Shown piece after piece: positions 1-64,000 of a DNA stretch of 64,000 nt. The stretch is taken from positions 1,568,001-1,632,000 of the forward strand of contig CAWFQK010000004.1 of the NCBI GenBank assembly GCA_963817955.1. The letters run 5' to 3'. The translations under genes and the position numbers were made by a program. Origin of the DNA: an uncultured Gemmatimonadaceae bacterium. Its GTDB lineage: Bacteria > Gemmatimonadota > Gemmatimonadetes > Gemmatimonadales > Gemmatimonadaceae. The notes beneath the pieces were generated by a model. That model was not told where the DNA came from and did no database searches. It was given only the letters and a program-made list of their open reading frames with translations. Numbering within the stretch: the first letter of the stretch is position 1; every line of letters starts with the position of its first letter.

Positions 1-753
1 CACGAGATCGAAGGATTTGGCGGCACGAATGAGATCTTCCTGCGACGTGTTCGGCGCGAACATGGGCCGTACCTGATTCTGCTCGCCCATGATCCAGTCG
101 ATGAACAGCATCTGTACCGCGCCGCCGCGATACCAGTTGCCCTGCTCGTAGAACGGCTTCACGCGTCCGACGCCGGCGCCAAAGCCCTGTGGAATGATCG
201 TCGCCAGTCCCTTGGGCGCCTGTGCCGCAACGCCCATCTGCCATTCGGCGGTGGACGAGCAACCGATCAGGCCCACCTTGCCGTTCGACCACGGCTGCGA
301 GCTGATCCAGCCAATCTCATCGACGCCGTCGGTGAGCGGCGGGCCCAGGATGTCGTAGTTGCCTTCGGAAAAGAAGTGCCCGCGTTCATTGGCGCCGACG
401 TAGGCGTAGCCGCGTTTCACGGCGTCGAGCTGCGCGCTCATGTCGGCGGGTGCACCGAGCGTGACGTCCCAGAAGTTCATGTTGTACGGCGTGCGCACGA
501 AGATCGCCGGCACAGGCGCGGCAGCGTTTTTCGGGCGATACACGTCGAACTGCATGCGCGTGCCGTCGCGCATGGGGATCATCAGCTTTCGATCGATGAT
601 CGCGATCGATTCGAGCTGACTTTCAATTGACTCGCGGCGTGCGACGAGCGCGGTGTCGCGCCCGCCGCGTTGGGCGTGCGAGGAGGTGGGCGACAGCGCA
701 TTCGCGACCAGTGCGGCCGCGGCGATGAGCGAGAGACGGAAGGGGCGTTGCAT
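1..753 (-). CDS. CocE/NonD family hydrolase, secreted (partial, runs off window start)
   Basis: Manual translation: [28 protein letters not shown] (signal peptide)...[18 protein letters not shown]...[19 protein letters not shown]...[15 protein letters not shown] upstream. Confidence 0.85.
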
Positions 754-861
754 ACAGGCTCCGGTGGGATGCGACGTTGACGGGTTGAACATGCCACGAA
801 ATGCCTGGGCAGGCCAGCACACATGTGTTTCGCTCGCATCCAAAGGATCTAGTTTTATGGC

Positions 862-2310
862 ATGCCCAACACACCCGCACCATCCGAGCTCGAGATCGAT
901 CGCGAAACCATGCGCCACCTGGGACATCGCGTTGCTGACGTTGTCGTCGAACACCTGGCAACGATCCGTGAGCAGCCTGCGCAGGTGACCCTTGGTCGCC
1001 TGGATGCGGAACGTCTGATCGCGGGATCCCCGCCGGAGCACGGCGCCGAGTTCGAGCAACTTCTGGGCTTTCTGGAGGATCGCGTCTTTCCGTACCACGC
1101 CCGCGAACCGCACCCCCACTTCATGGGGTACATCCCGAGCTCCCCGACCTTTCCAGCCATCCTTGGCGACTGGCTGGCATCCGGTTTCAACTTTTTCAGC
1201 GGCGTCTGGTCTGTGGCATCCGGACCGAACGAGATCGAACTCCTGGTGCTCGACTGGTTCCGGCAGTGGCTCGGGATGCCGGCGGGTACCAGCGGCGTCC
1301 TCACCTCGGGGGGCTCGTCGGCAACCCTGACAGCGGTCGTCGCGGCGCGCCATCGCGCCGACTCCAATGGCGATCTCCTTCCGCGCCTCACGATGTACAC
1401 GTCGGAGCAGGCACATTCCTCGGTGCAACGAGCGGCGTGGATCGCCGGAGTGCCCCGCGTCAACGTGCGCGCGGTGGCGACAGACGATGACTATAGAATG
1501 CGGACTGACGCCTTGCGCGAGGCGATCGCCACCGATCGCGCCGCCGGACTCGTGCCGTTCATGGTAGTGGGAAGCGCAGGCACGACGAACACGGGCGCCG
1601 TCGATCCGCTGCCCGCGATCGCTGATCTCTGCGAGCGCGAATCCCTCTGGATGCACGTCGATGCAGCATACGGCGGGTTCGCCGTGCTGACGAGCGACGG
1701 CGCCACGTTGCTCCGGGGCATTGAGCGGGCGGATTCCGTGACGCTCGATCCGCACAAGTGGTTGTTCGTACCCTTCGAATGCGGGTGTCTGCTCGCCAGG
1801 AACCCAAGGCAGCTCGAGGAGACGTTCACGGTACATCCCGAGTACCTCACCGACGTGCGCGCTCGCGAGCAGGAAGTCAACTTCGCCGACCGCGGTGAAC
1901 AGCTGACGCGATCATCTCACGCGCTCAAGGTGTGGCTGTCGGTCAGCTACTACGGCGTCGCGAAGATGCGCGGCGCCATCGCGGCAGGCGTGCGGCGCGC
2001 CGAGTATGCAGAGGAATTGCTCGCGGCGCGCGGATTCGAGATTCTCTCGCCAGCACAACTGGGCATCGTGTGCTTCCGCGCCCGTCCGTCCGGCCTCGAT
2101 GACGCAGACGCGCTCGATGCGCTGAACGATCGCATCAACGCGCGTCTGAATTCCACCGGCCGGTTTCTGATGTCCTCCACGAAGCTCCGCGGCCGCTTTT
2201 CACTTCGCCTGTGCACGCAAGTGCACCGCATGACCAACGCCGACATCGACGACGTAGTCGCCGAGCTCTGCGAGGCACGAACGGCAGAACACGCGCTCAC
2301 GCCCGTCTGA
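862..2310 (+). CDS. PLP-dependent group II (aromatic-L-amino-acid-type) decarboxylase
   Basis: [44 protein letters not shown] (PLP lysine). Confidence 0.93.
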
Positions 2311-2335
2311 GCGAGCGCGGTCCACTGCCGGCGGA

Positions 2336-2899
2336 TCAGCGGCTGTAGAGTGCCGTGAGCTCCGCCATACCCAATGTGTGTGCGTGCAGGTTGAAGCCGA
2401 CGTACGCGGCGGTTGCGCCGGCGGGAATGTCGAGTTTGTCGGTGTCGAGGGCGAAGACCGTGAATCGATAGTGGTGCGGCTTGTCGCCCTTCGGCGGACA
2501 CGGACCGCCGTAGCCGGGTGTGCCGAAATCGGTATTTGACTGGACCGCGCCGGCAGGGAGCAGGTTCTTCTTGGCATCGCCCGCGCCGGCGGCAAGCTTC
2601 GTCACACCAGCAGGAATGTTGTACACCACCCAATGCCACCAGCCGCTGCCGGTTGGCGCGTCCGGGTCATAGACGGTGAGCGCGAAGCTCTTCGTGCCCT
2701 TGGGCGCGCCGCTCCACTCGAGGACCGGCGACGTGTTGCTCCCGGTGCACCCCATACCGTTGAAGACCTGTGCGCTGGCGATCTTCTGTCCCTGATGCAC
2801 GTCAGGACTGGTCAGCGAAAACGTGCCGGGTTTCTGGGCGCAGGCAACGGAGGTGGTCACCGCGAGCGCGAACAGCGCGGAAGCGAGTTGTCGTACCAT
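2336..2899 (-). CDS. YbhB/YbcL family (PEBP/Raf kinase inhibitor-like) periplasmic protein
   Basis: Signal peptide MVRQLASALFALAV; YDPDAPTGSGWWHW, GYGGPCPP, HHYRFTVFAL. Confidence 0.92.
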   Translation of the reverse strand: MVRQLASALFALAVTTSVACAQKPGTFSLTSPDVHQGQKIASAQVFNGMGCTGSNTSPVLEWSGAPKGTKSFALTVYDPDAPTGSGWWHWVVYNIPAGVTKLAAGAGDAKKNLLPAGAVQSNTDFGTPGYGGPCPPKGDKPHHYRFTVFALDTDKLDIPAGATAAYVGFNLHAHTLGMAELTALYSR

Positions 2900-3194
2900 G
2901 GATCTCCTCTCTCCTCGGCTATCATGAAACTTTGAATGAGGGGCTGAGCTTCGCCTGCCTTCAACATAGCGGAGTCGGGTCTCCGCCAAGCTCGTCAGTG
3001 CAGGCCCGATGACGACGGCCGAACTGTGGCCGAGGGTTGCTCTGCAAGGCGCACTTCCCCAACAACGCCAGTCGCGTATCCGGACCCTGGGTCATCTCCT
3101 GCCCGGCAGCCAGACCGCGCAGGCGTGCGATAGTAAGCGGGTCGCGCGACCTCGCTGCATGTGCACCCACCTGGCCGGACCACAGGAGACATTG

Positions 3195-4475
3195 ATGCCG
3201 AGATACACCCGCTTGCTTGCGCTCTTGAGCGTCTCGCTCACCGCCTCGGTGGCGTTTGCGCAATTCCCCATTCCCTCGAAGATCAACGAGAAGGTGAAGC
3301 AACGCATCGAACAGAAGCAGGACAGCCTGATCGACAAAGGAATCAACAAAGTCGACTGCGCCGTTACCGATCAGAAGTGCATCGATGACGCCAAGGCCGC
3401 CAAGAAGGACGTCGTGCTCACGGATGCAAAGGGCAAGCGTCTCCCCGACAACCAGCAACCCAAGGCGCAGCAGCAAGCGGCCGGCGGCGAGGCCGCACAG
3501 GCGGGAGATGCCGCCTGGGCGAACTTCGACTTCGTGCCCGGCGAGAAGGTGCTGTTCAAGGATGATTACATGAGCGATCGCGTCGGCAACTTTCCGCACC
3601 GTCTGGAATTCATCAGCGGCAACGCGGAGATGGTGACCTGGAAGGGATCTCGGTGGCTGAGAATCAACTCGACATCGGTGTTCGCGGTGCCGCTCCCCAG
3701 CGTCTTGCCGGATCGGTTCACGATGGAATTTCCGATCACACTCCCGTGGTGGGGAATGCAGGTCTACGGCGGTCCGGACGGTAACCCAAGCTCACCGAGC
3801 GACCGAAAGTTCTCGTGGATCGTGATCAGTTGCTGTGAGGTGGGCGTCAAGCTTGCCAGCCGAGATGGCGGGTCGGTCAGCGATCCCAGAAAGGCAACCG
3901 GCGTCAGCGACATTGACGGCCACCTGTTCACCGTGCGGGTGCAAGGCGATGGTAAGTATCTCAAGGTCTATCTCGATCAAACGCGCGTGGCGAACATCCC
4001 GACCGCCGACTTCAAGCGCACGAACAAGATCTATTTCCAGATCAGACCGAGCAACGACACATCGATCTTCGTTGGTCCCATCTCGATCAATGCAGGCGGC
4101 CAGACGATGTACGATGCGCTGTCGGCCGCCGGCCGGTTCGCGACGCAGGGCATCTACTTCGATACAGGCAGCGACGTGGTGCGTGGCGAATCGACGCCCA
4201 CGCTGCAGGACATCGCGGACATGCTGAAGGAGCACCCCGATCTGAAGTTGCGCATTGAAGGCCACACCGACAACGTCGGCGACGCGGCAGCCAATCAGAC
4301 GCTCTCCGAAAAACGCGCGGCGGCGGTCAAGCTGTATCTGGTCAGCAAACTCGGCATCGATGCCGCTCGGCTGGAGGCACAGGGCTTTGGCGCCACCAAG
4401 CCAATCGGGCCGAACGACACGCCGGAAGGACGGCAGAACAATCGGCGGGTGGAGTTGGTGAAGCTCAATAAATGA
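3195..4475 (+). CDS. OmpA family protein (C-terminal peptidoglycan-binding domain)
   Basis: AGGAG RBS; signal peptide MPRYTRLLALLS...AFAQ; IYFDTG, IEGHTDNVG...NQTLSEKRA, GRQNNRRVE. Confidence 0.9.
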   Translation: MPRYTRLLALLSVSLTASVAFAQFPIPSKINEKVKQRIEQKQDSLIDKGINKVDCAVTDQKCIDDAKAAKKDVVLTDAKGKRLPDNQQPKAQQQAAGGEAAQAGDAAWANFDFVPGEKVLFKDDYMSDRVGNFPHRLEFISGNAEMVTWKGSRWLRINSTSVFAVPLPSVLPDRFTMEFPITLPWWGMQVYGGPDGNPSSPSDRKFSWIVISCCEVGVKLASRDGGSVSDPRKATGVSDIDGHLFTVRVQGDGKYLKVYLDQTRVANIPTADFKRTNKIYFQIRPSNDTSIFVGPISINAGGQTMYDALSAAGRFATQGIYFDTGSDVVRGESTPTLQDIADMLKEHPDLKLRIEGHTDNVGDAAANQTLSEKRAAAVKLYLVSKLGIDAARLEAQGFGATKPIGPNDTPEGRQNNRRVELVKLNK

Positions 4476-4507
4476 TTGGGTCGTCCGAGATTTGTGTGGG
4501 TGATTTC

Positions 4508-5030
4508 GGGGGACACGGGACACGGGACACGGGACACGAGACAGGGGACACGAGACAGGGGACACTCACAACGCACAACTCACAACTGGAAACTCGAAAC
4601 TCGCCGACCGGTGGGCCGACGGCTACGGAGCAGCCAGCGACATCCAGCCGGTCACCACCCGGAGTCCAATCCGATCTCCCATGTCCTTCGTTCAGGATGA
4701 CAGGCCTTCGCGCAGGACGACAGGCATCGCGGGTGATCAGAGGTGAGTTGTCAGTTGTCAGTTGTCAGTTGTCAGTTGTCAGTATACGGGTCCTGTGCAC
4801 CAGGGCGCCTGGCTCGCAGGCCACAATCGCCGGTCGGCGAGGTTCGGGTATCCAGTTGTGAGTCATGAGTTGTGAGTTGTAAAAACGCACCACGCATCAC
4901 TCACAACTCACAACTCGAACCTGGCCGCCCGCTACGGAGCAGCCAGCGACATCCCGCCAGAATAGAGCCCGGAGCCCAATCCCCGCTGCACCGGCCGGCG
5001 CGAGTGGCTTGCGAGCCAGGGCCACCCGCG
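4508..5030. repeat. Composite intergenic repeat locus (copy A of dispersed family, plus inverted and partial cores)
   Basis: (GGGACAC/GAGACAG)n heptamers, CACAACT heptamers, core CTCGCCGACCGGTGGGCCGAC..TACGGAGCAGCCAGCGACATCCAGCC; inverted core CCGGTCGGCGAGGTTCG at ~4830; (AGTTGTC)n and (AGTTGTG)n arrays; second partial core at ~4900-5010. Confidence 0.9.
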
Positions 5031-5244
5031 CGACTACCCTGCACGATTGATGCGACTCCCTCCTCATTCCTCATAGTTCTTCCGCTGCGCGGAGTGACGG
5101 GCCTCTGTCCGGACTGCCGCTGCATCATCGGCAACGCTATCAATGACCTGCTCGGCCTGATGGTCCGGGATGACAGCGTGCACACCCCTTCAGAGATGCG
5201 TGGTCACCTCGCGCCCTACTTGTCCTCGCGTGCGGCCAATTCGT

Positions 5245-5562
5245 TCACGCACGCCTGACGCAGCGGCCCAGTTCGTTCTCGACGATACGCTCGATCGTCG
5301 AATCGTCCACCGCATCGTACTCGTGGCGGAGCACGTTGCCCAAACCGCGAATGCCGCGCCACGAGACATGGGGCTGACGCTCCTCGATCATTGGGCCGAG
5401 CTTCTTCGCGGCTTCGCTGATCCGTTCGAGGCACCGCTCGACCGCATCGCGCGTCTTGTCGTCGAACTCTGCGCCAGGCTTCATGCACTTCAGGTGGGCG
5501 CGCACCCGATCGATGTTGGTGACGACGTCCTGTAGCCGTTGGCGAGGCACGTCAGAAGGCAT
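5245..5562 (-). CDS. HepT-like (DUF86, HEPN) ribonuclease toxin, probable -1 frameshift near C-terminus
   Basis: DAVERCLERISEA, WRGIRGLGNVLRHEYDAVD; helix-like continuation GPLRQACVNELAAREDK lies in another frame ending at 5216. Confidence 0.85.
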   Translation of the reverse strand: MPSDVPRQRLQDVVTNIDRVRAHLKCMKPGAEFDDKTRDAVERCLERISEAAKKLGPMIEERQPHVSWRGIRGLGNVLRHEYDAVDDSTIERIVENELGRCVRRA

Positions 5563-5851
5563 ACACCGCTTGCGCCTCTGCGCTCGGACGCACATGAGGA
5601 CGGAGGCGGTCGCGTCGGGCGACGTCGACGTCCTGCCCCACGATCTGTTCGAGGTCAGCCGCTATTCCCGCGTACGCGAAGAAGTCGTCGGCTACACCCG
5701 GCGTGAGATCGACGAACAGGTCCACATCGCTGTCGGCTCGGTGCTCCGAACGCACGACCGAACCGAACACCGCGACGTGGACAACGCCGCGCTCACGAAG
5801 TTCGACTTCGTGCGCGCGGAGCTTCGCGAGGATGTTCGTGAGGAGCGACAT
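5552..5851 (-). CDS. MNT (minimal nucleotidyltransferase) antitoxin, MntA-like
   Basis: VFGSVVRSEHRADSDVDLFV (GS-x10-DxD), 99 aa, overlaps the start of the HEPN gene. Confidence 0.9.
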   Translation of the reverse strand: MSLLTNILAKLRAHEVELRERGVVHVAVFGSVVRSEHRADSDVDLFVDLTPGVADDFFAYAGIAADLEQIVGQDVDVARRDRLRPHVRPSAEAQAVYAF

Positions 5852-5892
5852 ACGAAAAACCTACTCCCGAGGTGGCTGGCCTACAACACGTC

Positions 5893-6102
5893 CGCGGCGA
5901 CGCACGTCAAGAAAGTCGACAATACCACGGCATTGATCTGGAAACCCTGTCTCGTCGTCGAACAACATTTCCGCAAACTGAACGCCTCGCACTTCTGTAT
6001 CGACGGGTACAATGGCGTCTTGTTTCACGACGGTCTGTGCACGGTGAACCCGACCCGAGAACGGATCGCCCTCTGACGCCGGGTACTCTGGACAAGATCT
6101 CT
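5893..6102 (+). pseudogene. IS256-family transposase C-terminal remnant with degenerate right end
   Basis: KKVDNTTALIWKPCLVVEQHFRKLNA...GVLFHDG resembles the C-terminus of IS256-type transposases; followed by GACAAGATCTC end-like motif; no N-terminus. Confidence 0.6.
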
Positions 6103-6129
6103 AAGCTCGACCTTGGCCATTTCGGCGGC

Positions 6130-6516
6130 TCAGAATTCGTAGCCTTGATCGAGCCAGTAGTGCCAATCATCGATCGCTCGGCGCGTCTTCGTACCCACAT
6201 CGTGTGCGCCACGGACTTCCAGTTGAGCCAGCGGGACGGCGAGCGGACGGTCGAGCCAGCAAATCTGGACGAACATCTCGTGCTCGCACTCCTGTTCCGG
6301 CGCCATGCTGCTGACGAGGACGCGATCGCCGGGGTTGAGTGGCGAAATGGCACGGGCGGCGCGGCACCGGGCCGTAAACGGAAACCGCAGGGTGTTTTCA
6401 AGGTAGCAGTACCACCCCATAGCCTGTTCTTGCGGGCCGTAGGCATCGACGATGATTTCGTCAAGAATGCGGCGCTCCGACGCAGCGTTCCGTTTTCGAG
6501 GAGGTGGCTTGGCCAT
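6130..6516 (-). CDS. CcbP-like calcium-binding family protein
   Basis: EIIVDAYGPQEQAMGWYCYLE..L.FPF.A, AVPLAQL, AIDDWHYW pattern. Confidence 0.75.
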   Translation of the reverse strand: MAKPPPRKRNAASERRILDEIIVDAYGPQEQAMGWYCYLENTLRFPFTARCRAARAISPLNPGDRVLVSSMAPEQECEHEMFVQICWLDRPLAVPLAQLEVRGAHDVGTKTRRAIDDWHYWLDQGYEF

Positions 6517-6580
6517 GGACACCTGTGTCGGGGCGCGCGTCCGGTGCCGAAGTCCCAGCGAGCTCCGGGCAGGCTGCTGC

Positions 6581-6840
6581 CAGACTCATGAAGTAACGAA
6601 GCGGGCGATTTCGTAGACTTGCGACATCTCTCGGCCAAGAGCGATGCCTCATGCCTCCGCTACCGACCCGCTTCGTCGCTATCATCGTAGCATTTTCCGG
6701 GCTATTTCGCCAACGGACCTGGCGGTACGCCGAGCCCCTGTTGATCGGGGCGATGCTCGCGCCGGGCATTCGCGCCGTCGCCGGGGTGCTGCGCGTCCTC
6801 GGGCTCGCCGATGAGCGCCACTTCGTCTCGAACACCGCAG
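6581..6840 (+). pseudogene. IS701-like (DDE) transposase N-terminal remnant with putative left end
   Basis: MPPLPTRFVAIIVAFSGLFRQRTWRYAEPLLIGAMLAPGIRAVAGVLRVLGLADERHF matches IS701-type N-termini, then similarity is lost; CAGACTCATGAAGTAA upstream as candidate terminus. Confidence 0.6.
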
Positions 6841-6923
6841 CTTTCCCCTCACCGCGCCGGATGCAACACGAGCCAGATGCCGGCGGCATCTGGCTCGTGT
6901 TGCGTTCACTGCGCGAGGCAGCG

Positions 6924-7580
6924 TCACGACCGTGCAGTCACCATGGCATACGCCAGCACCGCCCAGAAATGCGCCGCGCTTCCACCAAGCACGCAGAGAT
7001 GCCACATCGCATGCCCGAACCGAATCCGGTGGTCGTACACATAGAACGCGACGCCACCGGTGTACAGCAATCCACCGGCGAGGACTAGCTCGAGGCCAGG
7101 ACGCGGAACGTGCTGCACCATCGGCACCACCGCGATGACGACCAACCATCCCATCGCGACGTACAGCACCGTTGACAGATGTGGCATTCGCACGCCGTAG
7201 ACGGCCTTGAACAACACGCCGGTGGCAGCGAGCACCCAGATCACGCCGAACATGCTCCACCCCCACCTGCCGCGCATCGGGCCGAGGAGAAACGGCGTGT
7301 ATGTGCCGGCGATCAGTAGGTAAATGGCCGCGTGGTCGCATCGCCGCATCACCGCCTTCACCCGTTCGCCGGGGAGCGCGTGATACAGCGTGGATGTCGA
7401 GTAGAGCAGGATCAGAGAGATCCCATAAATAACGGCGGCCACGACGAGCCTTGCATCGTGTCGCGCCGACGCGGTGAGAATGAGCACCGGGAGCGCGGCA
7501 ACGCTCAACAGCAACCCCATTCCGTGCGTCGCTGCGTTAGCTATCTCCTCAGCTATCGTTTGTCGACGGTCGTGGCTCAT
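6924..7580 (-). CDS. Hemolysin III family (PAQR/TrhA) membrane protein
   Basis: EEIANAATHG, STSTLYH, DHAAIYLLIAGTYTPF, HAMWHLCV. Confidence 0.93.
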   Translation of the reverse strand: MSHDRRQTIAEEIANAATHGMGLLLSVAALPVLILTASARHDARLVVAAVIYGISLILLYSTSTLYHALPGERVKAVMRRCDHAAIYLLIAGTYTPFLLGPMRGRWGWSMFGVIWVLAATGVLFKAVYGVRMPHLSTVLYVAMGWLVVIAVVPMVQHVPRPGLELVLAGGLLYTGGVAFYVYDHRIRFGHAMWHLCVLGGSAAHFWAVLAYAMVTARS

Positions 7581-7612
7581 GCCGCAAGATAGCGTGGTGC
7601 ACGGCCGCGCGC

Positions 7613-7642
7613 GGGACACGAGACACGAGACACGAGACAGGG
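7613..7642 (+). repeat. Short G(G/A)GACAC heptamer array
   Basis: GGGACAC GAGACAC GAGACAC GAGACAG between divergent genes. Confidence 0.75.
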
Positions 7643-7686
7643 GATGCCCGAAATCACCGACACCAATCCCACGAAGGGCCCCAGTT

Positions 7687-8901
7687 ATGAATAGCAGCAT
7701 TCGACGAGCTGTTGCATTTGGCGCCGTGCTTTCGCTCGCCGCGTGTGCGCATCAGCCCGCCGTTACGCTGGCGGCAACGGTGCCCGCGATGGCGTCCGCG
7801 CCAGGGCCTGCACCTGAGCGCTGGCTCGGGCTCATCGGCGAGTACGATACACCGGCCGGAATGCGGATCGTGCTCGAGGACGGTGGACATCTGCTGTTTG
7901 CCGACACGACGCGGCACAGCATGCCGCTGACCGAGCGCTCCCGCAATGTGTTCGACATCAGCCGCGACGCTTCAGCGGCGCTGCTCGGCGCACCGTCTGA
8001 CGAACTCCAGTTCGTACGCGATGCGTCGGACCGCGCGACAGAGGCCGTTGCAGACGGCGTGCGATTGCTCCGGCGCACCATCGAACCACTACCGGGGACG
8101 AACCAGCTCCGCATCGCACCGCTGCGCCCGGTGGAGGAATTGCGTGCCGAAGCGATCGCCGCATCACCGCCGCAGGAGCCGGGGACATTCCGGCCGTCGG
8201 ATCTCGTCGAGCTCACGCAACTCGACTCGACGATCAAGCTCGAGATCCGCTACGCAACCACCAACAACTTCCTCGGCACCCGCTTCTACGATCAGGCGCG
8301 CGCCTTCATGCAGCGTCCGGCGGCTGACGCCGTGGTGCGCGCCAATCAGTGGCTCCGGCCGCTCGGCTACGGCTTACTCGTGCACGATGCGTATCGCCCC
8401 TGGTACGTGACGAAGATGTTCTGGGACGCGACGCCGCCGGAGAAACGCTGGCTCGTCGCCAATCCCGCGCAGGGATCGCGGCACAATCGCGGTGCGGCCG
8501 TCGACCTCACGCTCTACGCGCTCGCGACGGGTCAGCCCGCCGAGATGCCAAGCACATACGACGAGAGCACTGACCGCGCCTACGCGGACTATCCGGGCGG
8601 CACATCGCTACAGCGCTGGCATCGCGCGCTGCTGCGGCGCGCGATGGAAGCGCAGGGGTTCACCGTGAACCCCACCGAATGGTGGCACTTCGATTACCGT
8701 GACTGGCGGAACTATCGTATTGGCAACGTGCCGTTCGAGGGGGTGCGAGACATGGGCGGGGGACACGGGACGCGAGAAACTCACAACGTACAACTCACAA
8801 CTGGCAACTCGAACCTCGCCGACCGGTGGGTCGACCGGTACGGAGCAGCCAGCGACACCCAGCCGGCTCACAGAGATCCTTCGCTTGGCTCAGGAGGATA
8901 G
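7687..8901 (+). CDS. D-alanyl-D-alanine dipeptidase (M15D, VanX/DdpX-like) lipoprotein; ORF reads into repeat copy B
   Basis: Lipobox LAAC; IRYATTNNF, DAYRPW, SRHNRGAAVDLT, EWWHFDY. Confidence 0.9.
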   Translation: MNSSIRRAVAFGAVLSLAACAHQPAVTLAATVPAMASAPGPAPERWLGLIGEYDTPAGMRIVLEDGGHLLFADTTRHSMPLTERSRNVFDISRDASAALLGAPSDELQFVRDASDRATEAVADGVRLLRRTIEPLPGTNQLRIAPLRPVEELRAEAIAASPPQEPGTFRPSDLVELTQLDSTIKLEIRYATTNNFLGTRFYDQARAFMQRPAADAVVRANQWLRPLGYGLLVHDAYRPWYVTKMFWDATPPEKRWLVANPAQGSRHNRGAAVDLTLYALATGQPAEMPSTYDESTDRAYADYPGGTSLQRWHRALLRRAMEAQGFTVNPTEWWHFDYRDWRNYRIGNVPFEGVRDMGGGHGTRETHNVQLTTGNSNLADRWVDRYGAASDTQPAHRDPSLGSGG

Positions 8902-8962
8902 GCATCGCGGGTACTGTGATCAGTTGTGAGTTGTGAGTTGTGAGTTGTGAGTTGTAAAAACG
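8754..8962 (+). repeat. Dispersed repeat copy B with distal inverted (AGTTGTG)n arm
   Basis: GGGACAC, CACAACT, CGAACCTCGCCGACCGGTGGGTCGACCGGTACGGAGCAGCCAGCGACACCCAGCC; ends in AGTTGTG array + TAAAAACG as in copy A. Confidence 0.9.
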
Positions 8963-9599
8963 GACCCCGGGTGACTGCCCGGCACAATTCTATTTCGCTG
9001 TGAACGTGACGCGACGCAATGTCACCGAACCTTCGCGAGGGTCATTTGGGGCGCCGGATCAATTCCTCCCCTTTCGCTCGGAATTGTCGCATCACGATGC
9101 AGTCTGGCGAGGTGGACGTCTCGGAATGTGGGTGGTTGGTAAGCGGAATGAAGCCACCGCGCCCCGATCCTGGCCCGCCATGGGTGGCCGTTATTCGGCC
9201 GCGGCCAAAGTAACGCTGCCGCGCGCGGTTCTCGAACGTGCCGCGGCCATGATCCGCCATGCCGCGCTATCGATCGGCGTGCCGCGCTATCGATCCGCAT
9301 GCCGCGCGCAGGCCGCAGAACTCCGCAAGATGAAGTCGGCGTACCGCGCGAGCGGCGGCCGTGCCAGTCCAAGTCGGTCGGGTAGGCGCATGGACAACCG
9401 GTGTTGCCGCGCGCGCTGGTCGGATGCCGCCGATTTTTGAGCCGTGCCGCGCTTGGACCCGCACGCACAAACGTCTTCCGCCGGCGCCCCGCGCCGGATG
9501 CGACTACGGCGCGAGTTGCATCCGTCGCGCCGCGATCGGAGGCCAGAAGCCGCGGCGAGAGCACGTTGCGCCGCGCCCGGGAGCCTGACGCCACTGCCG

Positions 9600-9810
9600 G
9601 GCGGCGCAGCGGGGATTGGACTCCGGGCTGGATGTCGCTGGCTACCGATCGCGAGGCGGGGATTGGACTCCGGGCGCTATTCTGGCTGGCTGTCGCTGGC
9701 TGCTCCGTACCGGTCGACCCACCGGTCGGCGAGGTTCGAGTTTCCAGTTGTGCGTTGTGAGTTTCTCGCGTGTCTCGTGTCTAATGTCCCATGTCTCGTG
9801 TCCCGTCCCC
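9600..9810 (-). repeat. Dispersed repeat copy C
   Basis: Reverse complement of the same core and heptamer arm, starting immediately after the permease stop; duplicated GGGGATTGGACTCCGGGC segment. Confidence 0.9.
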
Positions 9811-12210
9811 CTAATCCGCCGCCAGAGTGATCGCCGGATCCACGCTCGCGGCGCGGCGCGCCGGACCGAGGCAGGCGAGGATTGCCACGGCCACGAGCAG
9901 TGCAGCGCTCACGCCAAGTGTCACGGGGTCGAAGGCCGACACACCTACGATCATCCCGTGCATGGCACGCGTCGCGAGGATGGCTCCGGCAATACCGATC
10001 ACGGTGCCCGCCGCGGCGAGCGACAAGCCTTCGCGCACCACCGCCGACACGATCTGGTGCCGCGCCGCACCGAGTGCGATGCGGATACCGATCTCACGCG
10101 TGCGGCGTGACACGCGGTACGCAAAGAGCCCGTACGTGCCGATCGCGGCGAGCAGCAGCGCCGCCATGCCGAACGAGACGAGCAATAACATCTGAAATCT
10201 CGGGGTCTTGAGCTTGCGGCCCATCAGCTCCGGCATCGTATTCACGTTCGATGCTTGGAGATCGGGATCGATCGCGCGTAAACGTGCCCGCACGTCGGAC
10301 ATGACTGTTGCCGGGGGCACCGCGGTCCGAAGCACGAAATAGGTGAAGCCTCGCGGTGCCTGTCGGTTGGACCAATAGATCTGGGGCTGCACACGCTGCC
10401 CGGGAGTGACCGCGGCGATGTCGCGTACCACGCCGACCACTTGCACGCGATACCGGTCCTGGAACAGCGACAATTCCTTGCCAATCGGTGTATCGCCGGG
10501 CCAGAACTGCTTCGCCAACGACTCGTTGACCAGCGCCACGCGTGGTGCACTCAGACGATCCGTCGCCTGCAGCGGCCGGCCCTGCACCAACGGTACGCCA
10601 AGCGTCGCGAAGAAAGACGGACTGACGTCATACCACCACGCGGCTGCACGTACACCCCCGCCGCGCGATTCGAAATGCACTTCGTCTGTCTCGACGCCTC
10701 CGAACAGGGGGCCGCCGGAAGCAGAACCCACGGCACGGACGCCAGGCAGCGCCGCGAGCTCCATCTCAACGCGGTCCCACAGCGCGGCAATCTTCTCTTC
10801 TCCAGCATACTGCTCGGCGGGTGCGAACAGCGAAAAGGTCTGCACATGCTCGCGTTCGAAGCCGGGATTCCACGCCGTGATCGCTGCAAAGGATCGCGTC
10901 AACAGACCCGCGCCGGCCACGAGAACGAGCGCCAACGCGAGCTCACCGATCACGAGCAAGCGACCGAGTACGCTCGATCCCATCGCCATGCCCCGTCCAC
11001 CTTCGCGCAGCGATTCCGCCAAATCCGTGCGTGCCGCACGAAGCGCGGGAGCGAGACCGAAGAGCACGGTCGTCACGACCGCCAATGCCAGCGCGAAGAA
11101 CAGCACCCGTGCATCGATCGTCACGTCCGAAATGCGCGGAATGCTCGGTGGTGCGAGTGCCTTGAACGCGGCAGTTCCCCACACCGCGATCAGCACGCCA
11201 AACGACGTCCCGGCCAGTGATAGCACGAAGCTTTCGACGAGCAGCGCACGCACGATGCGCCAACGACTTGCGCCGAGCGCCGAGCGCAGCGCCATTTCTC
11301 GCGCCCGCACGCCTGCGCGGGCGAGCAACAGATTGGCGACATTGGCACACCCGATGAGCAGGATGAGTGAGACCGCGCCGAGGAAGAACAGCAAGATTGG
11401 CTTGGCGCTCCCCACCACCAGGTCCTGCAACGATTCCATCTGGAGATCCCATCCCGCGGTCTTCGTAAAGTGCTCACGCCGCAGCTGTCCGGCGATGCCG
11501 GTGAGCTCCGCCTGAGCCGTGGCGAGCGACACGCCAGGACGTAGCCTTGCGTAGGCAACGAAACCGCGCCATTCGCGGTGCTCCTCGTCCCGCGGATTGA
11601 TGTGCAGTGGCCGCCAGAGCTGGATGTCGTCATACTTCGGAAGCTGGAATCCGGCGGGGAGAACGCCGATGATCGTGACGGGCTTGCCGTCGAGAACGAT
11701 CACGCGACCGACGACGTCGCGCGCGCTGCCGAAGCGGGCTTGCCACATCTCGTACGACAGTAGTACGACGTCGCTCTCTCGCCCTAGCATGTCCGACTCG
11801 CCGATCAGGCGGCCGAGCTCGGGGCGGACACCAAGCGCGCGAAACAGCCCAGGAGTGGCGATGCCGCCATTCACAGCTTGTGCCCCCTCGACCGTCGCGA
11901 GATGATACGGCCATGACCGGCCTATCCCGATGGCCTCGATGGTGTGGGAGCGCGCGGCGAGATCTTCGACATTCGGCGGCGAGATGCTGCACCAATCTTT
12001 CGTTGCTGCCGGATGCTCCTCACAGATCGTGATCAGCCGCTCGGCGTTCGGAAAGGCCAGCGGCCGGAGCACGATGCCGTTGACGACGCCATAGATGGCC
12101 GTCGTGACCCCGATGCCGAGGGCCAGCGTGAGAACGGCAGTGATGCTGAACGCGGGCTGCGCCAGCAAACTGCGCAGAGCGTATCGAACATCCGCGAGAA
12201 GATTGTGCAT
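9811..12210 (-). CDS. ABC transporter permease, duplicated MacB/FtsX (ADOP-type)
   Basis: DVRYALRSL..PAFSITAVLTLALGIG, LLIGCANVANLLLAR, RTREIGIRIALGA, PARRAASVDP. Confidence 0.93.
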   Translation of the reverse strand: MHNLLADVRYALRSLLAQPAFSITAVLTLALGIGVTTAIYGVVNGIVLRPLAFPNAERLITICEEHPAATKDWCSISPPNVEDLAARSHTIEAIGIGRSWPYHLATVEGAQAVNGGIATPGLFRALGVRPELGRLIGESDMLGRESDVVLLSYEMWQARFGSARDVVGRVIVLDGKPVTIIGVLPAGFQLPKYDDIQLWRPLHINPRDEEHREWRGFVAYARLRPGVSLATAQAELTGIAGQLRREHFTKTAGWDLQMESLQDLVVGSAKPILLFFLGAVSLILLIGCANVANLLLARAGVRAREMALRSALGASRWRIVRALLVESFVLSLAGTSFGVLIAVWGTAAFKALAPPSIPRISDVTIDARVLFFALALAVVTTVLFGLAPALRAARTDLAESLREGGRGMAMGSSVLGRLLVIGELALALVLVAGAGLLTRSFAAITAWNPGFEREHVQTFSLFAPAEQYAGEEKIAALWDRVEMELAALPGVRAVGSASGGPLFGGVETDEVHFESRGGGVRAAAWWYDVSPSFFATLGVPLVQGRPLQATDRLSAPRVALVNESLAKQFWPGDTPIGKELSLFQDRYRVQVVGVVRDIAAVTPGQRVQPQIYWSNRQAPRGFTYFVLRTAVPPATVMSDVRARLRAIDPDLQASNVNTMPELMGRKLKTPRFQMLLLVSFGMAALLLAAIGTYGLFAYRVSRRTREIGIRIALGAARHQIVSAVVREGLSLAAAGTVIGIAGAILATRAMHGMIVGVSAFDPVTLGVSAALLVAVAILACLGPARRAASVDPAITLAAD

Positions 12211-12447
12211 GACCCAATGTGCTCCAGCGCGCGGAGGGAAGTCAGCGCGCAATCAGGGGAACGACCACTAGCTTTCATTGTTGGATATGGCAAATTCCAG
12301 ACGCGTTCATTCCGCGGACACCGCGCGCATCGCGTTGCTATGTCGACACTTGCGCCTTCCAAGGTTCCGGTTGCTGAATGGCGGGTGTTCGATACTGGGA
12401 CTTCGTGTCCGATATCGGTCTCTTTCAAATCACTGGAAGGCCGCGTC

Positions 12448-12837
12448 ATGACCAACACTCCTGCCATTATTTTCCGCCGCTTCGCCGTCGCCCTGCTCGT
12501 GACCGGCGCGTTCGCCTGCGGCCATTTCCATCCGGGGGCCGACACTCCGGCGCGGGCTCGCATTTTTTTCTCGAACGAATCGCTCGATGAGGCTGCCGTC
12601 TACGCTGTGCGCTCGGGCGGGGATGGGATCCGGATCGGCACGGTGTTCCCTGGCCATACCGATACGCTCGTCGTGCCGGCGGACATCGCGAACGCAGGCG
12701 CGACGGTGAACCTCGTGGCGCGGATCCTGGCACATTCCTTCGCCCCTCAGAGTGGCCCGATCGTGATCCACGCGGGCGACGAGTTCGTCGTCCGGCTGCC
12801 TGCAGACCAACGGGTGCTCGTCGTACTGCCGCCCTGA
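12448..12837 (+). CDS. Hypothetical lipoprotein
   Basis: Signal with AFAC lipobox; beta-rich mature region. Confidence 0.7.
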   Translation: MTNTPAIIFRRFAVALLVTGAFACGHFHPGADTPARARIFFSNESLDEAAVYAVRSGGDGIRIGTVFPGHTDTLVVPADIANAGATVNLVARILAHSFAPQSGPIVIHAGDEFVVRLPADQRVLVVLPP

Positions 12838-12918
12838 TCGGTCCTCATCACTGTCCACGCGCCGCCGATCGGCACGCACGGTGCAGGTTGTAGGATGGGA
12901 GATTACGGGAGGAACACG

Positions 12919-13119
12919 ATGAGCGCGGATCGCGACGATAAACTCAACCGCAAGCGCCGCAGTACGGATAAGGCCGCAGGCACAGGCAAGCGCGCGAAGA
13001 AGAAGGCCAAAGCACCGAACCCGCCACGCACGACGACCGGCCGATGGCTCACGACGCCAAAGTTCGGTTCGGCCGGGAGTGGCGGCCTGGAGTTAGAGCC
13101 CGGTCCCGAGCGCGACTGA
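12919..13119 (+). CDS. Small basic hypothetical protein
   Basis: GGAGG RBS; 66 aa with Lys/Arg-rich N-terminus and C-terminal NPP..TTG...PKFGSAGSGG.E.EPGPE. Confidence 0.55.
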   Translation: MSADRDDKLNRKRRSTDKAAGTGKRAKKKAKAPNPPRTTTGRWLTTPKFGSAGSGGLELEPGPERD

Positions 13120-14094
13120 GGCAGCCTCGAAGGCCGCAACGGCAACGTCGTGAATCGGCACGGCGATGCCGTGCTCGCACGCCATGCGGACGACGGTGCC
13201 GGCGAGCAGGTCGAGTTCCGTCTGGCCTCCGCGCTCGAGATCGAGGAGGAAGCTCGGTTTCACGTGCGGCTGCACGGCCAGCAGATTGCGCCACACGCCC
13301 TCGCGATCGTCGTCGGTGAGCGGCTTACCGACCGCGCGACTCACGGCGATGATCTCGTCGAGCGCGCCGCCGAGCAGCGCGCGTCCGCGCGCGCTCTGCT
13401 GGAGGGGACCGATCGGCGCACGCGCGAGTCCGCAGCCGATCGTGATCGGCACGATGAACGCAAATTTGCGCCACAAGTCCCGCGCGATGTCGTCGCTCAG
13501 CGTTGCGTTCGTTCCGCATACTCGCAACGCGTTCACGAACGGGCGAAGGACTTCGTTCGTGCGGCCGGCAAAATCACCGACGATGACGACGTCGGCGGGA
13601 CTCTTGCGCTCGACGACGCCGGGTGCAGTCCGCACGACACTGATCGCCGCCAATCCACCGGCAATGCGTGCCGGTAACACGCCGAGTGCTTCCAATCGCT
13701 CTGCGACGTCAGCGCCATTGAGCAATGGAACGATCGTCGCACCGTGCTGCGCAGCACCGGCCAATGCGTCGCCGACGTCGGGCAGCGAATAGCCCTTCAC
13801 GGCGACGATCACGAGGTCGCGGTCATTGAGGCGCGCCGGGTCGTCCGTCGCCGTCGGATGCGTGATGACAGAGCGGTCGGAGGTTCGCAACTCGAGGCCG
13901 CGCGTACGTACGACATCGAGATGCGCTCCGCGCGTAAGCAGCACCACGTCGTGTCCTCCGGCGGCAAGGAGCGCCGCGTAGTAGCTGCCAATGGCGCCGC
14001 CGCCGACGACGCCGAGCGGCAAACGCCGCTGGCCCTGCAACTGCTGAAGCAGTTCCTCCGGCCTAGGGCCGGTCGCAAAAACAGAGATAGACAT
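13093..14094 (-). CDS. panE: 2-dehydropantoate 2-reductase (ketopantoate reductase)
   Basis: GVVGGGAIGSYY, VAVKGY, LLNG, LWRKF, KPSFLLDLERG..TELD. Confidence 0.85.
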   Translation of the reverse strand: MSISVFATGPRPEELLQQLQGQRRLPLGVVGGGAIGSYYAALLAAGGHDVVLLTRGAHLDVVRTRGLELRTSDRSVITHPTATDDPARLNDRDLVIVAVKGYSLPDVGDALAGAAQHGATIVPLLNGADVAERLEALGVLPARIAGGLAAISVVRTAPGVVERKSPADVVIVGDFAGRTNEVLRPFVNALRVCGTNATLSDDIARDLWRKFAFIVPITIGCGLARAPIGPLQQSARGRALLGGALDEIIAVSRAVGKPLTDDDREGVWRNLLAVQPHVKPSFLLDLERGGQTELDLLAGTVVRMACEHGIAVPIHDVAVAAFEAASVALGTGL

Positions 14095-14130
14095 GGGGAG
14101 GGTGAGGCCGGAGGGCAAAGACGAGCAACG

Positions 14131-14180
14131 AGTACCGAGTACCTACTACCGACTACTGAGCACTGAGCACTGAGCACTGA
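14131..14180. repeat. Heptamer tandem array (CTGAGCA and variants)
   Basis: AGTACCG AGTACCT ACTACCG ACTACTG AGCACTG AGCACTG AGCACTG immediately 3' of the mmsA stop. Confidence 0.75.
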
Positions 14181-15641
14181 TTACGACATCCAGTTCACTC
14201 CGGCCTCGCGATTCCACTTCGTGGTCATCTTCTTGGCTTGTGTCCAGAACTCGATGGAGCCGTGCCCTGTAATATCGCCGACACCGAACTTGGACTCGTT
14301 CCAGCCGCCGAACGAGAACGGCTCGCGCGGCACCGGCACGCCAACGTTGACGCCAACCATGCCCGCGCCCGCATGCTCCATCACGTATCGCGCGACCGCT
14401 CCACTCTCGGTGAATACCGACGCGGCGTTGCCGTACGGCGATGCATTCTCAATCTCGAGGGCCCCGGATACGTCTGGCGCGCGAACGATGACGAGCACCG
14501 GCCCGAAAACTTCCTCCTGGGCGATGCGCATGGCGGGCGTGACATGGTCGATGATCGTCGGTCCGAGATAGTACCCGTTTTCCAGGCCCGGGACACGCGC
14601 GCCACGGCCATCGACGAGCACCTTGGCACCGGCCGCCTCTGCTTCCGCGATGTACCGCACGATGCGCTCCTTCGCCGCGGCCGAGATGACGGGCCCGATG
14701 TCCGTTCCCGGCACCATCGCCCGCGCGACCTCGCACATTCGCTCGATGATGTGATCGGTGTTCGACACGGCGACCATGACGGCCGCCGCCATGCACCGCT
14801 GGCCAGCGCAGCCAGACATGGACGCCACGATGTTCGTCGCCGCCATCTCGCGGTCGGCATCGGGCATGACGATGAGATGATTCTTGGCGCCACCGAGCGC
14901 GAGACATCGCTTGAGGTTCGACGTCGCGCGTCTGTACACGACTTTCGCGATCTTCGTCGAGCCGACGAAGCTGACGGCGGCAATGCCCGGGTGATCGCAG
15001 ATCGCTTCCACGGCCTCACGTCCGCCGTGGACCACCTGAAATACGCCGGGGGGCAATCCCGCTTCCCGCAGCAGGTCGGCAATGCGGCCGGCGCTGATCG
15101 GCACGATCTCCGACGGCTTCAGAATCATGCAGTTGCCCAACGCGATCGCGTTTGGAATCGTCCAGTTGGGCACCATGTTCGGGAAATTGAACGGTGCGAT
15201 CGACGCAACGACGCCGAGGGGAAAACGCTCCACGCGACACTCGACGCCGCGACTTACCTCGAGCACCTCGCCGGACGCGATCTGCGGCAGCGAACAGGCG
15301 AACTCCGTCAACTCGGCGGACTTCAGGACCTCGGCGCGTGCCTCGTTGGCGATCTTTCCGTTTTCCTCGGTGACCAGCGCGGCCAGTTCGTCGATGTGCT
15401 GCTCGAGGAGCGCTTTGTACCGATAGAACACCTGAACGCGTTCCTTGATCGGCGTCGTTGCCCAGCCGGGGAACGCGGCGCGCGCGGCCTGAACGGCAGC
15501 GTCCACCTCTCCCGCCTGTGACATGGGTACGCGGGAAATGACTTCACCGCTACTCGGATTGTAAACGTCCAGCGACGGCCGATCCGTCGCGGCGAAGTTG
15601 CCCGCGACGTAATTCTGAAGTTCCGCGTATTTCATGCGCAA
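14181..15641 (-). CDS. mmsA: CoA-acylating methylmalonate-semialdehyde dehydrogenase
   Basis: PFNFP, ILKPSE, SFVGST, LGGAKNH, GCAGQRCMA, EEVFGP, GVNVGVPVP. Confidence 0.9.
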   Translation of the reverse strand: MRMKYAELQNYVAGNFAATDRPSLDVYNPSSGEVISRVPMSQAGEVDAAVQAARAAFPGWATTPIKERVQVFYRYKALLEQHIDELAALVTEENGKIANEARAEVLKSAELTEFACSLPQIASGEVLEVSRGVECRVERFPLGVVASIAPFNFPNMVPNWTIPNAIALGNCMILKPSEIVPISAGRIADLLREAGLPPGVFQVVHGGREAVEAICDHPGIAAVSFVGSTKIAKVVYRRATSNLKRCLALGGAKNHLIVMPDADREMAATNIVASMSGCAGQRCMAAAVMVAVSNTDHIIERMCEVARAMVPGTDIGPVISAAAKERIVRYIAEAEAAGAKVLVDGRGARVPGLENGYYLGPTIIDHVTPAMRIAQEEVFGPVLVIVRAPDVSGALEIENASPYGNAASVFTESGAVARYVMEHAGAGMVGVNVGVPVPREPFSFGGWNESKFGVGDITGHGSIEFWTQAKKMTTKWNREAGVNWMS

Positions 15642-15691
15642 TCATGCGGAAGCCTCAGGTGTTCTGCAAGTATCCGATCGCGCTCAGTGGT

Positions 15692-16093
15692 TCACGGCTT
15701 CTCGCCACGATGCCCAATGGCCCATATGTATGCCGCGACGCGTTGCGCATCGGCGTCGCTGATGCCACCCGGGTGCGAGACCATGACCGTGCCTGTCACA
15801 CCATGTGTAACCACATAATAGATGGCGTCGTATTCGCCACCCTTGGCGTCCTTCCATTGATGCGGCTTGAGCGTCGGCGCTACCGGGCCGCCCTCGAGAT
15901 TCTGGCCGTGGCAGGCAAAGCAGGTGCCACGACCATGGAAGATGGCCCGGCCGGCGTTGATCATCTCTGGGGTGATGGCCCCGGTATCGGGCAGCGCGCG
16001 AGGCTGCGCCGCTTGCCCACCGGACGCGGACGGCCGCATCGTCGCCGCGGCAATCACCAACGCGGCAACGGCCGCAAACTTGAACGCGATCAT
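15692..16093 (-). CDS. Monoheme cytochrome c
   Basis: Signal peptide; CFACH; distal Met in GTVMVSHP. Confidence 0.88.
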   Translation of the reverse strand: MIAFKFAAVAALVIAAATMRPSASGGQAAQPRALPDTGAITPEMINAGRAIFHGRGTCFACHGQNLEGGPVAPTLKPHQWKDAKGGEYDAIYYVVTHGVTGTVMVSHPGGISDADAQRVAAYIWAIGHRGEKP

Positions 16094-16256
16094 TTGATCC
16101 CAGGGTTCAGGAATTCTTCGGCGTCACGCGCTCCTGCAGCACCATCCAAACCGTAGTCTGGCGCCGTTTGGGCGCGAAGTGTGCCGTTGCATCGGGTCAT
16201 GTCGACTATTGATACCCCGCAGACCAGCGACTTCCCTTCTTTATGGTGAGGGCAAC

Positions 16257-16718
16257 ATGAATGCCAAGCGCGCTGCCGCAGCAGGAGCGATCGGAACGGG
16301 CGTCTCCACGGCACTCTGGCTCATCGAGCCATCGGTGGGCCTTCCGCAGATCGCTGTCGGCCAACTGCTCAGCACGGCCATGTCAGTGAGCGTCGCCCAG
16401 TTCAATCCCGGCCCAGCCGGCGGCTGGGTCATCCACTTCGTCGTCGGTATTCTGCTGGCACTGCTCTACGCTGGAGTCTTCGCCAACCGCCTGCCGGGAA
16501 ATTCGGTGATCCGCGGAGCCGAGTACGGTGTTCTGGTGTTCATCGTCGCGCAGATTCTGTTCATGCCATTCGTGGGTGCCGGAATCTTTTCGCACGGCGA
16601 TGTCAGCTTGCTCGTTGGAAGCCTGCTGGGACACCTGGTGTACGGCGCGGTGGTCGGATGGATCTACGGGGAGATCGACTCACCCATGCAGTCGAGCCGT
16701 GTGCTTGGAGCGGTGTGA
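16257..16718 (+). CDS. Small multi-pass membrane protein of unknown function
   Basis: About four hydrophobic helices; GWVIHFVVG, LFMPFVGAG, SLLGHLVYG. Confidence 0.75.
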   Translation: MNAKRAAAAGAIGTGVSTALWLIEPSVGLPQIAVGQLLSTAMSVSVAQFNPGPAGGWVIHFVVGILLALLYAGVFANRLPGNSVIRGAEYGVLVFIVAQILFMPFVGAGIFSHGDVSLLVGSLLGHLVYGAVVGWIYGEIDSPMQSSRVLGAV

Positions 16719-16726
16719 GTTGTATG

Positions 16727-16935
16727 ACACGGGCGGGGGACACGGGACACGGGACACGGGACACGGGACACGGGACACGGGACACGGGACACGGGACACT
16801 CACAACGCATAACTCACAACTGGACACTCGAACCTCGCCGACCGGTGGGCCGATCGCTACGGAGCAGCCAGCGACATCCAGCCGGTCGATACCCGGAGTC
16901 CAGACCGCGCTGCGCCGGCCCGCGAGAGTGGCTCC
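16727..16935 (+). repeat. Dispersed repeat copy D
   Basis: About 9 perfect GGGACAC units, then CACAAC arm and conserved core. Confidence 0.92.
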
Positions 16936-16943
16936 TTACCGCG

Positions 16944-17327
16944 TCAGCAGGGTCCGCCCGTGCAGGCGAAATAGGCCTCAACGCAGCGCATGAACACCAA
17001 CGGGTACCATGCGGCGCACAACGGCGGCGTTTCCGCGGCAGCTTCCGCAGACACGGCCTCGGCAAGCGAGGGAGCCCGGCCGTCCAGGCCCGCGAAGACC
17101 GCCTTCAATGCGATCACGCAACGTTCCGGCATCTCCTCTCGCTGGCGGAACTCGCACGCAAACGTTGTCGCAGATGCCATCAACTCCGCCTCTGCCTCCA
17201 CTGACCGGTGCTCGCGCGCCGAACGGAGTGCTCGCACCAAACGCCCGGTTCCGCTGCGTTCCAGGGCGGTGGGGGGCACCAGGTGCGAACTGGCCAAAGC
17301 GAATTGGCAGGAGGGAGCGAGCATCAT
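16944..17327 (-). CDS. Hypothetical helical protein between repeat copies D and E
   Basis: PERCVIALKAVF...VFMRCVEAYF amphipathic helices; start uncertain. Confidence 0.55.
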   Translation of the reverse strand: MMLAPSCQFALASSHLVPPTALERSGTGRLVRALRSAREHRSVEAEAELMASATTFACEFRQREEMPERCVIALKAVFAGLDGRAPSLAEAVSAEAAAETPPLCAAWYPLVFMRCVEAYFACTGGPC

Positions 17328-17451
17328 GCCAAACACCATAGGCTATAGCGTAAATCCGCGAAGCGGGTCGTCCCCCCCGGCCATGTCAGAGAAAAAGCGA
17401 CAGGCAATGCTCACATTTCCGTGAACCGTTGACCGTTACATGGTGCGGCGT

Positions 17452-17629
17452 ATTCTGGACTCCGGGTTTTGACCGGCTGGGTGTCGCTGGCTGCTCCGTA
17501 GCGGTCGGCCCACCGGTCGGCGAGGTTCGAGTGTCCAGTTGTGAGTTGTGCGTTGTGAGTTTCTCGTGTCTCTGTCCTGTCTTTTCGTGTCTCGTGTCCC
17601 GTGTCCCGTGTCCCGTGTCCCGTGTCCCA
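17452..17629 (-). repeat. Dispersed repeat copy E
   Basis: Reverse-complement core and GGGACAC arm directly after the MBL gene stop. Confidence 0.92.
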
Positions 17630-17631
17630 CC

Positions 17632-19014
17632 TCAGAACGTGCACCGCGCTCCGCGCTCGGGAACGTTCACGTCGTAGCCGTCGCCGCGAAGGATCTCGGA
17701 AAATGCGTCCTGGGCGCGTGCTTCGCCGTGCACCAGATGCACCGGAAGCTTCCGATTGCTCGATCCGCGGACGAGGCTCAGCCATCGGTGTAGTTCACCG
17801 CGGTCGGCGTGCGCGCTGTAGCCGTTGAGCACCTCCACCCGAGCGCGAAGTGCCACTTCCTCTCCGTACACCTTGATGGTGGGGCGCCGCTCGACGATGC
17901 GCCGCCCGAGGGTGTGCTCGGCTTGAAAACCCACGATGAGGATGGTGTTCTTTGGATTGGAAGCGCCGTTCGCGAGGTGGTGCAGAATGCGGCCGGCCTC
18001 GGCCATGCCGGATGCCGCGATGATGATCATCGGCCCATGACGGTCGTTGAGCGCTTTCGACGCCGACGCGTCGCGCGCGAACTCAAGCCCCTCGAAATCG
18101 AACAAGTCGTCGACCGTGGTCACGAGCTCTTCGCGGCGATCGTACGCGTCGGGATTCATCGCGAATACCGCCGTTGCAGCGATCGCCAGCGGGCTATCGA
18201 CGACGATGGGAATGGCCGGGATAGCCTTCGCGCGGGTGAGCCGGTGCAAGTCGTACAGCAGCTCCTGCGTCCGGCCAACGGCGAACGCGGGGATCAGCAC
18301 ACGACCGCCAGCCGCCGCGGTCTCGCGAATGATGCGGCCGAGTTGGTCAGGAAGGTCGGCCACAGACGCATGATCGCGGTCGCCATACGTCGACTCCATG
18401 ATGACGACGTCGGCATCCTGCGGCGGGCGCGGATCGCGGATGATCGGCAGCCCCCATCGTCCGATGTCACCAGAATACACGAGTCTGCGGCTGACGCCAT
18501 TCTCGGTGCAATCGAGCACAATCGACGCAGACCCAAGAATGTGTCCCGCCTCGACGAAGGTGGCGCGGATGCCCGGCGCGACATCGAAGGGCTGGTCATA
18601 CGGAATGCCGGTCATGCGTTTCATCAAACGCGTCACGTCATCCTGATCATATAACGGACCGACGAACGAGCGTTTGCGGCGCGCCAGGTACTCCGCGTCC
18701 TTCTCCTGGATGTGCGCGGAGTCAGCGAGCATGATGGCACACAGGTCGCGCGTGGGCGGCGTTGCGTACACGGGACGTTCGAATCCGTATCGTGCGAGCA
18801 ACGGCAACCGGCCGGAGTGATCGATGTGCGCGTGCGACAGCAACACCGCGTTCACCTCGTTCGCCCGGAAGGGGATCTCCAGGTTGCGCGCATTGGACTC
18901 GGCGCGCCGCCCCTGATACATCCCGAAATCGAGTGCGACCGTCGAACTGCCGACGTGGATGAGATGGCACGAGCCGGTGACTTCGCGCGCCGCGCCTAGA
19001 AAGGTGATGTCCAT
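17632..19014 (-). CDS. MBL-fold beta-CASP metallo-hydrolase (RNA-processing family)
   Basis: GAAREVTGSCH, LSHAHIDHSG, AGHILGS, MESTYG, FAVGRTQ, GFQAEHTLGR, YSAHAD. Confidence 0.93.
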   Translation of the reverse strand: MDITFLGAAREVTGSCHLIHVGSSTVALDFGMYQGRRAESNARNLEIPFRANEVNAVLLSHAHIDHSGRLPLLARYGFERPVYATPPTRDLCAIMLADSAHIQEKDAEYLARRKRSFVGPLYDQDDVTRLMKRMTGIPYDQPFDVAPGIRATFVEAGHILGSASIVLDCTENGVSRRLVYSGDIGRWGLPIIRDPRPPQDADVVIMESTYGDRDHASVADLPDQLGRIIRETAAAGGRVLIPAFAVGRTQELLYDLHRLTRAKAIPAIPIVVDSPLAIAATAVFAMNPDAYDRREELVTTVDDLFDFEGLEFARDASASKALNDRHGPMIIIAASGMAEAGRILHHLANGASNPKNTILIVGFQAEHTLGRRIVERRPTIKVYGEEVALRARVEVLNGYSAHADRGELHRWLSLVRGSSNRKLPVHLVHGEARAQDAFSEILRGDGYDVNVPERGARCTF

Positions 19015-19030
19015 GGCTCAGAATGATAAA

Positions 19031-19094
19031 CGTGTCCCGTGTCCCGTGTCCCGTGTCTCGTGTCTCGTGTCTCATGTCCCGTGTCTCATGTCCC
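19031..19094 (-). repeat. G(G/A)GACAC heptamer array without core
   Basis: About 9 heptamers overlapping and following the AI-2E gene stop. Confidence 0.85.
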
Positions 19095-19784
19095 ACCATA
19101 CTCTTCTCGAAACGCGCGCAGCAGCTCGAACAGGTACGCGATGGCCAGCGGTCCGAGGAGGAGGCCCACCAGTCCGAAGTAGCGAAGGCCGGCAAAGGCA
19201 CCGACGAGCGTGATCATCGGGTGGATGTTCGAGACGCGCTTGTACACGAGTGGCAACAGGATCACGTTGTCGATGTTGCTCGCGATGACACCTCCGATCA
19301 CCGCCAGTACCGCCGCCGCGCCGTAGCGCCCCTGTCCGAGCAGCACCATCACGGCCGGCAGCCACACCAGGGCGCTTCCGAGGAACGAGAACAACTGCGC
19401 CGACAACCATGAGATGAGCATCCCGCTCGCTTTCGCGAGCTCCGCGCCCACCTGGACATCGCCGATGTGCAACTCGCCGACGCGCGCAAACACGGCGCTG
19501 TCCTGCACGCTACGCAGTGCATCCGGGGCTTGGCCGACGACCAGCACGATCAGCCAGGCGAGCGGCAGCGCGACGATGATGAGCGCCGCCACGAGCGTGA
19601 TTGAAGCCGCAATCCCCGGCCTGAGGATGCGCCCGAGCCACCGATATGGCTTCACGAGGATCACGTAGAGCACCCCCACGCCAAGCAATCCGCTCACGAA
19701 CGGCGTCAGGGTCAGTAGGATCGCCCCACCAAGAACCAGAATGAGCAAGCCGGCACGGTCGCGCGGTGTCTGCAGGAGTGTCAT
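19086..19784 (-). CDS. AI-2E (PurM/TqsA-like) family transporter, apparently with an internal in-frame deletion
   Basis: N-terminal PFVSGLLG..LYV...PY and C-terminal NIDN..P..IHPMITLVGAFAG..FGLVGLLLGP; only 232 aa; ATGA overlap with the ATPase stop. Confidence 0.8.
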   Translation of the reverse strand: MTLLQTPRDRAGLLILVLGGAILLTLTPFVSGLLGVGVLYVILVKPYRWLGRILRPGIAASITLVAALIIVALPLAWLIVLVVGQAPDALRSVQDSAVFARVGELHIGDVQVGAELAKASGMLISWLSAQLFSFLGSALVWLPAVMVLLGQGRYGAAAVLAVIGGVIASNIDNVILLPLVYKRVSNIHPMITLVGAFAGLRYFGLVGLLLGPLAIAYLFELLRAFREEYGGT

Positions 19785-22612
19785 GGAAATTCGTGTCGGG
19801 GAACGTTCCCCCTTCGACTGCGCGCAACGGCACGGCGCGCGAGCTTCAGGCCCTCGGCAACCCACAGCACCGCACTTCCCGCAAGCGCGCAGCCTGCCCA
19901 ATCGCCTACGCTCAACCGGGTCGTTCCGAACGCCTGTTGCAAGGGCGGCACATAGAGCACCACGCCCTGGAGAACGACCGATAATGCGATCGCGCCCCAG
20001 AGCCATCGGTTGCTGCACACGCCCATGAACGCGCTCCGCGCATCCGACCGCGCATTGAAAACATTGAAAAGCTGGGCGAGCACGAGCGTGTTGAATGCCA
20101 TGGTCTGTGCGTAGGCGAGGTCGCCGGTGCCGGGCACGATTCCGCCTGGAAGAGCGGCATCGAGGGCGTACAGGGTGGACGCCGCCATCACGGCGCCGAT
20201 CAAGAATATGTCACGCCACATACGGTTCGTGATCACACGCTCGGCGCGCGGTCGCGGCAGTTGGCGCATCGCATCCGGATCGGCCGGATCAACGCCAAGG
20301 GCAAGGGCGGGTGCCCCATCCGTGACGAGATTGATCCAGAGGATCTGCGTGGCGAGCAACGGCAACACCACCGCGCCGCGTTGGACGGGGAGACCAATGC
20401 GGTGTGCCAACACGACGCCGAAGAACATGGTCAGTACCTCGCCCATGTTCGACGAGAGCAGATAGCGCAGAAACGTGCGGATGTTCGCGAAGATCGCGCG
20501 CCCCTCCTCGACCGCCGCGACGATCGACGCGAAATTGTCGTCGGCGAGCACGATGTCGGCTGCCTGCTTTGCGACATCAGTTCCCATGATTCCCATCGCT
20601 ACGCCAATGTCGGCGGTCTTGAGCGCGGGCGCGTCGTTGACGCCGTCACCGGTCATCGCGACGATCGCGCCCCCACGCTGCAGCGCTTTCACGATCCGCA
20701 GCTTGTGGCGTGGGTCGACCCGCGCGTAGACGGACACCTCGCCGACCGCACGCAGCAGCTCATCGTCGGTCATGCGCTCGAGTTCCGCGCCGGTCATGAC
20801 CCGTGCGTCGTTGGACACGCCCAGCTCGCGCGCGATCACGGAGGCGGTTCGCGGGTGATCGCCGGTAATCATCATTGGCCGAACGCCTGCGCCTCTGGCG
20901 CGCGCGACAGCGTCCAACGCTTCGTCACGCGGCGGATCGATCATGCCGATCAATCCGGCAAACACGAGATCCCGTTCGACAGACGCATCGATCGTGTCCT
21001 CGCCAGCAAATCGCGAATCGTCCGACAGACGGCGAAACGCGACGCCGAGGGTGCGTAGCGCCTGATCGGCCAATGACTCGATCGTCTGTTCGATCGCTCG
21101 GCGGCGCTCCGGGGAGAGCACCCTCGCGTTCTCGCCCACGAGTTCCCGCGTACAGCGCGAGAGCACGACGTCGGGCGCGCCTTTGGTGAACGCCACCACG
21201 CGCCGCTCGCGCTCCAGATCGTGGTGCACCGTCGTCATCAATTTGCGCTCGGACGAGAACGGAATTTCACCGACGCGCGGCAGCCTCGACTCGAGGTCGT
21301 CGGCACGAAGCCCCGCCTTGCGGGCCGCGACCAGCAGCGCGCCCTCGGTCGGATCACCCTGGACGACCCAGCGCCCGTTCTCCTCGCGTACCGCGGCATT
21401 GTTCGCGCGATCGGCTACGGCCAGTGCCCGATCCAGTTCGGCACGCAGCGGTCCGTCGATCGCGCCCGCGCCCTCACGAAGCACCTCGCCCTCCGGCGCA
21501 TACCCCGATCCGGTCAACGACACGCGTCCGCTCGCCGTCACGACGATACGCACGGTCATCTCGTTCTTCGTCAGTGTCCCTGTCTTGTCCGACGCAATCA
21601 CGCTCGCCGAGCCGAGGGTCTCGACGGCGGCGAGATGGCGCACGATTGCGTTGCGTTTCGCCATGCGCTGCACGCCCAGAGAGAGGACCGCCGTGACGAC
21701 CGCCGGGAGTCCCTCGGGCACAGCCGCGACAGCGAGTGCAACGCCGAGAATGAGCACGTCCACCAGTGCGGCGAATCCGCGTACCTGTTCGGCGAGAATG
21801 ATCGTCGTGATCATCACGACGGCAATGACGATGACGATCATCCCAAGCATCTTGCCCGTACGATCGAGCTCATGCTGCAACGGCGTTGGCTCGGTGTGCG
21901 CGTCGCGCAGCATGCCCGCGATGCGTCCCATCTCAGAGCCCATCCCCGTCGCCGTCACCAGGACGACGCCGCGTCCATAGGTGGCGGCCGTCCCACTGAA
22001 CACCATGTTCTGTCGGTCGCCGAGCGATGCGGTACCGGCAATGGGTTCGGCATCCTTGGAGACGGGCAGACTCTCGCCGGTGAGCGCCGCTTCGGCGGTC
22101 TGGAGCGCGGTCGACTGGACGACGCGCGCGTCGGCAGCAATCGTGTCCCCTTCCTCGACGAGGACGATGTCGCCAGGGACGAGCTCCGCCGCGGGCACGC
22201 TCTGGCGCTCGCCCCCGCGAATCACGGCCGCGGCGTCCGCCGACAGGGCACGGAGCGCCAACACAGCCGCTTCGGCGCGCGCCTCCTGCACGAATCCCAT
22301 CGTCGCATTGAGCAGCACGATGGCGAAGATCGCGATCGCCTCGTAGGGGAGCGCAGCGACTCGTTCGGAGAACCACACGGCGGCGGACACCGAGGTGGCA
22401 ACGAGCAGGAGAATGACCAGCACGTTCTGGAACTGCGCGGCGAACCGTTTCCAGGCGGGCACGGCCGGCTCCGCAGCGAGCTCGTTGCGCCCATATCGAG
22501 TGAGTCGCGCACGTGCTTCCTCTTCGCTGAGCCCGCGGTGCAGATCGGTCCCGAGTGCGGCAACGACCTCCTCGGTCGTGCGCCGGTAGGCGTCGCCGAT
22601 ATCGGGGTTCAC
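19781..22612 (-). CDS. Cation-translocating P-type ATPase (type IIA, Ca2+-like)
   Basis: TGES, AVPEGLP, SDKTGTLT, TGDHP, GDGVNDAPALK, ILWINLVTDG. Confidence 0.95.
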   Translation of the reverse strand: MNPDIGDAYRRTTEEVVAALGTDLHRGLSEEEARARLTRYGRNELAAEPAVPAWKRFAAQFQNVLVILLLVATSVSAAVWFSERVAALPYEAIAIFAIVLLNATMGFVQEARAEAAVLALRALSADAAAVIRGGERQSVPAAELVPGDIVLVEEGDTIAADARVVQSTALQTAEAALTGESLPVSKDAEPIAGTASLGDRQNMVFSGTAATYGRGVVLVTATGMGSEMGRIAGMLRDAHTEPTPLQHELDRTGKMLGMIVIVIAVVMITTIILAEQVRGFAALVDVLILGVALAVAAVPEGLPAVVTAVLSLGVQRMAKRNAIVRHLAAVETLGSASVIASDKTGTLTKNEMTVRIVVTASGRVSLTGSGYAPEGEVLREGAGAIDGPLRAELDRALAVADRANNAAVREENGRWVVQGDPTEGALLVAARKAGLRADDLESRLPRVGEIPFSSERKLMTTVHHDLERERRVVAFTKGAPDVVLSRCTRELVGENARVLSPERRRAIEQTIESLADQALRTLGVAFRRLSDDSRFAGEDTIDASVERDLVFAGLIGMIDPPRDEALDAVARARGAGVRPMMITGDHPRTASVIARELGVSNDARVMTGAELERMTDDELLRAVGEVSVYARVDPRHKLRIVKALQRGGAIVAMTGDGVNDAPALKTADIGVAMGIMGTDVAKQAADIVLADDNFASIVAAVEEGRAIFANIRTFLRYLLSSNMGEVLTMFFGVVLAHRIGLPVQRGAVVLPLLATQILWINLVTDGAPALALGVDPADPDAMRQLPRPRAERVITNRMWRDIFLIGAVMAASTLYALDAALPGGIVPGTGDLAYAQTMAFNTLVLAQLFNVFNARSDARSAFMGVCSNRWLWGAIALSVVLQGVVLYVPPLQQAFGTTRLSVGDWAGCALAGSAVLWVAEGLKLARRAVARSRRGNVPRHEFP

Positions 22613-23337
22613 ACCGTGGCGCCGAAGATCCGGCCGATTACCGCCGTCAACGCCATGGCGAAGGCGCCCCAGAACGTCACGCGAACGGCGCCGCGGAACG
22701 TGCTCGCGCCGCCAGCCTGTGCGGCCAGGCCCCCGAGTGCGGCGAGAAAGACCAGCGACGTCGCAGACACGATGAGAATGGCGCGACCGATGGGCACGAC
22801 CGCGGTGATCAGGAGTGGCAGCACCGCGCCGACGGCGAATGTCGCGGCGGACGCCATCGCCGCTTGGACGGGACGAGCGGTTTGCACATCGGAGATGCCT
22901 AACTCGTCTCGGGCGTGTGCCGCGAGCGCGTCGTGCGCGGTGAGTTGCTCGGCCACCTGCCGGGCGAGCACGGGGTCGAGCCCACGGCTTACATAGATAG
23001 CCTGCAGCTCGTCGAGCTCGAGGTCGGCGCGCCCGGCGAGCTCGCCACGTTCGCGGCGCAAATCCGCGTTCTCGGTATCAGCCTGCGAGCTCACCGACAC
23101 ATACTCCCCAGCCGCCATCGACATGGCGCCCGCCACGAGGCCTGCGACGCCCGCGACCAGCACATTGCTACGGCTGGTCTCTGCGGCGACGACCCCAACG
23201 ATGAGACTCGCGGTGGATACGATGCCGTCGTTGGCACCAAGCACCGCAGCTCGAAGCCAGCCGATGCGGTGCGTTCTATGCTGCTCTGGATGCATTGGCG
23301 GCATCGGTTCGTCGCTGAATGGATGGGGAGACGTCAT
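22609..23337 (-). CDS. VIT1/CCC1 family Fe/Mn transporter
   Basis: WLRAAVLGANDGIVS, SMAAGEYVSVSSQ, AHARDELG. Confidence 0.93.
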   Translation of the reverse strand: MTSPHPFSDEPMPPMHPEQHRTHRIGWLRAAVLGANDGIVSTASLIVGVVAAETSRSNVLVAGVAGLVAGAMSMAAGEYVSVSSQADTENADLRRERGELAGRADLELDELQAIYVSRGLDPVLARQVAEQLTAHDALAAHARDELGISDVQTARPVQAAMASAATFAVGAVLPLLITAVVPIGRAILIVSATSLVFLAALGGLAAQAGGASTFRGAVRVTFWGAFAMALTAVIGRIFGATV

Positions 23338-23439
23338 GAAGGAATGAATAGCGACCCGAGGTGTTCGGCGGCGGAGTCAATCGCCTGACATCCTGTGGCG
23401 CAAAATCTTGTTTACTCCATGGGGCGGGCGCCACACGCC

Positions 23440-25188
23440 ATGCAACCCCAACCGGATAATTCTGCCGTTCGCGCCGCCAGCGCGGTCGCCGATGCGTACG
23501 CGTTGATGCGGCAGCGATTCGACGCGCTGACCGCACGCGCCGCCATGCATTTCACCACACGCAACTGGCATCGCGGCCATCGGGACGCGACGGCGCGGCT
23601 CCTGGTCTATAACCGGCAGACGGACGCGGCCGTGGCGACCCTCCGGAAGGTGCTGAGCGACCGAGTGCGGGATCGCGAGTTGTGGGGCGCGGTGCGCAGT
23701 GCGTACGCGACACTCATTGCGGCCCGTACCGATCACGAGATCGCGGCCACCTTCTTCAACTCGGTCACGCGGCGCGTATTCGGGACGGTTGGCGTCGATC
23801 GAGGAATCGAGTTTCTCGGCACCGACATCGACGGCCAGAACTGCGGCCAAGCACCGGTAGCGCGGATCAGGCTTGGCGACGGGGCAGCAGGCATCGAGCA
23901 CATATTCCGCGCGCTGCCAATCGACGCACCGTGGCGCGATCTGCACGCAGATGCCGCGACGGTGCACGACGAGATCGCTCGGGTCGTGGGCGCGGGTGAC
24001 TCGTGCGACCTCGAGCTGCTGACGACGCCATTCTACCGCAACAAGGGTGCGTACATCGTTGGTCGCGTGACCAGGCGTGCGGGCATCACACCGGTGGTGC
24101 TGCCGCTGCTCCATGCTGAGAACGGCGTGTCGGTGGACGCCGTGCTGCTGACGTCCGATGAAGCCTCCGTCGTCTTCGGATTCTCATGGTCGTACTTCCA
24201 GGTGCAGGCCGACCACCCCGGCGCCGTCGTGTCCTTTCTCGCTTCGATCATGCCGCTCAAACGCATCGACGAGCTCTACACCGCCATCGGGTTTCACAAG
24301 CACGGCAAGACGGAGCTCTATCGCGGTCTGCTGGCGCATCTCAACGACCACAGGGCGTGCTTCGAGCGCGCGGTGGGCCAGCCAGGCCTGGTCATGGCGG
24401 TGATCGCGTTGCCGTCGTACAACCTCGCCGTGAAGATCATCCGCGACGCGATCGGGTATCCCAAGCGCGTGACCCGCCGTGAAGTGATGGCACAATATCG
24501 CTTCGTGTTTCTCCGCGATCGCGTCGGCCGCCTGGCCGATGCGCAGGAGTTCGAGCGCATCGAGCTGCCTCGGACCGCGTTTCCCGACGCCCTGCTGGCC
24601 GAGCTGGTGGCTGCGGCTCCGAGCAGCGTCCTGCCCGATGGCGACCACGTCGTCATTGCACACTGCTACGCACAACGCCGGTTGGATCCGCTCGACGTGT
24701 ACCTCGACACGGCGTCGTCCACAGACGCCTGCGCGGCCATCCGGGACTACGGTCAGGCGATTGAGGATCTCGCACACGCAGGCATCTTCCCCGGCGACAT
24801 GCTCCTCAAGAACTTCGGTTTGAGCCGTCACGGCCGCGTCATCTTCTATGACTACGACGAGATCGAGGACCTGGACGACGTCGTCTTCCGCGACATGCCA
24901 GAAGGGAGCTACGAGGATGAGTTGTCAGAGGAACCATGGTTCTCCGTGGGTGAGCACGACACGTTTCCCGAAGAGTTCATTCCCTTCCTGGTGCCGGCCG
25001 GTCCGTTGCGCGACGAGTTCCTGTCCATGCACGCGCATTTGCTGACGGCACGATGGTGGCGGGAGGTCCAACAGCGCATTCGTGACGGCGAGCTGTTCGA
25101 CGTGTATCCCTATGCACCGTCGCGTCGGCTACCGACGAACCCATCATGTTCTCGCCCCGAAACTGTCCTGCCTTTCCCGGCTGCATGA
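23440..25188 (+). CDS. aceK: Isocitrate dehydrogenase kinase/phosphatase
   Basis: TFFNSVTRR, FYRNKGAYIVG, ELYTAIG..KHGKTE, DRVGRLADAQEF, FPGDMLLKNFG, FYDYDEI. Confidence 0.93.
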   Translation: MQPQPDNSAVRAASAVADAYALMRQRFDALTARAAMHFTTRNWHRGHRDATARLLVYNRQTDAAVATLRKVLSDRVRDRELWGAVRSAYATLIAARTDHEIAATFFNSVTRRVFGTVGVDRGIEFLGTDIDGQNCGQAPVARIRLGDGAAGIEHIFRALPIDAPWRDLHADAATVHDEIARVVGAGDSCDLELLTTPFYRNKGAYIVGRVTRRAGITPVVLPLLHAENGVSVDAVLLTSDEASVVFGFSWSYFQVQADHPGAVVSFLASIMPLKRIDELYTAIGFHKHGKTELYRGLLAHLNDHRACFERAVGQPGLVMAVIALPSYNLAVKIIRDAIGYPKRVTRREVMAQYRFVFLRDRVGRLADAQEFERIELPRTAFPDALLAELVAAAPSSVLPDGDHVVIAHCYAQRRLDPLDVYLDTASSTDACAAIRDYGQAIEDLAHAGIFPGDMLLKNFGLSRHGRVIFYDYDEIEDLDDVVFRDMPEGSYEDELSEEPWFSVGEHDTFPEEFIPFLVPAGPLRDEFLSMHAHLLTARWWREVQQRIRDGELFDVYPYAPSRRLPTNPSCSRPETVLPFPAA

Positions 25189-25363
25189 GATTACGAGAAT
25201 GATAACTGTTGTGCGGCGGTTCTTCTTCGTTTGCCCGCGCCCGTTCCGCCGGCGCGCGCAGGCGCTGCGCCGCCCAGCGTGGCGTCCGTCTCTCGAGACG
25301 CCATGCCTGTCGCTGCTCGAGAGAGCGCTCTCGTACGGCGTGCGCACGCACGCAGGAGACCCC

Positions 25364-25810
25364 ATGTTCAAAGACGACAAGAAGGACATCAGCCGCCGGC
25401 TGTTCGAGAAAGTGTGGAACGAGGGGAAGACTGAGATGATTCCCGAGCTTCACACTCCGGATTTCTTCATCAAGGATCCCTATAACCCCGTCAGCATCAA
25501 GGGCGTCGAGGCCGTGAGGCAGTATCTGATGAACTACAAGAAAGCGTTTCCGGATCTGTTCATCCGCGTCGACCGCCAGATCGCCGAAGATGATTTCGTC
25601 GTGAATTTCCTGACCGCGACCGGAACGCACCAGGGCACGTTGCTCGACGTGCCGCCGACGAATAAGACGGTGACGTTGACCGCGATCGTGACACTCCGTT
25701 TCGTGGACGACAAGATCGCTGAATGCGACACGATGTGGGACGCGCTCGGCTTCCTCCGCACCGTCGGATCGGTGCAGCGCGTGATGGAACCACTCGCCGC
25801 GCGCCGGTAG
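25364..25810 (+). CDS. SnoaL-like ester cyclase family protein
   Basis: AGGAG RBS; AFPDL..IAEDDFV...GTHQG...PPTNK. Confidence 0.85.
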   Translation: MFKDDKKDISRRLFEKVWNEGKTEMIPELHTPDFFIKDPYNPVSIKGVEAVRQYLMNYKKAFPDLFIRVDRQIAEDDFVVNFLTATGTHQGTLLDVPPTNKTVTLTAIVTLRFVDDKIAECDTMWDALGFLRTVGSVQRVMEPLAARR

Positions 25811-25835
25811 CGCTGGTAGGCAGCATCGCGACTCA

Positions 25836-25871
25836 TCGCACGAATTCCGTCCGGCGGCGGAATTCGTGCGA
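25836..25871. terminator. GC-rich hairpin (possible terminator or stability element)
   Basis: TCGCACGAATTCCG-8 nt loop-CGGAATTCGTGCGA, 14-bp perfect stem just after the ester cyclase gene; no U-tract. Confidence 0.35.
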
Positions 25872-26027
25872 GCGGCTTCAGCCGCAATCACGGTGCTGCC
25901 GAATCCGCAGGCACGCCGCCGCACGACCCGCCCACTCGCACGACCCGCCCACTCGCGAGAGCACGATACATGCGGCATGATTAGATCGGCTGCGGAAGCG
26001 GTGGTGCTTATTGCTGCATATCGTCGG

Positions 26028-27605
26028 ATGAAGTCACACGGTCACGCCGACCTCGACTGGTTCGGTGATCTCGTCGGCAACGCGAACGCCATTCTCTGGG
26101 AGATGGCGCTCCCGAGCCGGCGCTTCGTGTTCGTGAGCCCGCACGCGGAGCGCGTGCTCGGCTATCCGGTGTCGCAGTGGTTCGATGAAGATGATTTTTG
26201 GACGAAGCACATCCATCCTGACGATCGCGCTCGAGCAACGCAGCTCCTCGCCGACGCAACGGCCAAGGGGCACGAACACGAGTTCGAGTATCGGGCCGTT
26301 GCGGCAGACGGACGGGCCGTATGGCTGAGTGACGTCGTTCGGGTGGTAAAGAGCCGCCCGGGTGGGGACACCGTCCTTCGCGGGGTGATGACCGATGTCA
26401 GCGCCCGTCACGCGGCGCAGGAGCGGACGCAGCAACTCGCGCACGAGCGTGAGGAGCATGCCCGCGCGGACATGGAGAGCAATCGGTTCCTCCAACTGAT
26501 TGGCAGTCTCGACGCAATCGTTTGGGAGGCGAACGCCGATACATGGCAGTTCACGTTCGTGAGCGGCGCCGCAGCCGAGGTGTTGGGGATTCCCCCGGAG
26601 CAATGGCTCGCGGGCGCAGACAGTTGGCCCAAGGCAATCCACCCTGAGGATCGAGAGAGCTGGGTGGAATTCAAGCGCCAGTTGGCCGAAGACAGTGGCG
26701 AAACGCGCGAGTTTCAGTGTCGTGCGGTGAAAACGGATGGAAGTACGGTCTGGCTACGGACGACGGTCCGCGGCAGACGAGACGATCACGGGCATGTCAC
26801 GCAGTACTGTGGCGTGATGCTCGACGTAACGAAACGTGCAGAGGCGGAACGGGCGCGCGAGGCACTCCTCGCCGAACGCGCGCGCCTGCTGGATCGCGAA
26901 CGAGAGGCACGCACTGCAGCCGAACGTGCGCTGCGGATACGCGACGAAGTGCTGGGAGTGGTCGCGCACGACCTGCGCAATCCCGTGCATACCATCGACA
27001 TCACCGCCGAGACCATGCTGGCCTTGACCGATTTCGACGCGGACCGGCAGCGATACGTGCACATCATCCGGCGCGCGGCGCACAGCATGGATCGGCTCAT
27101 TCGCGATCTGCTCGACGTGAGACGCGTGGAGGCCGGGACATTCGCGATTCGTAAAGAACGCGTCGACATCGGCGCGTTGGTCGAAGAGACGTTGGAGCTC
27201 TTCGCGCCCGAGGCCCGCCAGCGTCACATTGGGATCACGCTCGACTCACTTCGAGACGTACCATCAGTCGTGGGCGATCGGGATCGCCTCCGCCAGGTAC
27301 TGTCGAATCTGCTCGGAAATGCTTTGAAGTTCACGCGGGCGAACGGTCAGATTGGGGTCGAAGTGGCCTCTGCGGCGAAAGCAGTGGAAGTCGCGGTCAG
27401 CGATACTGGTCTGGGAATTTCGCCGGTCAGTCTTCCGCACGTTTTCGATCGCTTCTGGCAAGCCGACAACACGTCGCCTGCCGGCTCCGGACTAGGGCTT
27501 GCGATCGCCAAGGCGATCGTCGAAGCACATGGCGGTCAAATCTCAGTGGAGAGCGTCGAGGGCCAGGGTTCGATCTTCCGCTTCACAATTCCCGAAGCGA
27601 GTTGA
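26028..27605 (+). CDS. Cytoplasmic PAS-PAS sensor histidine kinase
   Basis: Two PAS_3 repeats (IHPDD/IHPED); AHDLRNP, NLLGNALKFT, DTGLGI, GSGLGL. Confidence 0.92.
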   Translation: MKSHGHADLDWFGDLVGNANAILWEMALPSRRFVFVSPHAERVLGYPVSQWFDEDDFWTKHIHPDDRARATQLLADATAKGHEHEFEYRAVAADGRAVWLSDVVRVVKSRPGGDTVLRGVMTDVSARHAAQERTQQLAHEREEHARADMESNRFLQLIGSLDAIVWEANADTWQFTFVSGAAAEVLGIPPEQWLAGADSWPKAIHPEDRESWVEFKRQLAEDSGETREFQCRAVKTDGSTVWLRTTVRGRRDDHGHVTQYCGVMLDVTKRAEAERAREALLAERARLLDREREARTAAERALRIRDEVLGVVAHDLRNPVHTIDITAETMLALTDFDADRQRYVHIIRRAAHSMDRLIRDLLDVRRVEAGTFAIRKERVDIGALVEETLELFAPEARQRHIGITLDSLRDVPSVVGDRDRLRQVLSNLLGNALKFTRANGQIGVEVASAAKAVEVAVSDTGLGISPVSLPHVFDRFWQADNTSPAGSGLGLAIAKAIVEAHGGQISVESVEGQGSIFRFTIPEAS

Positions 27606-27638
27606 GCGAAAGATTCTTACTCGCCGAATGTGGCCTGG

Positions 27639-29978
27639 CTACGTGTCCGCCGTAATGGCCGGGTTCATGGACACAGGACTCGCGACACCGCGTCCATCAC
27701 TCGGCACGGAGAACGAGAACGTGCTCCCCTTCCCAACCTCGCTTTCCGCCCAGATCCGGCCGCCATGGCCGGTCACGATTCCTTGCGCGATGGCCAAGCC
27801 AAGTCCGGTGCCTCTCGTCGCACTGCCGCGGTTCGAGTGCCAGAATCGTTGAAACACCTGTGGCAGGTCATCGGCGGTTATGCCGGCACCGGTGTCTTGT
27901 ACCGCAAACACGACCTCGCCGCCAACCTCTCGGGCGCTGAGACAAATGCTGCCGCCGGCGCCCGTGTACTTGAGTGCATTGCCGACGAGATTCGAGAGCA
28001 CTTGCATGATGCGCTGCCCGTCCACTCGGATAAACGGTAATCCTGCAGGAATCTCGACACGGAGTTCGACGCCTTGCGCGTGCGCGCGTGCCGCGAACAC
28101 CTCGCGGATGGCTTCGACGATTGGCGAGACTGCGTGCTCGTCGAGTTCGATGGACAGACGTCCAGCCTCGATGCTCGCGACATCGAGCAAGTCCTGCATG
28201 AGTCGGTGCATCCAGCCAGCCGAGTCGACGATGTTCTGCACCAACTCCGTCCGGCCGTCGGCGAGGAACTCCTGCGGACCCGACCGCAGCGAATCGGCGG
28301 ACATGGTAATCGCGCTCAGGAAATTCCGCAGATCGTGGGAAACGACGCCGAGTACGCGATCACGAGCCGCAGTCGCCCGCTCCGCGCGGCGCAGATGCAA
28401 CGCGCTGTCAATTGCCGGGGCCGCCCTTGCGGCGAGCAGCACGGCCAGCGCGAGGTCATCCGCATTGAACGTCTGCCCGGGGGCGCTCCCGATCGTCATG
28501 GCGCCCAGCACGCGCCCCTGTACCTGCAGCGGCACGAGCAGGAGCGTGCTGCTGCCGAGCTCTCGCCACATCGCGAGGTGCTCCGCATCCACAGTGTGAG
28601 CCTCCAGCCATTCGACGGACAGCGGCGCCACGATTTCCGGTGCGCCTGATCGGAGGACATCGATCACGCGCTCTGGCGAATCGACCAGTAGCCCGTTCAC
28701 CTCGACGGCGCGCAAACGTGCGTTGACCACGGGATCCCGATGCACGCTCGCTACGCGCCGGATCTGTGCGCCGCCCTCGCCGTCTTCGAGCACGTCGACG
28801 ATGCACCAATCCCCAACTGTTCCCACCGGCATGCGTGCGACGGCGCCGAGCTGCGCATCGAAGTCAAGCGGAATCGCCAACCATTGTCCCGCCTCCGCCA
28901 GGGCGTGCTCGCGGCGCTCGGTACGCCTCCGTTCCGTGATGTCGCGCAACACGACGGTGAAGACCATGCCTTCGGGCATCAACAGCTTGGAGACAGACGC
29001 CTCTGCCGTGAACTCCTTGCCGTCGCGCCGCCGCCCAATGACTTGCGGCCGTGCGCCAACGACGTGCGCCGACTCAGCCGACTCCGCGAAACGCTTGACT
29101 CGGGACTGGTGCCCACTGGCGAAGCGCTCCGGCAGGAGCATCTCGAGCTTCTGACCGATCACCTCGCTTGCCGAATAGCCAAAGATCGTTTCCGCGCCAC
29201 GATTGAAATGCACGATCTCTTGTTGCTCATTCGCCGAGATGATGGCATCGGCGGCCATCTCCAAAATGCCCGCGAACTTCGCCTCCGACGCACGGAGCGC
29301 GCGTTCTGCCTGTTCCCGGCGCAGGAGATCACCACGAACCGTGCGCCGCGCGCTCAAGGCCACGGCAATAGACCCCGCACCGAGCAAGAGCAAGGTGAAC
29401 CACGCCAGCTGCTCTCGTGTGCGCTGTGTCGACGCCCGCTCGGCGAGCAGGCCGTTCGTGTGCACATCGAGCGTGCGTACGGCGTGTTGGATGCGCATCA
29501 TCAGCGAGTCTACGTTGGCAATCTGCGCAGCTCGTAGCTGGCCCGGGCCGCGGACCAAGCCGACACGCGCGTCCTTTGCACGCTCGTCGGCCTCATCGGC
29601 GAGGGTTCCCTCCAATTGCGTGTGGACCTTGGTGACAACGGTGTCGAGTGCGTCCAACGTGGCGCCAACCGACGGGTCGATGGTGGCCAGCTCACGCAAC
29701 TTCCTCAGCGCCTGTACGGTGGAATCACTGCTCGCGCGATAGCGTCGCACATACACGGTGTCCCCCGTGAGCAAATACATGTGGACCCCATGAGAGGCAT
29801 GGTCCACGTTGTTGTCCAGCTTTAGCAGCGTCGCGCGCGTGTCACGCACGCGCGCTACCCACTGGGCATCATCCAGGAACTCATGTGTCACTCGCGTCGC
29901 GATGGCGGCGGCTACAATGATGCCTGCGGTGGCTATGCCGATCGCGAGCGAGAGCTTCCGGACGGTCGGTAGAGGCAT
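27639..29978 (-). CDS. Membrane sensor histidine kinase (CHASE3-like, PAS, GAF)
   Basis: Two TM segments flanking YLLTGD..Y; PAS; GAF; SHDLRN, NLVGNALKY, GTGLGL. Confidence 0.9.
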   Translation of the reverse strand: MPLPTVRKLSLAIGIATAGIIVAAAIATRVTHEFLDDAQWVARVRDTRATLLKLDNNVDHASHGVHMYLLTGDTVYVRRYRASSDSTVQALRKLRELATIDPSVGATLDALDTVVTKVHTQLEGTLADEADERAKDARVGLVRGPGQLRAAQIANVDSLMMRIQHAVRTLDVHTNGLLAERASTQRTREQLAWFTLLLLGAGSIAVALSARRTVRGDLLRREQAERALRASEAKFAGILEMAADAIISANEQQEIVHFNRGAETIFGYSASEVIGQKLEMLLPERFASGHQSRVKRFAESAESAHVVGARPQVIGRRRDGKEFTAEASVSKLLMPEGMVFTVVLRDITERRRTERREHALAEAGQWLAIPLDFDAQLGAVARMPVGTVGDWCIVDVLEDGEGGAQIRRVASVHRDPVVNARLRAVEVNGLLVDSPERVIDVLRSGAPEIVAPLSVEWLEAHTVDAEHLAMWRELGSSTLLLVPLQVQGRVLGAMTIGSAPGQTFNADDLALAVLLAARAAPAIDSALHLRRAERATAARDRVLGVVSHDLRNFLSAITMSADSLRSGPQEFLADGRTELVQNIVDSAGWMHRLMQDLLDVASIEAGRLSIELDEHAVSPIVEAIREVFAARAHAQGVELRVEIPAGLPFIRVDGQRIMQVLSNLVGNALKYTGAGGSICLSAREVGGEVVFAVQDTGAGITADDLPQVFQRFWHSNRGSATRGTGLGLAIAQGIVTGHGGRIWAESEVGKGSTFSFSVPSDGRGVASPVSMNPAITADT

Positions 29979-30101
29979 GATGCGGCTTGAGTGAGAGCAC
30001 GCCAGGGGAGGGACAAGCGACGTCGCGAGCGCGCACTGACTTACTGCCTACGCACAGCGCCGCCGTCCTGTTGACACAAGACGGCGCGCCATGCGGTCGA
30101 G

Positions 30102-30815
30102 CTATTTCGCCAAGCTCCTGACGTACGCGGCCACAGCGACCATCTGCTCGTGTGTCAACTTGTCCTTGAAGGACGTCATGTCTGCGTTCTTTCCTTTCGT
30201 CAGTATGGTGACCACAGAATCCGCCGAGTGCGTGGCATCGAACGCCGCGTCGAAGGTGGCGATCTTCGGATACTTCGCTTGCATCGTCTTGGGCGGAACG
30301 CCGCGAACGCCATGGCATTTGCGGCAGTTCTCTTCGTAGGCGGCCTTGCCCAGCGAATCTGTCAGGTTGCTGGCGACGGCGCTCTTGGCGACCTCGGGCT
30401 TGGCGACCTCGGGCTTGGCGACCTCGGGCTTGGCGACCTCGGGCTTGGCCGGTGGAGCAACCGCGACAGGAGCGGCTGCGGGAGCAGGAACGGCCGGCGG
30501 GGGCGCCGGCGCGGCGACTGGCTTGGCGCCCGGTTGCGGCGGCGCAGGACGAGCAGGCGTAGCGCTGGCTGGAGCTATCGCAGCCGGCGCCTTGGTCGAA
30601 GGCGTCGCGACTGGTGTCGGGGTCGATGTCTTTGTTGTCGCAGACGTGGCAGGTGTCGCCGACGTCGTCGACGCCGGGGTTGCGTTGACGGCCGAATCGA
30701 CGATTGCCGGAGCATTCGCGGCCACCGCCGCGGTATCTGCTGACGAACGGTCAGCCTTCGTGCAGGCAACGACACCGAAGAGTGCCGTCACGACTAACAG
30801 ATTCGTAGTTCTCAT
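30102..30815 (-). CDS. Lipoprotein cytochrome c with long Pro/Ala/Thr linker
   Basis: Lipobox VVAC; low-complexity linker with KPEVA x4; CRKCH; distal Met in DMTSF. Confidence 0.85.
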   Translation of the reverse strand: MRTTNLLVVTALFGVVACTKADRSSADTAAVAANAPAIVDSAVNATPASTTSATPATSATTKTSTPTPVATPSTKAPAAIAPASATPARPAPPQPGAKPVAAPAPPPAVPAPAAAPVAVAPPAKPEVAKPEVAKPEVAKPEVAKSAVASNLTDSLGKAAYEENCRKCHGVRGVPPKTMQAKYPKIATFDAAFDATHSADSVVTILTKGKNADMTSFKDKLTHEQMVAVAAYVRSLAK

Positions 30816-31000
30816 AAGGGAGCCAAGGGATGGAATCGCCATGCGGGAACCTTGAATTCCGAATGTGTATTCTCCGCAAAGAAAACGCAACACCTCAGGG
30901 CGCGACTCATGCATGGGGGTCTTCTCTGAAAGAGTACGCAGCGGCATGCCGGTCGGCATGCTCTCTCGTACTACGTACATCCTCGACTCTCGAAGAACGT

Positions 31001-32824
31001 ATGTCTCTATCGATTCGGCACCGCACCGTCGTTGGGGTCGCCTTCAGCGTGATCGCGATCGCTGTAAACGGTTGCGCAAATGGGAGTGAGCCGACCACCG
31101 GGCCCACGACATCCACAGGCCCCTCGTTCTCGTCTACTCCATGCTCTGTAGCGGGAACTTTGCAGTTGTCGTCCGCCCAGGCCGCGCGGGTGGACTGCAC
31201 GAATGGCGGCAACGCGTTGACGCTGGCCGGTGGCGGAGCCAGCTATATCGTGGTGCCGCAGTTCGCCGTGAGCCAGGTTCCGATGACATTCGTTCCGTTC
31301 CGCCTCAACGTCGGGGTGGGGGCCGCCGCGTCGCTCGTGCCGGTCTCGACGTCGCCGGTTGCATATTCCCTGAACCCATCGATGGCGTTCGCGGCCGTAT
31401 CGCGACGATTCGTGCCGTCGCAGCAACCCGGAACCAACCAGCGCTCGTTCGATCGCATGCTTCGCGCACGCGCGAGTACCAAAGTCCGCGCCGGTATATG
31501 GCGGAGCCCGATTGCAGCTCCAGGAATGGCCGCCTCGCGAATGGTTATCCGGGCAGACATCGCGCCGCCGCCAGTCGGCAGCGTTCGACGGTTCCGCGTG
31601 CTTGCCGATGTGTCGGGATCGAACTTCACCAACGTTGACGCTCGACTCGCGTTCGCCGGCAACAGTGTTCTTATCTATATGGATACGCTGGCCCCGGCAA
31701 ATGGCTTCAACGCGTCGCAACTGCAGGCGTTCGGCGTCCTGTTCGATCAGACCTTGTATCCCATCGATACCGTGGCATTCGGACCTCCCTCTGACATTGA
31801 TCAGAACGGGCGCGTGATCATGTTGATGACGCCGCGCGTGAACGCGCTGACGCCAGCGGCACAATGCCAGACGAACGGATTCGTGGCGGGCTTCTTCAAC
31901 GAGGAAGACCTGGGGGGTGGGGCCAATGATCCCAATTCCAACAACGGGGAAGTCTTCTACTCCATGGTTCCCGACCCGAGCGGCGTCGCGAGTTGCGCGC
32001 ATAATGTCACTGACGTCGGGTTCGACGTGCCGTCGACATTCCTGCACGAACTCCAGCACCTGATCTCCTTCTCGCAGCACGTCGTGATTCACAACGGCAA
32101 CCCCGAATTCGGATGGCTGGACGAGGGGTTGAGCATCATCGCCGAGGAGCTCGGTTCCGTCTATTACGAGCAGAAATGTCCAGGGACGGCGTGTCGCACG
32201 GATCCCACACAGATCTTTCCTGATTCGTCGCAGGGGTTCGTCACCGACTTCCTCTTCGACTCGTACGAGTACGCCCTGGAACCGGATACCGCGAGCGTGA
32301 CGCTGCAGGACGACTCGGCCGACGGCTTTTCCTGGCGCGGGGGCGACTGGCTGCTGACGCGCTGGCTGGGCGACCAGATGGGCAACGCAGTATATAAGAA
32401 ACTTGATCAAAACTCTGTGACCGGCGTCGCCAACATCGAATCCGTCACGGGCCAGCCGTTCCCGGCACTCTTTGCCAATTTTGGCCTCGCGCTCTACACG
32501 GACAGTCTGCCCGGCCTTCCCCGGTCCACCGCTCCGGCGGCAAACCGGTTCCTCACACGAAACGTGCGCCAGTTATGGGCGCGCCTGTACTCCACGTCGG
32601 GTGGGTACGGCGGATTCCCATTCGCATTCCCGCTGCCCGTTCACGTTCTGGGAACGGACACGACGACCGTCACGATGTTTCCGGGAACGAGCTCGTACTA
32701 CCGACTGAACACCGCCACGAGTGCGGCTACGGTCACCATTCAATTCTCGGCGCCAGGCGGCGTACCCCTGTCGGCTGCTCTGAAGCCGCAGCTCGCGGTC
32801 TTTCGATTGCCGCCGGGGGCGTGA
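31001..32824 (+). CDS. Lipoprotein zinc metallopeptidase (HExxH, M30/hyicolysin-like)
   Basis: Lipobox VNGC; DIDQNGRV, GFF, SNNGEVFY, FLHELQHLI, WLDEGLS. Confidence 0.75.
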   Translation: MSLSIRHRTVVGVAFSVIAIAVNGCANGSEPTTGPTTSTGPSFSSTPCSVAGTLQLSSAQAARVDCTNGGNALTLAGGGASYIVVPQFAVSQVPMTFVPFRLNVGVGAAASLVPVSTSPVAYSLNPSMAFAAVSRRFVPSQQPGTNQRSFDRMLRARASTKVRAGIWRSPIAAPGMAASRMVIRADIAPPPVGSVRRFRVLADVSGSNFTNVDARLAFAGNSVLIYMDTLAPANGFNASQLQAFGVLFDQTLYPIDTVAFGPPSDIDQNGRVIMLMTPRVNALTPAAQCQTNGFVAGFFNEEDLGGGANDPNSNNGEVFYSMVPDPSGVASCAHNVTDVGFDVPSTFLHELQHLISFSQHVVIHNGNPEFGWLDEGLSIIAEELGSVYYEQKCPGTACRTDPTQIFPDSSQGFVTDFLFDSYEYALEPDTASVTLQDDSADGFSWRGGDWLLTRWLGDQMGNAVYKKLDQNSVTGVANIESVTGQPFPALFANFGLALYTDSLPGLPRSTAPAANRFLTRNVRQLWARLYSTSGGYGGFPFAFPLPVHVLGTDTTTVTMFPGTSSYYRLNTATSAATVTIQFSAPGGVPLSAALKPQLAVFRLPPGA

Positions 32825-32908
32825 TGAGCGGCGGAGCGCCGAGGCGGGGAGACGGCTTGTCTTTCTACCGCATTGCGGGCGTCGGGGGCGGGGACGGGTG
32901 TTTCTTTT

Positions 32909-33198
32909 AACGCAGAGGTCGCAGAGAACTGCAAGAGAGCTGCAGAGAACTGCAGAATAAAAGGGAACTGCAAAAGGGAACTGTAAGCGTACAGAAGAGG
33001 GAAGCGCGTATTGATGGAATGAACCGTGATTGCCGAGTCCACAATCATTCCGCTTATATCGTTGATGATCCCGACCTGGGCGATACCATCGGACCGTCAA
33101 CGACGGCATCAGCCAAGCCCGCCAGGCGAGACAATCCTTCACGGTCCTCTGCAGTTCTCCTGCAGTTCTCCTGCAGTTCTCCTGCAGTTCTCCTGCAG
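32909..33198. repeat. Inverted pair of tandem arrays (GAGAACTGCAG-like / CTGCAGTTCTC x4) around a ~160-nt spacer
   Basis: Left arm GCAGAGAACTGCA variants at 32909-32985; right arm perfect 11-mers at 33149-33198. Confidence 0.8.
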
Positions 33199-33199
33199 T

Positions 33200-33329
33200 G
33201 GTCAGTATACGGGTCATGCGCACCAGGGCGCCTGGCTTGCAGGCCACTAACGCCGGTCGGCGAGGTTCGAGTTTCCAGTGGTGAGTTGTGCGTTGTGAGT
33301 TTCTCGTGTCCCGTGGGACACGGGACACT
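33200..33329 (-). repeat. Dispersed repeat copy F (variant core, as at 4778-4846)
   Basis: GTCAGTATACGGGTC..CACCAGGGCGCCTGGCT..GCCGGTCGGCGAGGTTCGAGTTTCCAG..GTTGTGAG. Confidence 0.85.
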
Positions 33330-33414
33330 CAGCGCAGGGCGATACGCGGGGGGCAGGGCAAGTTCGCCAGAGCGCCCGGGTCCTCCAGCCGCCACCCAAG
33401 GAGCGCCTGATGGC

Positions 33415-34989
33415 TCAAGCCCAAGTCCAACGCTCGCGAGCCAGCGCCGAGTCGCCCGCGCAGTTCGCCAGCCAGGCCACGCGCATCGCGGCGAGTGAGA
33501 AGGTCGTGTCGGCATGCGACGCTCGCTGATACTCCTCGATTGCCTCAGCCGCGCGGCCGGCTGCCACGAGCCGCTCACCGGATAGAAAGGCCCGATACGC
33601 GTTCAGCGACGCGGTGGGCGGCATCGACTCGCCGGCAGCGCCACGGCGGCCGTGCGCCTCCACATCGACAATCAGGTTGAGCGCGAGGGTATCGACAAGC
33701 GCAAAGAGGTCGTCCGCGCGTCCGCTCGCCATTGCGCTCGCCACGACGCTCGTGTCACGGTAGACGCGGGCATCCAGCTCGGTGCGTCGTCCGCTGCGCG
33801 TCAGGCTGGCGAGCACAAACCATCCAGCGCCTTCCGTGGCGGCGATCCGGCGCGCCTGCTCGAGATCCAGCCCGCGCTCGCCGCCCGCGTTACTTCGTGA
33901 AATGGCCACCGACGATCCGACCACGCCGTCGAGGCGCGTGGCGAGCAGATCACCTAATCCGCGCGACAATCTCGCGGGAACGGAGTCGCCATAGATTGCG
34001 AACGGAAGAATCGACACCGACGTCCCGCGAGCCACAGCCGCCGGCAGCGACCGCATCGAAAGCAGCATGTTCGCTCCGAGGACAGCGGCGCCGCACGCGG
34101 CGAGTCCGAGGACCGACAATGCGGCGAGCTTTGCACGACCGGCAACGGCATCGCGGTAGAAGTTGCGCACCCGGCGCTGCAATGCTGTGAGGGCGCCGGA
34201 CGAATCGGCAGGCGCCGTCACCCTCGCCGCTCCGTCGGCTATCGAGGCCGGCGCCACGACGGGGACTGCTGCCACCTCGGCGTGCCGAATGGCGTGCGAC
34301 AGCTCGAGCAACTCGGCGTGTGCAGGTTGGCCGAGTTGCTCCTCGGCGTACAGCCGAAAATCTTCGAATACGCGGAGCGCCTCTTCCTTTGCACCAAGTT
34401 CCGCGAGCGCCGTCATCGCGCGCCGCACATTAGACGGATCAGCGGGACGGAACTCGAGGGCTCTCCGGGCCGCGGCCATTGCCGCGTTCATGTCACCATG
34501 CATACGCATGGTGACTTCCAATCTCCAGGCAGCAGCGACCGCGATGTCGCGCAATTGGCGTTGACGCGTGTCGAGCCATTGCTCGAGCTCCGCTGAGCCC
34601 GACAATCGCACACCCTCCAGGAAATCACCGGAATACAGCGCGAGCGCGTCCTCATCTCGGCTATCCCGCGACGCGCTCTCGAGCTCCGACACATCGCACC
34701 ATGCTTCGCTCGGCGACAACCCGATCTCGTCCGCGCCGCCACCCACGATCGCGCCGGCGCCGAGCGAGCGCCGCAGCACGTACACGGTATGCCGGAGCGC
34801 GCGCCGCGCCTCGGGCTCTGCATGCTCTGGCCAGAAGAGAGGCAGCAGCGTGTCACGGCGGTGCATGCCGATCGGTTTCGCCGCGGCGATATACGCCAAC
34901 ACTGCGATGCGCTTTGCGCCGACCAGCGGAACCGGCCGCCCATCTTCGGTCGTGGCCGAGAAGCCGCCCAGCAATCGCAACCGAATCAC
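33415..34989 (-). CDS. SARP/BTAD-type transcriptional regulator with TM helix and TolB-like domain (short C-terminus)
   Basis: RLRLLGGF, RRDTLLPLFWPE, ARRALRHTVYVLR, LYSGDFLEG, TM segment, SILPF; GTGA coupling to upstream gene. Confidence 0.8.
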   Translation of the reverse strand: MIRLRLLGGFSATTEDGRPVPLVGAKRIAVLAYIAAAKPIGMHRRDTLLPLFWPEHAEPEARRALRHTVYVLRRSLGAGAIVGGGADEIGLSPSEAWCDVSELESASRDSRDEDALALYSGDFLEGVRLSGSAELEQWLDTRQRQLRDIAVAAAWRLEVTMRMHGDMNAAMAAARRALEFRPADPSNVRRAMTALAELGAKEEALRVFEDFRLYAEEQLGQPAHAELLELSHAIRHAEVAAVPVVAPASIADGAARVTAPADSSGALTALQRRVRNFYRDAVAGRAKLAALSVLGLAACGAAVLGANMLLSMRSLPAAVARGTSVSILPFAIYGDSVPARLSRGLGDLLATRLDGVVGSSVAISRSNAGGERGLDLEQARRIAATEGAGWFVLASLTRSGRRTELDARVYRDTSVVASAMASGRADDLFALVDTLALNLIVDVEAHGRRGAAGESMPPTASLNAYRAFLSGERLVAAGRAAEAIEEYQRASHADTTFSLAAMRVAWLANCAGDSALARERWTWA

Positions 34990-37697
34990 GGGCGACGCCT
35001 GGTGAGCCGCGCGAGATTGGCCGCCACATCGCGGACGATCGGCTGCATGAAGGCGTCGGCGTCACGCCAGCGCGTGAGCACCTCGCGGTACTCGGCGACC
35101 GCACTGGCCGTATCGCTGCTTGCCTCAGCGATGTGCGCGAGCGCCAGCGCCGCCGGTGCATAATAGATCCCGGCGTATCCCGGGTCTTCGGGCACGGCAC
35201 GCAGAAATCGTTCGGCGCGCCCGGGATCGCGGCTCGCCAACAGCAACCCGTGCAGATACCGTTCTCCAACCGCCGTGTAGGTCTCTACGGTGACAGTGGC
35301 TGCCTGGGTGGCCTGCGGAATGTGGGAGTCGTAGAGTGCCACGGCCGCAGCCGTGTCGCCGAGCGACAGCGCGATACGTGCGCGAAGCTGCGCGGAGAAG
35401 AGGCGCGCCACTTCGCGAATCGGTGGCGCGCCGCCCGCCGAGCGCAGCGAAGAATCGTCGGCCGCCGAAGCGTCCAACGCGTGGATCCGGGTCTGTACCG
35501 CCGCGACGTCGCCCCTGCGGGCGGCGAGCGCGCCGAGCACGTATTCGCGTCGTACATCGCGCAAATAGTCGCGGTTGCTCAGGAGCAGCACATCACCCTC
35601 GTGCGCGATCGAGTGCACGGGCGCGTGAAGCAGCGCCTCCTCCGCACGGCGGAGGAGTTCCGGTGAACCTGGCGCATAGGGCGACATGAGCAGCGACGCC
35701 CAGACCTGCGCCGCAAGTTGCTGGTCATAACCACCCATTTCTATCTCGCGCTCCGCCTCCGTCCAGCGACCCATGGCCGCCAGCAGATGCGCCGCGAGAA
35801 GATGCGATAGGCAGCGGACCGCGGGGCCCTGCGCAGGGTCGTCGAGTACGCGTGCAATCACGAGCGCTACAGCCGGCGAGCGGCCGTGCATCGCCACCCG
35901 CCAGCCAGCCATCTCCACACCGGCCGCGTTGCCGCTACGACTGGTCCGTCGTGCAGCCACCCGCAATCCCGCCGTGTCCGCCGATGTTCCCAGCGCAATT
36001 CGCAGCCCGAGAAGCTCGACCACTCGGTCCGCGGGTGGGTCGAGTGCCAGAGTCCCGGCGACGAGCGAGTCGAGGTCGCGCGCCCGACCCTGGAAGGCCG
36101 CAATGCGCGCGAGGTGCAGCCAGCCCACCGGATTGATTGGATCCAGGCGTACCACGCGCTCAAAGATCTGGCGCGATTCGGTGTACGGGCGGTTCATCCA
36201 TGGTCCGCGATGGAAATAGACCTCGCCCAGCTCCGCCCATCCGTCCACGTCCTCTGGGTAGTCGGCGACCACCCGCAAGAGACGCTGCTCCGCCTCTGAC
36301 GCGGACCGCAGTCGCAACGCCATACCCGCGAGCACGAGTTCCCGATAATGCGCCGGCAGGCGGTCGAGCCCGCGCTGTACTTCTTCGTCGATATGTTCGG
36401 TGGCGGCGAGCGTGATGCCGCTCCAGTCGAGGGCAACACTCAGCCTATACCAGGCAAGAGCAAAAGTGCTGTCGATCTGGGTGGCGCGTCGGAAACCGTC
36501 TACGGCATCGTCGAATGCTCCGCGGCGGAACGCCTGCTCAGCGCCGAGGTATGCGCGCAGGGCCGGAAAGGAGGATGTGGTCATTGCTGCGATCCGGCCA
36601 ATCTCCGACGAGCCTCTGGTCAGCTCCGGTGGAACCAGCCGCCTCGCGAGGTCATCCACCGCCGATAGCACGCTGTCCTGGCGCACCGCCACGGCGCTTG
36701 CAGCGCCCGCCACGCGGCCCTGCGCTGCGTAAAGAGTGGCGCGGAATTCGAGCCGGCCGTTGTCGGCGACGATGCTGCCGGCAATGAACTGATCGGCTCC
36801 GATCTCGCGTGCCAGCCGCGAGCCCACGTCTACCGACGTCGGGCCGCCGTGCGTGTTCGCCAGGTTGACCGACGTAAACGGATCGACAGTGCGCACGCCG
36901 GCCACCCCGTCGAGACGCGTCGCGAGCAGATCGACTATGCCGTCGGCGAGAAAGGACAGCCCCGGGTCGCCGACGAACTCGAACGGCAGTACGAGAACCC
37001 GGTGCCGAGTCTCCGCCGCGGCGACTGTCGCCACCCCCGGCTTGCGCGGCGCGCCGCTGGCGAGGCCTCCAACGAGCACGAGCGCGGACACGACCAGGGG
37101 GCGAAAGCGGCGATGCTTCGGCCGAAAGTGCGGCGCTGGCGGTGCCTGGGGACGCGCCGGCGATTCCGATTGCTCCGCTCCGTCGGCCCGAGCCGCCCGC
37201 GCGGCCAACCGCTGCAGCTCACCACGAATGCGCCGACGCTGCGTCTCGACCCAAAGTTCCCACGCACGGCCGTCGTCCACGACCACACCGTCGAGCAGAT
37301 CACCGCGGCGGTACAGGTAGACCGCGTCCTCAGCTGACCCGCGCTCGACGGCGTGTTCGAACTCCCACAGATCCACGCTGGGAAGCGGTTCCGCCAACCG
37401 AACTACGCCGCCTTCCTCGTCGATTCCAAGCGAGCAGGCGCGCAACGCTTGCAGTACAGAATCCAGCCGGCGATCGGCTGCCGTGGCGTCGAGATCGGGC
37501 CAGAGCAGGTCACAGAGCTGGCCACGCGCCATGCCGGTTGGGCAAACGGCGAGCGCGCCCACCACGGCAAGCCGGCGAGGGAACGCCGTCAGCTCGTGAA
37601 CCGCGCGGCCATCGGATCTCCGAACGTCAGGGAGGCCGAAGAGGTGCACCCGAACAGAATCGGGCGGTGCGTTGCCTTGTGGGGCCCTGCTCGGCAT
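34986..37697 (-). CDS. SARP/BTAD-like transmembrane regulator with TolB-like and TPR domains
   Basis: RVHLFG, LLWPD, VDLWEFE, TM, VLVLPF, multiple TPRs, C-terminal WRDAD..MQP.V. Confidence 0.8.
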   Translation of the reverse strand: MPSRAPQGNAPPDSVRVHLFGLPDVRRSDGRAVHELTAFPRRLAVVGALAVCPTGMARGQLCDLLWPDLDATAADRRLDSVLQALRACSLGIDEEGGVVRLAEPLPSVDLWEFEHAVERGSAEDAVYLYRRGDLLDGVVVDDGRAWELWVETQRRRIRGELQRLAARAARADGAEQSESPARPQAPPAPHFRPKHRRFRPLVVSALVLVGGLASGAPRKPGVATVAAAETRHRVLVLPFEFVGDPGLSFLADGIVDLLATRLDGVAGVRTVDPFTSVNLANTHGGPTSVDVGSRLAREIGADQFIAGSIVADNGRLEFRATLYAAQGRVAGAASAVAVRQDSVLSAVDDLARRLVPPELTRGSSEIGRIAAMTTSSFPALRAYLGAEQAFRRGAFDDAVDGFRRATQIDSTFALAWYRLSVALDWSGITLAATEHIDEEVQRGLDRLPAHYRELVLAGMALRLRSASEAEQRLLRVVADYPEDVDGWAELGEVYFHRGPWMNRPYTESRQIFERVVRLDPINPVGWLHLARIAAFQGRARDLDSLVAGTLALDPPADRVVELLGLRIALGTSADTAGLRVAARRTSRSGNAAGVEMAGWRVAMHGRSPAVALVIARVLDDPAQGPAVRCLSHLLAAHLLAAMGRWTEAEREIEMGGYDQQLAAQVWASLLMSPYAPGSPELLRRAEEALLHAPVHSIAHEGDVLLLSNRDYLRDVRREYVLGALAARRGDVAAVQTRIHALDASAADDSSLRSAGGAPPIREVARLFSAQLRARIALSLGDTAAAVALYDSHIPQATQAATVTVETYTAVGERYLHGLLLASRDPGRAERFLRAVPEDPGYAGIYYAPAALALAHIAEASSDTASAVAEYREVLTRWRDADAFMQPIVRDVAANLARLTRRRP

Positions 37698-37900
37698 CGA
37701 GATGGCGGAAAGGTCGTAGAGCGAGCCCGCGAACACCGAAATCGGGCGAACAAACGGGCAGCAAACGGCCCGCAATTAGGGTTGCAAACGTACCGCTCGG
37801 CAGCCACGACTGTCAAAGGTGGCCTACCCCCCCACGCCGCGGCACCGCAAGCGGACCGTTTGCTCGAACACCACACACACCTTTCTACCCCTCCGCGACG

Positions 37901-39259
37901 ATGCAGAACCGCCTCAGATACTTCCTCGCTCTCGCCGTCGGCATGGTCGCCCTGCCCGGCTCGATTGCTCAGGCCCAGACGCCCAAGACCGTGGCATTGA
38001 TCGAGGTCTATGGGGATCCACAAATCCACACTAGGCTGACGGGCGGAATCAGCAGCCAACCGGTGCTCGATTACGCGGAGCACGCCGCCGTAGAGGCGCT
38101 CGGCAAGAAAGGCATGCGCGTGCTGCCGCTGGCCGCCACCGCTGCGAGCGTCGCCGCCGTCTGGGACGATGCCTACCTCGCCGCCATGGAGCCGGCGCAG
38201 AAGCAAGAGATGCTTAAGAGTGGCCAGAGCTACAAGGATCTCGTTTCCGTGTACCGGCGGTACGACAAGATGGCGCATAGCTCCCTCACCTTTATGGCGA
38301 AGGACTACAACCGAGTCACGGCTGGACAGGGTGCCCTTCATTTCGATTTCGAGAACGCTGCTTACGGCAATTACTCGGACCCGAACGTCGCCAAGCGAGG
38401 CGATTTGACACGCGACTCGGTGTTTACCAACACCGTGGCGTTCCGGCGCGCACTTGGCGAGATAGCCAAGAAGGCTGGCGCGGACGCGTATATGCTGGTT
38501 CGCGTGCTGCCCCATTCGCAGAACCTGGAAAAGAGCTGGGAGGACAAGAATCACCCATTCTGGTCGCGTTCGGGCACCGTGAAGTCGGGCAACTTTTGGA
38601 TGGCCCGCGTGGACGTCGTCCTGAATTCCGTGACGGGCGATCAGCTCTACAAGGACTTCGCGCTCGCCATCGGGGACAAGTCCATTCCGTTCATGCAGAT
38701 GATGAAGATGAGCTACGACTCGGCGAGCGCGGTGGAAGGTGTCGAGCAGGGGTTCGCCATCGCCTTCAGCAAAGCCATGGAGCGGCTACCCGCGGCGGGC
38801 GATGCAGTCGTGGCCGACGCCAGCGTCTTCGCGCCGCCAACCGATGAGTCAAAGGCCGTGCTCAGTTCAATGGCGCCGAAGGCAGTCGCCTCGACCAAAG
38901 CCATCACCCCACAGGACCTCATAGGCAACTGGGAGCTGACCGAGGTGAACAACGCGCCGATTCCCTTTAACAAGCCAGACGGGGGGGTGATCGTAGGCGC
39001 AAACTACGAGTTCACCGCCACTGAGTTCCAATCGCATTGGCACCACATGATCCAGGAGAGGGGACAGGCCAAGGCGAAGGACTCGGATCTCAAAGGCAAG
39101 ATCAAGATCGACGGGTCCGTGGTGACCACCGAGGTGGACGGCTTCATGGCCAAGATCGTGGCGAAGTTCACCGGCAACCCGCCCTTCGAAATTCAGGAAG
39201 ACGGGAAGACCGCCAAGACGAACTATGAGAACCTGACCTTCACCTGGACGAAGAAATAG
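37901..39259 (+). CDS. Secreted hypothetical protein, C-terminal lipocalin-like domain
   Basis: Signal peptide ..IAQA; LIGNWELTEVN; clear coding-like codon pattern. Confidence 0.75.
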   Translation: MQNRLRYFLALAVGMVALPGSIAQAQTPKTVALIEVYGDPQIHTRLTGGISSQPVLDYAEHAAVEALGKKGMRVLPLAATAASVAAVWDDAYLAAMEPAQKQEMLKSGQSYKDLVSVYRRYDKMAHSSLTFMAKDYNRVTAGQGALHFDFENAAYGNYSDPNVAKRGDLTRDSVFTNTVAFRRALGEIAKKAGADAYMLVRVLPHSQNLEKSWEDKNHPFWSRSGTVKSGNFWMARVDVVLNSVTGDQLYKDFALAIGDKSIPFMQMMKMSYDSASAVEGVEQGFAIAFSKAMERLPAAGDAVVADASVFAPPTDESKAVLSSMAPKAVASTKAITPQDLIGNWELTEVNNAPIPFNKPDGGVIVGANYEFTATEFQSHWHHMIQERGQAKAKDSDLKGKIKIDGSVVTTEVDGFMAKIVAKFTGNPPFEIQEDGKTAKTNYENLTFTWTKK

Positions 39260-40195
39260 ATGACCGTCTCTGCATTGCGAGCCTGGATGGTGCTGGGCCT
39301 GGTCGCCGCGCCCGCGGTGCTGGCCGCCCAGCAAGGCTACGACCCAACAAAGGACGCGGTCGTGATCAACGCCGAGTCACCAGCGACGCTCACCGCCGCG
39401 ATCATCCAGGCCGCAGAGGTTGCCGGCACGCCGAAGAAGCCGGTGTTCCACATCGGCAGCTATCGTTCGGACTCCGGTTTTGTCCGTATGTACGAGGAGC
39501 ATTTGCTGGTCGACACGCTCGAGCGCGGATATGACTACGCATATTGCTCGACCAGCTACCAGGCGGGGTTCAACCGCGCGTGCTCGGAGGTCACCGTCGA
39601 GCATCACCTCGCCAAGGTCGACGACCGCGGAATGGTGACGACCTGGCGAATGGTGCGCTTTACTCAGGACAAGCCGGGCGAGTTTCGCGTGACGTTCGAG
39701 CGATTCGAGCCCACCTCCAACGGCTACGCGCGCGCCGTGACTAACGAGCGTGATCTCTTCTTCGACGCGACGCGCGCGTCGCTCAAGAAGCAGGGGCGCT
39801 CGTACGGCGCCGGAAGTTTTGGACCAAGCGGGGTGGATGCGAAAGGACTGGGCGAGTCGGAGAAGCGCGCCGCCGCCGCCAGCGATGGGCCCACGGGCGT
39901 CTATCAGTTGGTGACCGTGAACGATCAACCGCTGCCGTTCCCGATGGTGCCGTTCGGATCGATTGCGAAGGGCGAGTACGTGCTCGAGGGCGACGGCAGC
40001 TTCCACTCACTGATCTCGTCCAACATCGCCGCGTTCGATAGCAAGGGAAAATACAGCATCACTAATGGGATGGTGACCTTCAGCGGCGGCAAGGCGATGG
40101 ACGGGCGCCCCGGGCTCATCGTCGGCCGGATCGCGCACGACACGCTCACCTACTCGATGAGCGGGCAGCGTATGCGCTTCGTGAAGCAGCAGTGA
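39260..40195 (+). CDS. Secreted hypothetical protein, C-terminal lipocalin-like domain
   Basis: Signal peptide; TGVYQLVTVNDQPLP...DSKGKYSI; abuts upstream gene. Confidence 0.75.
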   Translation: MTVSALRAWMVLGLVAAPAVLAAQQGYDPTKDAVVINAESPATLTAAIIQAAEVAGTPKKPVFHIGSYRSDSGFVRMYEEHLLVDTLERGYDYAYCSTSYQAGFNRACSEVTVEHHLAKVDDRGMVTTWRMVRFTQDKPGEFRVTFERFEPTSNGYARAVTNERDLFFDATRASLKKQGRSYGAGSFGPSGVDAKGLGESEKRAAAASDGPTGVYQLVTVNDQPLPFPMVPFGSIAKGEYVLEGDGSFHSLISSNIAAFDSKGKYSITNGMVTFSGGKAMDGRPGLIVGRIAHDTLTYSMSGQRMRFVKQQ

Positions 40196-40224
40196 CACTC
40201 AGACTCTGGGGTCACCGAATGATC

Positions 40225-40692
40225 ATGAATACGACACCCACCACCGTCCTCGGACATGGCGTGAGGCTCGCGTGTGCCGTGCTGCTCGTTGTCGGCACAC
40301 TGGACGCCTGCGCCACCGCATTTCAGCGGGACCGCCCGATCTGGGCCGGGACGTTCGAGGACGCTCCAGCGTCGGGCGTAGCCGAATTGTATATCGGCGA
40401 CACGCGATACGAGACCAAAGTCCGACTGGACCTGCACGCCGCCGCCGGAACCGCCGTCCGTTGGCGTCTTGTTCAGGGAAGTTGTAAGCTGCCCGGCGGC
40501 GTTGCCGGGCCGGTCCAGCAGATGACGGATCTGGTGGCCGACCGCAGCGGCAATGCCATGCTGACGCGCGTGCTCACCATGCGTTCTCCCGTCGCGGGAA
40601 AGTACGCGCTGGTGCTCACGCTCGTCGCGGACGGCAAGTCACTCGGCTGCTCCGACCTGAAGGTGAAGCAACACCTGAGGGAAGTAGTCTAG
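40225..40692 (+). CDS. Hypothetical lipoprotein
   Basis: LDAC lipobox; W.LVQGSC...GCSDL Cys pair; alternative GTG start at 40192. Confidence 0.65.
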   Translation: MNTTPTTVLGHGVRLACAVLLVVGTLDACATAFQRDRPIWAGTFEDAPASGVAELYIGDTRYETKVRLDLHAAAGTAVRWRLVQGSCKLPGGVAGPVQQMTDLVADRSGNAMLTRVLTMRSPVAGKYALVLTLVADGKSLGCSDLKVKQHLREVV

Positions 40693-40698
40693 CGGGAC

Positions 40699-42795
40699 CT
40701 ACCGTGGTACTACCGGCAGCACCACGTGTGACGGGTGCGCGGTGTCGTGCACGAGTCGCTGGTGCGCAACAACGAACGTGGAGTCGCGTTCGTTGTTGCC
40801 ACCGGTATTCAGGTTGCGATCGTACTTCGGGAACAACGCCGACGACACGCTCACTCTGAGACGATGGCCCGGCGCGAACACGCGGGATGTGAACCACAAG
40901 TCCATGTCATAGCGCTCGACGCTTCCGGGAGTCAGCATCACTTCCTTGTCGAACCCTTGGCGAAAGCGTGCCCGCGCCACGCCGTCCTGTACGCGCTCGG
41001 CGTGTCCGTCGGGAAACACGTCGAGCAGCATGACATTCCAGTCCGTGTCCTTGGCGTCGCTCGCCGCCCAGAGCGTGGCGGACATCTGCCCTGTCACCTC
41101 GATGGGCTTGGTCAATGGTTTCGACGTGAACACCAGCGCATCGTGTCGCGATGCATTGAGCGCCGTGAAGTCCTCGTTGAGCGACGTCTCGAGCTCCCGT
41201 GAATCGATGAGGAACGGCGTCGGATTCGCCGGATCGTAGGTGAACGTGTCGGCCACCGCTCCGGTAGGCGGAATGGTATCGAGCACGCCGTCGCCTGTAC
41301 TCGTCCTGGCGTTGCCGCCGGATGTCACGTACCAGTTGGTAGGAACGGCACGCGCCAGCGGCCACGCCGCTTCCTTCCGCCACGTGTTGTCGCCAAACAC
41401 GAACACGTCCACCGGTGGCTCCCGATCGACACCGTTATCCTTGCCCAGCAGATAGTGATCGAACCAGCGGAGCTGAAGGCGCCGCGTCTCCACGCGTGAC
41501 TGCGGCCCGAAGTCGCCGGCCACGTAGTCGACGCCCTTGTGCGCCCCCGGCCCCATCACGAGCCGAATGAACGGATGCCCCGGCACCTTGTTCAGCGCAT
41601 TGGTGTAGTCGATCGGCCCGCGGGAATCATCGTACCACCCGGAGATCTGGAGCACGGGCGCCCGCACTCTCGCAATGTTGGTGGTCACGGCGTGATCGCG
41701 CCAATACGCGTCGAGCGTTGGGTGCGCAATCCATCGATCCCAGAGCGGCACGTCACCGCAGCCGAGCCGCTGTGGCAGGTCGCTGAGCGGCAGGCGCGTG
41801 AGCGCCGCCCCGATGTCGAGATCGCTGGTGTTCTGCAGCGTGCGCGCACGCATGAGACACGCCCAGGCGACGTTGATCGGCGAGAATACCATGTCTTCAT
41901 ACGGAACAATGCGCCACGGGTCGCTGGTCGCGGCCGAGGGCGCGATGGCCGCGAGATGCGGCGGCGCACTGACTGCGGCATACCATGCGAGCCGGCCCTC
42001 GTCGGAGTGCCCGATCAATCCCACGTGGCCGTTGGCACCAGGCAACCTGGCCGCCCACTCGACGGCGTCATATCCGTCACGTACGTCGGTGTCGTAGTCG
42101 CCAAAATCCTTGCCATCCGAGACGTCCCGGCCGCGCACGTGTTGCGCGACGAAGATGTATCCGCGCGACGCCCAATACCGGCCGGCAGGATGGAGAATAC
42201 GGGTGTAAGGCGTTCGCTGCAGGACCACGCCAAATGGTCCGTTGCCCACTGGACGCGCAATGTAGCTGACCAACCGCGCGCCGTCCCGCGTCTTCATGAA
42301 CACGGCGGTGTCTTCGGTCACGGCATATTGCGAATCCGACACGGCCCCCGGCCAGAGTGCGTACTGCTGCTCGACCACGAACGGCGTCGTGCGGCGGACG
42401 AGACGCATACGCCGTCCCGCCGGCTTGCCCGCAGTGAGCAGCTCGCCAGTGAGCGTGTCGCCGTGCCAGACGGCGCTGAGCGATTGATCGCCGCCGCCGC
42501 TGAGCACCACGGTATCCAAGTGCACCGCGAAATGGGTGACGTCGACCATGGGCTCGCCGGTGCGCCGGCGGATCGATCCAGCAATGCTCGTGTCGCGCCC
42601 GGTGAAGTGCGCGAATCCCATTCGCCGCCAGCCCTCGAATCCGGCGCGCTGGGCGGAGCCGAGCGCGACGTAGGCGTCCCAGTCGCCCGCGAGGCTTGGC
42701 GACGCCTCATGTGGTGCGCAGGCTGCGGCGCCCATGAGGAGGAAGACTGCGCACGCGGGTGCGCGGCGGGACAGCACGGAGCCATGACAGCGCAT
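40699..42795 (-). CDS. CocE/NonD family hydrolase (lipoprotein)
   Basis: TRDGARL, RTPY, VRGR..SDG, GHSDEG elbow, GWYDD, PepX_C-like tail PGHRLRVSVSS..FPKYDRNLNTG. Confidence 0.9.
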   Translation of the reverse strand: MRCHGSVLSRRAPACAVFLLMGAAACAPHEASPSLAGDWDAYVALGSAQRAGFEGWRRMGFAHFTGRDTSIAGSIRRRTGEPMVDVTHFAVHLDTVVLSGGGDQSLSAVWHGDTLTGELLTAGKPAGRRMRLVRRTTPFVVEQQYALWPGAVSDSQYAVTEDTAVFMKTRDGARLVSYIARPVGNGPFGVVLQRTPYTRILHPAGRYWASRGYIFVAQHVRGRDVSDGKDFGDYDTDVRDGYDAVEWAARLPGANGHVGLIGHSDEGRLAWYAAVSAPPHLAAIAPSAATSDPWRIVPYEDMVFSPINVAWACLMRARTLQNTSDLDIGAALTRLPLSDLPQRLGCGDVPLWDRWIAHPTLDAYWRDHAVTTNIARVRAPVLQISGWYDDSRGPIDYTNALNKVPGHPFIRLVMGPGAHKGVDYVAGDFGPQSRVETRRLQLRWFDHYLLGKDNGVDREPPVDVFVFGDNTWRKEAAWPLARAVPTNWYVTSGGNARTSTGDGVLDTIPPTGAVADTFTYDPANPTPFLIDSRELETSLNEDFTALNASRHDALVFTSKPLTKPIEVTGQMSATLWAASDAKDTDWNVMLLDVFPDGHAERVQDGVARARFRQGFDKEVMLTPGSVERYDMDLWFTSRVFAPGHRLRVSVSSALFPKYDRNLNTGGNNERDSTFVVAHQRLVHDTAHPSHVVLPVVPR

Positions 42796-42874
42796 ATGCA
42801 GGATGCGTCGAAGCGGGAGCAGGGAGTTCCAGACTGAATCCGTACATCAACGTACGAGTTCGGATCAGGGGGCG

Positions 42875-44452
42875 CTATGTGTCTCGTGTCTCGTGTCTCG
42901 TGTCTCGTGTCTCGTGTCCCGAGTCTGGTGTCCCGAGTCTCGTTGCTGCACCGATCGCAAGCACGGCGCTGACGACGGCGCCCGCGAGCGCTGCAGCACG
43001 GAGCCCGCCCGTAAACGCGCCCTGGGCCTGCAGCAGCAACTCTGTTCCTTGCGCGCTGGGTAGATGGCGCGCCGCCTCGCGAGCGCCGCCAATGCTCTCT
43101 CTCGCCAGTCGGGCAATGTCCCCCGGCAGCCCCGACGGAAGCACGGCGAGACGGTGATTGTAAATCGCCGTGCTGATGCTTCCAAACACGGCAACACCCA
43201 ACGCAATACCAAAGTCTCCGCTCGCCTCGGACAGCGCGGCCGCCGATCCGGCCTTCTCGGGCGGCGCGGATCCGACGACGAGATCCTGACTGAACACCAC
43301 CATTGGACCAATGCCAAAAAAAACGAGGATGGCGGCAGCCACGAGCAGCCTCACCGCTCCAGTGCCGGTCACCTGGGCAAGGAGCAGGTAGCCGGCAGCC
43401 GAGATCCAGAGGCCAACGCTCACGATCCACCGCGGATGCAGCACGCGCGTGACGAATGGTGCGATGATGCAGCCCACCACCATCGCGATCGGCGCCGGCA
43501 GCATCGCCCAGCCAGCCTTCAGGGGCGACAGCCCCTCGACGATCTGGAGGTGCTCGCTCAACAGCAACAGGATACCACTCTGCGCCGCCAAGCCGAACAT
43601 CAGAATGAGCAGCGCGGCACTGAACGCCGGAACGCGAAAGAGCCGCAGGTCGATCAGAGGACTGGCAAGTACTCGTTGCCGTTTCACGAACACCACGCCG
43701 CATGCGGCGGCGAAGACGACGGCGGGAAAGGTCACGACCGTCACGCCGTCTCTCGCGAGTGACTTCACCGCGTAGACGAACGGCAGGATGGCGGCCAGTG
43801 ACAGGGCCACGCTCGCCGCGTCGAGCGGTGCGGTGGTTGCATCGCGAAACTCGGGGAGGAAGAACGGTCCGGTGGCAAGCAGCAACAGCATGACCGGCAC
43901 GCCCATCAGAAAGAGTGCGCCCCACCGGAAATGTTCGAGGAGCACCCCGCCGACGATCGGGCCGATGGTGGCTCCAACCATGAAACAGGCCGTCCACAGC
44001 GCGATGGCCGCCGCTCGTTCGCCGGCATCGCGGAACATGTTGCTGATCAGTGCGAGTGTGGACGGCATCAACGTCGCGCCGGCCAGACCCATGAGGGCAC
44101 GTGCGGCCACCAGCATCGCGACGCTCGTCGAGTATGCTGCGCAGATCGACGCGAGGCCGAATGCCGCCGCGCCAAGGAGCAGCAGCTTCCGCCGCCCAAT
44201 GCGATCGCCGAGCGTGCCCATCGTCACGAGGAACCCGGCAGTGACGAATCCGTATATGTCGGTGATCCACAGTTGCTCGGTGCTCGTGGCGCCCAGATCG
44301 GCGCTCAGACGCGGCAGCGCCAGATAGAGAACGCTCAGGTCGAGGGCAAGCAGGATGGTCGGCAGGCTCAAGACCGCCAAGCCGATCCAGGCTCGCTTGC
44401 CGGCCCTCTCGGGCACTGCCGAGCCTATCGCGTCATTTGCTGGATGATGCAA
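42875..44452 (-). CDS. MFS drug:H+ antiporter (DHA2, 14-TMS)
   Basis: LDLSVL..ALP, WITDIY, GDRIGRRKLL, GPIVGG..W; C-terminus encoded by heptamer repeat. Confidence 0.9.
   Translation of the reverse strand: MHHPANDAIGSAVPERAGKRAWIGLAVLSLPTILLALDLSVLYLALPRLSADLGATSTEQLWITDIYGFVTAGFLVTMGTLGDRIGRRKLLLLGAAAFGLASICAAYSTSVAMLVAARALMGLAGATLMPSTLALISNMFRDAGERAAAIALWTACFMVGATIGPIVGGVLLEHFRWGALFLMGVPVMLLLLATGPFFLPEFRDATTAPLDAASVALSLAAILPFVYAVKSLARDGVTVVTFPAVVFAAACGVVFVKRQRVLASPLIDLRLFRVPAFSAALLILMFGLAAQSGILLLLSEHLQIVEGLSPLKAGWAMLPAPIAMVVGCIIAPFVTRVLHPRWIVSVGLWISAAGYLLLAQVTGTGAVRLLVAAAILVFFGIGPMVVFSQDLVVGSAPPEKAGSAAALSEASGDFGIALGVAVFGSISTAIYNHRLAVLPSGLPGDIARLARESIGGAREAARHLPSAQGTELLLQAQGAFTGGLRAAALAGAVVSAVLAIGAATRLGTPDSGHETRDTRHETRDT
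42878..42942 (-). repeat. GAGACAC heptamer array inside the MFS 3' end
   Basis: (GTGTCTC)n on the + strand, translated GHETRDTRHETRDT. Confidence 0.85.
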
Positions 44453-44453
44453 A

Positions 44454-45659
44454 TCAGGTATGGTGATTGGACGCGTGGGGTCTGGCGCGAGCCAGCCACG
44501 CCAGAAAGATGAGTCCAGACGCGCCGTTCGACACGGCGTCGATCGCGAGCATGCCGTGCACGCCGAAATAGGTGTGTCCGATCCCCTCCAGCCACATCAT
44601 GTACACCAGAGGGATGTTCGTCGACGCAATGAACAACGTGAACCGCGTGCCGCTCGCCGCGGTACCGGAGGCGAGCAGCTCGAGCGCGAGTGCCATGAAC
44701 GCCGCGTAGGCAAGGCCGCCGGCGAACGAGTAGGTCGCGACGCCCACGGCGTACGTCGCCGGCGTGAGCGGCCCCAGGATCATCGCACCGCCACTCACCG
44801 CGAGGAGCAGGCCCGTGATCGGATACATGCGCCAGCGATCGAACCGGTCACAGATGAAGCCTCCAATGAGCGCGCCAACGGCCGTGATCAGACCGCCACC
44901 GAGGCCGACGGCTATGACGACGTCGCCGGACGCGTGGTAGTCCACCGCCATTGCTGAAAAAAGGCCCATAAGCGCACCCGCGCCGACGGGACTCACGAAG
45001 AAGGCGAACGCTAGCCAGACGTCGCGCCGCTCGAGGGTTCCCCGTATCTCGCGCAGCATACCCGAGATTCGTTCGCGAGCGCCCAGGGCCGGCCGTGCGG
45101 GCTCGCCGATTACCAGTACCACCCCGGATGGCAACGCAATGGACAGACCGACGACGAGTGCCGTGGCCATGGCCGGCATGTGCGCTGCCGTCCAGAGGAC
45201 GAGTGCAGCAACGACGACTCCGCCGCCGAGCATTCCTGCTTCACCCCACCCCGCGGCGCGGCCGCGAAATTCATTCGGCATGACCGCGGCCGCGAGGCCG
45301 CCCAACGCGCTCGAGATGGGCTGATTGATCACCGAGCCGACGACGAGGAGTGCTGTCACTGTGCCCAGTGCCGTCGTCATGTCGGCGCCGAGCGCAATGG
45401 CGGCGCATGCGCCGCTCGCCACGGAGAGCACGATGACCCATGTGCGGCGACGCAGTCCCACGTCCACGATTGGGGCCCAGAGGAAATACCAGATCGCTGG
45501 GGCCTGCACGAGCGCGCCAATCGACGCGATGCGCTGCACCGATATACCCTGCCTGCGCAGGAGATACGGAAGCGCCAACACGACGATGCCGTTGAAGATC
45601 CCATACGGAAGCGCCGCCAGCCCGAAGAGCCATGGGCGCGGTGGCGGCCTCTCACTCAC
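44454..45659 (-). CDS. MFS transporter (AmpG-like)
   Basis: ALPYG...WYFLWAPIVD...RRRTW, RGRAAGW, GTRFTLF.A.TN. Confidence 0.8.
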   Translation of the reverse strand: MSERPPPRPWLFGLAALPYGIFNGIVVLALPYLLRRQGISVQRIASIGALVQAPAIWYFLWAPIVDVGLRRRTWVIVLSVASGACAAIALGADMTTALGTVTALLVVGSVINQPISSALGGLAAAVMPNEFRGRAAGWGEAGMLGGGVVVAALVLWTAAHMPAMATALVVGLSIALPSGVVLVIGEPARPALGARERISGMLREIRGTLERRDVWLAFAFFVSPVGAGALMGLFSAMAVDYHASGDVVIAVGLGGGLITAVGALIGGFICDRFDRWRMYPITGLLLAVSGGAMILGPLTPATYAVGVATYSFAGGLAYAAFMALALELLASGTAASGTRFTLFIASTNIPLVYMMWLEGIGHTYFGVHGMLAIDAVSNGASGLIFLAWLARARPHASNHHT

Positions 45660-46630
45660 GAGGGAAGCAATCCCGTCTCGCTCAGCCAGGCGAGCGTAGA
45701 CTGAATGGTGTCGCGCGCGCGCCTGAAGGTCACACCGAGCTCACGCTCGGCTTTGGTGCTGTCGACGAACCAGTAGCGCGTCGCGTACGGGACGACGTAT
45801 GGATTGTACGGCAGCGGAAGGCGCAGCCGCATTCCGACGTGTGACACCGCACGGACCAGCCCATTGGGAATGGTCACGATCTTGGCGCGCCGCCCGAGCA
45901 GTTCGACGCAGAGCTCGGCGAGTTGCCGAATAGTGACGTTCTCGCCACCGAGGATGTACCGCTCGCCAGGTCGTCCCCGTTCGAGCGCGGCGACGATGCC
46001 GGCGGCGACGTCCTCGACGTGCACTATCCCCGTACCGCCGCGGCAGACGAGCACTGGATTCGACTTGGCGAAGTCGATGAGGTTCCCTGCGGTCACGAGC
46101 GATGTGTCGCCCGGGCCATACACCTCGGCCGGGTTGACGACGATCACTGGAACCCCACACGAAAAGGCGTCGCCCGCCGCGAGCTCCGCGCGATGCTTAG
46201 CGTGCGCGTAGTACAGCGACCCGTCCGTGATGGCAAAGTCGGTGCGCTCGTCGAATATCTGGGGTGTATCCGAGGCGTTGATTGCCGCCGTGCTCGAGAC
46301 GAACACCACCCGATGATCAGGCAACGCACTCGCTGCGTCGAGCACGTTGCGTGTGCCGCCTTCTATGATGTGCCCGACCGACGGTGACGCGTCGTCTTCC
46401 CATGACGACGGCGCAGCGAGATGGACGGTGCAGTCGCAGCCTGCCATCGCCACGCGAACCGACTCGGCATCGCGTACGTCGCCCAGAGCGCGGTCAAACG
46501 GCAATCGATCGATGCGGTCGGTGCGGCTGTTGGAGCGGAGCAGACAGACGACGTGATGGTCCAGGGCGACCAGTTTCTTCACGACCTGACTGCCGATGAA
46601 TCCGTTCCCGCCGGTGATGAAGACCTTCAT
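45656..46630 (-). CDS. NAD-dependent epimerase/dehydratase (extended SDR)
   Basis: ITGGNGFIG, HLAA, YAHAK (YxxxK), VYGPGD. Confidence 0.9.
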   Translation of the reverse strand: MKVFITGGNGFIGSQVVKKLVALDHHVVCLLRSNSRTDRIDRLPFDRALGDVRDAESVRVAMAGCDCTVHLAAPSSWEDDASPSVGHIIEGGTRNVLDAASALPDHRVVFVSSTAAINASDTPQIFDERTDFAITDGSLYYAHAKHRAELAAGDAFSCGVPVIVVNPAEVYGPGDTSLVTAGNLIDFAKSNPVLVCRGGTGIVHVEDVAAGIVAALERGRPGERYILGGENVTIRQLAELCVELLGRRAKIVTIPNGLVRAVSHVGMRLRLPLPYNPYVVPYATRYWFVDSTKAERELGVTFRRARDTIQSTLAWLSETGLLPS

Positions 46631-46839
46631 TCGTCGCGGTTGGAGGTCATCAAAGGCGTGGCCGGCTCGACTGTTTCGACTCCGTACCGAATGAACGCAA
46701 CGGATCAGGATACAAGGGAAGTACGCACGCCGGGTGGGGTCAAGGTCCAATGATTTGCGCCGCCGCTGGCGGACAAGTCCGCGATTTGCTCACCAAGGAG
46801 GAGGTCGCCTGAATTCCCAGACGGCATGTCTTCACCGGG

Positions 46840-48567
46840 ATGAACGCCAGTTCTCTTCGCCATCTCACGCTGTACGTCACAGTATCGCTCGCCGGCGCGA
46901 CCGTCTCGCCCGACGCGCGGGCGCAATCCGTTCCGGCACTGGCGTCGTGCAACGGGCGCACCATCGATTCGCTCATCATCGACCCAGGTCGGCCACCGTT
47001 CGCCGGCAGCGCCCGCAAATGGCAAACGATTGCGCGGGCGTTTGGCTTGCACCACGCGACCACTCGGGCCGATGTCATTCGAACGTATCTGCTGTTCAGC
47101 CAGGGCGATGTCTGCTCTGCCGCTCGCGTTGCCGAGTCGGTCCGCGTCCTCCGCAGCCTGCCATTTCTGGCCTGGGCCACCGCCGCGACTCGATCGGATG
47201 CAGCCGGTGGCGTCGTCATCGACATCCATACCACGGACGAAATTCCCGTGCTCGTCTCGGGTCGCCTCCAGCACGGTGTTCCTTCCGCGCTCTCGCTCGG
47301 AAATGAAAACGTCGGCGGCCGCGGGCTCCGTCTCATCGCCGGTGGCGAACGCGGCCGCAGCCGTGCCTACCGCGGCAGCGTCAGAGTCGAAGTCGCGGAA
47401 TCCGCTCCGTTCGACCAACCGATCCTGACGCGTTTTCAAGCCGAGCGTGATCCGCTCGGGAGTCACGCCGAGATCGAACTGTCGCGCCTCTTTCTATCAG
47501 ACTTTCAGCGTGGTGCCTGGCACGCGAGCTTTCGGAACGGCGACGACTTCCCGATCATCCTCCGTCCCGTTGGCGACGACGAGGCCATCGAGGTACATGA
47601 GCGGCAATGGTCGGTCGGCGGCGTCTTTCGGTCGAGGCTCGGTCCGACCCTGGCACTCTGGGGCCCGGTGGCACTCGGCTCGACGCTCAGGCCCGCATCG
47701 CGCGTCCTCATCGTGTCGGACTCCGGCGCCGTCTCCTTCAACGATTCGTCGCTCGTCGGCCGCCTCGAGGCCGCTCACGCCGTTCGTCTCGGCGGAATGG
47801 TTGGATTACGCCGCGTTCGCTACATCACGCGTACCGGACTCGACGCATTGTTCGCACCCCAGGACATAATGATCGGCTGGCAGGTCGGCGGCGTGGCAGC
47901 GCCGGGAGCCGGCACGAGGCGCGATCTGCTGCTCGCCAACAGCATCTATCTGGGCGCCGCTTCGGCCAAGGCAGTGATCGTCGGGGATCTCGAAGCAGAG
48001 GCGAGCCGCGACTTCGCGGCGGGATCGCATCAATCAACCATCGCCAACGCACTGGTCGTCGCCCATTTCACGCCGACGCCGCGCCTCACGATCGGAGTCC
48101 AGGACAATTTTTCGAGCCTCGAACACGCCCAATTGCCGACGCAGCTTTCACTCTCCGATCCCGACGGCGGCGCACGCGGATATCTCGGATCGTCCATTGC
48201 CGGTGGCCGGCGGAACGTGGTGCGAACCGAAATCAGATGGGCTCACCCTCGCGCGCTCCGTCAAACCGATCTCGGATTCGCCCTGTTCGCCGATGCAGCA
48301 AGAATATGGGCCGGCGACGTGCCATATGGCGTCGACGCGGCTCGTCAGAGTATTGGAATCAGCCTGCTCGGGGCGTACCCAACGCAATCGAAACGATTGT
48401 ACCGGCTCGATTTCGCCATGCCGATTCAACGTGACCAGGGAAGAGGACTCGAGATTCGGTTCACGAGCGGGGATCCGACGATCGGGATCGCGAGGGAGCC
48501 AGGGGATGTTGCGCAAGGGAGGAGGGCGCCGGTAGCGGGGGGGTTGTTTGCTTGGCCTGGAAGATGA
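46840..48567 (+). CDS. Outer-membrane protein, BamA/TamA-like (POTRA-like region plus beta-barrel)
   Basis: Signal peptide; TRADVIR..LLF..GD...ESVRVLR.L.F; ENVGGRG; RGY loop; FADAARIW; YRLDFAMP. Confidence 0.7.
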   Translation: MNASSLRHLTLYVTVSLAGATVSPDARAQSVPALASCNGRTIDSLIIDPGRPPFAGSARKWQTIARAFGLHHATTRADVIRTYLLFSQGDVCSAARVAESVRVLRSLPFLAWATAATRSDAAGGVVIDIHTTDEIPVLVSGRLQHGVPSALSLGNENVGGRGLRLIAGGERGRSRAYRGSVRVEVAESAPFDQPILTRFQAERDPLGSHAEIELSRLFLSDFQRGAWHASFRNGDDFPIILRPVGDDEAIEVHERQWSVGGVFRSRLGPTLALWGPVALGSTLRPASRVLIVSDSGAVSFNDSSLVGRLEAAHAVRLGGMVGLRRVRYITRTGLDALFAPQDIMIGWQVGGVAAPGAGTRRDLLLANSIYLGAASAKAVIVGDLEAEASRDFAAGSHQSTIANALVVAHFTPTPRLTIGVQDNFSSLEHAQLPTQLSLSDPDGGARGYLGSSIAGGRRNVVRTEIRWAHPRALRQTDLGFALFADAARIWAGDVPYGVDAARQSIGISLLGAYPTQSKRLYRLDFAMPIQRDQGRGLEIRFTSGDPTIGIAREPGDVAQGRRAPVAGGLFAWPGR

Positions 48568-48770
48568 ACGGCGCGAACGGCTGACGGCGCTGACTCCCTG
48601 ACGGCGCTGACTCCCTAACTGCGCTGACTCCCTAACTGCGCTGACTCCCTAACTGCGCTGACTCCCTAACGGCGGCTTAGCACAAGGCGGACTTACGGCG
48701 GACTTACGACGGACTTACGGCGGACTTACGGCGGACTTACGGCGGACTTACGGCGGACTTACGGCGGCGG
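48568..48770 (+). repeat. Left arm of cassette: 13-bp terminal IR, 5x17-mer, 7x11-mer
   Basis: ACGGCGCGAACGG; (CT[GA]AC[GT]GCGCTGACTCC)x5 at 48581-48665; (GGCGGACTTAC)x7 at 48686-48762. Confidence 0.95.
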
Positions 48771-48834
48771 GCGATTGGGAGGGATTGAAGGGTTATGATT
48801 GCGCGTTCTCGTCCGAAATGCTCCAGCGTTGCGC

Positions 48835-49200
48835 ATGACGCTACACCGCAACCTCGCCGTCCTCGATGCAGCGGATCTCGTAGCTGGTGAGATCATGCAG
48901 CTGATCGCGTCCACTCCCCGGCTGCTGCACGTCGAGCAGCTCCGAGATTCCGCGCAATCCATCGGGGCGAATATCTCGGAAGGTTTCGGTCGCGGGCCCG
49001 GCGCAGACCGGGCGCGGTTCCTCCGAACCTCGCGTGCATCCGCTGAAGAGACCATCCGACACCTCCGCGGGAACCTCAACGCCAGCAGGATCCCGGAGAC
49101 AACGTACTGGCGAATGCACCATCGATTGGTAACGATCTCACGAATGCTCGACTCGCTGCTCCGCCACCCCGAATCCAAGGCTCGCAGCGATCGCTTCTAG
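48835..49200 (+). CDS. Four-helix-bundle protein (23S rRNA intervening-sequence protein / Avd-like family)
   Basis: HRNLAV...EQLRDSAQSIGANISEGFGR...RARFLRTSRASAEET...ISRMLDSL matches family motif QLRRAA.SI..NIAEG..R...FL.IARGS..E. Confidence 0.88.
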   Translation: MTLHRNLAVLDAADLVAGEIMQLIASTPRLLHVEQLRDSAQSIGANISEGFGRGPGADRARFLRTSRASAEETIRHLRGNLNASRIPETTYWRMHHRLVTISRMLDSLLRHPESKARSDRF

Positions 49201-49203
49201 AGA

Positions 49204-49386
49204 GTCAGCCGCCGATCGCCGCCTCCAGCCGCCGTCAGCCGCCGTCAGCCGCCGTCAGCCGCCGTCAGCCGCCGTCAGCCGCCGTCAGGGAGTCAGCGTA
49301 GTCAGGGAGTCAGCGTAGTCAGGGAGTTGGCGCAGTTAGGGAGTCAGCGCCGTCAGGGAGTCAGCGCAGTTAGCCGTTCGCGCCGT
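49204..49386 (-). repeat. Right arm of cassette: 10-mer array, 5x inverted 17-mer, 13-bp terminal IR
   Basis: (GCCGTCAGCC)x5+ at 49231-49288; GGAGTCAGCG..GT[CT]AG x5 at 49289-49373; CCGTTCGCGCCGT at 49374-49386. Confidence 0.95.
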
Positions 49387-50219
49387 CAAAGATCCCTCTT
49401 GTAAAAGGACTTTCCCACCACCCCCATCACACAGATGAGATACCCCACCGCATACCACACCGCCGTCCCACTCGGAATCGAGACATTCGCGAACGGTGAA
49501 AACGACAATGACCCGGTAAGTGGCGTCTGCATCTCGTATGCGGCGCGGCGCCACAGGGCCTCACTCGGCAGGATGAGGCTCGACACAACGCCGAGAGTCA
49601 CGATGTGCGCGCTCTGGGAAAAACCGCTCACCTGTTCGAGCCAGCCACCCATGAATGCGACCCCCTGAAGACCGAGCGCCAGTACCCCGCTCGTCAGGGT
49701 CGAGAACCACGTACCGAGCATGAAGGTCACGCCCAATACCAGCACACACTCGCCGGCAATCAGGAGAAAACCGCGTACCGGGTGCTCGGGCAGAATTCCC
49801 GTGGCGCCATACCCGACAGCTATGGTACCGAGGAACGTGAGCGCCACGTAAACGACGATCATGGCGACGAAACCGAGGTACTTGCCGAGCACAATCTGCC
49901 ATCGCGCGATGGGCTTGGTGGCGATCGCCTGGATCGTCCCCGAGCTGATCTCGCCGGCGATGGTATCGATCGACGTGAGAATCGTCATGACGACCGCGAG
50001 CAGGTCGCAGGTATAGAGGCCCACCATCAGCATCCCGCTCTCCACCTGATAGCGCACGAACGGCGACATCGACCGTCCCTGGAACTCGGCGACCTGCAGG
50101 CGAAGGGCAACCGTGAATACGGCGAGCAACAGCAGGGCGGCAATGAGCGCGGTCCACAGAATCTTCCGCCGCGCGGCTTCGCGCAATGTGATCCCGGCCA
50201 TGATCAAGGTGGCATTCAT
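49386..50219 (-). CDS. ABC-2 type transporter permease
   Basis: ITLREAARRK, EISSGTIQAIATKPIARWQIVLGKY, C-terminal FYKRDL. Confidence 0.88.
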   Translation of the reverse strand: MNATLIMAGITLREAARRKILWTALIAALLLLAVFTVALRLQVAEFQGRSMSPFVRYQVESGMLMVGLYTCDLLAVVMTILTSIDTIAGEISSGTIQAIATKPIARWQIVLGKYLGFVAMIVVYVALTFLGTIAVGYGATGILPEHPVRGFLLIAGECVLVLGVTFMLGTWFSTLTSGVLALGLQGVAFMGGWLEQVSGFSQSAHIVTLGVVSSLILPSEALWRRAAYEMQTPLTGSLSFSPFANVSIPSGTAVWYAVGYLICVMGVVGKSFYKRDL

Positions 50220-51139
50220 AGTCCCTTATCCTCGCCGACGAGTGAGACGAACATGTCCTCGAGCGACACGCGCTGCGGCGTCACGCGAAAGATGTCAGTC
50301 CCAGCGCCCACGAGATGGCGCATGATATCGGGCAGCACAGTGTCCGACGGGACGCTGAAGGTGAGTTGGCCGGCGTCGAATCGCGCCGCGGTGGCCCACT
50401 GCGCCAAGCCGCCAACCGCACCGTCCGAGACGTTCGCTGCGTGCACGGTGACCTGGAGTCCTTCGATGGCGGTCCCGAGGGACTGCGTCGCCACGACTTC
50501 ACCTGCCTTGATGAAGGCGACGCGGTCGCAGGTGACCTCGATCTCGCTGAGCAGATGCGAGTTCAGAAAGACCGTGGCACCCCGATCGCGCTGCGCACGA
50601 ATGACGTCGCGCACCATGCGTCGACCCATTGGATCGAGGCCAGACGTGGGCTCGTCGAGGAAGATGAGGTCGGGATCATGAATCAACGCCTGGGCCAAGC
50701 CAAGTCGCTGCAGCATGCCTTTGGAGAACCCGCGAATTCGCCGCTGCGCATGTGCGCTGATCCCTACCATCTCCAGCGCTTCCGGCACGCGGGCGCGGAG
50801 GCTGGCAGCCGACATCCCGGCCAAGCGACCGTGCAGCGACAACAACTCCGACGCCGTGAGCCAATCGTAGAACCGAAAATCCTCGGGCAGGAACCCGATC
50901 CTCCGCCGGACGGGCACGTCGCCCGCCGGTTTTCCGAGGACCATGGCCTGGCCGCTGGACGGCCGAACCAGTCCGAGCAGCATCTTGATTGATGTACTCT
51001 TGCCCGCGCCGTTGGGGCCGAGGAATCCGAATATCTCGCCGCGTTCGACCGTCAGCGACAGGCCTCGCACGGCCGCGTGCGCGCCAAAGAGCTTCCGAAG
51101 GTCGTGCGTTTCGATGGCGGGTCCAGAGGAGGAAGTCAT
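50216..51139 (-). CDS. ABC transporter ATP-binding protein
   Basis: GPNGAGKS, FSKGMLQR, LDEPTSGLDP, SHLL. Confidence 0.93.
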   Translation of the reverse strand: MTSSSGPAIETHDLRKLFGAHAAVRGLSLTVERGEIFGFLGPNGAGKSTSIKMLLGLVRPSSGQAMVLGKPAGDVPVRRRIGFLPEDFRFYDWLTASELLSLHGRLAGMSAASLRARVPEALEMVGISAHAQRRIRGFSKGMLQRLGLAQALIHDPDLIFLDEPTSGLDPMGRRMVRDVIRAQRDRGATVFLNSHLLSEIEVTCDRVAFIKAGEVVATQSLGTAIEGLQVTVHAANVSDGAVGGLAQWATAARFDAGQLTFSVPSDTVLPDIMRHLVGAGTDIFRVTPQRVSLEDMFVSLVGEDKGL

Positions 51140-51156
51140 CACAGGAGCCTCATAAC

Positions 51157-52086
51157 TCAGCGCGCCATGCGCGCGAGCGCGATGCCGTCCGCCGAGCTGC
51201 CGTAGCCGGTGAGGGTATAGACAATGCCGTCGGCGGCCCACAGCAGCGCGTACGTGGGTCCACGGCGCCCGCCAGAGTTGACGAGCATGGCCGGGACGCC
51301 GGCGACATGCAGGGTGTCGTACGAGCGCAGATTGCGAGGCAATGACATGCTGAGCGCCTTCGACGCGTCGAACAGCCGCTGGAAGTCGCCGCCCTGTTTG
51401 GGGCTCATGCCGGCGAGCTCCAGCGCGATTCCGACGAGCTGCTCGGCATCGAGCGGCGGTGGAAAGATGACCGTGGTCTGCGGGGTCTCCATGAGCACCA
51501 CGCAGTTGCCGTTGTCCGTGGTCGGTGGGGGCGGCCCCTGGAGCTGGTTCTGCAGCGTGTTGGCGATTGGTGCCGGGCAATTGCCATACTGAACGCGGAC
51601 CGCGCGATGGGTGGTCAGGGTGACCGTTGCCCCTTCCACCGATGCGGGTTGCGCGAGCGTGGGCCGCCCCGCCTGTCGAAGATTCGTCTGAAGCTGCTCG
51701 GCAATCACCCTGATCTGATCGGCGTGCGACCCAATGACACTGAACGAGGGTGGATCGGTGCGACCGGCGAACAGACGCGGAGCGAATTCGGCGGCACGGC
51801 GCGCGGAGTCGGCCGACGGCACAGCAAAGTCGGGTTCATCGAGCGAGACCACCGTCGTATCGGTGAGCAGACCGGCGACGAGCTGCTGGAGTTGCCGGTT
51901 GCCGCTCGTGCCCGCCGCCGGAGCGGTCGCTGCGATCGGCTTGGGTTTGGCGATGCGGAGCGACGCAAAGAAGCGCGGTCCCAGGGCGCCACCCGGCATT
52001 GGCGCTGCACACAGCGCCGCGATGCCAACGACAGCGACGATCGGCACGAGCCACCTGTTGTGTTGCACTGCTGATTCGTCGGACAC
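51157..52086 (-). CDS. Membrane-anchored hypothetical protein
   Basis: N-terminal hydrophobic anchor; F.SLR; C-terminal ALLWAADGIVYTLTG. Confidence 0.7.
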   Translation of the reverse strand: MSDESAVQHNRWLVPIVAVVGIAALCAAPMPGGALGPRFFASLRIAKPKPIAATAPAAGTSGNRQLQQLVAGLLTDTTVVSLDEPDFAVPSADSARRAAEFAPRLFAGRTDPPSFSVIGSHADQIRVIAEQLQTNLRQAGRPTLAQPASVEGATVTLTTHRAVRVQYGNCPAPIANTLQNQLQGPPPPTTDNGNCVVLMETPQTTVIFPPPLDAEQLVGIALELAGMSPKQGGDFQRLFDASKALSMSLPRNLRSYDTLHVAGVPAMLVNSGGRRGPTYALLWAADGIVYTLTGYGSSADGIALARMAR

Positions 52087-52125
52087 GAGTTCTCCAGGAC
52101 GCCGTTGCCGGCAGGTTCGATAATA

Positions 52126-52998
52126 CTACGCCACCGCCGAAGTTTGGCGAGCATCGCTCCGCGGCCGCCCCAGCGTGACTCGCGTACCCCGCCGCCGCGC
52201 GCGCACTCGCCACCGCCGCCATCCGTCCCACACGTTCGCCACGAGCAAACCCGCCAGGAGATAATACGCCGCGCCGACGCCCTCGAACACCGCGTACGCC
52301 ACGATGGCGGCGATCGCGCCATAGACGAGCTGGTCCCGGTGCTTCGGGGGCGACGTTGGCGGGTCCGTCACCATGAACAGGGCGAAGAACACCGCCGCGT
52401 GGAGATCCGGCGCTCGGTACAGTTCGGCCACGTGCGCCGGATCGCCCACGAACGCCGAGAGAGTAAAGAGGAAATAATAAATACCCAGAAACGCGAGGAC
52501 CGCCGGCAGCTTGTTCACGCGGGCGGCGATGAACACCCCCGTCACGAGCAGCGCGAGGATTGCCCAGAGGGGCAGTTCGGGCAGCGCGCCCCACCAGCTC
52601 TGTCCCGTGTGAAACGGATAGAACGTCGCGACGAGCGCCAGCGCTGCCGGATTGAACACGTTTGCGTTGCCGACGCGGATGATGTACTTGCTCACCACGC
52701 CCGCTGCCGCCGTTACGGCCGCCACGTACCACGGCTCGTGCGGACTGAGCACCATCGCCACGATCAATCCCGTGAGCAGCGCGCCGCTCGGCAGCTGCCA
52801 CCGGCCCGAGCGCCACCGCAGGATCGGCGCGTCCACGGCCATTGCGGCAACCACGGCCGCGGCGAGCCCTGGAAGCGCCAGTCGAAATCCTTCTCTGGGT
52901 ACGGCCATCCCGAGCAGGATCGCCAGGACGATGGTCACCAATCCCTTGGGCGTTCCAAAGAAGCGTTTGGCCACACGAATGCTTGATACAGGAATCAT
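52126..52998 (-). CDS. RnfD/NqrB-like integral membrane protein (stand-alone)
   Basis: SGALLTGL, SKY....NVFNPAA, FFALFMVTDPPTSP; ATGA coupling to apbE. Confidence 0.85.
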   Translation of the reverse strand: MIPVSSIRVAKRFFGTPKGLVTIVLAILLGMAVPREGFRLALPGLAAAVVAAMAVDAPILRWRSGRWQLPSGALLTGLIVAMVLSPHEPWYVAAVTAAAGVVSKYIIRVGNANVFNPAALALVATFYPFHTGQSWWGALPELPLWAILALLVTGVFIAARVNKLPAVLAFLGIYYFLFTLSAFVGDPAHVAELYRAPDLHAAVFFALFMVTDPPTSPPKHRDQLVYGAIAAIVAYAVFEGVGAAYYLLAGLLVANVWDGWRRWRVRARRRGTRVTLGRPRSDARQTSAVA

Positions 52999-53930
52999 GA
53001 TGCCGCCGGAAGGTACGTCGCGAACGCTGTCGTCTCGAACCGATCGAGCGTGGGTGTGATGATCAGACCATCCACGGACGAACGCTCGAGCAGTGCGAGT
53101 CCCTCGACGGGGCCGAGCACGAACGCGGCGGTAGAGAGGGCATCGGCCAGCGTCGCCTGCGGCGCAACGACGGTGACGCTCGCCGCGCCGGTCGCCGGCC
53201 TGCCGCACCGCGGATCGATGATGTGGTGCTCGCCGTCGCGCGGGCTCCGCCGCTCGTAGTCCCCCGACGTACACACGGCAGCATCACTCACCCAGAGCGT
53301 GCAGATCAGCGTGTCAACGGCGCGCGGATGACGCACGCCAACGGCCCAGGGGTCGCCTGTCGCGTTGTGCCCTGCCAGGTACAGATCGCCGCCCGCATCG
53401 ATGGCAAAGTTCTCGAGTCCCCATGACTTGCGCAGTTCAAGCGCGGCTATGTCGATGGCAAGACCCTTGGCGACCGCGCCGAAATCGAGCATTAGCGGCC
53501 GCGTGAGCGTGATCGTCTGCGCGTCCTCGTCGAGCACCACGTCGCGGTAGCTCACGGCGTCGGACGCGTTCCCGGCAGTCCGGACGGCGTTCCCGGTCCG
53601 ATACTCGCGATCGAACCCGCGCGCTTCCATCCTGTTGCCAACGGTCGGATCGAACGCGCCGAAGCTTGTCGCGGCGACGGCGATCGCCGCGCGCGCGATC
53701 TCGAACAGGATCGTGCTGACCGGCTGTGGCGAGCCTGGCCGGCGGCAGAGTGCGGTCAGCTCACTATTTGGATCAAAGCGCGAGCAGCAGCGCTCCAATT
53801 CCGCGAACCACCGCACGGCCGCCGCTGCGGCGTGCGCCCGGTCACGCGACTCGTCGGTGTCGGAGCCCGCGATCCGGATACTGACCACGGTGCTCATCGC
53901 CGAGCAACTGTGGACGAAGACGTCGCTCAC
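52995..53930 (-). CDS. apbE: FAD:protein FMN transferase
   Basis: AMST, SRFDPNSEL, GAFDPTVG, DFGAVAKG, DAGGD, TSGDYER, HIIDPR, ADALST. Confidence 0.9.
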   Translation of the reverse strand: MSDVFVHSCSAMSTVVSIRIAGSDTDESRDRAHAAAAAVRWFAELERCCSRFDPNSELTALCRRPGSPQPVSTILFEIARAAIAVAATSFGAFDPTVGNRMEARGFDREYRTGNAVRTAGNASDAVSYRDVVLDEDAQTITLTRPLMLDFGAVAKGLAIDIAALELRKSWGLENFAIDAGGDLYLAGHNATGDPWAVGVRHPRAVDTLICTLWVSDAAVCTSGDYERRSPRDGEHHIIDPRCGRPATGAASVTVVAPQATLADALSTAAFVLGPVEGLALLERSSVDGLIITPTLDRFETTAFATYLPAAS

Positions 53931-54709
53931 TTTGCCTTCGAGAGTGCTTCGACCACGGCGCCATAGAACGCATTCGTGCTCTGCGTTGCCCCTGAGATGT
54001 AGTCGACCTCGGCGCTCTGGCGGTCGACCACCTGCTTGGGAAGCGCCGCGATCCACGAACATGAATAGCGCGTCAGACATTGCGTGATCGTCGCGGAAAC
54101 GATGCGCCCATTCTTGATCTCGACGGCCGCCTGAATATCGCCGTGGCGCGAGCTGCCCCAGCCCGCGTACGTGCCGTCCTTCAGGCCGTGATCGGTCGCC
54201 GCCTGCGACGCGGCGGAGTCTGTGGGCACACCGACCGGGCTCGGGGTGACCGAGGCGGTGGCGGCGGGAGCTGGAGCGGCAGCTGGGGCCGCGGAGGGCG
54301 TGCTCGTCGGCGTTGGTGTCGTCTTCGCGGTGCGCTTTGCAGTGCCACTATGCGCCAATGCACGCGCGTCGCTCTGTGCGCTGTCGGGGCCTGTCGCCGC
54401 CTTCCGGTCCGACGGCTTGGCTGGCCGCACCGTATCCACCTGTATCGGCTGTAGTGGCTGGCGCGCAATCTCGGATTCCGCGACCGGCTCATGCCGGCGA
54501 CGCGTTGCGGGCCCATCGTCAAACTGACTCGCCGCCGCCCGCGTACGGAGGAAACCAGCGCTGTAGATCGCCAGCACCGCCGCCGAGCCGAACGTGACCA
54601 GGTTGTTGGTCGAGCGCTTGCCCGTTGCGCCGACGCGCAGGCTCGCCGCCACAGGATTGGCGGCGGGCGGGCGGTTCGAGTCAGGCGACGTGTCGTCTGC
54701 GGGTGTCAT
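53927..54709 (-). CDS. FMN-binding domain protein with N-terminal membrane anchor and Pro/Ala linker
   Basis: KDGTYAG...G.I...V.IKNGRI; VDYISGATQST flavinylation motif. Confidence 0.88.
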   Translation of the reverse strand: MTPADDTSPDSNRPPAANPVAASLRVGATGKRSTNNLVTFGSAAVLAIYSAGFLRTRAAASQFDDGPATRRRHEPVAESEIARQPLQPIQVDTVRPAKPSDRKAATGPDSAQSDARALAHSGTAKRTAKTTPTPTSTPSAAPAAAPAPAATASVTPSPVGVPTDSAASQAATDHGLKDGTYAGWGSSRHGDIQAAVEIKNGRIVSATITQCLTRYSCSWIAALPKQVVDRQSAEVDYISGATQSTNAFYGAVVEALSKAK

Positions 54710-54802
54710 GGGGGGCAGGGGCGGGGGGGCGTGCGACGTCTCCCTCTCATTAGACGCAGAGCTGGGGTGGGACGTTGGTGGACGGAGCGAGGTCTACTTC
54801 AT

Positions 54803-54962
54803 GGATTGGGCTCCGGGTGTTGACCGGCTGGATGTCGCTGGCTGCTCCGTACCGGTCGGCCCACCGGTCGGCGAGGTTCGAGTTTCCAGTTGTGAGTTGT
54901 GCGTTGTGAGTGTCCCGTGTCCCGTGTCCCGTGTCCCGTGTCCCGTGTCTTGTGTCTTGTGT
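54803..54962 (-). repeat. Dispersed repeat copy G
   Basis: Reverse-complement core and GGGACAC arm directly after the serine hydrolase stop. Confidence 0.92.
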
Positions 54963-54970
54963 CAGCAGTA

Positions 54971-56386
54971 CTACTCACTCGCAACCAGGTACTGCTCCAG
55001 CTTTCCGTCTGGCATGGTGAACGTCGTCAGCGTCACGCTCTTGTCGCCGCACCGAATCCGAAACGACCGAAATGTCATACCGCCGCGGAGGCTTTGGCTT
55101 GCCTGGACAACCGCCGTTGGCGGCCCGAGCGGGGAAAGGCTGGACGCAAAGTCAGCGAGGGCCTGGTCGTTGAAGTACGCGTTGGCATTCGGCGTGAACA
55201 GCCTGCGGTCGATTGAACCGTGCTGCAGTCCGGTGAAGATCGCGCGCGCTTGCGCTACCGCCGGGTAGGTTGTCTGATCGGCGGTGGTGAACAGGATGTC
55301 GGTGATGCGGCTGGCAATCTGCCGGTACGCAGTGGCCGCGTCGAGGTTGGTGAGCACCACGATCGCCATGCGGTCGTCGGGGAAGATGCTGTTCTGCGCC
55401 GTGAAACCGGACACCTCGCCCGAGTGCGAAATGAGGCGATGCCCGTAGAGTGTTCCCACGTCCACGCCCAGCCCGTAGCCGGCGGCGACGCCATTGGCGA
55501 GCCCCACCGTCGTCTGTTGCGCGAGGTACGATTCCGGCGTGAGCACTTTCTGATCGATGACGGATATGTCCCAGCGCGCGAGGTCGCTGGCCGTCATCGC
55601 CAGTTCGCCAGCGGCGAACATCCAGCCGCTTCCTTCCTTTGGCGCCACGCGCGGCGGCCCTAGCGCATAGCGTAGATACCGCTGCGGATCTGTCGGTCCG
55701 AGCGCGCCGCTATCGCTGATGAATACCGACTCCATGTGCAGCGGCGTGAACACTTCCCGGCGAAGAAAGTCCACGAGCGGCATCCCTGCCACCCGCTCTA
55801 CGATCAGGCCGGCGATGACATAATTGGTATTGCTGTACTGCCACTTGGTGCCCGGCTCGAAGTCGAGTGGCTTGCGCGCCCACTCGTTGATGATCTGTTG
55901 GGCGGTCGTGGACTTGAGCATGGGCGGCATGACGTAGTCCTGCGGCCAGAAATCCTGGTAGCCCGACGTCATCGAGAGGATCTGCCGAATGGACACCTCG
56001 TTGGCGCGCGTGAGCTCGGGCAGCCAGCGGCCCACCTTGTCGTCGAGCGACAGCTGGTGGCGCTCGGCCAGCAGCAGGACGGCCGCCGCCGTGAACTGCT
56101 TGCTGATCGACCCAATGCTGTAGCGCATCGCCGGCGTGGCCGGGAGGGCCGGATCGATGCGTGCCATGCCGTACGCGTTGGCGTAGACGATCTTGCCGTC
56201 ACGCACGACCGCGATCGACGCACTCGGCGCGCCGGTCCCCGTGAGCACGGCTCGCGCGGCGTTGTCGATGGCCGTTTGGGTCGCGACCGGGAGCGTCGCC
56301 TGCGCCAGAGCCGCAGAGGTCTGGATGAACGTTGCGGCAATGAGCGCCGCGGCAAAACAAGCAGACCGGCGGGCAGGGACGAGCAT
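54971..56386 (-). CDS. Beta-lactamase-family (AmpC/PBP-like) serine hydrolase
   Basis: Signal peptide; GSISKQFT (SxxK), YSNTNY, HSGEVSGF. Confidence 0.9.
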   Translation of the reverse strand: MLVPARRSACFAAALIAATFIQTSAALAQATLPVATQTAIDNAARAVLTGTGAPSASIAVVRDGKIVYANAYGMARIDPALPATPAMRYSIGSISKQFTAAAVLLLAERHQLSLDDKVGRWLPELTRANEVSIRQILSMTSGYQDFWPQDYVMPPMLKSTTAQQIINEWARKPLDFEPGTKWQYSNTNYVIAGLIVERVAGMPLVDFLRREVFTPLHMESVFISDSGALGPTDPQRYLRYALGPPRVAPKEGSGWMFAAGELAMTASDLARWDISVIDQKVLTPESYLAQQTTVGLANGVAAGYGLGVDVGTLYGHRLISHSGEVSGFTAQNSIFPDDRMAIVVLTNLDAATAYRQIASRITDILFTTADQTTYPAVAQARAIFTGLQHGSIDRRLFTPNANAYFNDQALADFASSLSPLGPPTAVVQASQSLRGGMTFRSFRIRCGDKSVTLTTFTMPDGKLEQYLVASE

Positions 56387-56563
56387 GGGATCTCCTGGAG
56401 TCTGGGGGCGTCGCCCGAACCTATCGCCGCCCTGGTGTGTGCGGTAGGCGCTGAACAGTCGGCGAAAGACGGTGGTCTAGGAGCAGACGCCCGACTGCCT
56501 TGTCCGCCGGGCGCGGCTAGGTTTTTCCTCGCATCCCCCCCATCCCGCACCGAGGATAGTTCA

Positions 56564-58753
56564 ATGAGGCTCTTTCGGTCCGTTCCGCTCGCCGCCGCCG
56601 CTGCGTCGGTAGCGTTGGCGTTGGCGCTTCCTCTCGCCCGCAACTCAGCCGCGCACGCGCAGGTCGTGGCAAAGCAGACGACTGCCCCAAAAGAAGTGCG
56701 TCGCCTCACCTCCGCCGAGCCAACCCAGCCGGGCGGATGGGTGAAGGAGTTCGGAACGATGTGGACCTTCGAATCGCCGCCGCTCGCATACTGGAAGGCG
56801 CGATATGGTTTCACGCCGGATCAGGCGTGGCTCGACCACGTTCGTCTGTCTTCCATCCGTATTCCGGGATGCTCGGCGTCGTTCGTTTCCTCGGCTGGAC
56901 TGGTGATGACCAACCACCATTGCGGCCGCGAGTGCACCGCTGGTGCGTCGCCGCGGGACAGCAACTACATCGAGACTGGCTTCGCCGCGGGCACCGCTGC
57001 CGATGAGAAGAAGTGCGCCAACATGTACGCCGACCAACTCCAGTCGATCACGAACGTCACCGACATCGTTCGTAAGGCGGTCACGGCCACCGCGCCGGCA
57101 CAGCAGGTGGCACAGCGCAACGCAGAAATCGATCGGTTACAGAAGGAGTGCGCACAGCGGCCAATAGATGTCTGTGAAGTGGTCACATTCTATCAGGGCG
57201 GCATGTATTCGTTGTACAAGTACCGCCGCTGGACGGACATCCGGTTGGTGATGGCGCCCGAGGGCAACATCGCCTTCTACGGCGGCGACCCCGACAACTT
57301 CACGTATCCACGCTACGACCTCGACCTGACGTTGCTCCGCGTGTACGACAACGGCCAGCCGATCACACCGCCGGACTTTCTCAAGTGGAGCGCCGCCGGT
57401 GCCGGTGAGAACGATCTCGTATTCGTGACCGGCAACCCCGGCTCGACCGGCCGGCTGCTCACGCTCGCGCAGATGGAGTACCTCCGCGACGTCGACTACC
57501 CGAACCGCCTGGCCAGCTACAATCGCCTGTTAGGGATCTGGCATGCGCTCGGTGCGCGCTCGCCGGACGCTCAGCGTCGCTATCAGAACCAGGTCTTCAG
57601 CTACGAGAATTCGAAGAAGGCGACCATCGGCTACCGCGCGGGGCTCCTGGATTCGTCGATCATGGCCCGGAAGCGGACGTTCGAGCGGGACTTTCGCCGG
57701 CGCATCGAGGCGAACGCGGCACTGAAGGCAAAGTATGGCCGCGCCTGGGATGAGATCGCGCGCGCCGAGACGGAGTTGGCGTCGTTCGCGACGAGGCTGC
57801 AGTGGCAGAGCTTCGGCGGCGGTTCGACGTTGTTGAACTGGGCGGGCGGCATCGTGCGTGTGCCGCTGCAATCGGCCCTGCCCGATTCGCTCCGTCTGCC
57901 CCAGTATCGCGGCGCCGGCCTCGAGCGCGTGCGTCGCCAGCTTCTCGCCGCTACCCCGGTGGACACGGCCTTCGAGCGGATGGCGCTCGCCGCGACGTTC
58001 ACGGCATGGAAAGAAGTGTTGCCCGCCAACGACCCGGCGCTCATGAAGGCGCTGGCGCTCGGAGGCGGCGACCCGCAGCGTGCCGCCGCGGCCGTGATCG
58101 CGAGGACGACGCTCACGGATACCGCGGCACGGCGCGCACTGCTCGCCGGCGGATCGGCCGCCGTGGCTGCGTCCACCGACCCGCTCATCGGGCTGGCAAG
58201 AACGATCGAGCCGGTGAACCGCCGTCTCGCCGAGCGCGCAGCGCGCCTCGACGCGACCGTCTCGGCGAACGCCGAGAAGATCGGCCAGGCAATTTTTGCC
58301 GCTTACGGCACGTCGCTGCCCCCGGACGCGACGTTCACGCTGCGCATTACCGACGGCGTCGTGAAAGGGTATCCAATGAACGGCACGCTCGCGCCCTACA
58401 AGACGACCATGTTCGGTCTGTACGACCGCGCCGCATCGTTCGACAACAAGGATCCATTCCAGCTTCCCGATCGCTGGGCGCGCGGGCGTGACCGTCTGGA
58501 TCTCACTACCCCGATGGACTTCGTATCGACCAACGACATCATCGGTGGCAACTCGGGCAGCCCCGTGATCAACCGCAATGCCGAAGTGGTGGGGCTGATC
58601 TTCGACGGGAACATTGAGTCGTTGCCGAACCGATTCATCTTTACTGACGAAGTCGCTCGGTCCGTGAGCGTCAGCTCGCGGGCGATCGTCGAGGCGTTGA
58701 GAAAGCTCTACGGAGCAGACCGGATCGCCAACGAATTGCAGGGGAAGCAGTAA
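56564..58753 (+). CDS. S46 family dipeptidyl peptidase
   Basis: Signal peptide; GTMWTF, GCSASFVS..GLVMTNHHC, DNFTYPR, DIIGGNSGSP, FDGN. Confidence 0.92.
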   Translation: MRLFRSVPLAAAAASVALALALPLARNSAAHAQVVAKQTTAPKEVRRLTSAEPTQPGGWVKEFGTMWTFESPPLAYWKARYGFTPDQAWLDHVRLSSIRIPGCSASFVSSAGLVMTNHHCGRECTAGASPRDSNYIETGFAAGTAADEKKCANMYADQLQSITNVTDIVRKAVTATAPAQQVAQRNAEIDRLQKECAQRPIDVCEVVTFYQGGMYSLYKYRRWTDIRLVMAPEGNIAFYGGDPDNFTYPRYDLDLTLLRVYDNGQPITPPDFLKWSAAGAGENDLVFVTGNPGSTGRLLTLAQMEYLRDVDYPNRLASYNRLLGIWHALGARSPDAQRRYQNQVFSYENSKKATIGYRAGLLDSSIMARKRTFERDFRRRIEANAALKAKYGRAWDEIARAETELASFATRLQWQSFGGGSTLLNWAGGIVRVPLQSALPDSLRLPQYRGAGLERVRRQLLAATPVDTAFERMALAATFTAWKEVLPANDPALMKALALGGGDPQRAAAAVIARTTLTDTAARRALLAGGSAAVAASTDPLIGLARTIEPVNRRLAERAARLDATVSANAEKIGQAIFAAYGTSLPPDATFTLRITDGVVKGYPMNGTLAPYKTTMFGLYDRAASFDNKDPFQLPDRWARGRDRLDLTTPMDFVSTNDIIGGNSGSPVINRNAEVVGLIFDGNIESLPNRFIFTDEVARSVSVSSRAIVEALRKLYGADRIANELQGKQ

Positions 58754-58830
58754 TGCACGGGAAGCAGTAATCAGGTACGGCCTCGCCGGCACGGCCTTTC
58801 GGGCCGGTCGGCGAGGTTCGCTTGCGTTGG

Positions 58831-60730
58831 TTACTGCGTATCCGGCAACCGACGCAATTCGAGTCGTGTGGGCCGGGCAGCGGTGTGGTAGACCCGCATC
58901 GTGGCCTTCTGGAAGTCCGTCGGTTTCGCTTCAAAGATGTCTGGCACGAACCGCTGCGGATTGAGATCGATGTGCGGGAACCATGTGCTCTGCACCTGCA
59001 CCATGATGCGATGCCCCCGCCTGAACGTGTGGTGAATGGAGGGCATCTCGAACTTGACGGAGTCTGCCGCATTCGGCACCATGGCCGACGGTCTTTCGAA
59101 CGACCGGCGATAGCGCGCGCGGAATGGTTCGCCGCGCACCAGTTGTTGGTAGCCGCCAACCGGAAAGGCGGTCGGGTCATTGGGCCAGTTCGCCGCACTG
59201 TCTGGAAACACGTCAATGAGCTTCACAATGAAGTCCGCGTCCGTGCCAGAGGTGCTCACGTGCAGCACCGGCGTGATCGGGCCGGTGAGCGTGATGTCCG
59301 CGGTGAGCACGTCCGTCTGATAGGTGAGCACGTCGGTGCGTCGTGACGCGAAGCGCTGGTCGGCCGTGATGTAGTCACGCGGCATCCCTTGATTCTCGAC
59401 GCGTTCCACCGTCGGCACCGGCTTCGCTGGATCGCTCACATATTCATCGAATGCGGTGCCCGCACGCGGCGGCGTGAACGCGAGCTTGCCCCCGGCCTGC
59501 AGGTAGAGCGCCGCCGGCGTCGATTCTTTCGGCGGCCACGAGTCGTAGCCATCCCATCTGTCCCCGCCGGTGCGAAACACGAGCACGCGAGGAAGCTTCG
59601 GATCCGGCGCGCCGGCGAGGTAGTGCGCAAAGAAGGGATACTCGACGGAATCCCGGAAGAACGGGCCCGTTTTGTATTTCCAACGGAGCGTGCCGAGGAC
59701 GTCGCCGTCGCCACGACTCCATCCTCCATGCGACCACGGTCCGACGATGATGCGGTTGTCCGCACCGGGACTCAGCTTCTCGATGTTGCCGTACACCCAC
59801 CATGGTCCGTGAATGTCCTCGGTATCATAGAAACCGCCGACAGCCAGGAACGCGGCTTTCACGTCGTGCAGGTGGGGGCGCACATCGCGCGCCTTCCAGA
59901 AGGCGTCGTAGGTGGGATGTGTGAGGATGGACTGCCAGAGTGGTGCGGTCGCGGAATCGAGAATCTTTCGTGTTCCGGGACCCAGAGGCTCCAATCCCAA
60001 ATAGTACTTGTAGGCGTCGGGCGTGCCCATGGAGAACGGATACTTGGGATCGGGTCCGGGCTCGTTGCGCGGGGCTCGTCCGAACCCGGTATAGAACCCG
60101 AAGTTGTGGGCCAGCAAGAAGGCACCGCCGTGGAAGTTGTCGTCCCCCATCCAGATGTCAGTCATCGGCGCCTGCGGCGAACACGCCACCAACGCCGGAT
60201 GCCTGCGAGAGACAGCTCGCGGTGGTGTAGAAGCCAGGATACGACGTGCCGTACATCCCCACCTTACCGTTCGTGGGAAGATTCTTCACCAGCCATTCAA
60301 TGCTGTCGTACGCATCGGTGCCCTCATCGACATCCGTAGGCTTGTCGTGCTTCTCGAGAATGGGCGTCATATCGCGGAAGACTCCCTCGGAGTAGTTCCG
60401 CCCGCGCACGTCCTGATAAACGAAGATGTATCCGTCCTCGACCCACTTCCGGTTGCCGGACGGACCGAGTGCCGCCTTGTAGTCGACACCGTATGGTGAC
60501 ACCGAGTATGGCGTGCGCGACATCAGCACGGGATATCGATGCGTCGTATCTCTCGGCACATAGATGGACGTGAAGAGCTGCGCCCCATCGCGGACGCGAA
60601 TGCGCACTTCGCGCTTGGTATAGAGTTCTTTGATTCGCGCCGCAAGGGCAGGGTCGCCCCCTTGACCCTGGGCCGGTAGCACGGCGGTGGCAACGAGTGC
60701 CAATGCGAGGAAGGCGAGCGGTCGACGCAT
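58831..60730 (-). pseudogene. CocE/NonD hydrolase (glutaryl-7-ACA acylase/alpha-amino acid ester hydrolase-like) split by one frameshift at ~60205
   Basis: N-part ends GTSYPGFYTTASCLS; removing one base gives RHPALVACSPQAPMTDIWMGDDNFHGGA in the second ORF. Confidence 0.85.
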
Positions 60731-60752
60731 ATGAAGTCCGATAAAGATGGAT

Positions 60753-62303
60753 CTAAGTTCGGCCCCAGCCGAGGCTCCGCAAGGCCCGCCATTCGCCGGC
60801 GCGAAAGAACTGGGTCAAGGCGAGAATGGTCGGTAGGGCAGCAATGAGCACCAGCTTCAGACTCAACCCCGCGACGCTCAGGGGCCGCACGCCGACTGCT
60901 TCCGCCCAGCGGTCAATCGCGAACAGGAGCGCCGTGACGATCGCGAGGTGAACGAGCCGTCGCCACTCGAACGGCACACGAAAGACGCGGCCCGACTGCC
61001 AGGCGCCGAGTGCCGCCATCAACGCATAGGATGCGGGTGTCGCCCACGCGACGCCAACCATGCCCCAGCGCCGCGAGGCCACGATGCACGTCGCCACATT
61101 GAGCGCCGCTCCAGCGCCGGCGATCCACGGCAAGACGCTGGTTCGTCGTTCGACATACAGTCCCGAAGTCACGACGGTATAGATGCCGGTAAAGACATAC
61201 CCCAGCAGAATTACCGGAACGATGGGCAATCCGAGCCAGTACGCCGGCTTCACGTACTGGTGGACTGCCGGAATGGCCACGAGCACCGGCAGCAGGACTG
61301 AGATGATCAGGAACCCACTTGCGCAGACCAGCATGAGCGCGGTCAGGACTCTCGAGAAGAGCTGCGGTGCGTCCGGCTCGCGCGCATGCTGGAGGGCAAA
61401 CGGCGTCCACGCCAGGCGGAACATCTGCACGACCAACAGCATCGCCACACCAAGCTTGTAGTTGAAGCTGTAGATGCCGACCACATCCTTGGAACCCATC
61501 CCGTACACGCTGTGGGCGATGGCCTCGGGCAGGTAGTTGAGCACGAGCCGATCGCCGTTCTCGACGATCATGACGCCGAGCATCGCAGGCATGATCGGCA
61601 GCGCGTATCCCCAGAGTTCGCGCCACGCCGCGCCACGGAGGAGGGCGGGCCGGAATAGCCGAGCAATGTCGGCCATCACGAGCAGCAAGACGGCAATGTT
61701 TGCCCCGATGTTCGTCAGGAATATCGCAGACACGCCGGCGTTGAAGTGGCCAATCAGGACGATGTTGCCGGCAACGCTCAACCCCACGAACGCCAGTCGC
61801 AGGCTGGCGTATCGCCATGCCCGTCCGGCCATGCGCAGGTATGCAAACGGAACCGCGAGCAGCGCGTCCGAATACACAATGATCATCATGTAGCGGAACG
61901 ACGTACTGTCCAGCCTCGCCGCCGTGGCGAGCCACGGCGCTGCCGCGAAGCATGCCGCGGTGACCAGCGCACCGATCGCGAGAACGATGGCGAATGACTC
62001 GGTGAATGCGCGCTCGCCGGCTTTGGTGTTTCCCTGAGTCGCGGCGGCGTTGCGCATGTACGCCACGTCCATCCCGAGGTAGAACGCGATCGAGATGATG
62101 GGGATGTACGAATACACGACGCTCTGCACGCCGTTCTGTGCTGCATCAAAATGATGGGCGTAATACGGCTGCAGCAGGTAACTGAGCAGTCGCCCGACGA
62201 TGGAGCTCAGCCCATAGACGAGAGACTCGGAACCGAGCCGCATGAGTTTTCCGGCAAAGCGGTTCGAGCCCGGAGCCACCACGGTGACGAGTGGGGAGTT
62301 CAA
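60753..62303 (-). CDS. Polysaccharide biosynthesis protein / Wzx-like flippase
   Basis: SLVYGLSSIVGRLLSYLLQPYY, GMD.AY.R, DRLVL, VGIYSFNYKL, FRLAWTPF. Confidence 0.85.
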   Translation of the reverse strand: MNSPLVTVVAPGSNRFAGKLMRLGSESLVYGLSSIVGRLLSYLLQPYYAHHFDAAQNGVQSVVYSYIPIISIAFYLGMDVAYMRNAAATQGNTKAGERAFTESFAIVLAIGALVTAACFAAAPWLATAARLDSTSFRYMMIIVYSDALLAVPFAYLRMAGRAWRYASLRLAFVGLSVAGNIVLIGHFNAGVSAIFLTNIGANIAVLLLVMADIARLFRPALLRGAAWRELWGYALPIMPAMLGVMIVENGDRLVLNYLPEAIAHSVYGMGSKDVVGIYSFNYKLGVAMLLVVQMFRLAWTPFALQHAREPDAPQLFSRVLTALMLVCASGFLIISVLLPVLVAIPAVHQYVKPAYWLGLPIVPVILLGYVFTGIYTVVTSGLYVERRTSVLPWIAGAGAALNVATCIVASRRWGMVGVAWATPASYALMAALGAWQSGRVFRVPFEWRRLVHLAIVTALLFAIDRWAEAVGVRPLSVAGLSLKLVLIAALPTILALTQFFRAGEWRALRSLGWGRT

Positions 62304-62310
62304 GCGCGGA

Positions 62311-62343
62311 TAGGGAGCCAGCGCAGTTTAGGGAGTCAGCGCG
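62311..62343. repeat. Two orphan copies of the 17-mer cassette unit
   Basis: TAG GGAGCCAGCGCAGTTTAG GGAGTCAGCGCG, compare GGAGTCAGCGCAGTTAG at 49357. Confidence 0.7.
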
Positions 62344-62432
62344 ACTTCTTGCACAGACACGTCGGCTGCTGACCATCTGGAACAGTACCCGAACGGAATG
62401 AATAGCAAATGAGGTTCAACACCCTCACACAT

Positions 62433-63107
62433 TCAGAAAATTCCCGGTATCAGATGCCAGCGGACCTTGTCCTGATATTCCGTGTACCCTGGCAGATCGT
62501 TCGCAAGCATTTTCTCCTCGTCAAACAGTCGCACGACAAAACCGAGAGCGATCAAGGCAGAAGGAATGAGCCCCCAATACGAGCCGAGAGCCAAAGACAT
62601 ACCGATGAAATATACTATTGCGCATGAATACATTGGATTCCGAACTATCGCATAAGGGCCAGTAGCGATCACTTTTTGTCCTTTGCTGATTTCTACGCTT
62701 GCCGATCCGAATGAATTTTCTTTGAAGACTCGATATACTGCCCACATGCTCACGATGATGAGAATGTCGCCTGTAATAGCAATAGAAGATGGCACGCTCG
62801 ACCAGCCGAATCTGTGGTCGAGCGCGGGAACAATGACATTGGCGATGACTGGAATTAGCAGACAAAACACAATGATCTTCTGTAGAGGTCTTGTCTCCAC
62901 GGTTGGACCGCTTTTCGCCCTGCTTTCAAGCAGTATCGGATCTTTTAGTATATACAGCGTGACCAGGACGCTTAGGAGACCGCTCACGACAAGATAAGCC
63001 CATGCTTGCCAATACCTGGCCGTTCCTGCCGTCAGAAACAAAGCGAGTCCTATGAGGAGATAGCCTGCAACATTTCCGAGCCACATTTTTGCTTTAGGAT
63101 TCATCAT
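62433..63107 (-). CDS. Isoprenylcysteine carboxylmethyltransferase (ICMT/PEMT) family membrane protein, AT-rich
   Basis: YWQAW, LDHRFGWS, ENSF, QKVIATGPYAIVRNPMY, EEKML..LPGY.EY...V.W.LIPGIF. Confidence 0.88.
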   Translation of the reverse strand: MMNPKAKMWLGNVAGYLLIGLALFLTAGTARYWQAWAYLVVSGLLSVLVTLYILKDPILLESRAKSGPTVETRPLQKIIVFCLLIPVIANVIVPALDHRFGWSSVPSSIAITGDILIIVSMWAVYRVFKENSFGSASVEISKGQKVIATGPYAIVRNPMYSCAIVYFIGMSLALGSYWGLIPSALIALGFVVRLFDEEKMLANDLPGYTEYQDKVRWHLIPGIF

Positions 63108-63171
63108 TTTATGATACAAGAAACGCGACTCTGACGTCGAACCGATTGTTGTCTTGCTTTATATAGCTCAG

Positions 63172-63318
63172 TCAGGGAGTTGGCGCCGTTCGCAACACGT
63201 CCTTGGACCGCTGTTTGATGTACAGCGAGATGCCGTATCCGTGCAGCGGGCCGGCGGTAAGCGTCTTCAGGTTCCACATGACGAGCGCGCCGGGCAGCAG
63301 GTCGCGCCGTGCGGACAT
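63172..63318 (-). pseudogene. Truncated PadR-family regulator
   Basis: MSARRDLLPGALVMWNLKTLTAGPLHGYGISLYIKQRSKDVLR, then TAPTP* encoded by the repeat unit; the expected EGSLYPAL helix is absent. Confidence 0.75.
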
Positions 63319-63474
63319 GGTTCGTTTACGGGATAGATGATCTATGGGATGGACTGACGGCTTCAACATGAAGCGGAATCCGCGGGACGCCAAGTCGCGT
63401 GTGGGCCATCGGGGGTGCCAGGCGACCGGCCGAGGGACGGATGGCATCGGTGACGCGATCTCGGGGCGAGGTTC

Positions 63475-63503
63475 TTGACGGGACCGTCCGTTGAATGTAG
63501 CGT
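63475..63503 (+). promoter_or_regulatory. Possible sigma70 promoter for the TonB receptor
   Basis: TTGACG-17 nt-TAGCGT. Confidence 0.3.
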
Positions 63504-63647
63504 CTCGCCCACCACGGGGGTCCGCGCCGTCGCGTAGCCCCGTGTCGAGTGTCGACGCGGCCGCAGTCTGCTCTTCATGGACGTCTCGTAGGCGACCACA
63601 CCAGCAGAACGTTGCCCCCTGCCCGTTCTCCAGGAGGAGAAGACCAC

Positions 63648-64000
63648 ATGACATCAGGACGTTGGAAGATGTTCGCGACAGTCGGTGCCGCGCTCATGAT
63701 GTTGACGGGCGCGGGCCACGCCCTTCATGCGCAAGGCACGATCAGCGGACGCGTAACCGGAAGTGGACAGCCGCTCCCCGAGGCGCGGGTTCTCGTGATC
63801 GGCTCCCCGCTGTCCGCCATAACGAACGACGATGGCCGATTCACCATTCGCAACGTCCCTGCCGGAACGGCGCAGGTTCAGGTGCTGCACGTCGGCTTCC
63901 AGTCAACCAAGAAGACCGTCACCGTGGCAGCCGGCGGCACCGCGACGATGGACTTCGAGCTCACCACCGCAGTGGTGCAGCTTGCCGAGGTCGTGACGAC
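63648..64000 (+). CDS. TonB-dependent receptor (SusC/RagA-like), N-terminal fragment
   Basis: AGGAGG RBS; MTSGRWKMFATVGAALMMLTGAGHALHAQGTISGRVT..PLPEARV...TNDDGRFTIRNVPAG...VQLAEVVT (CarboxypepD_reg-like domain). Confidence 0.8.
   Translation, partial: MTSGRWKMFATVGAALMMLTGAGHALHAQGTISGRVTGSGQPLPEARVLVIGSPLSAITNDDGRFTIRNVPAGTAQVQVLHVGFQSTKKTVTVAAGGTATMDFELTTAVVQLAEVVT

Follow-up and report, generated by a model that had tools for sequence, protein, structure and literature searches.

What is the sequence of 150-200 bp that recurs behind genes in this DNA of an uncultured Gemmatimonadaceae bacterium, and does its orientation say anything about its role? In the window (the whole stretch analysed, 64,000 nucleotides), a first-pass annotation had described at least seven copies, each made of GGGACAC heptamers in variable number, three CACAACT-like heptamers and a core. 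Reading of the sequence bore out both this layout and the variable heptamer number. The 37-nt core GGAAACTCGAACCTCGCCGACCGGTGGGCCGACCGGT was matched at six sites (4588+, 8803+, 9709-, 16822+, 17500- and 54851-, with 0 to 3 mismatches), versus none in 100 shuffles. The remaining copy, 33329-, taken for a variant core, turned out to be of another arm type, a G module with an inverted arm t (33204-33299). A core fragment also announced at ~58780-58820 amounts to no more than 17 nt identical with the inner arm (CCGGTCGGCGAGGTTCG), at ~58805-58821 within a small local hairpin, and this piece was not linked to the family by BLAST at E <= 1e-5.

A BLASTn search of the genome with the 110-nt core, as the annotation had proposed, gave 175 matches. 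Ninety-eight of them span at least 85 nt, which puts near-full copies at ~98, while 42 cover the first ~48 nt only, i.e. the arm. Along a complete copy of 306 nt, coverage is uneven: ~147 for the arm, 95-112 for D, 20-30 for E and 42-46 for G. The family is built of modules: H, a microsatellite of G-rich heptamers, (GGGACAC/GAGACAC)n; T, an arm of 47 nt with three CACAACN heptamers followed by GGAAACTCGAACCTCGCCGACCGG; D, the 60-nt core; and the internal modules E, F (heptamers) and G. Genome totals are T 133, H 118, D 84, G 40, F 37 and E 12, distributed over 185 loci in 39 distinct chains (for example TD 22, HTD 15, solo H 62, and HTDEFGt(h)). The 150-200-bp unit H-T-D is thus one chain within a larger mosaic family; its one-armed form is the commonest arrangement, next to T-D-E-F-G-t foldbacks with H wings on some copies, and t|T hairpins whose base is formed by G and D. 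The family holds no conserved ORF, is multi-copy and is restricted to intergenic gaps. Pairwise likeness between copies is only ~85%, which argues against a very recent burst.

The family is real, lies at gene ends and, in the collections searched, was seen only in this one soil Gemmatimonadaceae genome. D had no match in any of 30 congeners and order relatives; in congeners only an E-like piece and the heptamers recur. A search with its conserved 22-mer found nothing in 185,579 species, each represented by one genome, and nothing in metagenome contigs. The nearest other genome has a best protein identity of 79%, public soil-metagenome contigs are too sparse at the locus to show filled or empty sites, and no paralogous empty site was found within the own genome. 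On balance, we favour the reading of H-T-D as a module chain of a non-coding, mosaic intergenic repeat family, selfish or neutral, whose orientation is set by its architecture. The features of the window are listed in Table 1.

Table 1. Modules of the repeat family and associated repeats mapped in the window.
Feature	Positions	Strand	Composition and remarks	Basis
Near-complete mosaic element	4510..4876	+	H 4510-4565, T 4565-4611, D 4613-4672, E 4673-4712, F heptamers 4748-4782, G 4781-4824, inverted arm t 4830-4876	module BLAST + regex map, sequence reading
Degenerate second T-D	4885..4982	+	straight after arm t (t|T junction type); 74.5% identity to query copy	
Solo heptamer array	7613..7640	+	GAGACAC type	
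Copy B	8754..8955	+	short H, T arm 8780-8826, D truncated after CAGCCGG, E-like piece, (AGTTGTG)5 8924-8951	
X1	8940..9640	.	non-coding repeat of 700-730 bp; 5 genome copies	BLAST identity 84-90%
Copy C	9610..9810	-	H, T arm 9722-9759, doubled D (9610-9720)	
Copy D	16737..16902	+	H (9 units), T, D	
Copy E	17456..17628	-	H, T, D	
Solo heptamer array	19031..19094	-	9 units; at stop of called gene 19086-19784(-)	
Other arm type	33204..33330	+	G 33204-33249, inverted arm t 33253-33299, few heptamer units; not T-D	
Solo heptamer array	42879..42943	-	9 units; at stop of gene 42875-44416(-)	
Copy G	54803..54963	-	H (outer units degenerate), T, D; tandem-sense case	

The annotation had the copies starting just after stop codons, with one overlapping an ORF end. 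Apart from 33329-, this holds for the window, as read from the sequence and the ORF ends. Copy 4508+ begins 34 nt past the stop at 4475, copy C (9810-) 0-1 nt after the TAG 9811-9813 of a MacB/FtsX permease gene (9811-12252(-)), copy D (16727+) ~18 nt after the TGA 16716-16718 of a DUF6789 gene, copy E (17629-) 3 nt beyond the TGA 17632-17634 of a beta-CASP gene (17632-19014(-)), and copy G (54962-) ~5 nt past the stop of a 471-aa ORF (54971-56386(-)). Copy B (8754+) has no stop ahead of it: a Peptidase_M15 ORF reads through the element to 8901. Copies D and E form an inverted pair, 0.55 kb apart and 92.7% identical. All copies of X1 adjoin mosaic modules; they differ by 1-nt indels and by the count of a 20-nt tandem unit, so that X1 has no conserved ORF.

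The annotation had further stated that the core always lies in the sense of its gene, and had read this strict bias as a sign of transcription-coupled insertion or RNA function. Neither point survives the genome-wide count. By home-made gene calls based on codon log-odds, the 84 D modules lie in 46 convergent, 35 tandem and 3 divergent gaps, against a background of 469 convergent, 2033 tandem and 512 divergent gaps, meaning that the family is about threefold enriched in convergent gaps and nearly missing from divergent ones. Between convergent genes, where these 46 modules lie, a module automatically points the same way as the gene next to its heptamers, by geometry alone; the window copies are all in sense because they lie mainly in such gaps. 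Tandem gaps, where either orientation is open, hold 20 sense and 15 antisense modules, the mixture that the annotation itself had named as speaking against its reading. The sense rule is therefore mostly a by-product of repeat position. H-T-D would follow a stop codon in sense if, as we propose, H forms the outward-facing edge of every unit and the G-rich arrays start at ORF ends; orientation would then be a matter of architecture and position. We conclude that orientation is not evidence for transcription-coupled insertion or for an RNA function of the core.

Could T-D nevertheless encode a structured small RNA or a 3'-UTR RNA motif? Its central stretch TACGGAGCAGCCAGCGACATCC is highly conserved, and a variable 7-nt stretch is flanked by two conserved CCGG boxes, as one might want for such an RNA. 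Folding does not follow. H-T-D folds like its shuffles (z = -0.64 in sense, +0.60 in antisense), and for the sense strand the alignment fold reaches only -3.8 kcal/mol, a single compensatory cell being counted overall and no compensatory pairs supporting the fold. The CCGGT-GGGCCG-ACCGG hairpin reported in the core is present as sequence, in that GCCGACCGGT is duplicated in tandem with a palindromic hexamer in between, and shows no covariation. Rfam returned 0 matches at gathering score and one chance-level match to mir-674 (E = 0.032), in agreement with the annotation, which had called the element uncharacterised. With modules in both orientations relative to genes and no homologue in any relative examined, we regard a structured RNA as very improbable.

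Closeness to stop codons belongs to the heptamers. The 5' edge of H falls at most 14 nt after a co-oriented stop in 46 of 109 cases (14.4 expected), versus 11 of 172 for the other locus ends (21.8 expected), and 7 of these 46 arrays overlap the stop codon itself (TGA or TAG). Period 7 dominates among perfect arrays of at least 3 copies (147 arrays, versus 101 for period 4 and 2-32 for periods 5, 6 and 8-12). Units are GGGACAC (407 in the genome) or GAGACAC (275), so that 40% are without a G3 run, and at least four consecutive G3 tracts occur in only 34 arrays. Arrays of 2, 3, 4 and 5 units number 76, 39, 36 and 20; there is no peak at four, the minimum for a G-quadruplex, among the counted arrays. 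Other genera have similar arrays. In three of them (G093, G107, G130), an ORF of at least 80 codons ends 0-14 nt ahead of 5 of 11 arrays; in G107 the heptamers are fused to core sequences, distinct from D, that come back at several loci, and in G130 G-rich and C-rich wings enclose a GC-rich hairpin and take up an entire convergent gap.

The same stop-proximal rule has been published for (GGGAATC)n arrays of Xanthomonas and (GGGGAYT)n arrays of Nostoc (Rehm et al. 2015 PLoS One, PMC4692102). According to the sections of that paper available, these are tandem G-rich heptamers in intergenic gaps, as here, with the 5' end of the G-rich strand adjoining the ORF at most 50 nt after the stop of the coding strand; they are likewise scarce between divergent genes and frequent as convergent (inverted) pairs, and most Xanthomonas arrays are transcribed (PMC4692102). 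The present arrays differ in their unit, GGGACAC/GAGACAC with its large share lacking G3, and in showing no preference for four units; they are also fused to a conserved 47-nt arm and 60-nt core recurring ~100 times, to which nothing in those sections is comparable (PMC4692102).

A purely selfish model does not explain how close H lies to stops, and a function is possible. The heptamer wing with its arm or hairpin might form a functional 3'-end module whose target is either the transcript or the ribosome as it terminates. Such a module could be a terminator lacking a U-tail, could keep 3' exonucleases out, or could slow down translation termination; REP elements within 15 nt of a stop codon reportedly affect termination in this way. 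The threefold excess of H edges behind stops and the overlaps with stop codons fit such a module, as do the very stable hairpins of complete copies, the enrichment in convergent gaps, the hairpin filling a whole gap in G130 and the transcription of most arrays in Xanthomonas (PMC4692102, in the sections available). Yet 61 of the 84 D modules are without a partner arm, and H-T-D alone folds no better than shuffles. The high share of GAGACAC units and the few arrays with four G3 tracts also speak against it, as do the 15 antisense copies among 35 in tandem gaps and an intrinsic terminator ahead of the element at one locus; a needed function would not be expected of a D private to one genome. We therefore consider this module rather unlikely.

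Returning to the favoured reading of a selfish or neutral mosaic, the arms show how its members are put together. Twenty T..t pairs are adjacent, 14 of them with a body of 175-218 nt (T-D-E-F-G-t foldbacks), and one complete copy of this type folds at -206.5 kcal/mol (z = -10.6). Adjacent t|T pairs number 21, with loops of 6-27 nt in 19. A partner arm lies within 1.5 kb for 77 of 133 arms and is missing for the other 56; T-D finds a pairing partner only in a second arm 175 nt or more distant, or in an adjoining t arm. Neither partner arm nor C-rich wing was found within 450 nt of the 61 lone D modules, many of which stop abruptly at ..CCAATCC, a pattern not expected from random decay of foldbacks.

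The annotation had placed the element near REP/BIME or MITE elements. This neighbourhood is the right one, given a multi-copy, non-coding, modular family with inverted arms; the corresponding enzymes and parents were not found. E. coli BIMEs (bacterial interspersed mosaic elements, built from REP units) resemble it in their short modules of alternating orientation, extragenic position at operon 3' ends and use as IS targets, and the mosaic, alternating, extragenic 3'-end arrangement is found here in the 39 chains at 185 loci. They differ in that our family has no RAYT, longer modules including microsatellite arrays, and no 35-nt REP palindrome: no imperfect palindrome of ~35 nt serves as basic unit, T-D being without significant self-folding. 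BOX elements of Streptococcus pneumoniae (boxA-boxB(n)-boxC) are similarly modular, hairpin-forming, present in ~100 intergenic copies and variable in a tandem unit, and to our knowledge they too have no known transposase; their sequence is unrelated, and the variable unit is an inner 45-nt box rather than a 7-nt microsatellite at the outer edge. With MITEs and foldbacks, such as the Correia elements of Neisseria, the family shares a length of 0.3-0.45 kb, a non-coding content, many intergenic copies and long terminal inverted arms (47-nt T/t arms, with H/h wings on some copies). Unlike them, it is mostly one-armed and had no same-armed parent IS that could be found, and no target-site duplication was seen at its blurred edges.

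Movement by a RAYT (Y1) or another single-strand (HUH) transposase would suit the mosaic build, the extragenic position and the asymmetric one-armed units. A RAYT gene, which the annotation had suggested looking for, was not found: PF01797 gave 0 matches in this genome (94% complete), versus a positive result in 6 of 14 known genomes with the control search. Neither was a TnpB TNB domain found in the genome, and its single Y2_Tnp gene (C3:121095) has nothing in common with the family. We hardly give credence to this mechanism. Other transposases did not fill the place. No T..t pair of the genome encloses a transposase of its own, none of the DDE_Tnp_1, IS110-type and Y2 genes found is bounded by T arms, DDE_3 had no match, and no parent IS with the same arms was found in the genome. 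By eye, the flanks of 25 multi-module loci showed no consistent direct repeats that could be read as a target-site duplication, outer edges being blurred by degenerate heptamer units. Since no T-armed element carries a transposase, mobility is something we infer.

What the family does is receive other mobile DNA. An IS481-like element is present in 4 copies, every one of them inserted at the identical F|G junction, and in empty copies this junction is clean; the IS481-like gene within two T..t pairs has its own, different ends. A distance of 7 nt separates an H array from the end of a 1.77-kb repeat that carries a DDE_Tnp_1 gene. The repeat family is thus a landing pad. As for its own history, it may behave as selfish or neutral repeated DNA, which would use its inverted arms and microsatellite ends to spread and reshuffle, whether by recombination or with a transposase supplied in trans, and would persist where it does least harm, downstream of genes.

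A new lead is given by two genes of the Avd-like family PF05635. A four-helix-bundle gene between the same arms had been put forward as worth searching for, and two such genes exist: of the 5 PF05635 genes of the genome, two lie between t and T arms, with T-D beginning 2 nt after the TAA of both. Among the 21 adjacent t|T pairs, long loops occur only in these two (487 and 639 nt). By sequence reading, 4 of the 5 are flanked by long inverted arms, of differing sequence, and across the genus 19 of 27 testable PF05635 loci have, no more than 450 nt away, inverted arms that are 25 nt or longer, versus 0 of 49 displaced controls. Some PF05635 members are encoded in hairpin-bounded 23S rRNA intervening sequences, according to the sections available of PMC10053308. 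Those sequences share with our two loci a four-helix-bundle gene (S23p / Avd-like ORF) in the loop of a long hairpin. They differ in location, the ORFs listed beside the two loci being protein-coding (e.g. a MazE-like gene) and not a 23S rRNA helix, and in that the t/T arm type is also dispersed here, with ~130 other arms carrying no gene.

The whole family could then derive from a gene-carrying hairpin cassette, with the gene-bearing t/T hairpin as complete form; the 19 short-loop t|T hairpins and the single arms (T-D, G-t) would be gene-less derivatives, kept or spread by the protein with or without a partner enzyme. The position of the two genes, the match between long loops and genes, the arms around PF05635 loci in genome and genus, and the rRNA precedent (PMC10053308, in part) all point this way. 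Against it, the gene is carried at only 2 loci, whose left flanks differ (G-t versus d-t), and most members are one-armed H-T-D, a form that a hairpin model can do without. The gene leader also opens with a 21-nt repeat shared with the left end of the IS481-like element, so that the gene may be a further insertion at a favoured site and not the parent. Moreover, we know of no catalytic activity for PF05635. All in all we consider this origin unlikely.

More tentatively still, we suggest as a long shot that the t/T hairpin with its PF05635 gene might be the founding 'autonomous' form, and that PF05635 genes of Gemmatimonadaceae might in general reside in hairpin cassettes, with arms able to give rise to repeat families private to a genome, T-D being one. 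Just as structured nucleic acid is recognised by Avd in diversity-generating retroelements, the protein here would recognise its own hairpin and promote its copying or retention. If true, this would be a first handle on the transposase-free spread of 'orphan' intergenic hairpin and heptamer repeats.

A repeat core claimed for the window by the first-pass annotation was recovered at 6 places with 0 to 3 mismatches, against no match in 100 shuffles. Reading the loci bore out the claimed layout: first come GGGACAC/GAGACAC heptamers in tandem (H), then an arm of 47 nt in all (T, or t when inverted), made of three CACAACN heptamers fused to GGAAACTCGAACCTCGCCGACCGG, then a 60-nt core (D) ending in CCCGGAGTCCAATCC. 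The copy on the minus strand at 33329, previously described as a T-D variant, is actually the G-t end of the mosaic, as we call the intergenic chains of H, T, D and the further internal modules E, F and G. The genome containing the window (4.53 Mb, 9 contigs) was searched by BLAST with the 110-nt core: 175 matches were obtained, of which 42 are confined to the arm (the first ~48 nt) and 98 have a span of 85 nt or longer. Along a complete copy of 306 nt, BLAST coverage within this genome is stepwise, with ~147 matches over the arm, 95-112 over D, 20-30 over E and 42-46 over G, after which comes the inverted arm again. Mapped singly, the modules of the genome occupy 185 loci as 39 distinct chains, with T present 133 times, H 118, D 84, G 40, F 37 and E 12; the commonest chains are solo H (62), TD (22), HTD (15) and the complete HTDEFGt(h). 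Adjacent arms form either T..t pairs (n = 20), with heptamer ends outward and a body of 175-218 nt in 14 of the 20, or t|T pairs (n = 21), with heptamer ends toward each other; 56 of the 133 arms have no partner inside 1.5 kb. A complete copy forms a single long hairpin on folding (-206.5 kcal/mol, z = -10.6). Neighbouring copies show no sign of concerted evolution: 18 neighbour pairs were no more alike than all pairs (mean identity 0.841 vs 0.847), with 6625 of 10000 random sets attaining the value of the neighbours. We conclude that the element is a genome-private, modular repeat family of the BIME/BOX/foldback-like kind, with heptamer-microsatellite edges.

The repeat itself is real; the orientation rule stated for it, that copies always lie in the sense of the gene they follow, is not. 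Genes were called with a codon log-odds model using the best-scoring start codon. Of the 84 D modules, 46 are in convergent gaps (469 such gaps in the background), 35 in tandem gaps (2033) and 3 in divergent gaps (512). An order of convergent, tandem, divergent is the usual bias of intergenic repeats tolerated away from promoters. In convergent gaps a sense orientation is automatic, because the H side adjoins a co-oriented gene whichever way the copy lies, and most copies in the window are of this kind. In tandem gaps, where orientation is free, 20 D modules are in sense and 15 in antisense. Random orientation had been named beforehand as an outcome that would refute the first-pass reading, and the near-even split in tandem gaps amounts to that outcome.

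At the heptamer side, 46 of 109 outward H edges follow the stop codon of a gene in the same orientation by no more than 14 nt, compared to 14.4 expected for random placement in the same gaps. For the other locus ends facing a stop codon, the same distance was observed in 11 of 172 (21.8 expected). The array overlaps the stop codon in seven cases, five at -2 and two at -1. Stops adjoining H are TGA (21), TAG (18) and TAA (7), the genome shares being 0.605, 0.237 and 0.159 respectively. According to PMC4692102, the GGGAATC arrays of Xanthomonas and the GGGGAYT arrays of Nostoc have the 5′ end of their G-rich strand adjoining the nearest ORF and, on the coding strand, lie at most 50 nt from its stop; frequent convergent array pairs are ascribed to Xanthomonas only. 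The stop-codon rule is common to those arrays and the present ones, which differ in that array length has no four-unit peak and many units (275 of 694) are without a G3 run. Such arrays were also seen in three further genera of Gemmatimonadaceae; 5 of the 11 have their start 0-14 nt behind an ORF that is 80 codons or longer. In one of these genomes, G107, the arrays flank cores that recur at several loci and are unlike D; one recurring core reads GGAGAACCCTCGGGATGC...GCATCCCGAGGG. G107 (loci L104 and L125-L128), G130 (L103, L129 and L130) and G093 (L102) have their own central hairpins, on either side of which arrays of GGGACAC, GGGAAAC or GGGACGG form inverted wings.

A structured 3′-UTR RNA had also been proposed. 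Neither strand of the T-D unit was distinguishable from shuffled sequence in folding (z = -0.64 and +0.60). For an alignment of 83 copies the sense-strand consensus structure reaches -3.8 kcal/mol, and a single compensatory cell was counted overall in a covariation test whose power is low because the copies are ~85% alike. Nothing in this evidence, low-power test included, points to a structured RNA. Rfam gave no match at gathering score in the whole window; the sole match at E ≤ 1 in 4450-5100, to mir-674, was discarded as chance. ARAGORN detected no tRNA or tmRNA-like piece. Scanning 4300-19300 for consensus terminators and promoters returned 3 terminator-like sites (9.2 expected), none of them at T-D copies. 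Integron attC sites were considered and set aside, since copies lie scattered between housekeeping genes of every contig and no RYYYAAC/GTTRRRY boxes were seen by eye. ORFs within the inverted H-T-D pairs of the window had no Pfam match.

A sequence search of 30 further genomes from the genus and order did not find the D core, its three weak matches being to the heptamer part; the most sensitive search for T-D homologues in congeners was BLAST at E ≤ 0.001. With the whole element, only an E-like piece (CCTTCGCTCAGGATGACAGG) and heptamers recur, in 10 of 30 congeners. Many H arrays are followed by this E module (reverse complement GTCATCCTGAGCGAAGG), single or in tandem, and congeners G001, G002, G007, G009, G011 and G013 carry it, with at least 9 matches in G009. 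The best-conserved 22-mer had no exact match in 185,579 species (one genome each), and metagenome contigs yielded no match to the exact 22-mer or to a degenerate arm pattern. GGGACAC-type arrays are rare even within the family, being found in 3 of 120 other genomes. Relatives of one protein of the window genome are all recorded as Gemmatimonadaceae or Gemmatimonadota (top identity 79%). Around the orthologous gap in the nearest relatives, L011 and L012, gene order differs, so that the gap is unusable for comparison. A search of public runs listed no RNA run; three soil-metagenome DNA runs from one study contained at most 0.24 of the sampled words, and their assembly gave short contigs only, none joining across an element.

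We infer mobility of the mosaic from copy number, inverted arms and reshuffling, because no target duplication was seen at mosaic ends and no paralogous empty site was found in its own genome. A Y1/RAYT gene, which the first-pass annotation had suggested seeking, was not found in this genome, and neither were DDE_3 and the TnpB TNB domain; its one Y2 gene has no likeness to the mosaic family. No T..t pair of the genome encloses a transposase of its own. Two of them do contain an IS481-like gene, but as part of an element that has other ends and is present in 4 copies. This element was considered as a parent of the mosaic and rejected: besides having different ends, all 4 copies are inserted at one F|G junction (..GTTGTCAG | AGTATAC..), which is clean in empty copies, meaning that the element targets the mosaic. 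Its left end bears 21-nt repeats (ACAAACCGGKCTGATAGGTGAGC). One end of a 1.77-kb repeat that contains a DDE_Tnp_1 gene is 7 nt away from an H array.

A four-helix-bundle gene flanked by the same arms had been suggested as well, and two were found. The genome holds five PF05635 genes (23S rRNA intervening-sequence protein, Avd-like four-helix bundle), two of which, ~97% identical as estimated from the alignment, lie between t and T, with T-D starting 2 nt past the TAA of both. They sit in loops of 487 and 639 nt; all other t|T pairs, 19 of the 21, have loops of 6-27 nt. A third gene is inside a second hairpin cassette, unrelated to t/T, and a fourth is flanked by ~100-nt unique arms. More generally, PF05635 matches number 3-12 per genome in 31 of 31 genomes of the genus. 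Of more than 200 matches, 30 loci were taken (L136-L165), 3 of which were too close to the end of a contig. Among the 27 testable loci, from 26 congeners and the present genome, 19 have inverted arms that measure 25 nt or more and lie within 450 nt, vs 0 of 49 displaced controls, and 1 has a direct repeat of such length. The PF05635 hairpin would be a possible parent element of the repeat family, and the PF05635 protein a candidate partner. The leader of the t/T-borne gene, however, opens with the 21-nt repeat of the IS481-like left end, which stands 1 and 7 times before the two genes. The parent-element reading is weakened by this common repeat, and the t/T-borne segment may be one more insertion. 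Judged by titles and abstracts, the literature search found no paper on PF05635 in dispersed hairpin cassettes. The sole reverse-transcriptase (RVT_1) match of the genome is hundreds of kb away from the nearest PF05635 gene.

Other repeats accompany the mosaic. X1 always lies between mosaic arms, contains a variable 20-nt tandem unit (TGCCGCGCTATCGATCCGCA) and has no conserved frame. The palindromic module GAACCTTCGCGAAGGTTC, or near variants of it, is found upstream of several H arrays. The five ORFs (at least 120 aa) of the L114 satellite had no Pfam match. The ~90-nt unit found beside the G-t arm, with tens of BLAST matches genome-wide, represents a further repeat family. A putative core fragment at ~58780-58820 proved to be the 3′ arm of a small hairpin, identical over 17 nt to the inner portion of arm t (CCGGTCGGCGAGGTTCG). 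Finally, the reported overlap of the copy at 8754 (plus strand) with an ORF end was confirmed: the Peptidase_M15 (D-Ala-D-Ala dipeptidase) ORF at 7726-8901 enters H-T-D by ~48 codons and, because no stop codon precedes the copy, takes its C-terminus and stop from it.

Positions of features associated with the mosaic (C1-C9, contigs of the genome; L, examined loci)
Feature	Position	Description
IS481-like element	C9:169775-171079; C4:242671-243975; C4:905538-906843; C5:39682-40986	HTH_32, rve, LZ_Tnp_IS481; protein 97-100% identical
X1 repeat	window 8940-9640; C4:198181-198757; C2:333820-334550; C2:811459-812189; C1:329794-330519	non-coding, 700-730 bp, 5 copies
X1 left edge, minus strand	window 8967-8982	terminator-like hairpin and T-run
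GAACCTTCGCGAAGGTTC module	X1 (window ~9040-9060); L114 120-140; flanks of C2:218453, C4:1405997, C5:32493
E module	window 4685-4725 and many loci
ORFs inside inverted H-T-D pairs	window 9022-9594; 16944-17339
Degenerate satellite	L114 (C4:1406000-1408500); L108; L109; at least 10 other loci	1.5-2.2 kb, 21- and 42-nt periodicity
Bodies between mosaic arms	C4:765k; C4:1119k	2.1-2.2 kb; degenerate satellite; orientations apparently opposite
11-mer (CTGCAGTTCTC) arrays and ~90-nt unit	window 32921-33199	beside G-t arm
Third PF05635 gene	window 48850-49152
Second hairpin cassette	window 48568-49386	arms 110 nt, 92% complementary; tandem 17-mers with inner 10/11-mer arrays
Small hairpin	window 58770-58825	convergent gap after Peptidase_S46 gene
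RVT_1 match	C4:732178-732693	425-aa open frame
Stretch with about a dozen mosaic units	C1:447000-480000 (32 kb)	units between single genes or small groups; genes include AAA_16 ATPase, MazE-like, PF05635

A seemingly neat sense-orientation rule can come from geometry alone, given convergent gaps, copies paired in inverted orientation and a microsatellite edge that faces outward, and orientation in tandem gaps is the test that tells geometry from biology. For the genome, the ~100 copies serve as landing pads for insertion sequences and produce false ORF extensions in annotation, as at 7726-8901. The unexplained G-rich heptamer arrays that hug stop codons are extended from Xanthomonas and Nostoc to Gemmatimonadaceae, where, both here and in G107, they are joined to a multi-locus core, with two different cores. 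One such heptamer/hairpin family is tied to PF05635 genes in hairpin loops, which makes these genes a testable candidate for the missing protein partner.

Follow-up and report, generated by a model that had tools for sequence, protein, structure and literature searches.

Positions 48568-49386 of the window, which is the whole 64,000-nt stretch analysed here from the genome of a soil bacterium of the Gemmatimonadaceae, are occupied by a discrete unit of 819 bp, delimited by its inverted repeat and its fold, in which a small gene is enclosed by tandem arrays and terminal repeats. Read on the plus strand, the cassette begins with a 13-nt terminal inverted repeat, ACGGCGCGAACGG (48568-48580), followed by an outer array with a 17-nt unit, ACGGCGCTGACTCCCTA (48584-48674; 5.4 copies, 95% matches), and an inner array with an 11-nt unit, GGCGGACTTAC (48686-48767; 7.5 copies, 97%). 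A leader (48768-48834) separates the inner array from the ATG of a gene of 121 codons plus stop (48835-49200), which encodes a four-helix-bundle protein (23S_rRNA_IVP/TIGR02436). On the other side of the gene lie an inner array with a 10-nt unit, GTCAGCCGCC (49204-49288; 8.5 copies, 89%), an outer array of period 17 (49274-49370; 5.6 copies, 85%), which is the reverse complement of the left 17-nt unit, and the right 13-nt terminal inverted repeat, CCGTTCGCGCCGT (49374-49386). All four arrays were delimited with Tandem Repeats Finder. The original prediction had described this layout, with 13-bp inverted repeats, 17-mer arrays on both arms, inner arrays and the gene in the middle, and every detail that was checked is confirmed.

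The longest inverted repeat of the cassette has arms of 110 nt each (48568-48677 and 49277-49386), 92% complementary and 599 nt apart. The right inner array is an imperfect complement of the left one, and in the RNA fold these 10-mers and 11-mers pair with regular one-base bulges. Folding of 48560-49395 gives -501.3 kcal/mol, against -346.3 +/- 7.0 for 20 shuffled sequences (z = -22), and the long stem with the ORF in its loop that had been proposed is recovered with a length of about 190 bp. The variants of the 17-mer unit in the two arms are not mirror images of each other, and each of the two inner arrays is homogenised for another unit; as a consequence, the arms do not seem to be copied from each other at present.

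The element lies outside rRNA, between two protein genes. On its left, a gene on the plus strand (46840-48567) ends one base before the element with a TGA, so that stop codon and left terminus read TGA(A)CGGCGCGAAC. On its right, the gene of an ABC-2 permease on the minus strand (49386-50219) has its stop codon at 49386-49388 and shares one base with the element; the right terminus and the next two bases read ...GCCGTCA. The location between two convergent stop codons was thus correctly described, while the label of outer membrane protein given to the left gene is reduced to a sub-threshold Omp85 match (19.9 bits, cut-off 24). The statement that no transposase, reverse transcriptase or rRNA is found nearby holds for what was searched: no Rfam family is present at gathering score in the 64-kb window, none at E<=1 in 48300-49700 and none in nine related loci, and the six neighbouring genes, the ORFs checked for this, do not encode transposases. 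The only reverse transcriptase match of the genome is about 880 kb from the cassette. A scan for sigma-70-like promoters and for terminators found none inside the element, with a sigma-70 consensus that may not fit this phylum, and it found no ordinary terminator between the two flanking genes.

The boundaries of the cassette agree with the ends common to its paralogous copies, and in relatives the cassette follows neither flanking gene. In fact, orthologues of the upstream gene (47-52% identical) have no cassette after their stop codon in 3/3 relatives, and permease orthologues, which keep the same ...RDL* end, have none downstream in 10/10. A strict empty site was found in none of the 40 relatives compared, because the two flanking genes are adjacent in none of them. 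The flanks of six copies carry no consistent direct repeat that could be a target-site duplication, and for the window copy neither an insertion event nor strain-level presence/absence nor a clean empty site was seen. Among sequencing runs, this DNA was found in three low-share soil DNA runs from one study and in no RNA run. Soil contigs from these runs matching 47500-50500 are scattered and short, and none spans the site or offers a usable joint; a single one has a skip with 25-nt sides from 49029 to 49318, which is not trusted. Loose ends of these contigs fall at 48565-48568, the same as the cassette boundary, and show only that the arm abuts other flanks elsewhere.

Nineteen outer termini in the genome carry ACGGCGCGAAC(G/T)GCT(G/A)AC, and 10 of them terminate an open frame of at least 150 codons within -3 to +14 nt, compared with 128 of 6000 random positions. 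The ends of elements of the 17-mer family begin with TGA, and within 50 nt they close incoming frames in each of the three phases; the element is placed right at the 3' ends of genes. Across all hairpin families, whose boundaries are imprecise, stop codons are abutted by 24 of 152 ends and by 335 of 6000 random positions, a modest excess, and the strong stop-codon effect therefore belongs to the 17-mer family.

The original assignment of the loop protein to the IVP/Avd-like family is confirmed by profile search, which passes both the PF05635 cut-off (58.7 bits, cut-off 33.8, residues 6-106 of 121) and that of TIGR02436 (60.3 bits, cut-off 24). The four-helix-bundle fold of PDB 2GSC forms a pentameric ring; the loop protein matches the sequence of 2gsc_A only weakly (E = 0.0086). 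The family is present in 179 of 301 genomes of the phylum, often with 5-15 copies, and to our knowledge it has neither a catalytic activity nor a function outside diversity-generating retroelements (DGRs). Between the loop gene and its copy in genome G014 pN is 0.22 and pS is 0.66, and four gap-free orthologue pairs give pN values of 0.08-0.22 against pS values of 0.59-0.68. The gene is thus under purifying selection, which is as compatible with a function that benefits the host as with a selfish one.

A 17-mer hairpin family has about a dozen elements in this genome, and the window cassette is the only one of them that bears a gene, next to about 10 further loci. The other members have lost the gene, one of them keeping a gene fragment; the locus at C1:251945-252407 has 134-nt arms that are 99% complementary together with 166 nt 86% identical to the loop gene. 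The gene-less hairpins carry the same termini as the window cassette, and their inner array is a 10-nt version, GGCGGCTTAC, of its 11-nt unit. At 83-94% identity the 110-nt arm has about 25 matches, which cluster at C1:214-252 kb and C4:1133-1159 kb; the arms belong to a scattered family with gene-less copies.

This organisation is repeated in the rest of the genome, where 80 of 87 inverted-repeat loci with a span of at least 150 nt fall into four arm families, and each family has a four-helix-bundle or PD-(D/E)XK "master" gene. In the four cassette types the arms are repeated 23-167 times and the gene cores 1-2 times. Paralogues had been suggested as a check of the bracket, and 4 of the 5 PF05635 genes lie in long inverted repeats, the exception (L004) having no arms; so do both PF13366 genes. 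The Y1 transposase PF01797 has 0 matches in the genome, and the transposases that are present (Mutator, rve) have arms that differ from those of the cassettes.

Orthologues of the loop gene in other species, 57-68% identical, are bracketed by inverted 16-17-nt arrays in 5/5 cases, and the sequence of these arrays has changed on both arms. The comparison shows that across species the gene is accompanied by arms of its own kind, and that complementarity between the two arms persists as their sequence changes. Three of the orthologous cassettes are syntenic, with 82-86% nucleotide identity in the flanks, 73-79% in the gene and 68-71% in the element, and one of the three is inverted as a whole, which shows that the unit can flip between its arms. 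The stem of this trio has 85 pairs, 91.2% of them paired, and 17 pairs are changed on both sides, a number reached by 0/500 shuffles and compared with 1-6 in slid controls. At this site the cassette is inherited vertically across three species with about 15-18% flank divergence, which makes it long-lived and not visibly hopping; given this vertical inheritance at one site, the cassette may be an old, essentially fixed resident. The genome of the window has at the same syntenic site a GGGACAC heptamer array of about 75 nt, which is not a clean empty site.

The inverted bracket is also found outside this group of orthologues. In the phylum, an inverted-repeat score of at least 20 is reached at 41 of 68 PF05635 loci, compared with 2 of 68 for direct repeats, and by none of 300 random ORFs of 100-160 codons; in the phylum sample only 13 of 29 loci reach it. 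Among loci from other phyla the figures are 14/27 for inverted and 3/27 for direct repeats, and there the arms are made of heptamers. In the literature covered, which does not extend to subscription journals, we found no description of such a cassette, no link between PF05635 or GxxExxY genes and intergenic hairpin or tandem-repeat arms, and no report on the absence of RNase III in Gemmatimonadetes.

Several known systems share part of this design. rRNA intervening sequences (IVSs) and bacterial heptamer arrays are both old, unexplained observations. The IVS in helix 45 of the 23S rRNA of Coxiella burnetii has a terminal stem, an S23p ORF in its loop and tandem heptamers before the ORF, and it is excised by RNase III (PMC4990558). 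The cassette resembles the ORF-bearing 23S rRNA IVSs of Coxiella and Leptospira in the gene family in the loop, the complementary termini of the stem and the short tandem repeats before the start codon (PMC4990558), and both are regarded as selfish elements. It differs from them because it is not in an rRNA gene (Rfam, window and nine related loci), and because its family is present in many copies, gene-less derivatives included, in a genome where no RNase III gene was found. Its stem of 110-190 bp, built of 17-, 11- and 10-nt units, compares with 28 bp in Coxiella, where the gene is decaying, whereas that of the cassette is under purifying selection.

A REPtron is composed of REPs of 20-40 nt around a central gene for a Y1 (IS200/IS605-like) transposase. 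Like the RAYT and its REPs, the cassette has a gene in one or two copies that lies between inverted copies of a palindromic repeat, further copies of which are dispersed in intergenic regions of the same genome, with its own gene for each repeat family; unlike them, it encodes a four-helix bundle (in a sister family a small PD-(D/E)XK protein) instead of a Y1 transposase, and its arms are 50-190 nt of tandem units. With MITEs and their autonomous IS it shares few gene-bearing and many internally deleted copies, one of them with a gene fragment, and common terminal inverted repeats, but it has no transposase and no visible target-site duplication, and it ends on stop codons. The GGGAATC arrays of Xanthomonas form 70-75 convergent pairs (PMC4692102) and TAACTGA arrays are described in Beggiatoaceae (PMC4679880). 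The cassette is similar to these arrays in its intergenic short tandem units, which are often convergent pairs able to form stem-loops (PMC4692102, PMC4679880), and across phyla the arms around PF05635 genes are themselves heptamer arrays; the units of the cassette, in contrast, are of 17, 11 and 10 nt. A four-helix-bundle or IVS gene is mentioned in neither of the two papers, where the terms 'four helix', '23S', 'S23' and 'intervening' have 0 occurrences (PMC4692102, PMC4679880).

Taking these observations together, we favour, with a probability of about 55%, the reading that 48568-49386 holds one complete hairpin cassette that is selfish and of the insertion type, whose stem measures about 190 bp and whose loop holds the functional four-helix-bundle gene; that it is mobile we infer. 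The protein would be a trans-acting factor of the stems that the repeats of its own family build, and the repeated units would be its putative binding sites on hairpin or duplex nucleic acid. Such an action in trans could support the maintenance or copying of the master and of its gene-less copies, an arrangement similar to the pairing of MITEs with a transposase, or of REPs with a RAYT, except that no catalytic protein is known; copying would therefore probably use host replication or repair on extruded DNA hairpins.

The cassette could instead be an element of the RNA level like the rRNA IVSs, transcribed with its neighbours and cut in its stem by a double-strand-specific RNase, which would release the loop mRNA and trim the 3' ends of the flanking messages; the pairing would then be selected in the RNA. 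The Coxiella IVS described above, with the same design and RNase III excision (PMC4990558), argues for this, together with the very stable RNA fold, the compensated changes of the stem, and the orientation of the gene, which is that of the upstream gene, with no promoter-like site inside the element. In the core of the stem of the syntenic trio, moreover, there are 9 G.U and 3 A.C cells on the strand of the gene. Over the 41 loci with a score of at least 20, however, G.U and A.C mismatches on that strand number 69 and 58, which is no clear strand bias and does not discriminate, and the inversion of a whole element keeps the cassette while it reverses the gene relative to its neighbours.

The main objection to a cut in the stem comes from RNase III. 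Searches of this genome (94% complete) with PF14622, PF00636 and TIGR02191 detected no RNase III gene, and tblastn with the enzymes of two phylum-mates gave a best E of 1.0; among genomes of the related families f1-f8 the enzyme was detected in 0 of 130, whereas 19 of 20 genomes of f9-f12 have it. IVS-type excision by RNase III is thus unlikely here, and we regard the RNA-level explanation as possible but unlikely. The earlier suggestion of a mobile or RNA-processed IVS-like cassette outside rRNA survives for its stem-plus-ORF design and its location, and is not supported for cutting by RNase III. The absence of RNase III may be what lets stems grow beyond 100 bp in this lineage, as stems scoring at least 30 are present at 12 of 29 loci in the genus and at 0 of 15 in family f10, where RNase III is present, a link that amounts to one phylogenetic contrast.

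A second alternative is a structure that serves the host, in which the hairpin, lying between convergent genes, would block transcription from both directions or stabilise 3' ends, and the small gene would be a domesticated passenger or an RNA/DNA-binding factor used by the host. It would explain why the element fills the whole gap between two convergent stop codons where the scan found no ordinary terminator, why several copies of the 17-mer family lie between convergent genes, and why the gene is under purifying selection with one site stable in three species. The same arms, however, are also found between divergent and co-directional genes, the orthologues of the flanking genes do without a cassette in the 10/10 and 3/3 relatives given above, and copy number, gene-less decay and family-specific arms are traits of selfish repeats; we therefore hold this explanation to be quite improbable.

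Avd, the small helical protein of DGRs to which the cassette protein is homologous, binds both nucleic acid and a partner enzyme, and PF05635 has reportedly been discussed together with DGRs in one study. The shared superfamily and the one reverse transcriptase gene of the genome could suggest a DGR remnant, with an Avd gene and a decayed template/variable pair. This is refuted at the locus, and only a very slight chance is left to it: the single RVT_1 match is at C4:732178 and the window gene at C4:1616835, no PF05635 gene of the five lies close to it, dozens of copies of the arms exist without a reverse transcriptase, and, unlike a DGR, the cassette has no template/variable repeats, its direct repeats being only tandem arrays and its long repeat being inverted. 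A reading as an integron cassette was dropped because its copies occur singly and dispersed, each with a bracket on either side, and not as arrays with one attC each. Palindromic repeat arrays can be mis-assembled, but chance or an assembly artefact is rejected with near certainty by the z of -22 and by the 0/300 control ORFs with a bracket, and it is contradicted by the same design in independent assemblies of five other species and by soil contigs that end or continue at the same boundary.

The selfish hairpin cassette may also be part of something wider. We propose, tentatively and below even odds, that four-helix-bundle and GxxExxY PD-(D/E)XK proteins are the trans-acting factors of cross-phylum hairpin elements without transposase or reverse transcriptase, and that rRNA IVSs, heptamer/STRR arrays and these cassettes form one superfamily whose stem length is capped by the RNase III of the host. 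Every subfamily of these proteins would be specific for the tandem units in its own stems, and Gemmatimonadetes in which no RNase III was found would let stems grow to 100-190 bp and keep their genes intact.

The locus is an unusually clear specimen of such an element, because its long arms can be aligned between species and its gene is intact and under selection. Its genome displays the relation of master to derivatives for four families at once, and its repeat units offer candidate sites for the protein to bind. The element has stop codons in its ends, which are placed on the 3' ends of genes. The lack of a detectable RNase III in the lineage speaks against the textbook mechanism of IVSs here and offers a possible reason for the great length of the stems. 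If the link between protein and stem is true, one explanation would cover both a large orphan protein family and a large class of orphan repeats.

The interval 48568-49386 is a discrete cassette, in which a four-helix-bundle gene lies between inverted repeat arms, and all the parts of the mirror-symmetric structure described in the original prediction were recovered by Tandem Repeats Finder and by inverted-repeat arms. The left side is composed of an outer array of a 17-nt unit (48584-48674, 5.4 copies) and an inner array of an 11-nt unit (48686-48767, 7.5 copies); on the right side an inner array of a 10-nt unit (49204-49288, 8.5 copies) is followed by an outer array of the reverse complement of the 17-nt unit (49274-49370, 5.6 copies). 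Two arms of 110 nt (48568-48677 and 49277-49386), 92% complementary, make up the longest inverted repeat, which has ACGGCGCGAACGG and CCGTTCGCGCCGT as its 13-nt ends. Folded as RNA, 48560-49395 reaches -501.3 kcal/mol versus -346.3 +/- 7.0 in shuffles (z = -22) and forms the long stem that had been expected, which the inner arrays extend by pairing with one-base bulges. The left inner array is a variant of the 10-nt unit of the family, GGCGGCTTAC, with an A inserted to give 11 nt, and the right one is a variant of the same unit with T changed to G. Because each array is homogenised for a different variant, the inner arrays expand separately on each arm and not by mirror copying.

The gene in the loop (48835-49200, + strand) encodes 121 aa and belongs to the PF05635/TIGR02436 family, as its profile matches (58.7 and 60.3 bits, respectively) are above both curated cut-offs. 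The closest solved structure is 2GSC, a weak match (E = 0.0086). The gene is under purifying selection, with pN of 0.08-0.22 versus pS of 0.59-0.68 in the four gap-free orthologue pairs, the other pairs being left out as shifted by a one-codon indel.

The loop gene has orthologues (57-68% aa identity) in five further species of the genus, each of them with inverted arrays of 16-17-nt units on either side (arm length 53 to 161 nt), so that across species the gene is inherited together with arms of this kind. The arm unit is ACGGCGCTGACTCCCTA in the window, ...CTGACTTCCGA... in species G014 and CGCGGCTGCCGAACGG in species G011, and every species-specific change of the unit has altered both arms. 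The cassettes of G011, G007 and G001 share one syntenic site between conserved genes, with nucleotide identities of 82-86% in the flanks, 73-79% in the gene and 68-71% over the whole element. In the alignment of this trio, pairing over the 85 pairs of the outer stem is 91.2%, and in 17 pairs both sides have changed, a value that was not reached in 500 shuffles and compares with 1-6 in slid registers. Stem evolution is therefore compensated, and some of the compensated changes affect only a single repeat unit together with the unit that mirrors it. The unit also inverts as a whole, since in G007 the entire element is reversed relative to its flanks. In the window's own genome the syntenic site of the trio, between conserved convergent genes on contig C4 (C4:952421-952543), carries no cassette; in its place are about 75 nt of tandem GGGACAC/GAGACAC heptamers and then a short complementary piece.

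The genes flanking the window copy were also followed in relatives. Orthologues of the permease-ATPase pair occur in 11 of them (about 70% nucleotide identity), with neighbours that vary between genomes; where the permease is complete (10 relatives), the 420 nt past its stop contain no such arrays. The upstream gene has orthologues in three relatives (47-52% aa identity), likewise with no such arrays past the stop. These genomes offer no strict empty junction, because the two flanking genes are adjacent in no relative examined.

The genome assembly (4.53 Mb, 64% G+C, nine contigs) contains five PF05635 genes, and the paralogue flanks behave as anticipated: four of the five lie within long inverted repeats (arms of 127, 121, 48 and 110 nt), the exception being L004. 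The window arm matches about 25 further places at 83-94% identity, with clusters at C1:214-252 kb and C4:1133-1159 kb. These copies are hairpins with identical termini, 17-mers, the same 10-nt inner units and short gene-free loops. One of them (C1:251945-252407; 134-nt arms, 99% complementary) includes a 166-nt stretch with 86% identity to the window gene's 5' half, in reversed orientation, and is a decayed cassette copy. A self-comparison of the genome gave 127 inverted-repeat loci. Nearly all the long hairpins belong to families having one or two gene-bearing copies, because 80 of the 87 loci with a span of at least 150 nt can be assigned to one of four arm families, namely that of the 17-mer (7 loci), the types of the PF05635 loci L001 (6 loci) and L002/L003 (24 loci), and a fourth type (43 loci). 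In coverage profiles of the four cassette types the copy number is 23-167 for the arms but 1-2 for the gene cores. The window copy is the sole gene-bearing member of the 17-mer family, and its gene-less kin are in the same genome.

The fourth type has two complete members (L025, C2:315561-316243; L026, C2:763880-764550), each carrying in the hairpin loop a 125-aa PD-(D/E)XK gene of the GxxExxY type (PF13366, 132 and 130 bits); these are the only two PF13366 genes of the genome. Their arms contain tandem units like AGAGAACTGCAAA, and the same arms, with part of the loop, recur in about 43 hairpins that lack a gene (loop length about 200 nt). GTGTCCC runs, similar to the heptamers at C4:952421-952543, adjoin both of these cassettes.

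Other repeats were observed in the window: further dispersed arms at 8746-9798 (122 nt, around an 819-nt loop) and 16737-19094 (176 nt), single L002-type arms at about 4562-4982, 54826-54913 and 33253-33300, and, at 62308-62342, a pair of 17-mer units. No Pfam match was obtained for the ORFs in the loops of these other arm copies, and a beta-CASP RNase-like gene is located at 17635-19014 (- strand). At L003 (C1:470815-474126; features at locus positions 70-300, 422-1040 and 1243-1410), a hairpin without a gene, with arms from the same family, lies upstream of the cassette, followed by a MazE-like antitoxin gene (23.6 bits, slightly below the cut-off) and a second small ORF; seven copies of a 24-nt unit lie between the left arm and the loop gene, which encodes a four-helix bundle.

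The contact of the cassette with two stop codons, claimed from the sequence, holds. The upstream gene (46840-48567, an Omp85 match below threshold) and the convergent ABC-2 permease (49386-50219, - strand) both have their TGA at the element, and the interval between the two stops is wholly element. The terminal motif matches the genome at 23 places, of which 19 are outer ends, and at 10 of these an incoming open frame of 150-799 codons stops -3 to +14 nt from the element start; at six the TGA abuts or spans the junction, both window-copy ends included, and at four the stop is the first TGA or TAA within the element. Random positions gave 128/6000, and therefore touching stop codons is a property of the 17-mer family, whose ends are placed on them. 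Read inward, the terminus is TGA-CGG-CGC-GAA-C.., the second phase has a stop at +14 and the third phase one at +48, and each 17-mer holds two stops (CTGAC or CTAAC, and GCTGAC). All hairpin families together, with boundaries that are imprecise, display a modest excess (24/152 ends versus 335/6000 random positions). No target-site duplication was seen at the element copies examined.

The main alternative is that the transcript undergoes RNase III-type processing, as originally predicted on the model of rRNA intervening sequences (IVS). These are excised from the transcript by RNase III, and the Coxiella IVS has a 28-bp stem and heptamer repeats ahead of a decaying ORF for the IVS-encoded protein S23p (PMC4990558). 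However, searches of this genome (94% complete) with PF14622, PF00636 and TIGR02191, and by tblastn with the enzymes of two phylum-mates (best E = 1), detected no gene for RNase III, which argues against this processing. In the phylum sample the RNase III domain is present in 0/130 genomes of families f1-f8 and in 19/20 of f9-f12, and a search of the open literature returned nothing on this absence. At 41 loci with clear stems the mismatches on the gene strand were G.U in 69 cases versus A.C in 58, too small a difference to indicate a strand bias. Among sequencing runs, none of RNA was found to contain this DNA. In the RNase III-bearing family f10, where the bracket score defined below was computed for 15 of 21 PF05635 matches, leaving aside the six shortest fragments, four loci reached at least 20 and none 30 (maximum 27.5); in the window's genus 12/29 reached at least 30. 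In-frame stops occur in 11/21 matches of f10 and in 1/150 among the matches listed for the genus. That stems are shorter where RNase III is present is a hint at most, because it comes from this single contrast. The sole RT match in the genome is about 880 kb from the cassette and the Rfam search of the window matched no family, in agreement with the claim that neither RT nor rRNA is nearby; a Y1 transposase was not found in the genome.

The inverted bracket is not confined to this organism. It was scored as the best local complementarity between 450 nt upstream and 450 nt downstream of each gene, the loci being the best-scoring matches of each search and not a random draw, with non-independent kin. 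A score of at least 20 was reached by 41/68 PF05635 loci (2/68 in the direct-repeat control), 9/10 of the own genome and orthologues, 19/29 of the genus and, in a phylum sample of 301 genomes, 13 of the 29 best loci (L057, from an unpublished genome, left out); random ATG-started ORFs of 100-160 aa from the window's genome gave 0/300. In other phyla (Bacteroidota, Patescibacteria, Desulfobacteraceae, a gammaproteobacterium and others) 14/27 scorable loci reached it, versus 3/27 in the direct-repeat control; 29 were tabulated, two had too short a flank, and L124, which duplicates L105, was removed. There the arms are heptamer arrays, e.g. TGGTCAC or ATTGGTC. Some PF05635 matches (L045, L064 and others) lie inside open frames of 500-865 codons (e.g. 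531, 865, 773, 618), which may reflect chance in G+C-rich DNA or a domain within a larger gene.

The different sites among species, the many near-identical arms and the decay series suggest that the cassettes are mobile now or were formerly. The loop protein would act on the repeat units that make up its own stems, and copying would take place at the DNA level, using host functions. In the open full-text literature nothing was found tying PF05635 or GxxExxY/PF13366 genes to intergenic hairpin or tandem-repeat arms, and such genes are not mentioned in two papers on heptamer arrays, in Xanthomonas (PMC4692102) and Beggiatoaceae (PMC4679880). Details new at this locus are repeat units of 16-17 nt, termini carrying stop codons, the flipped orthologue in G007, the census of four families and the failure to find RNase III. 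The cassette, a family gene in a hairpin loop with no rRNA around it by Rfam, is classed here, as proposed, with IVS-type elements outside rRNA, and has MITE-like derivatives.
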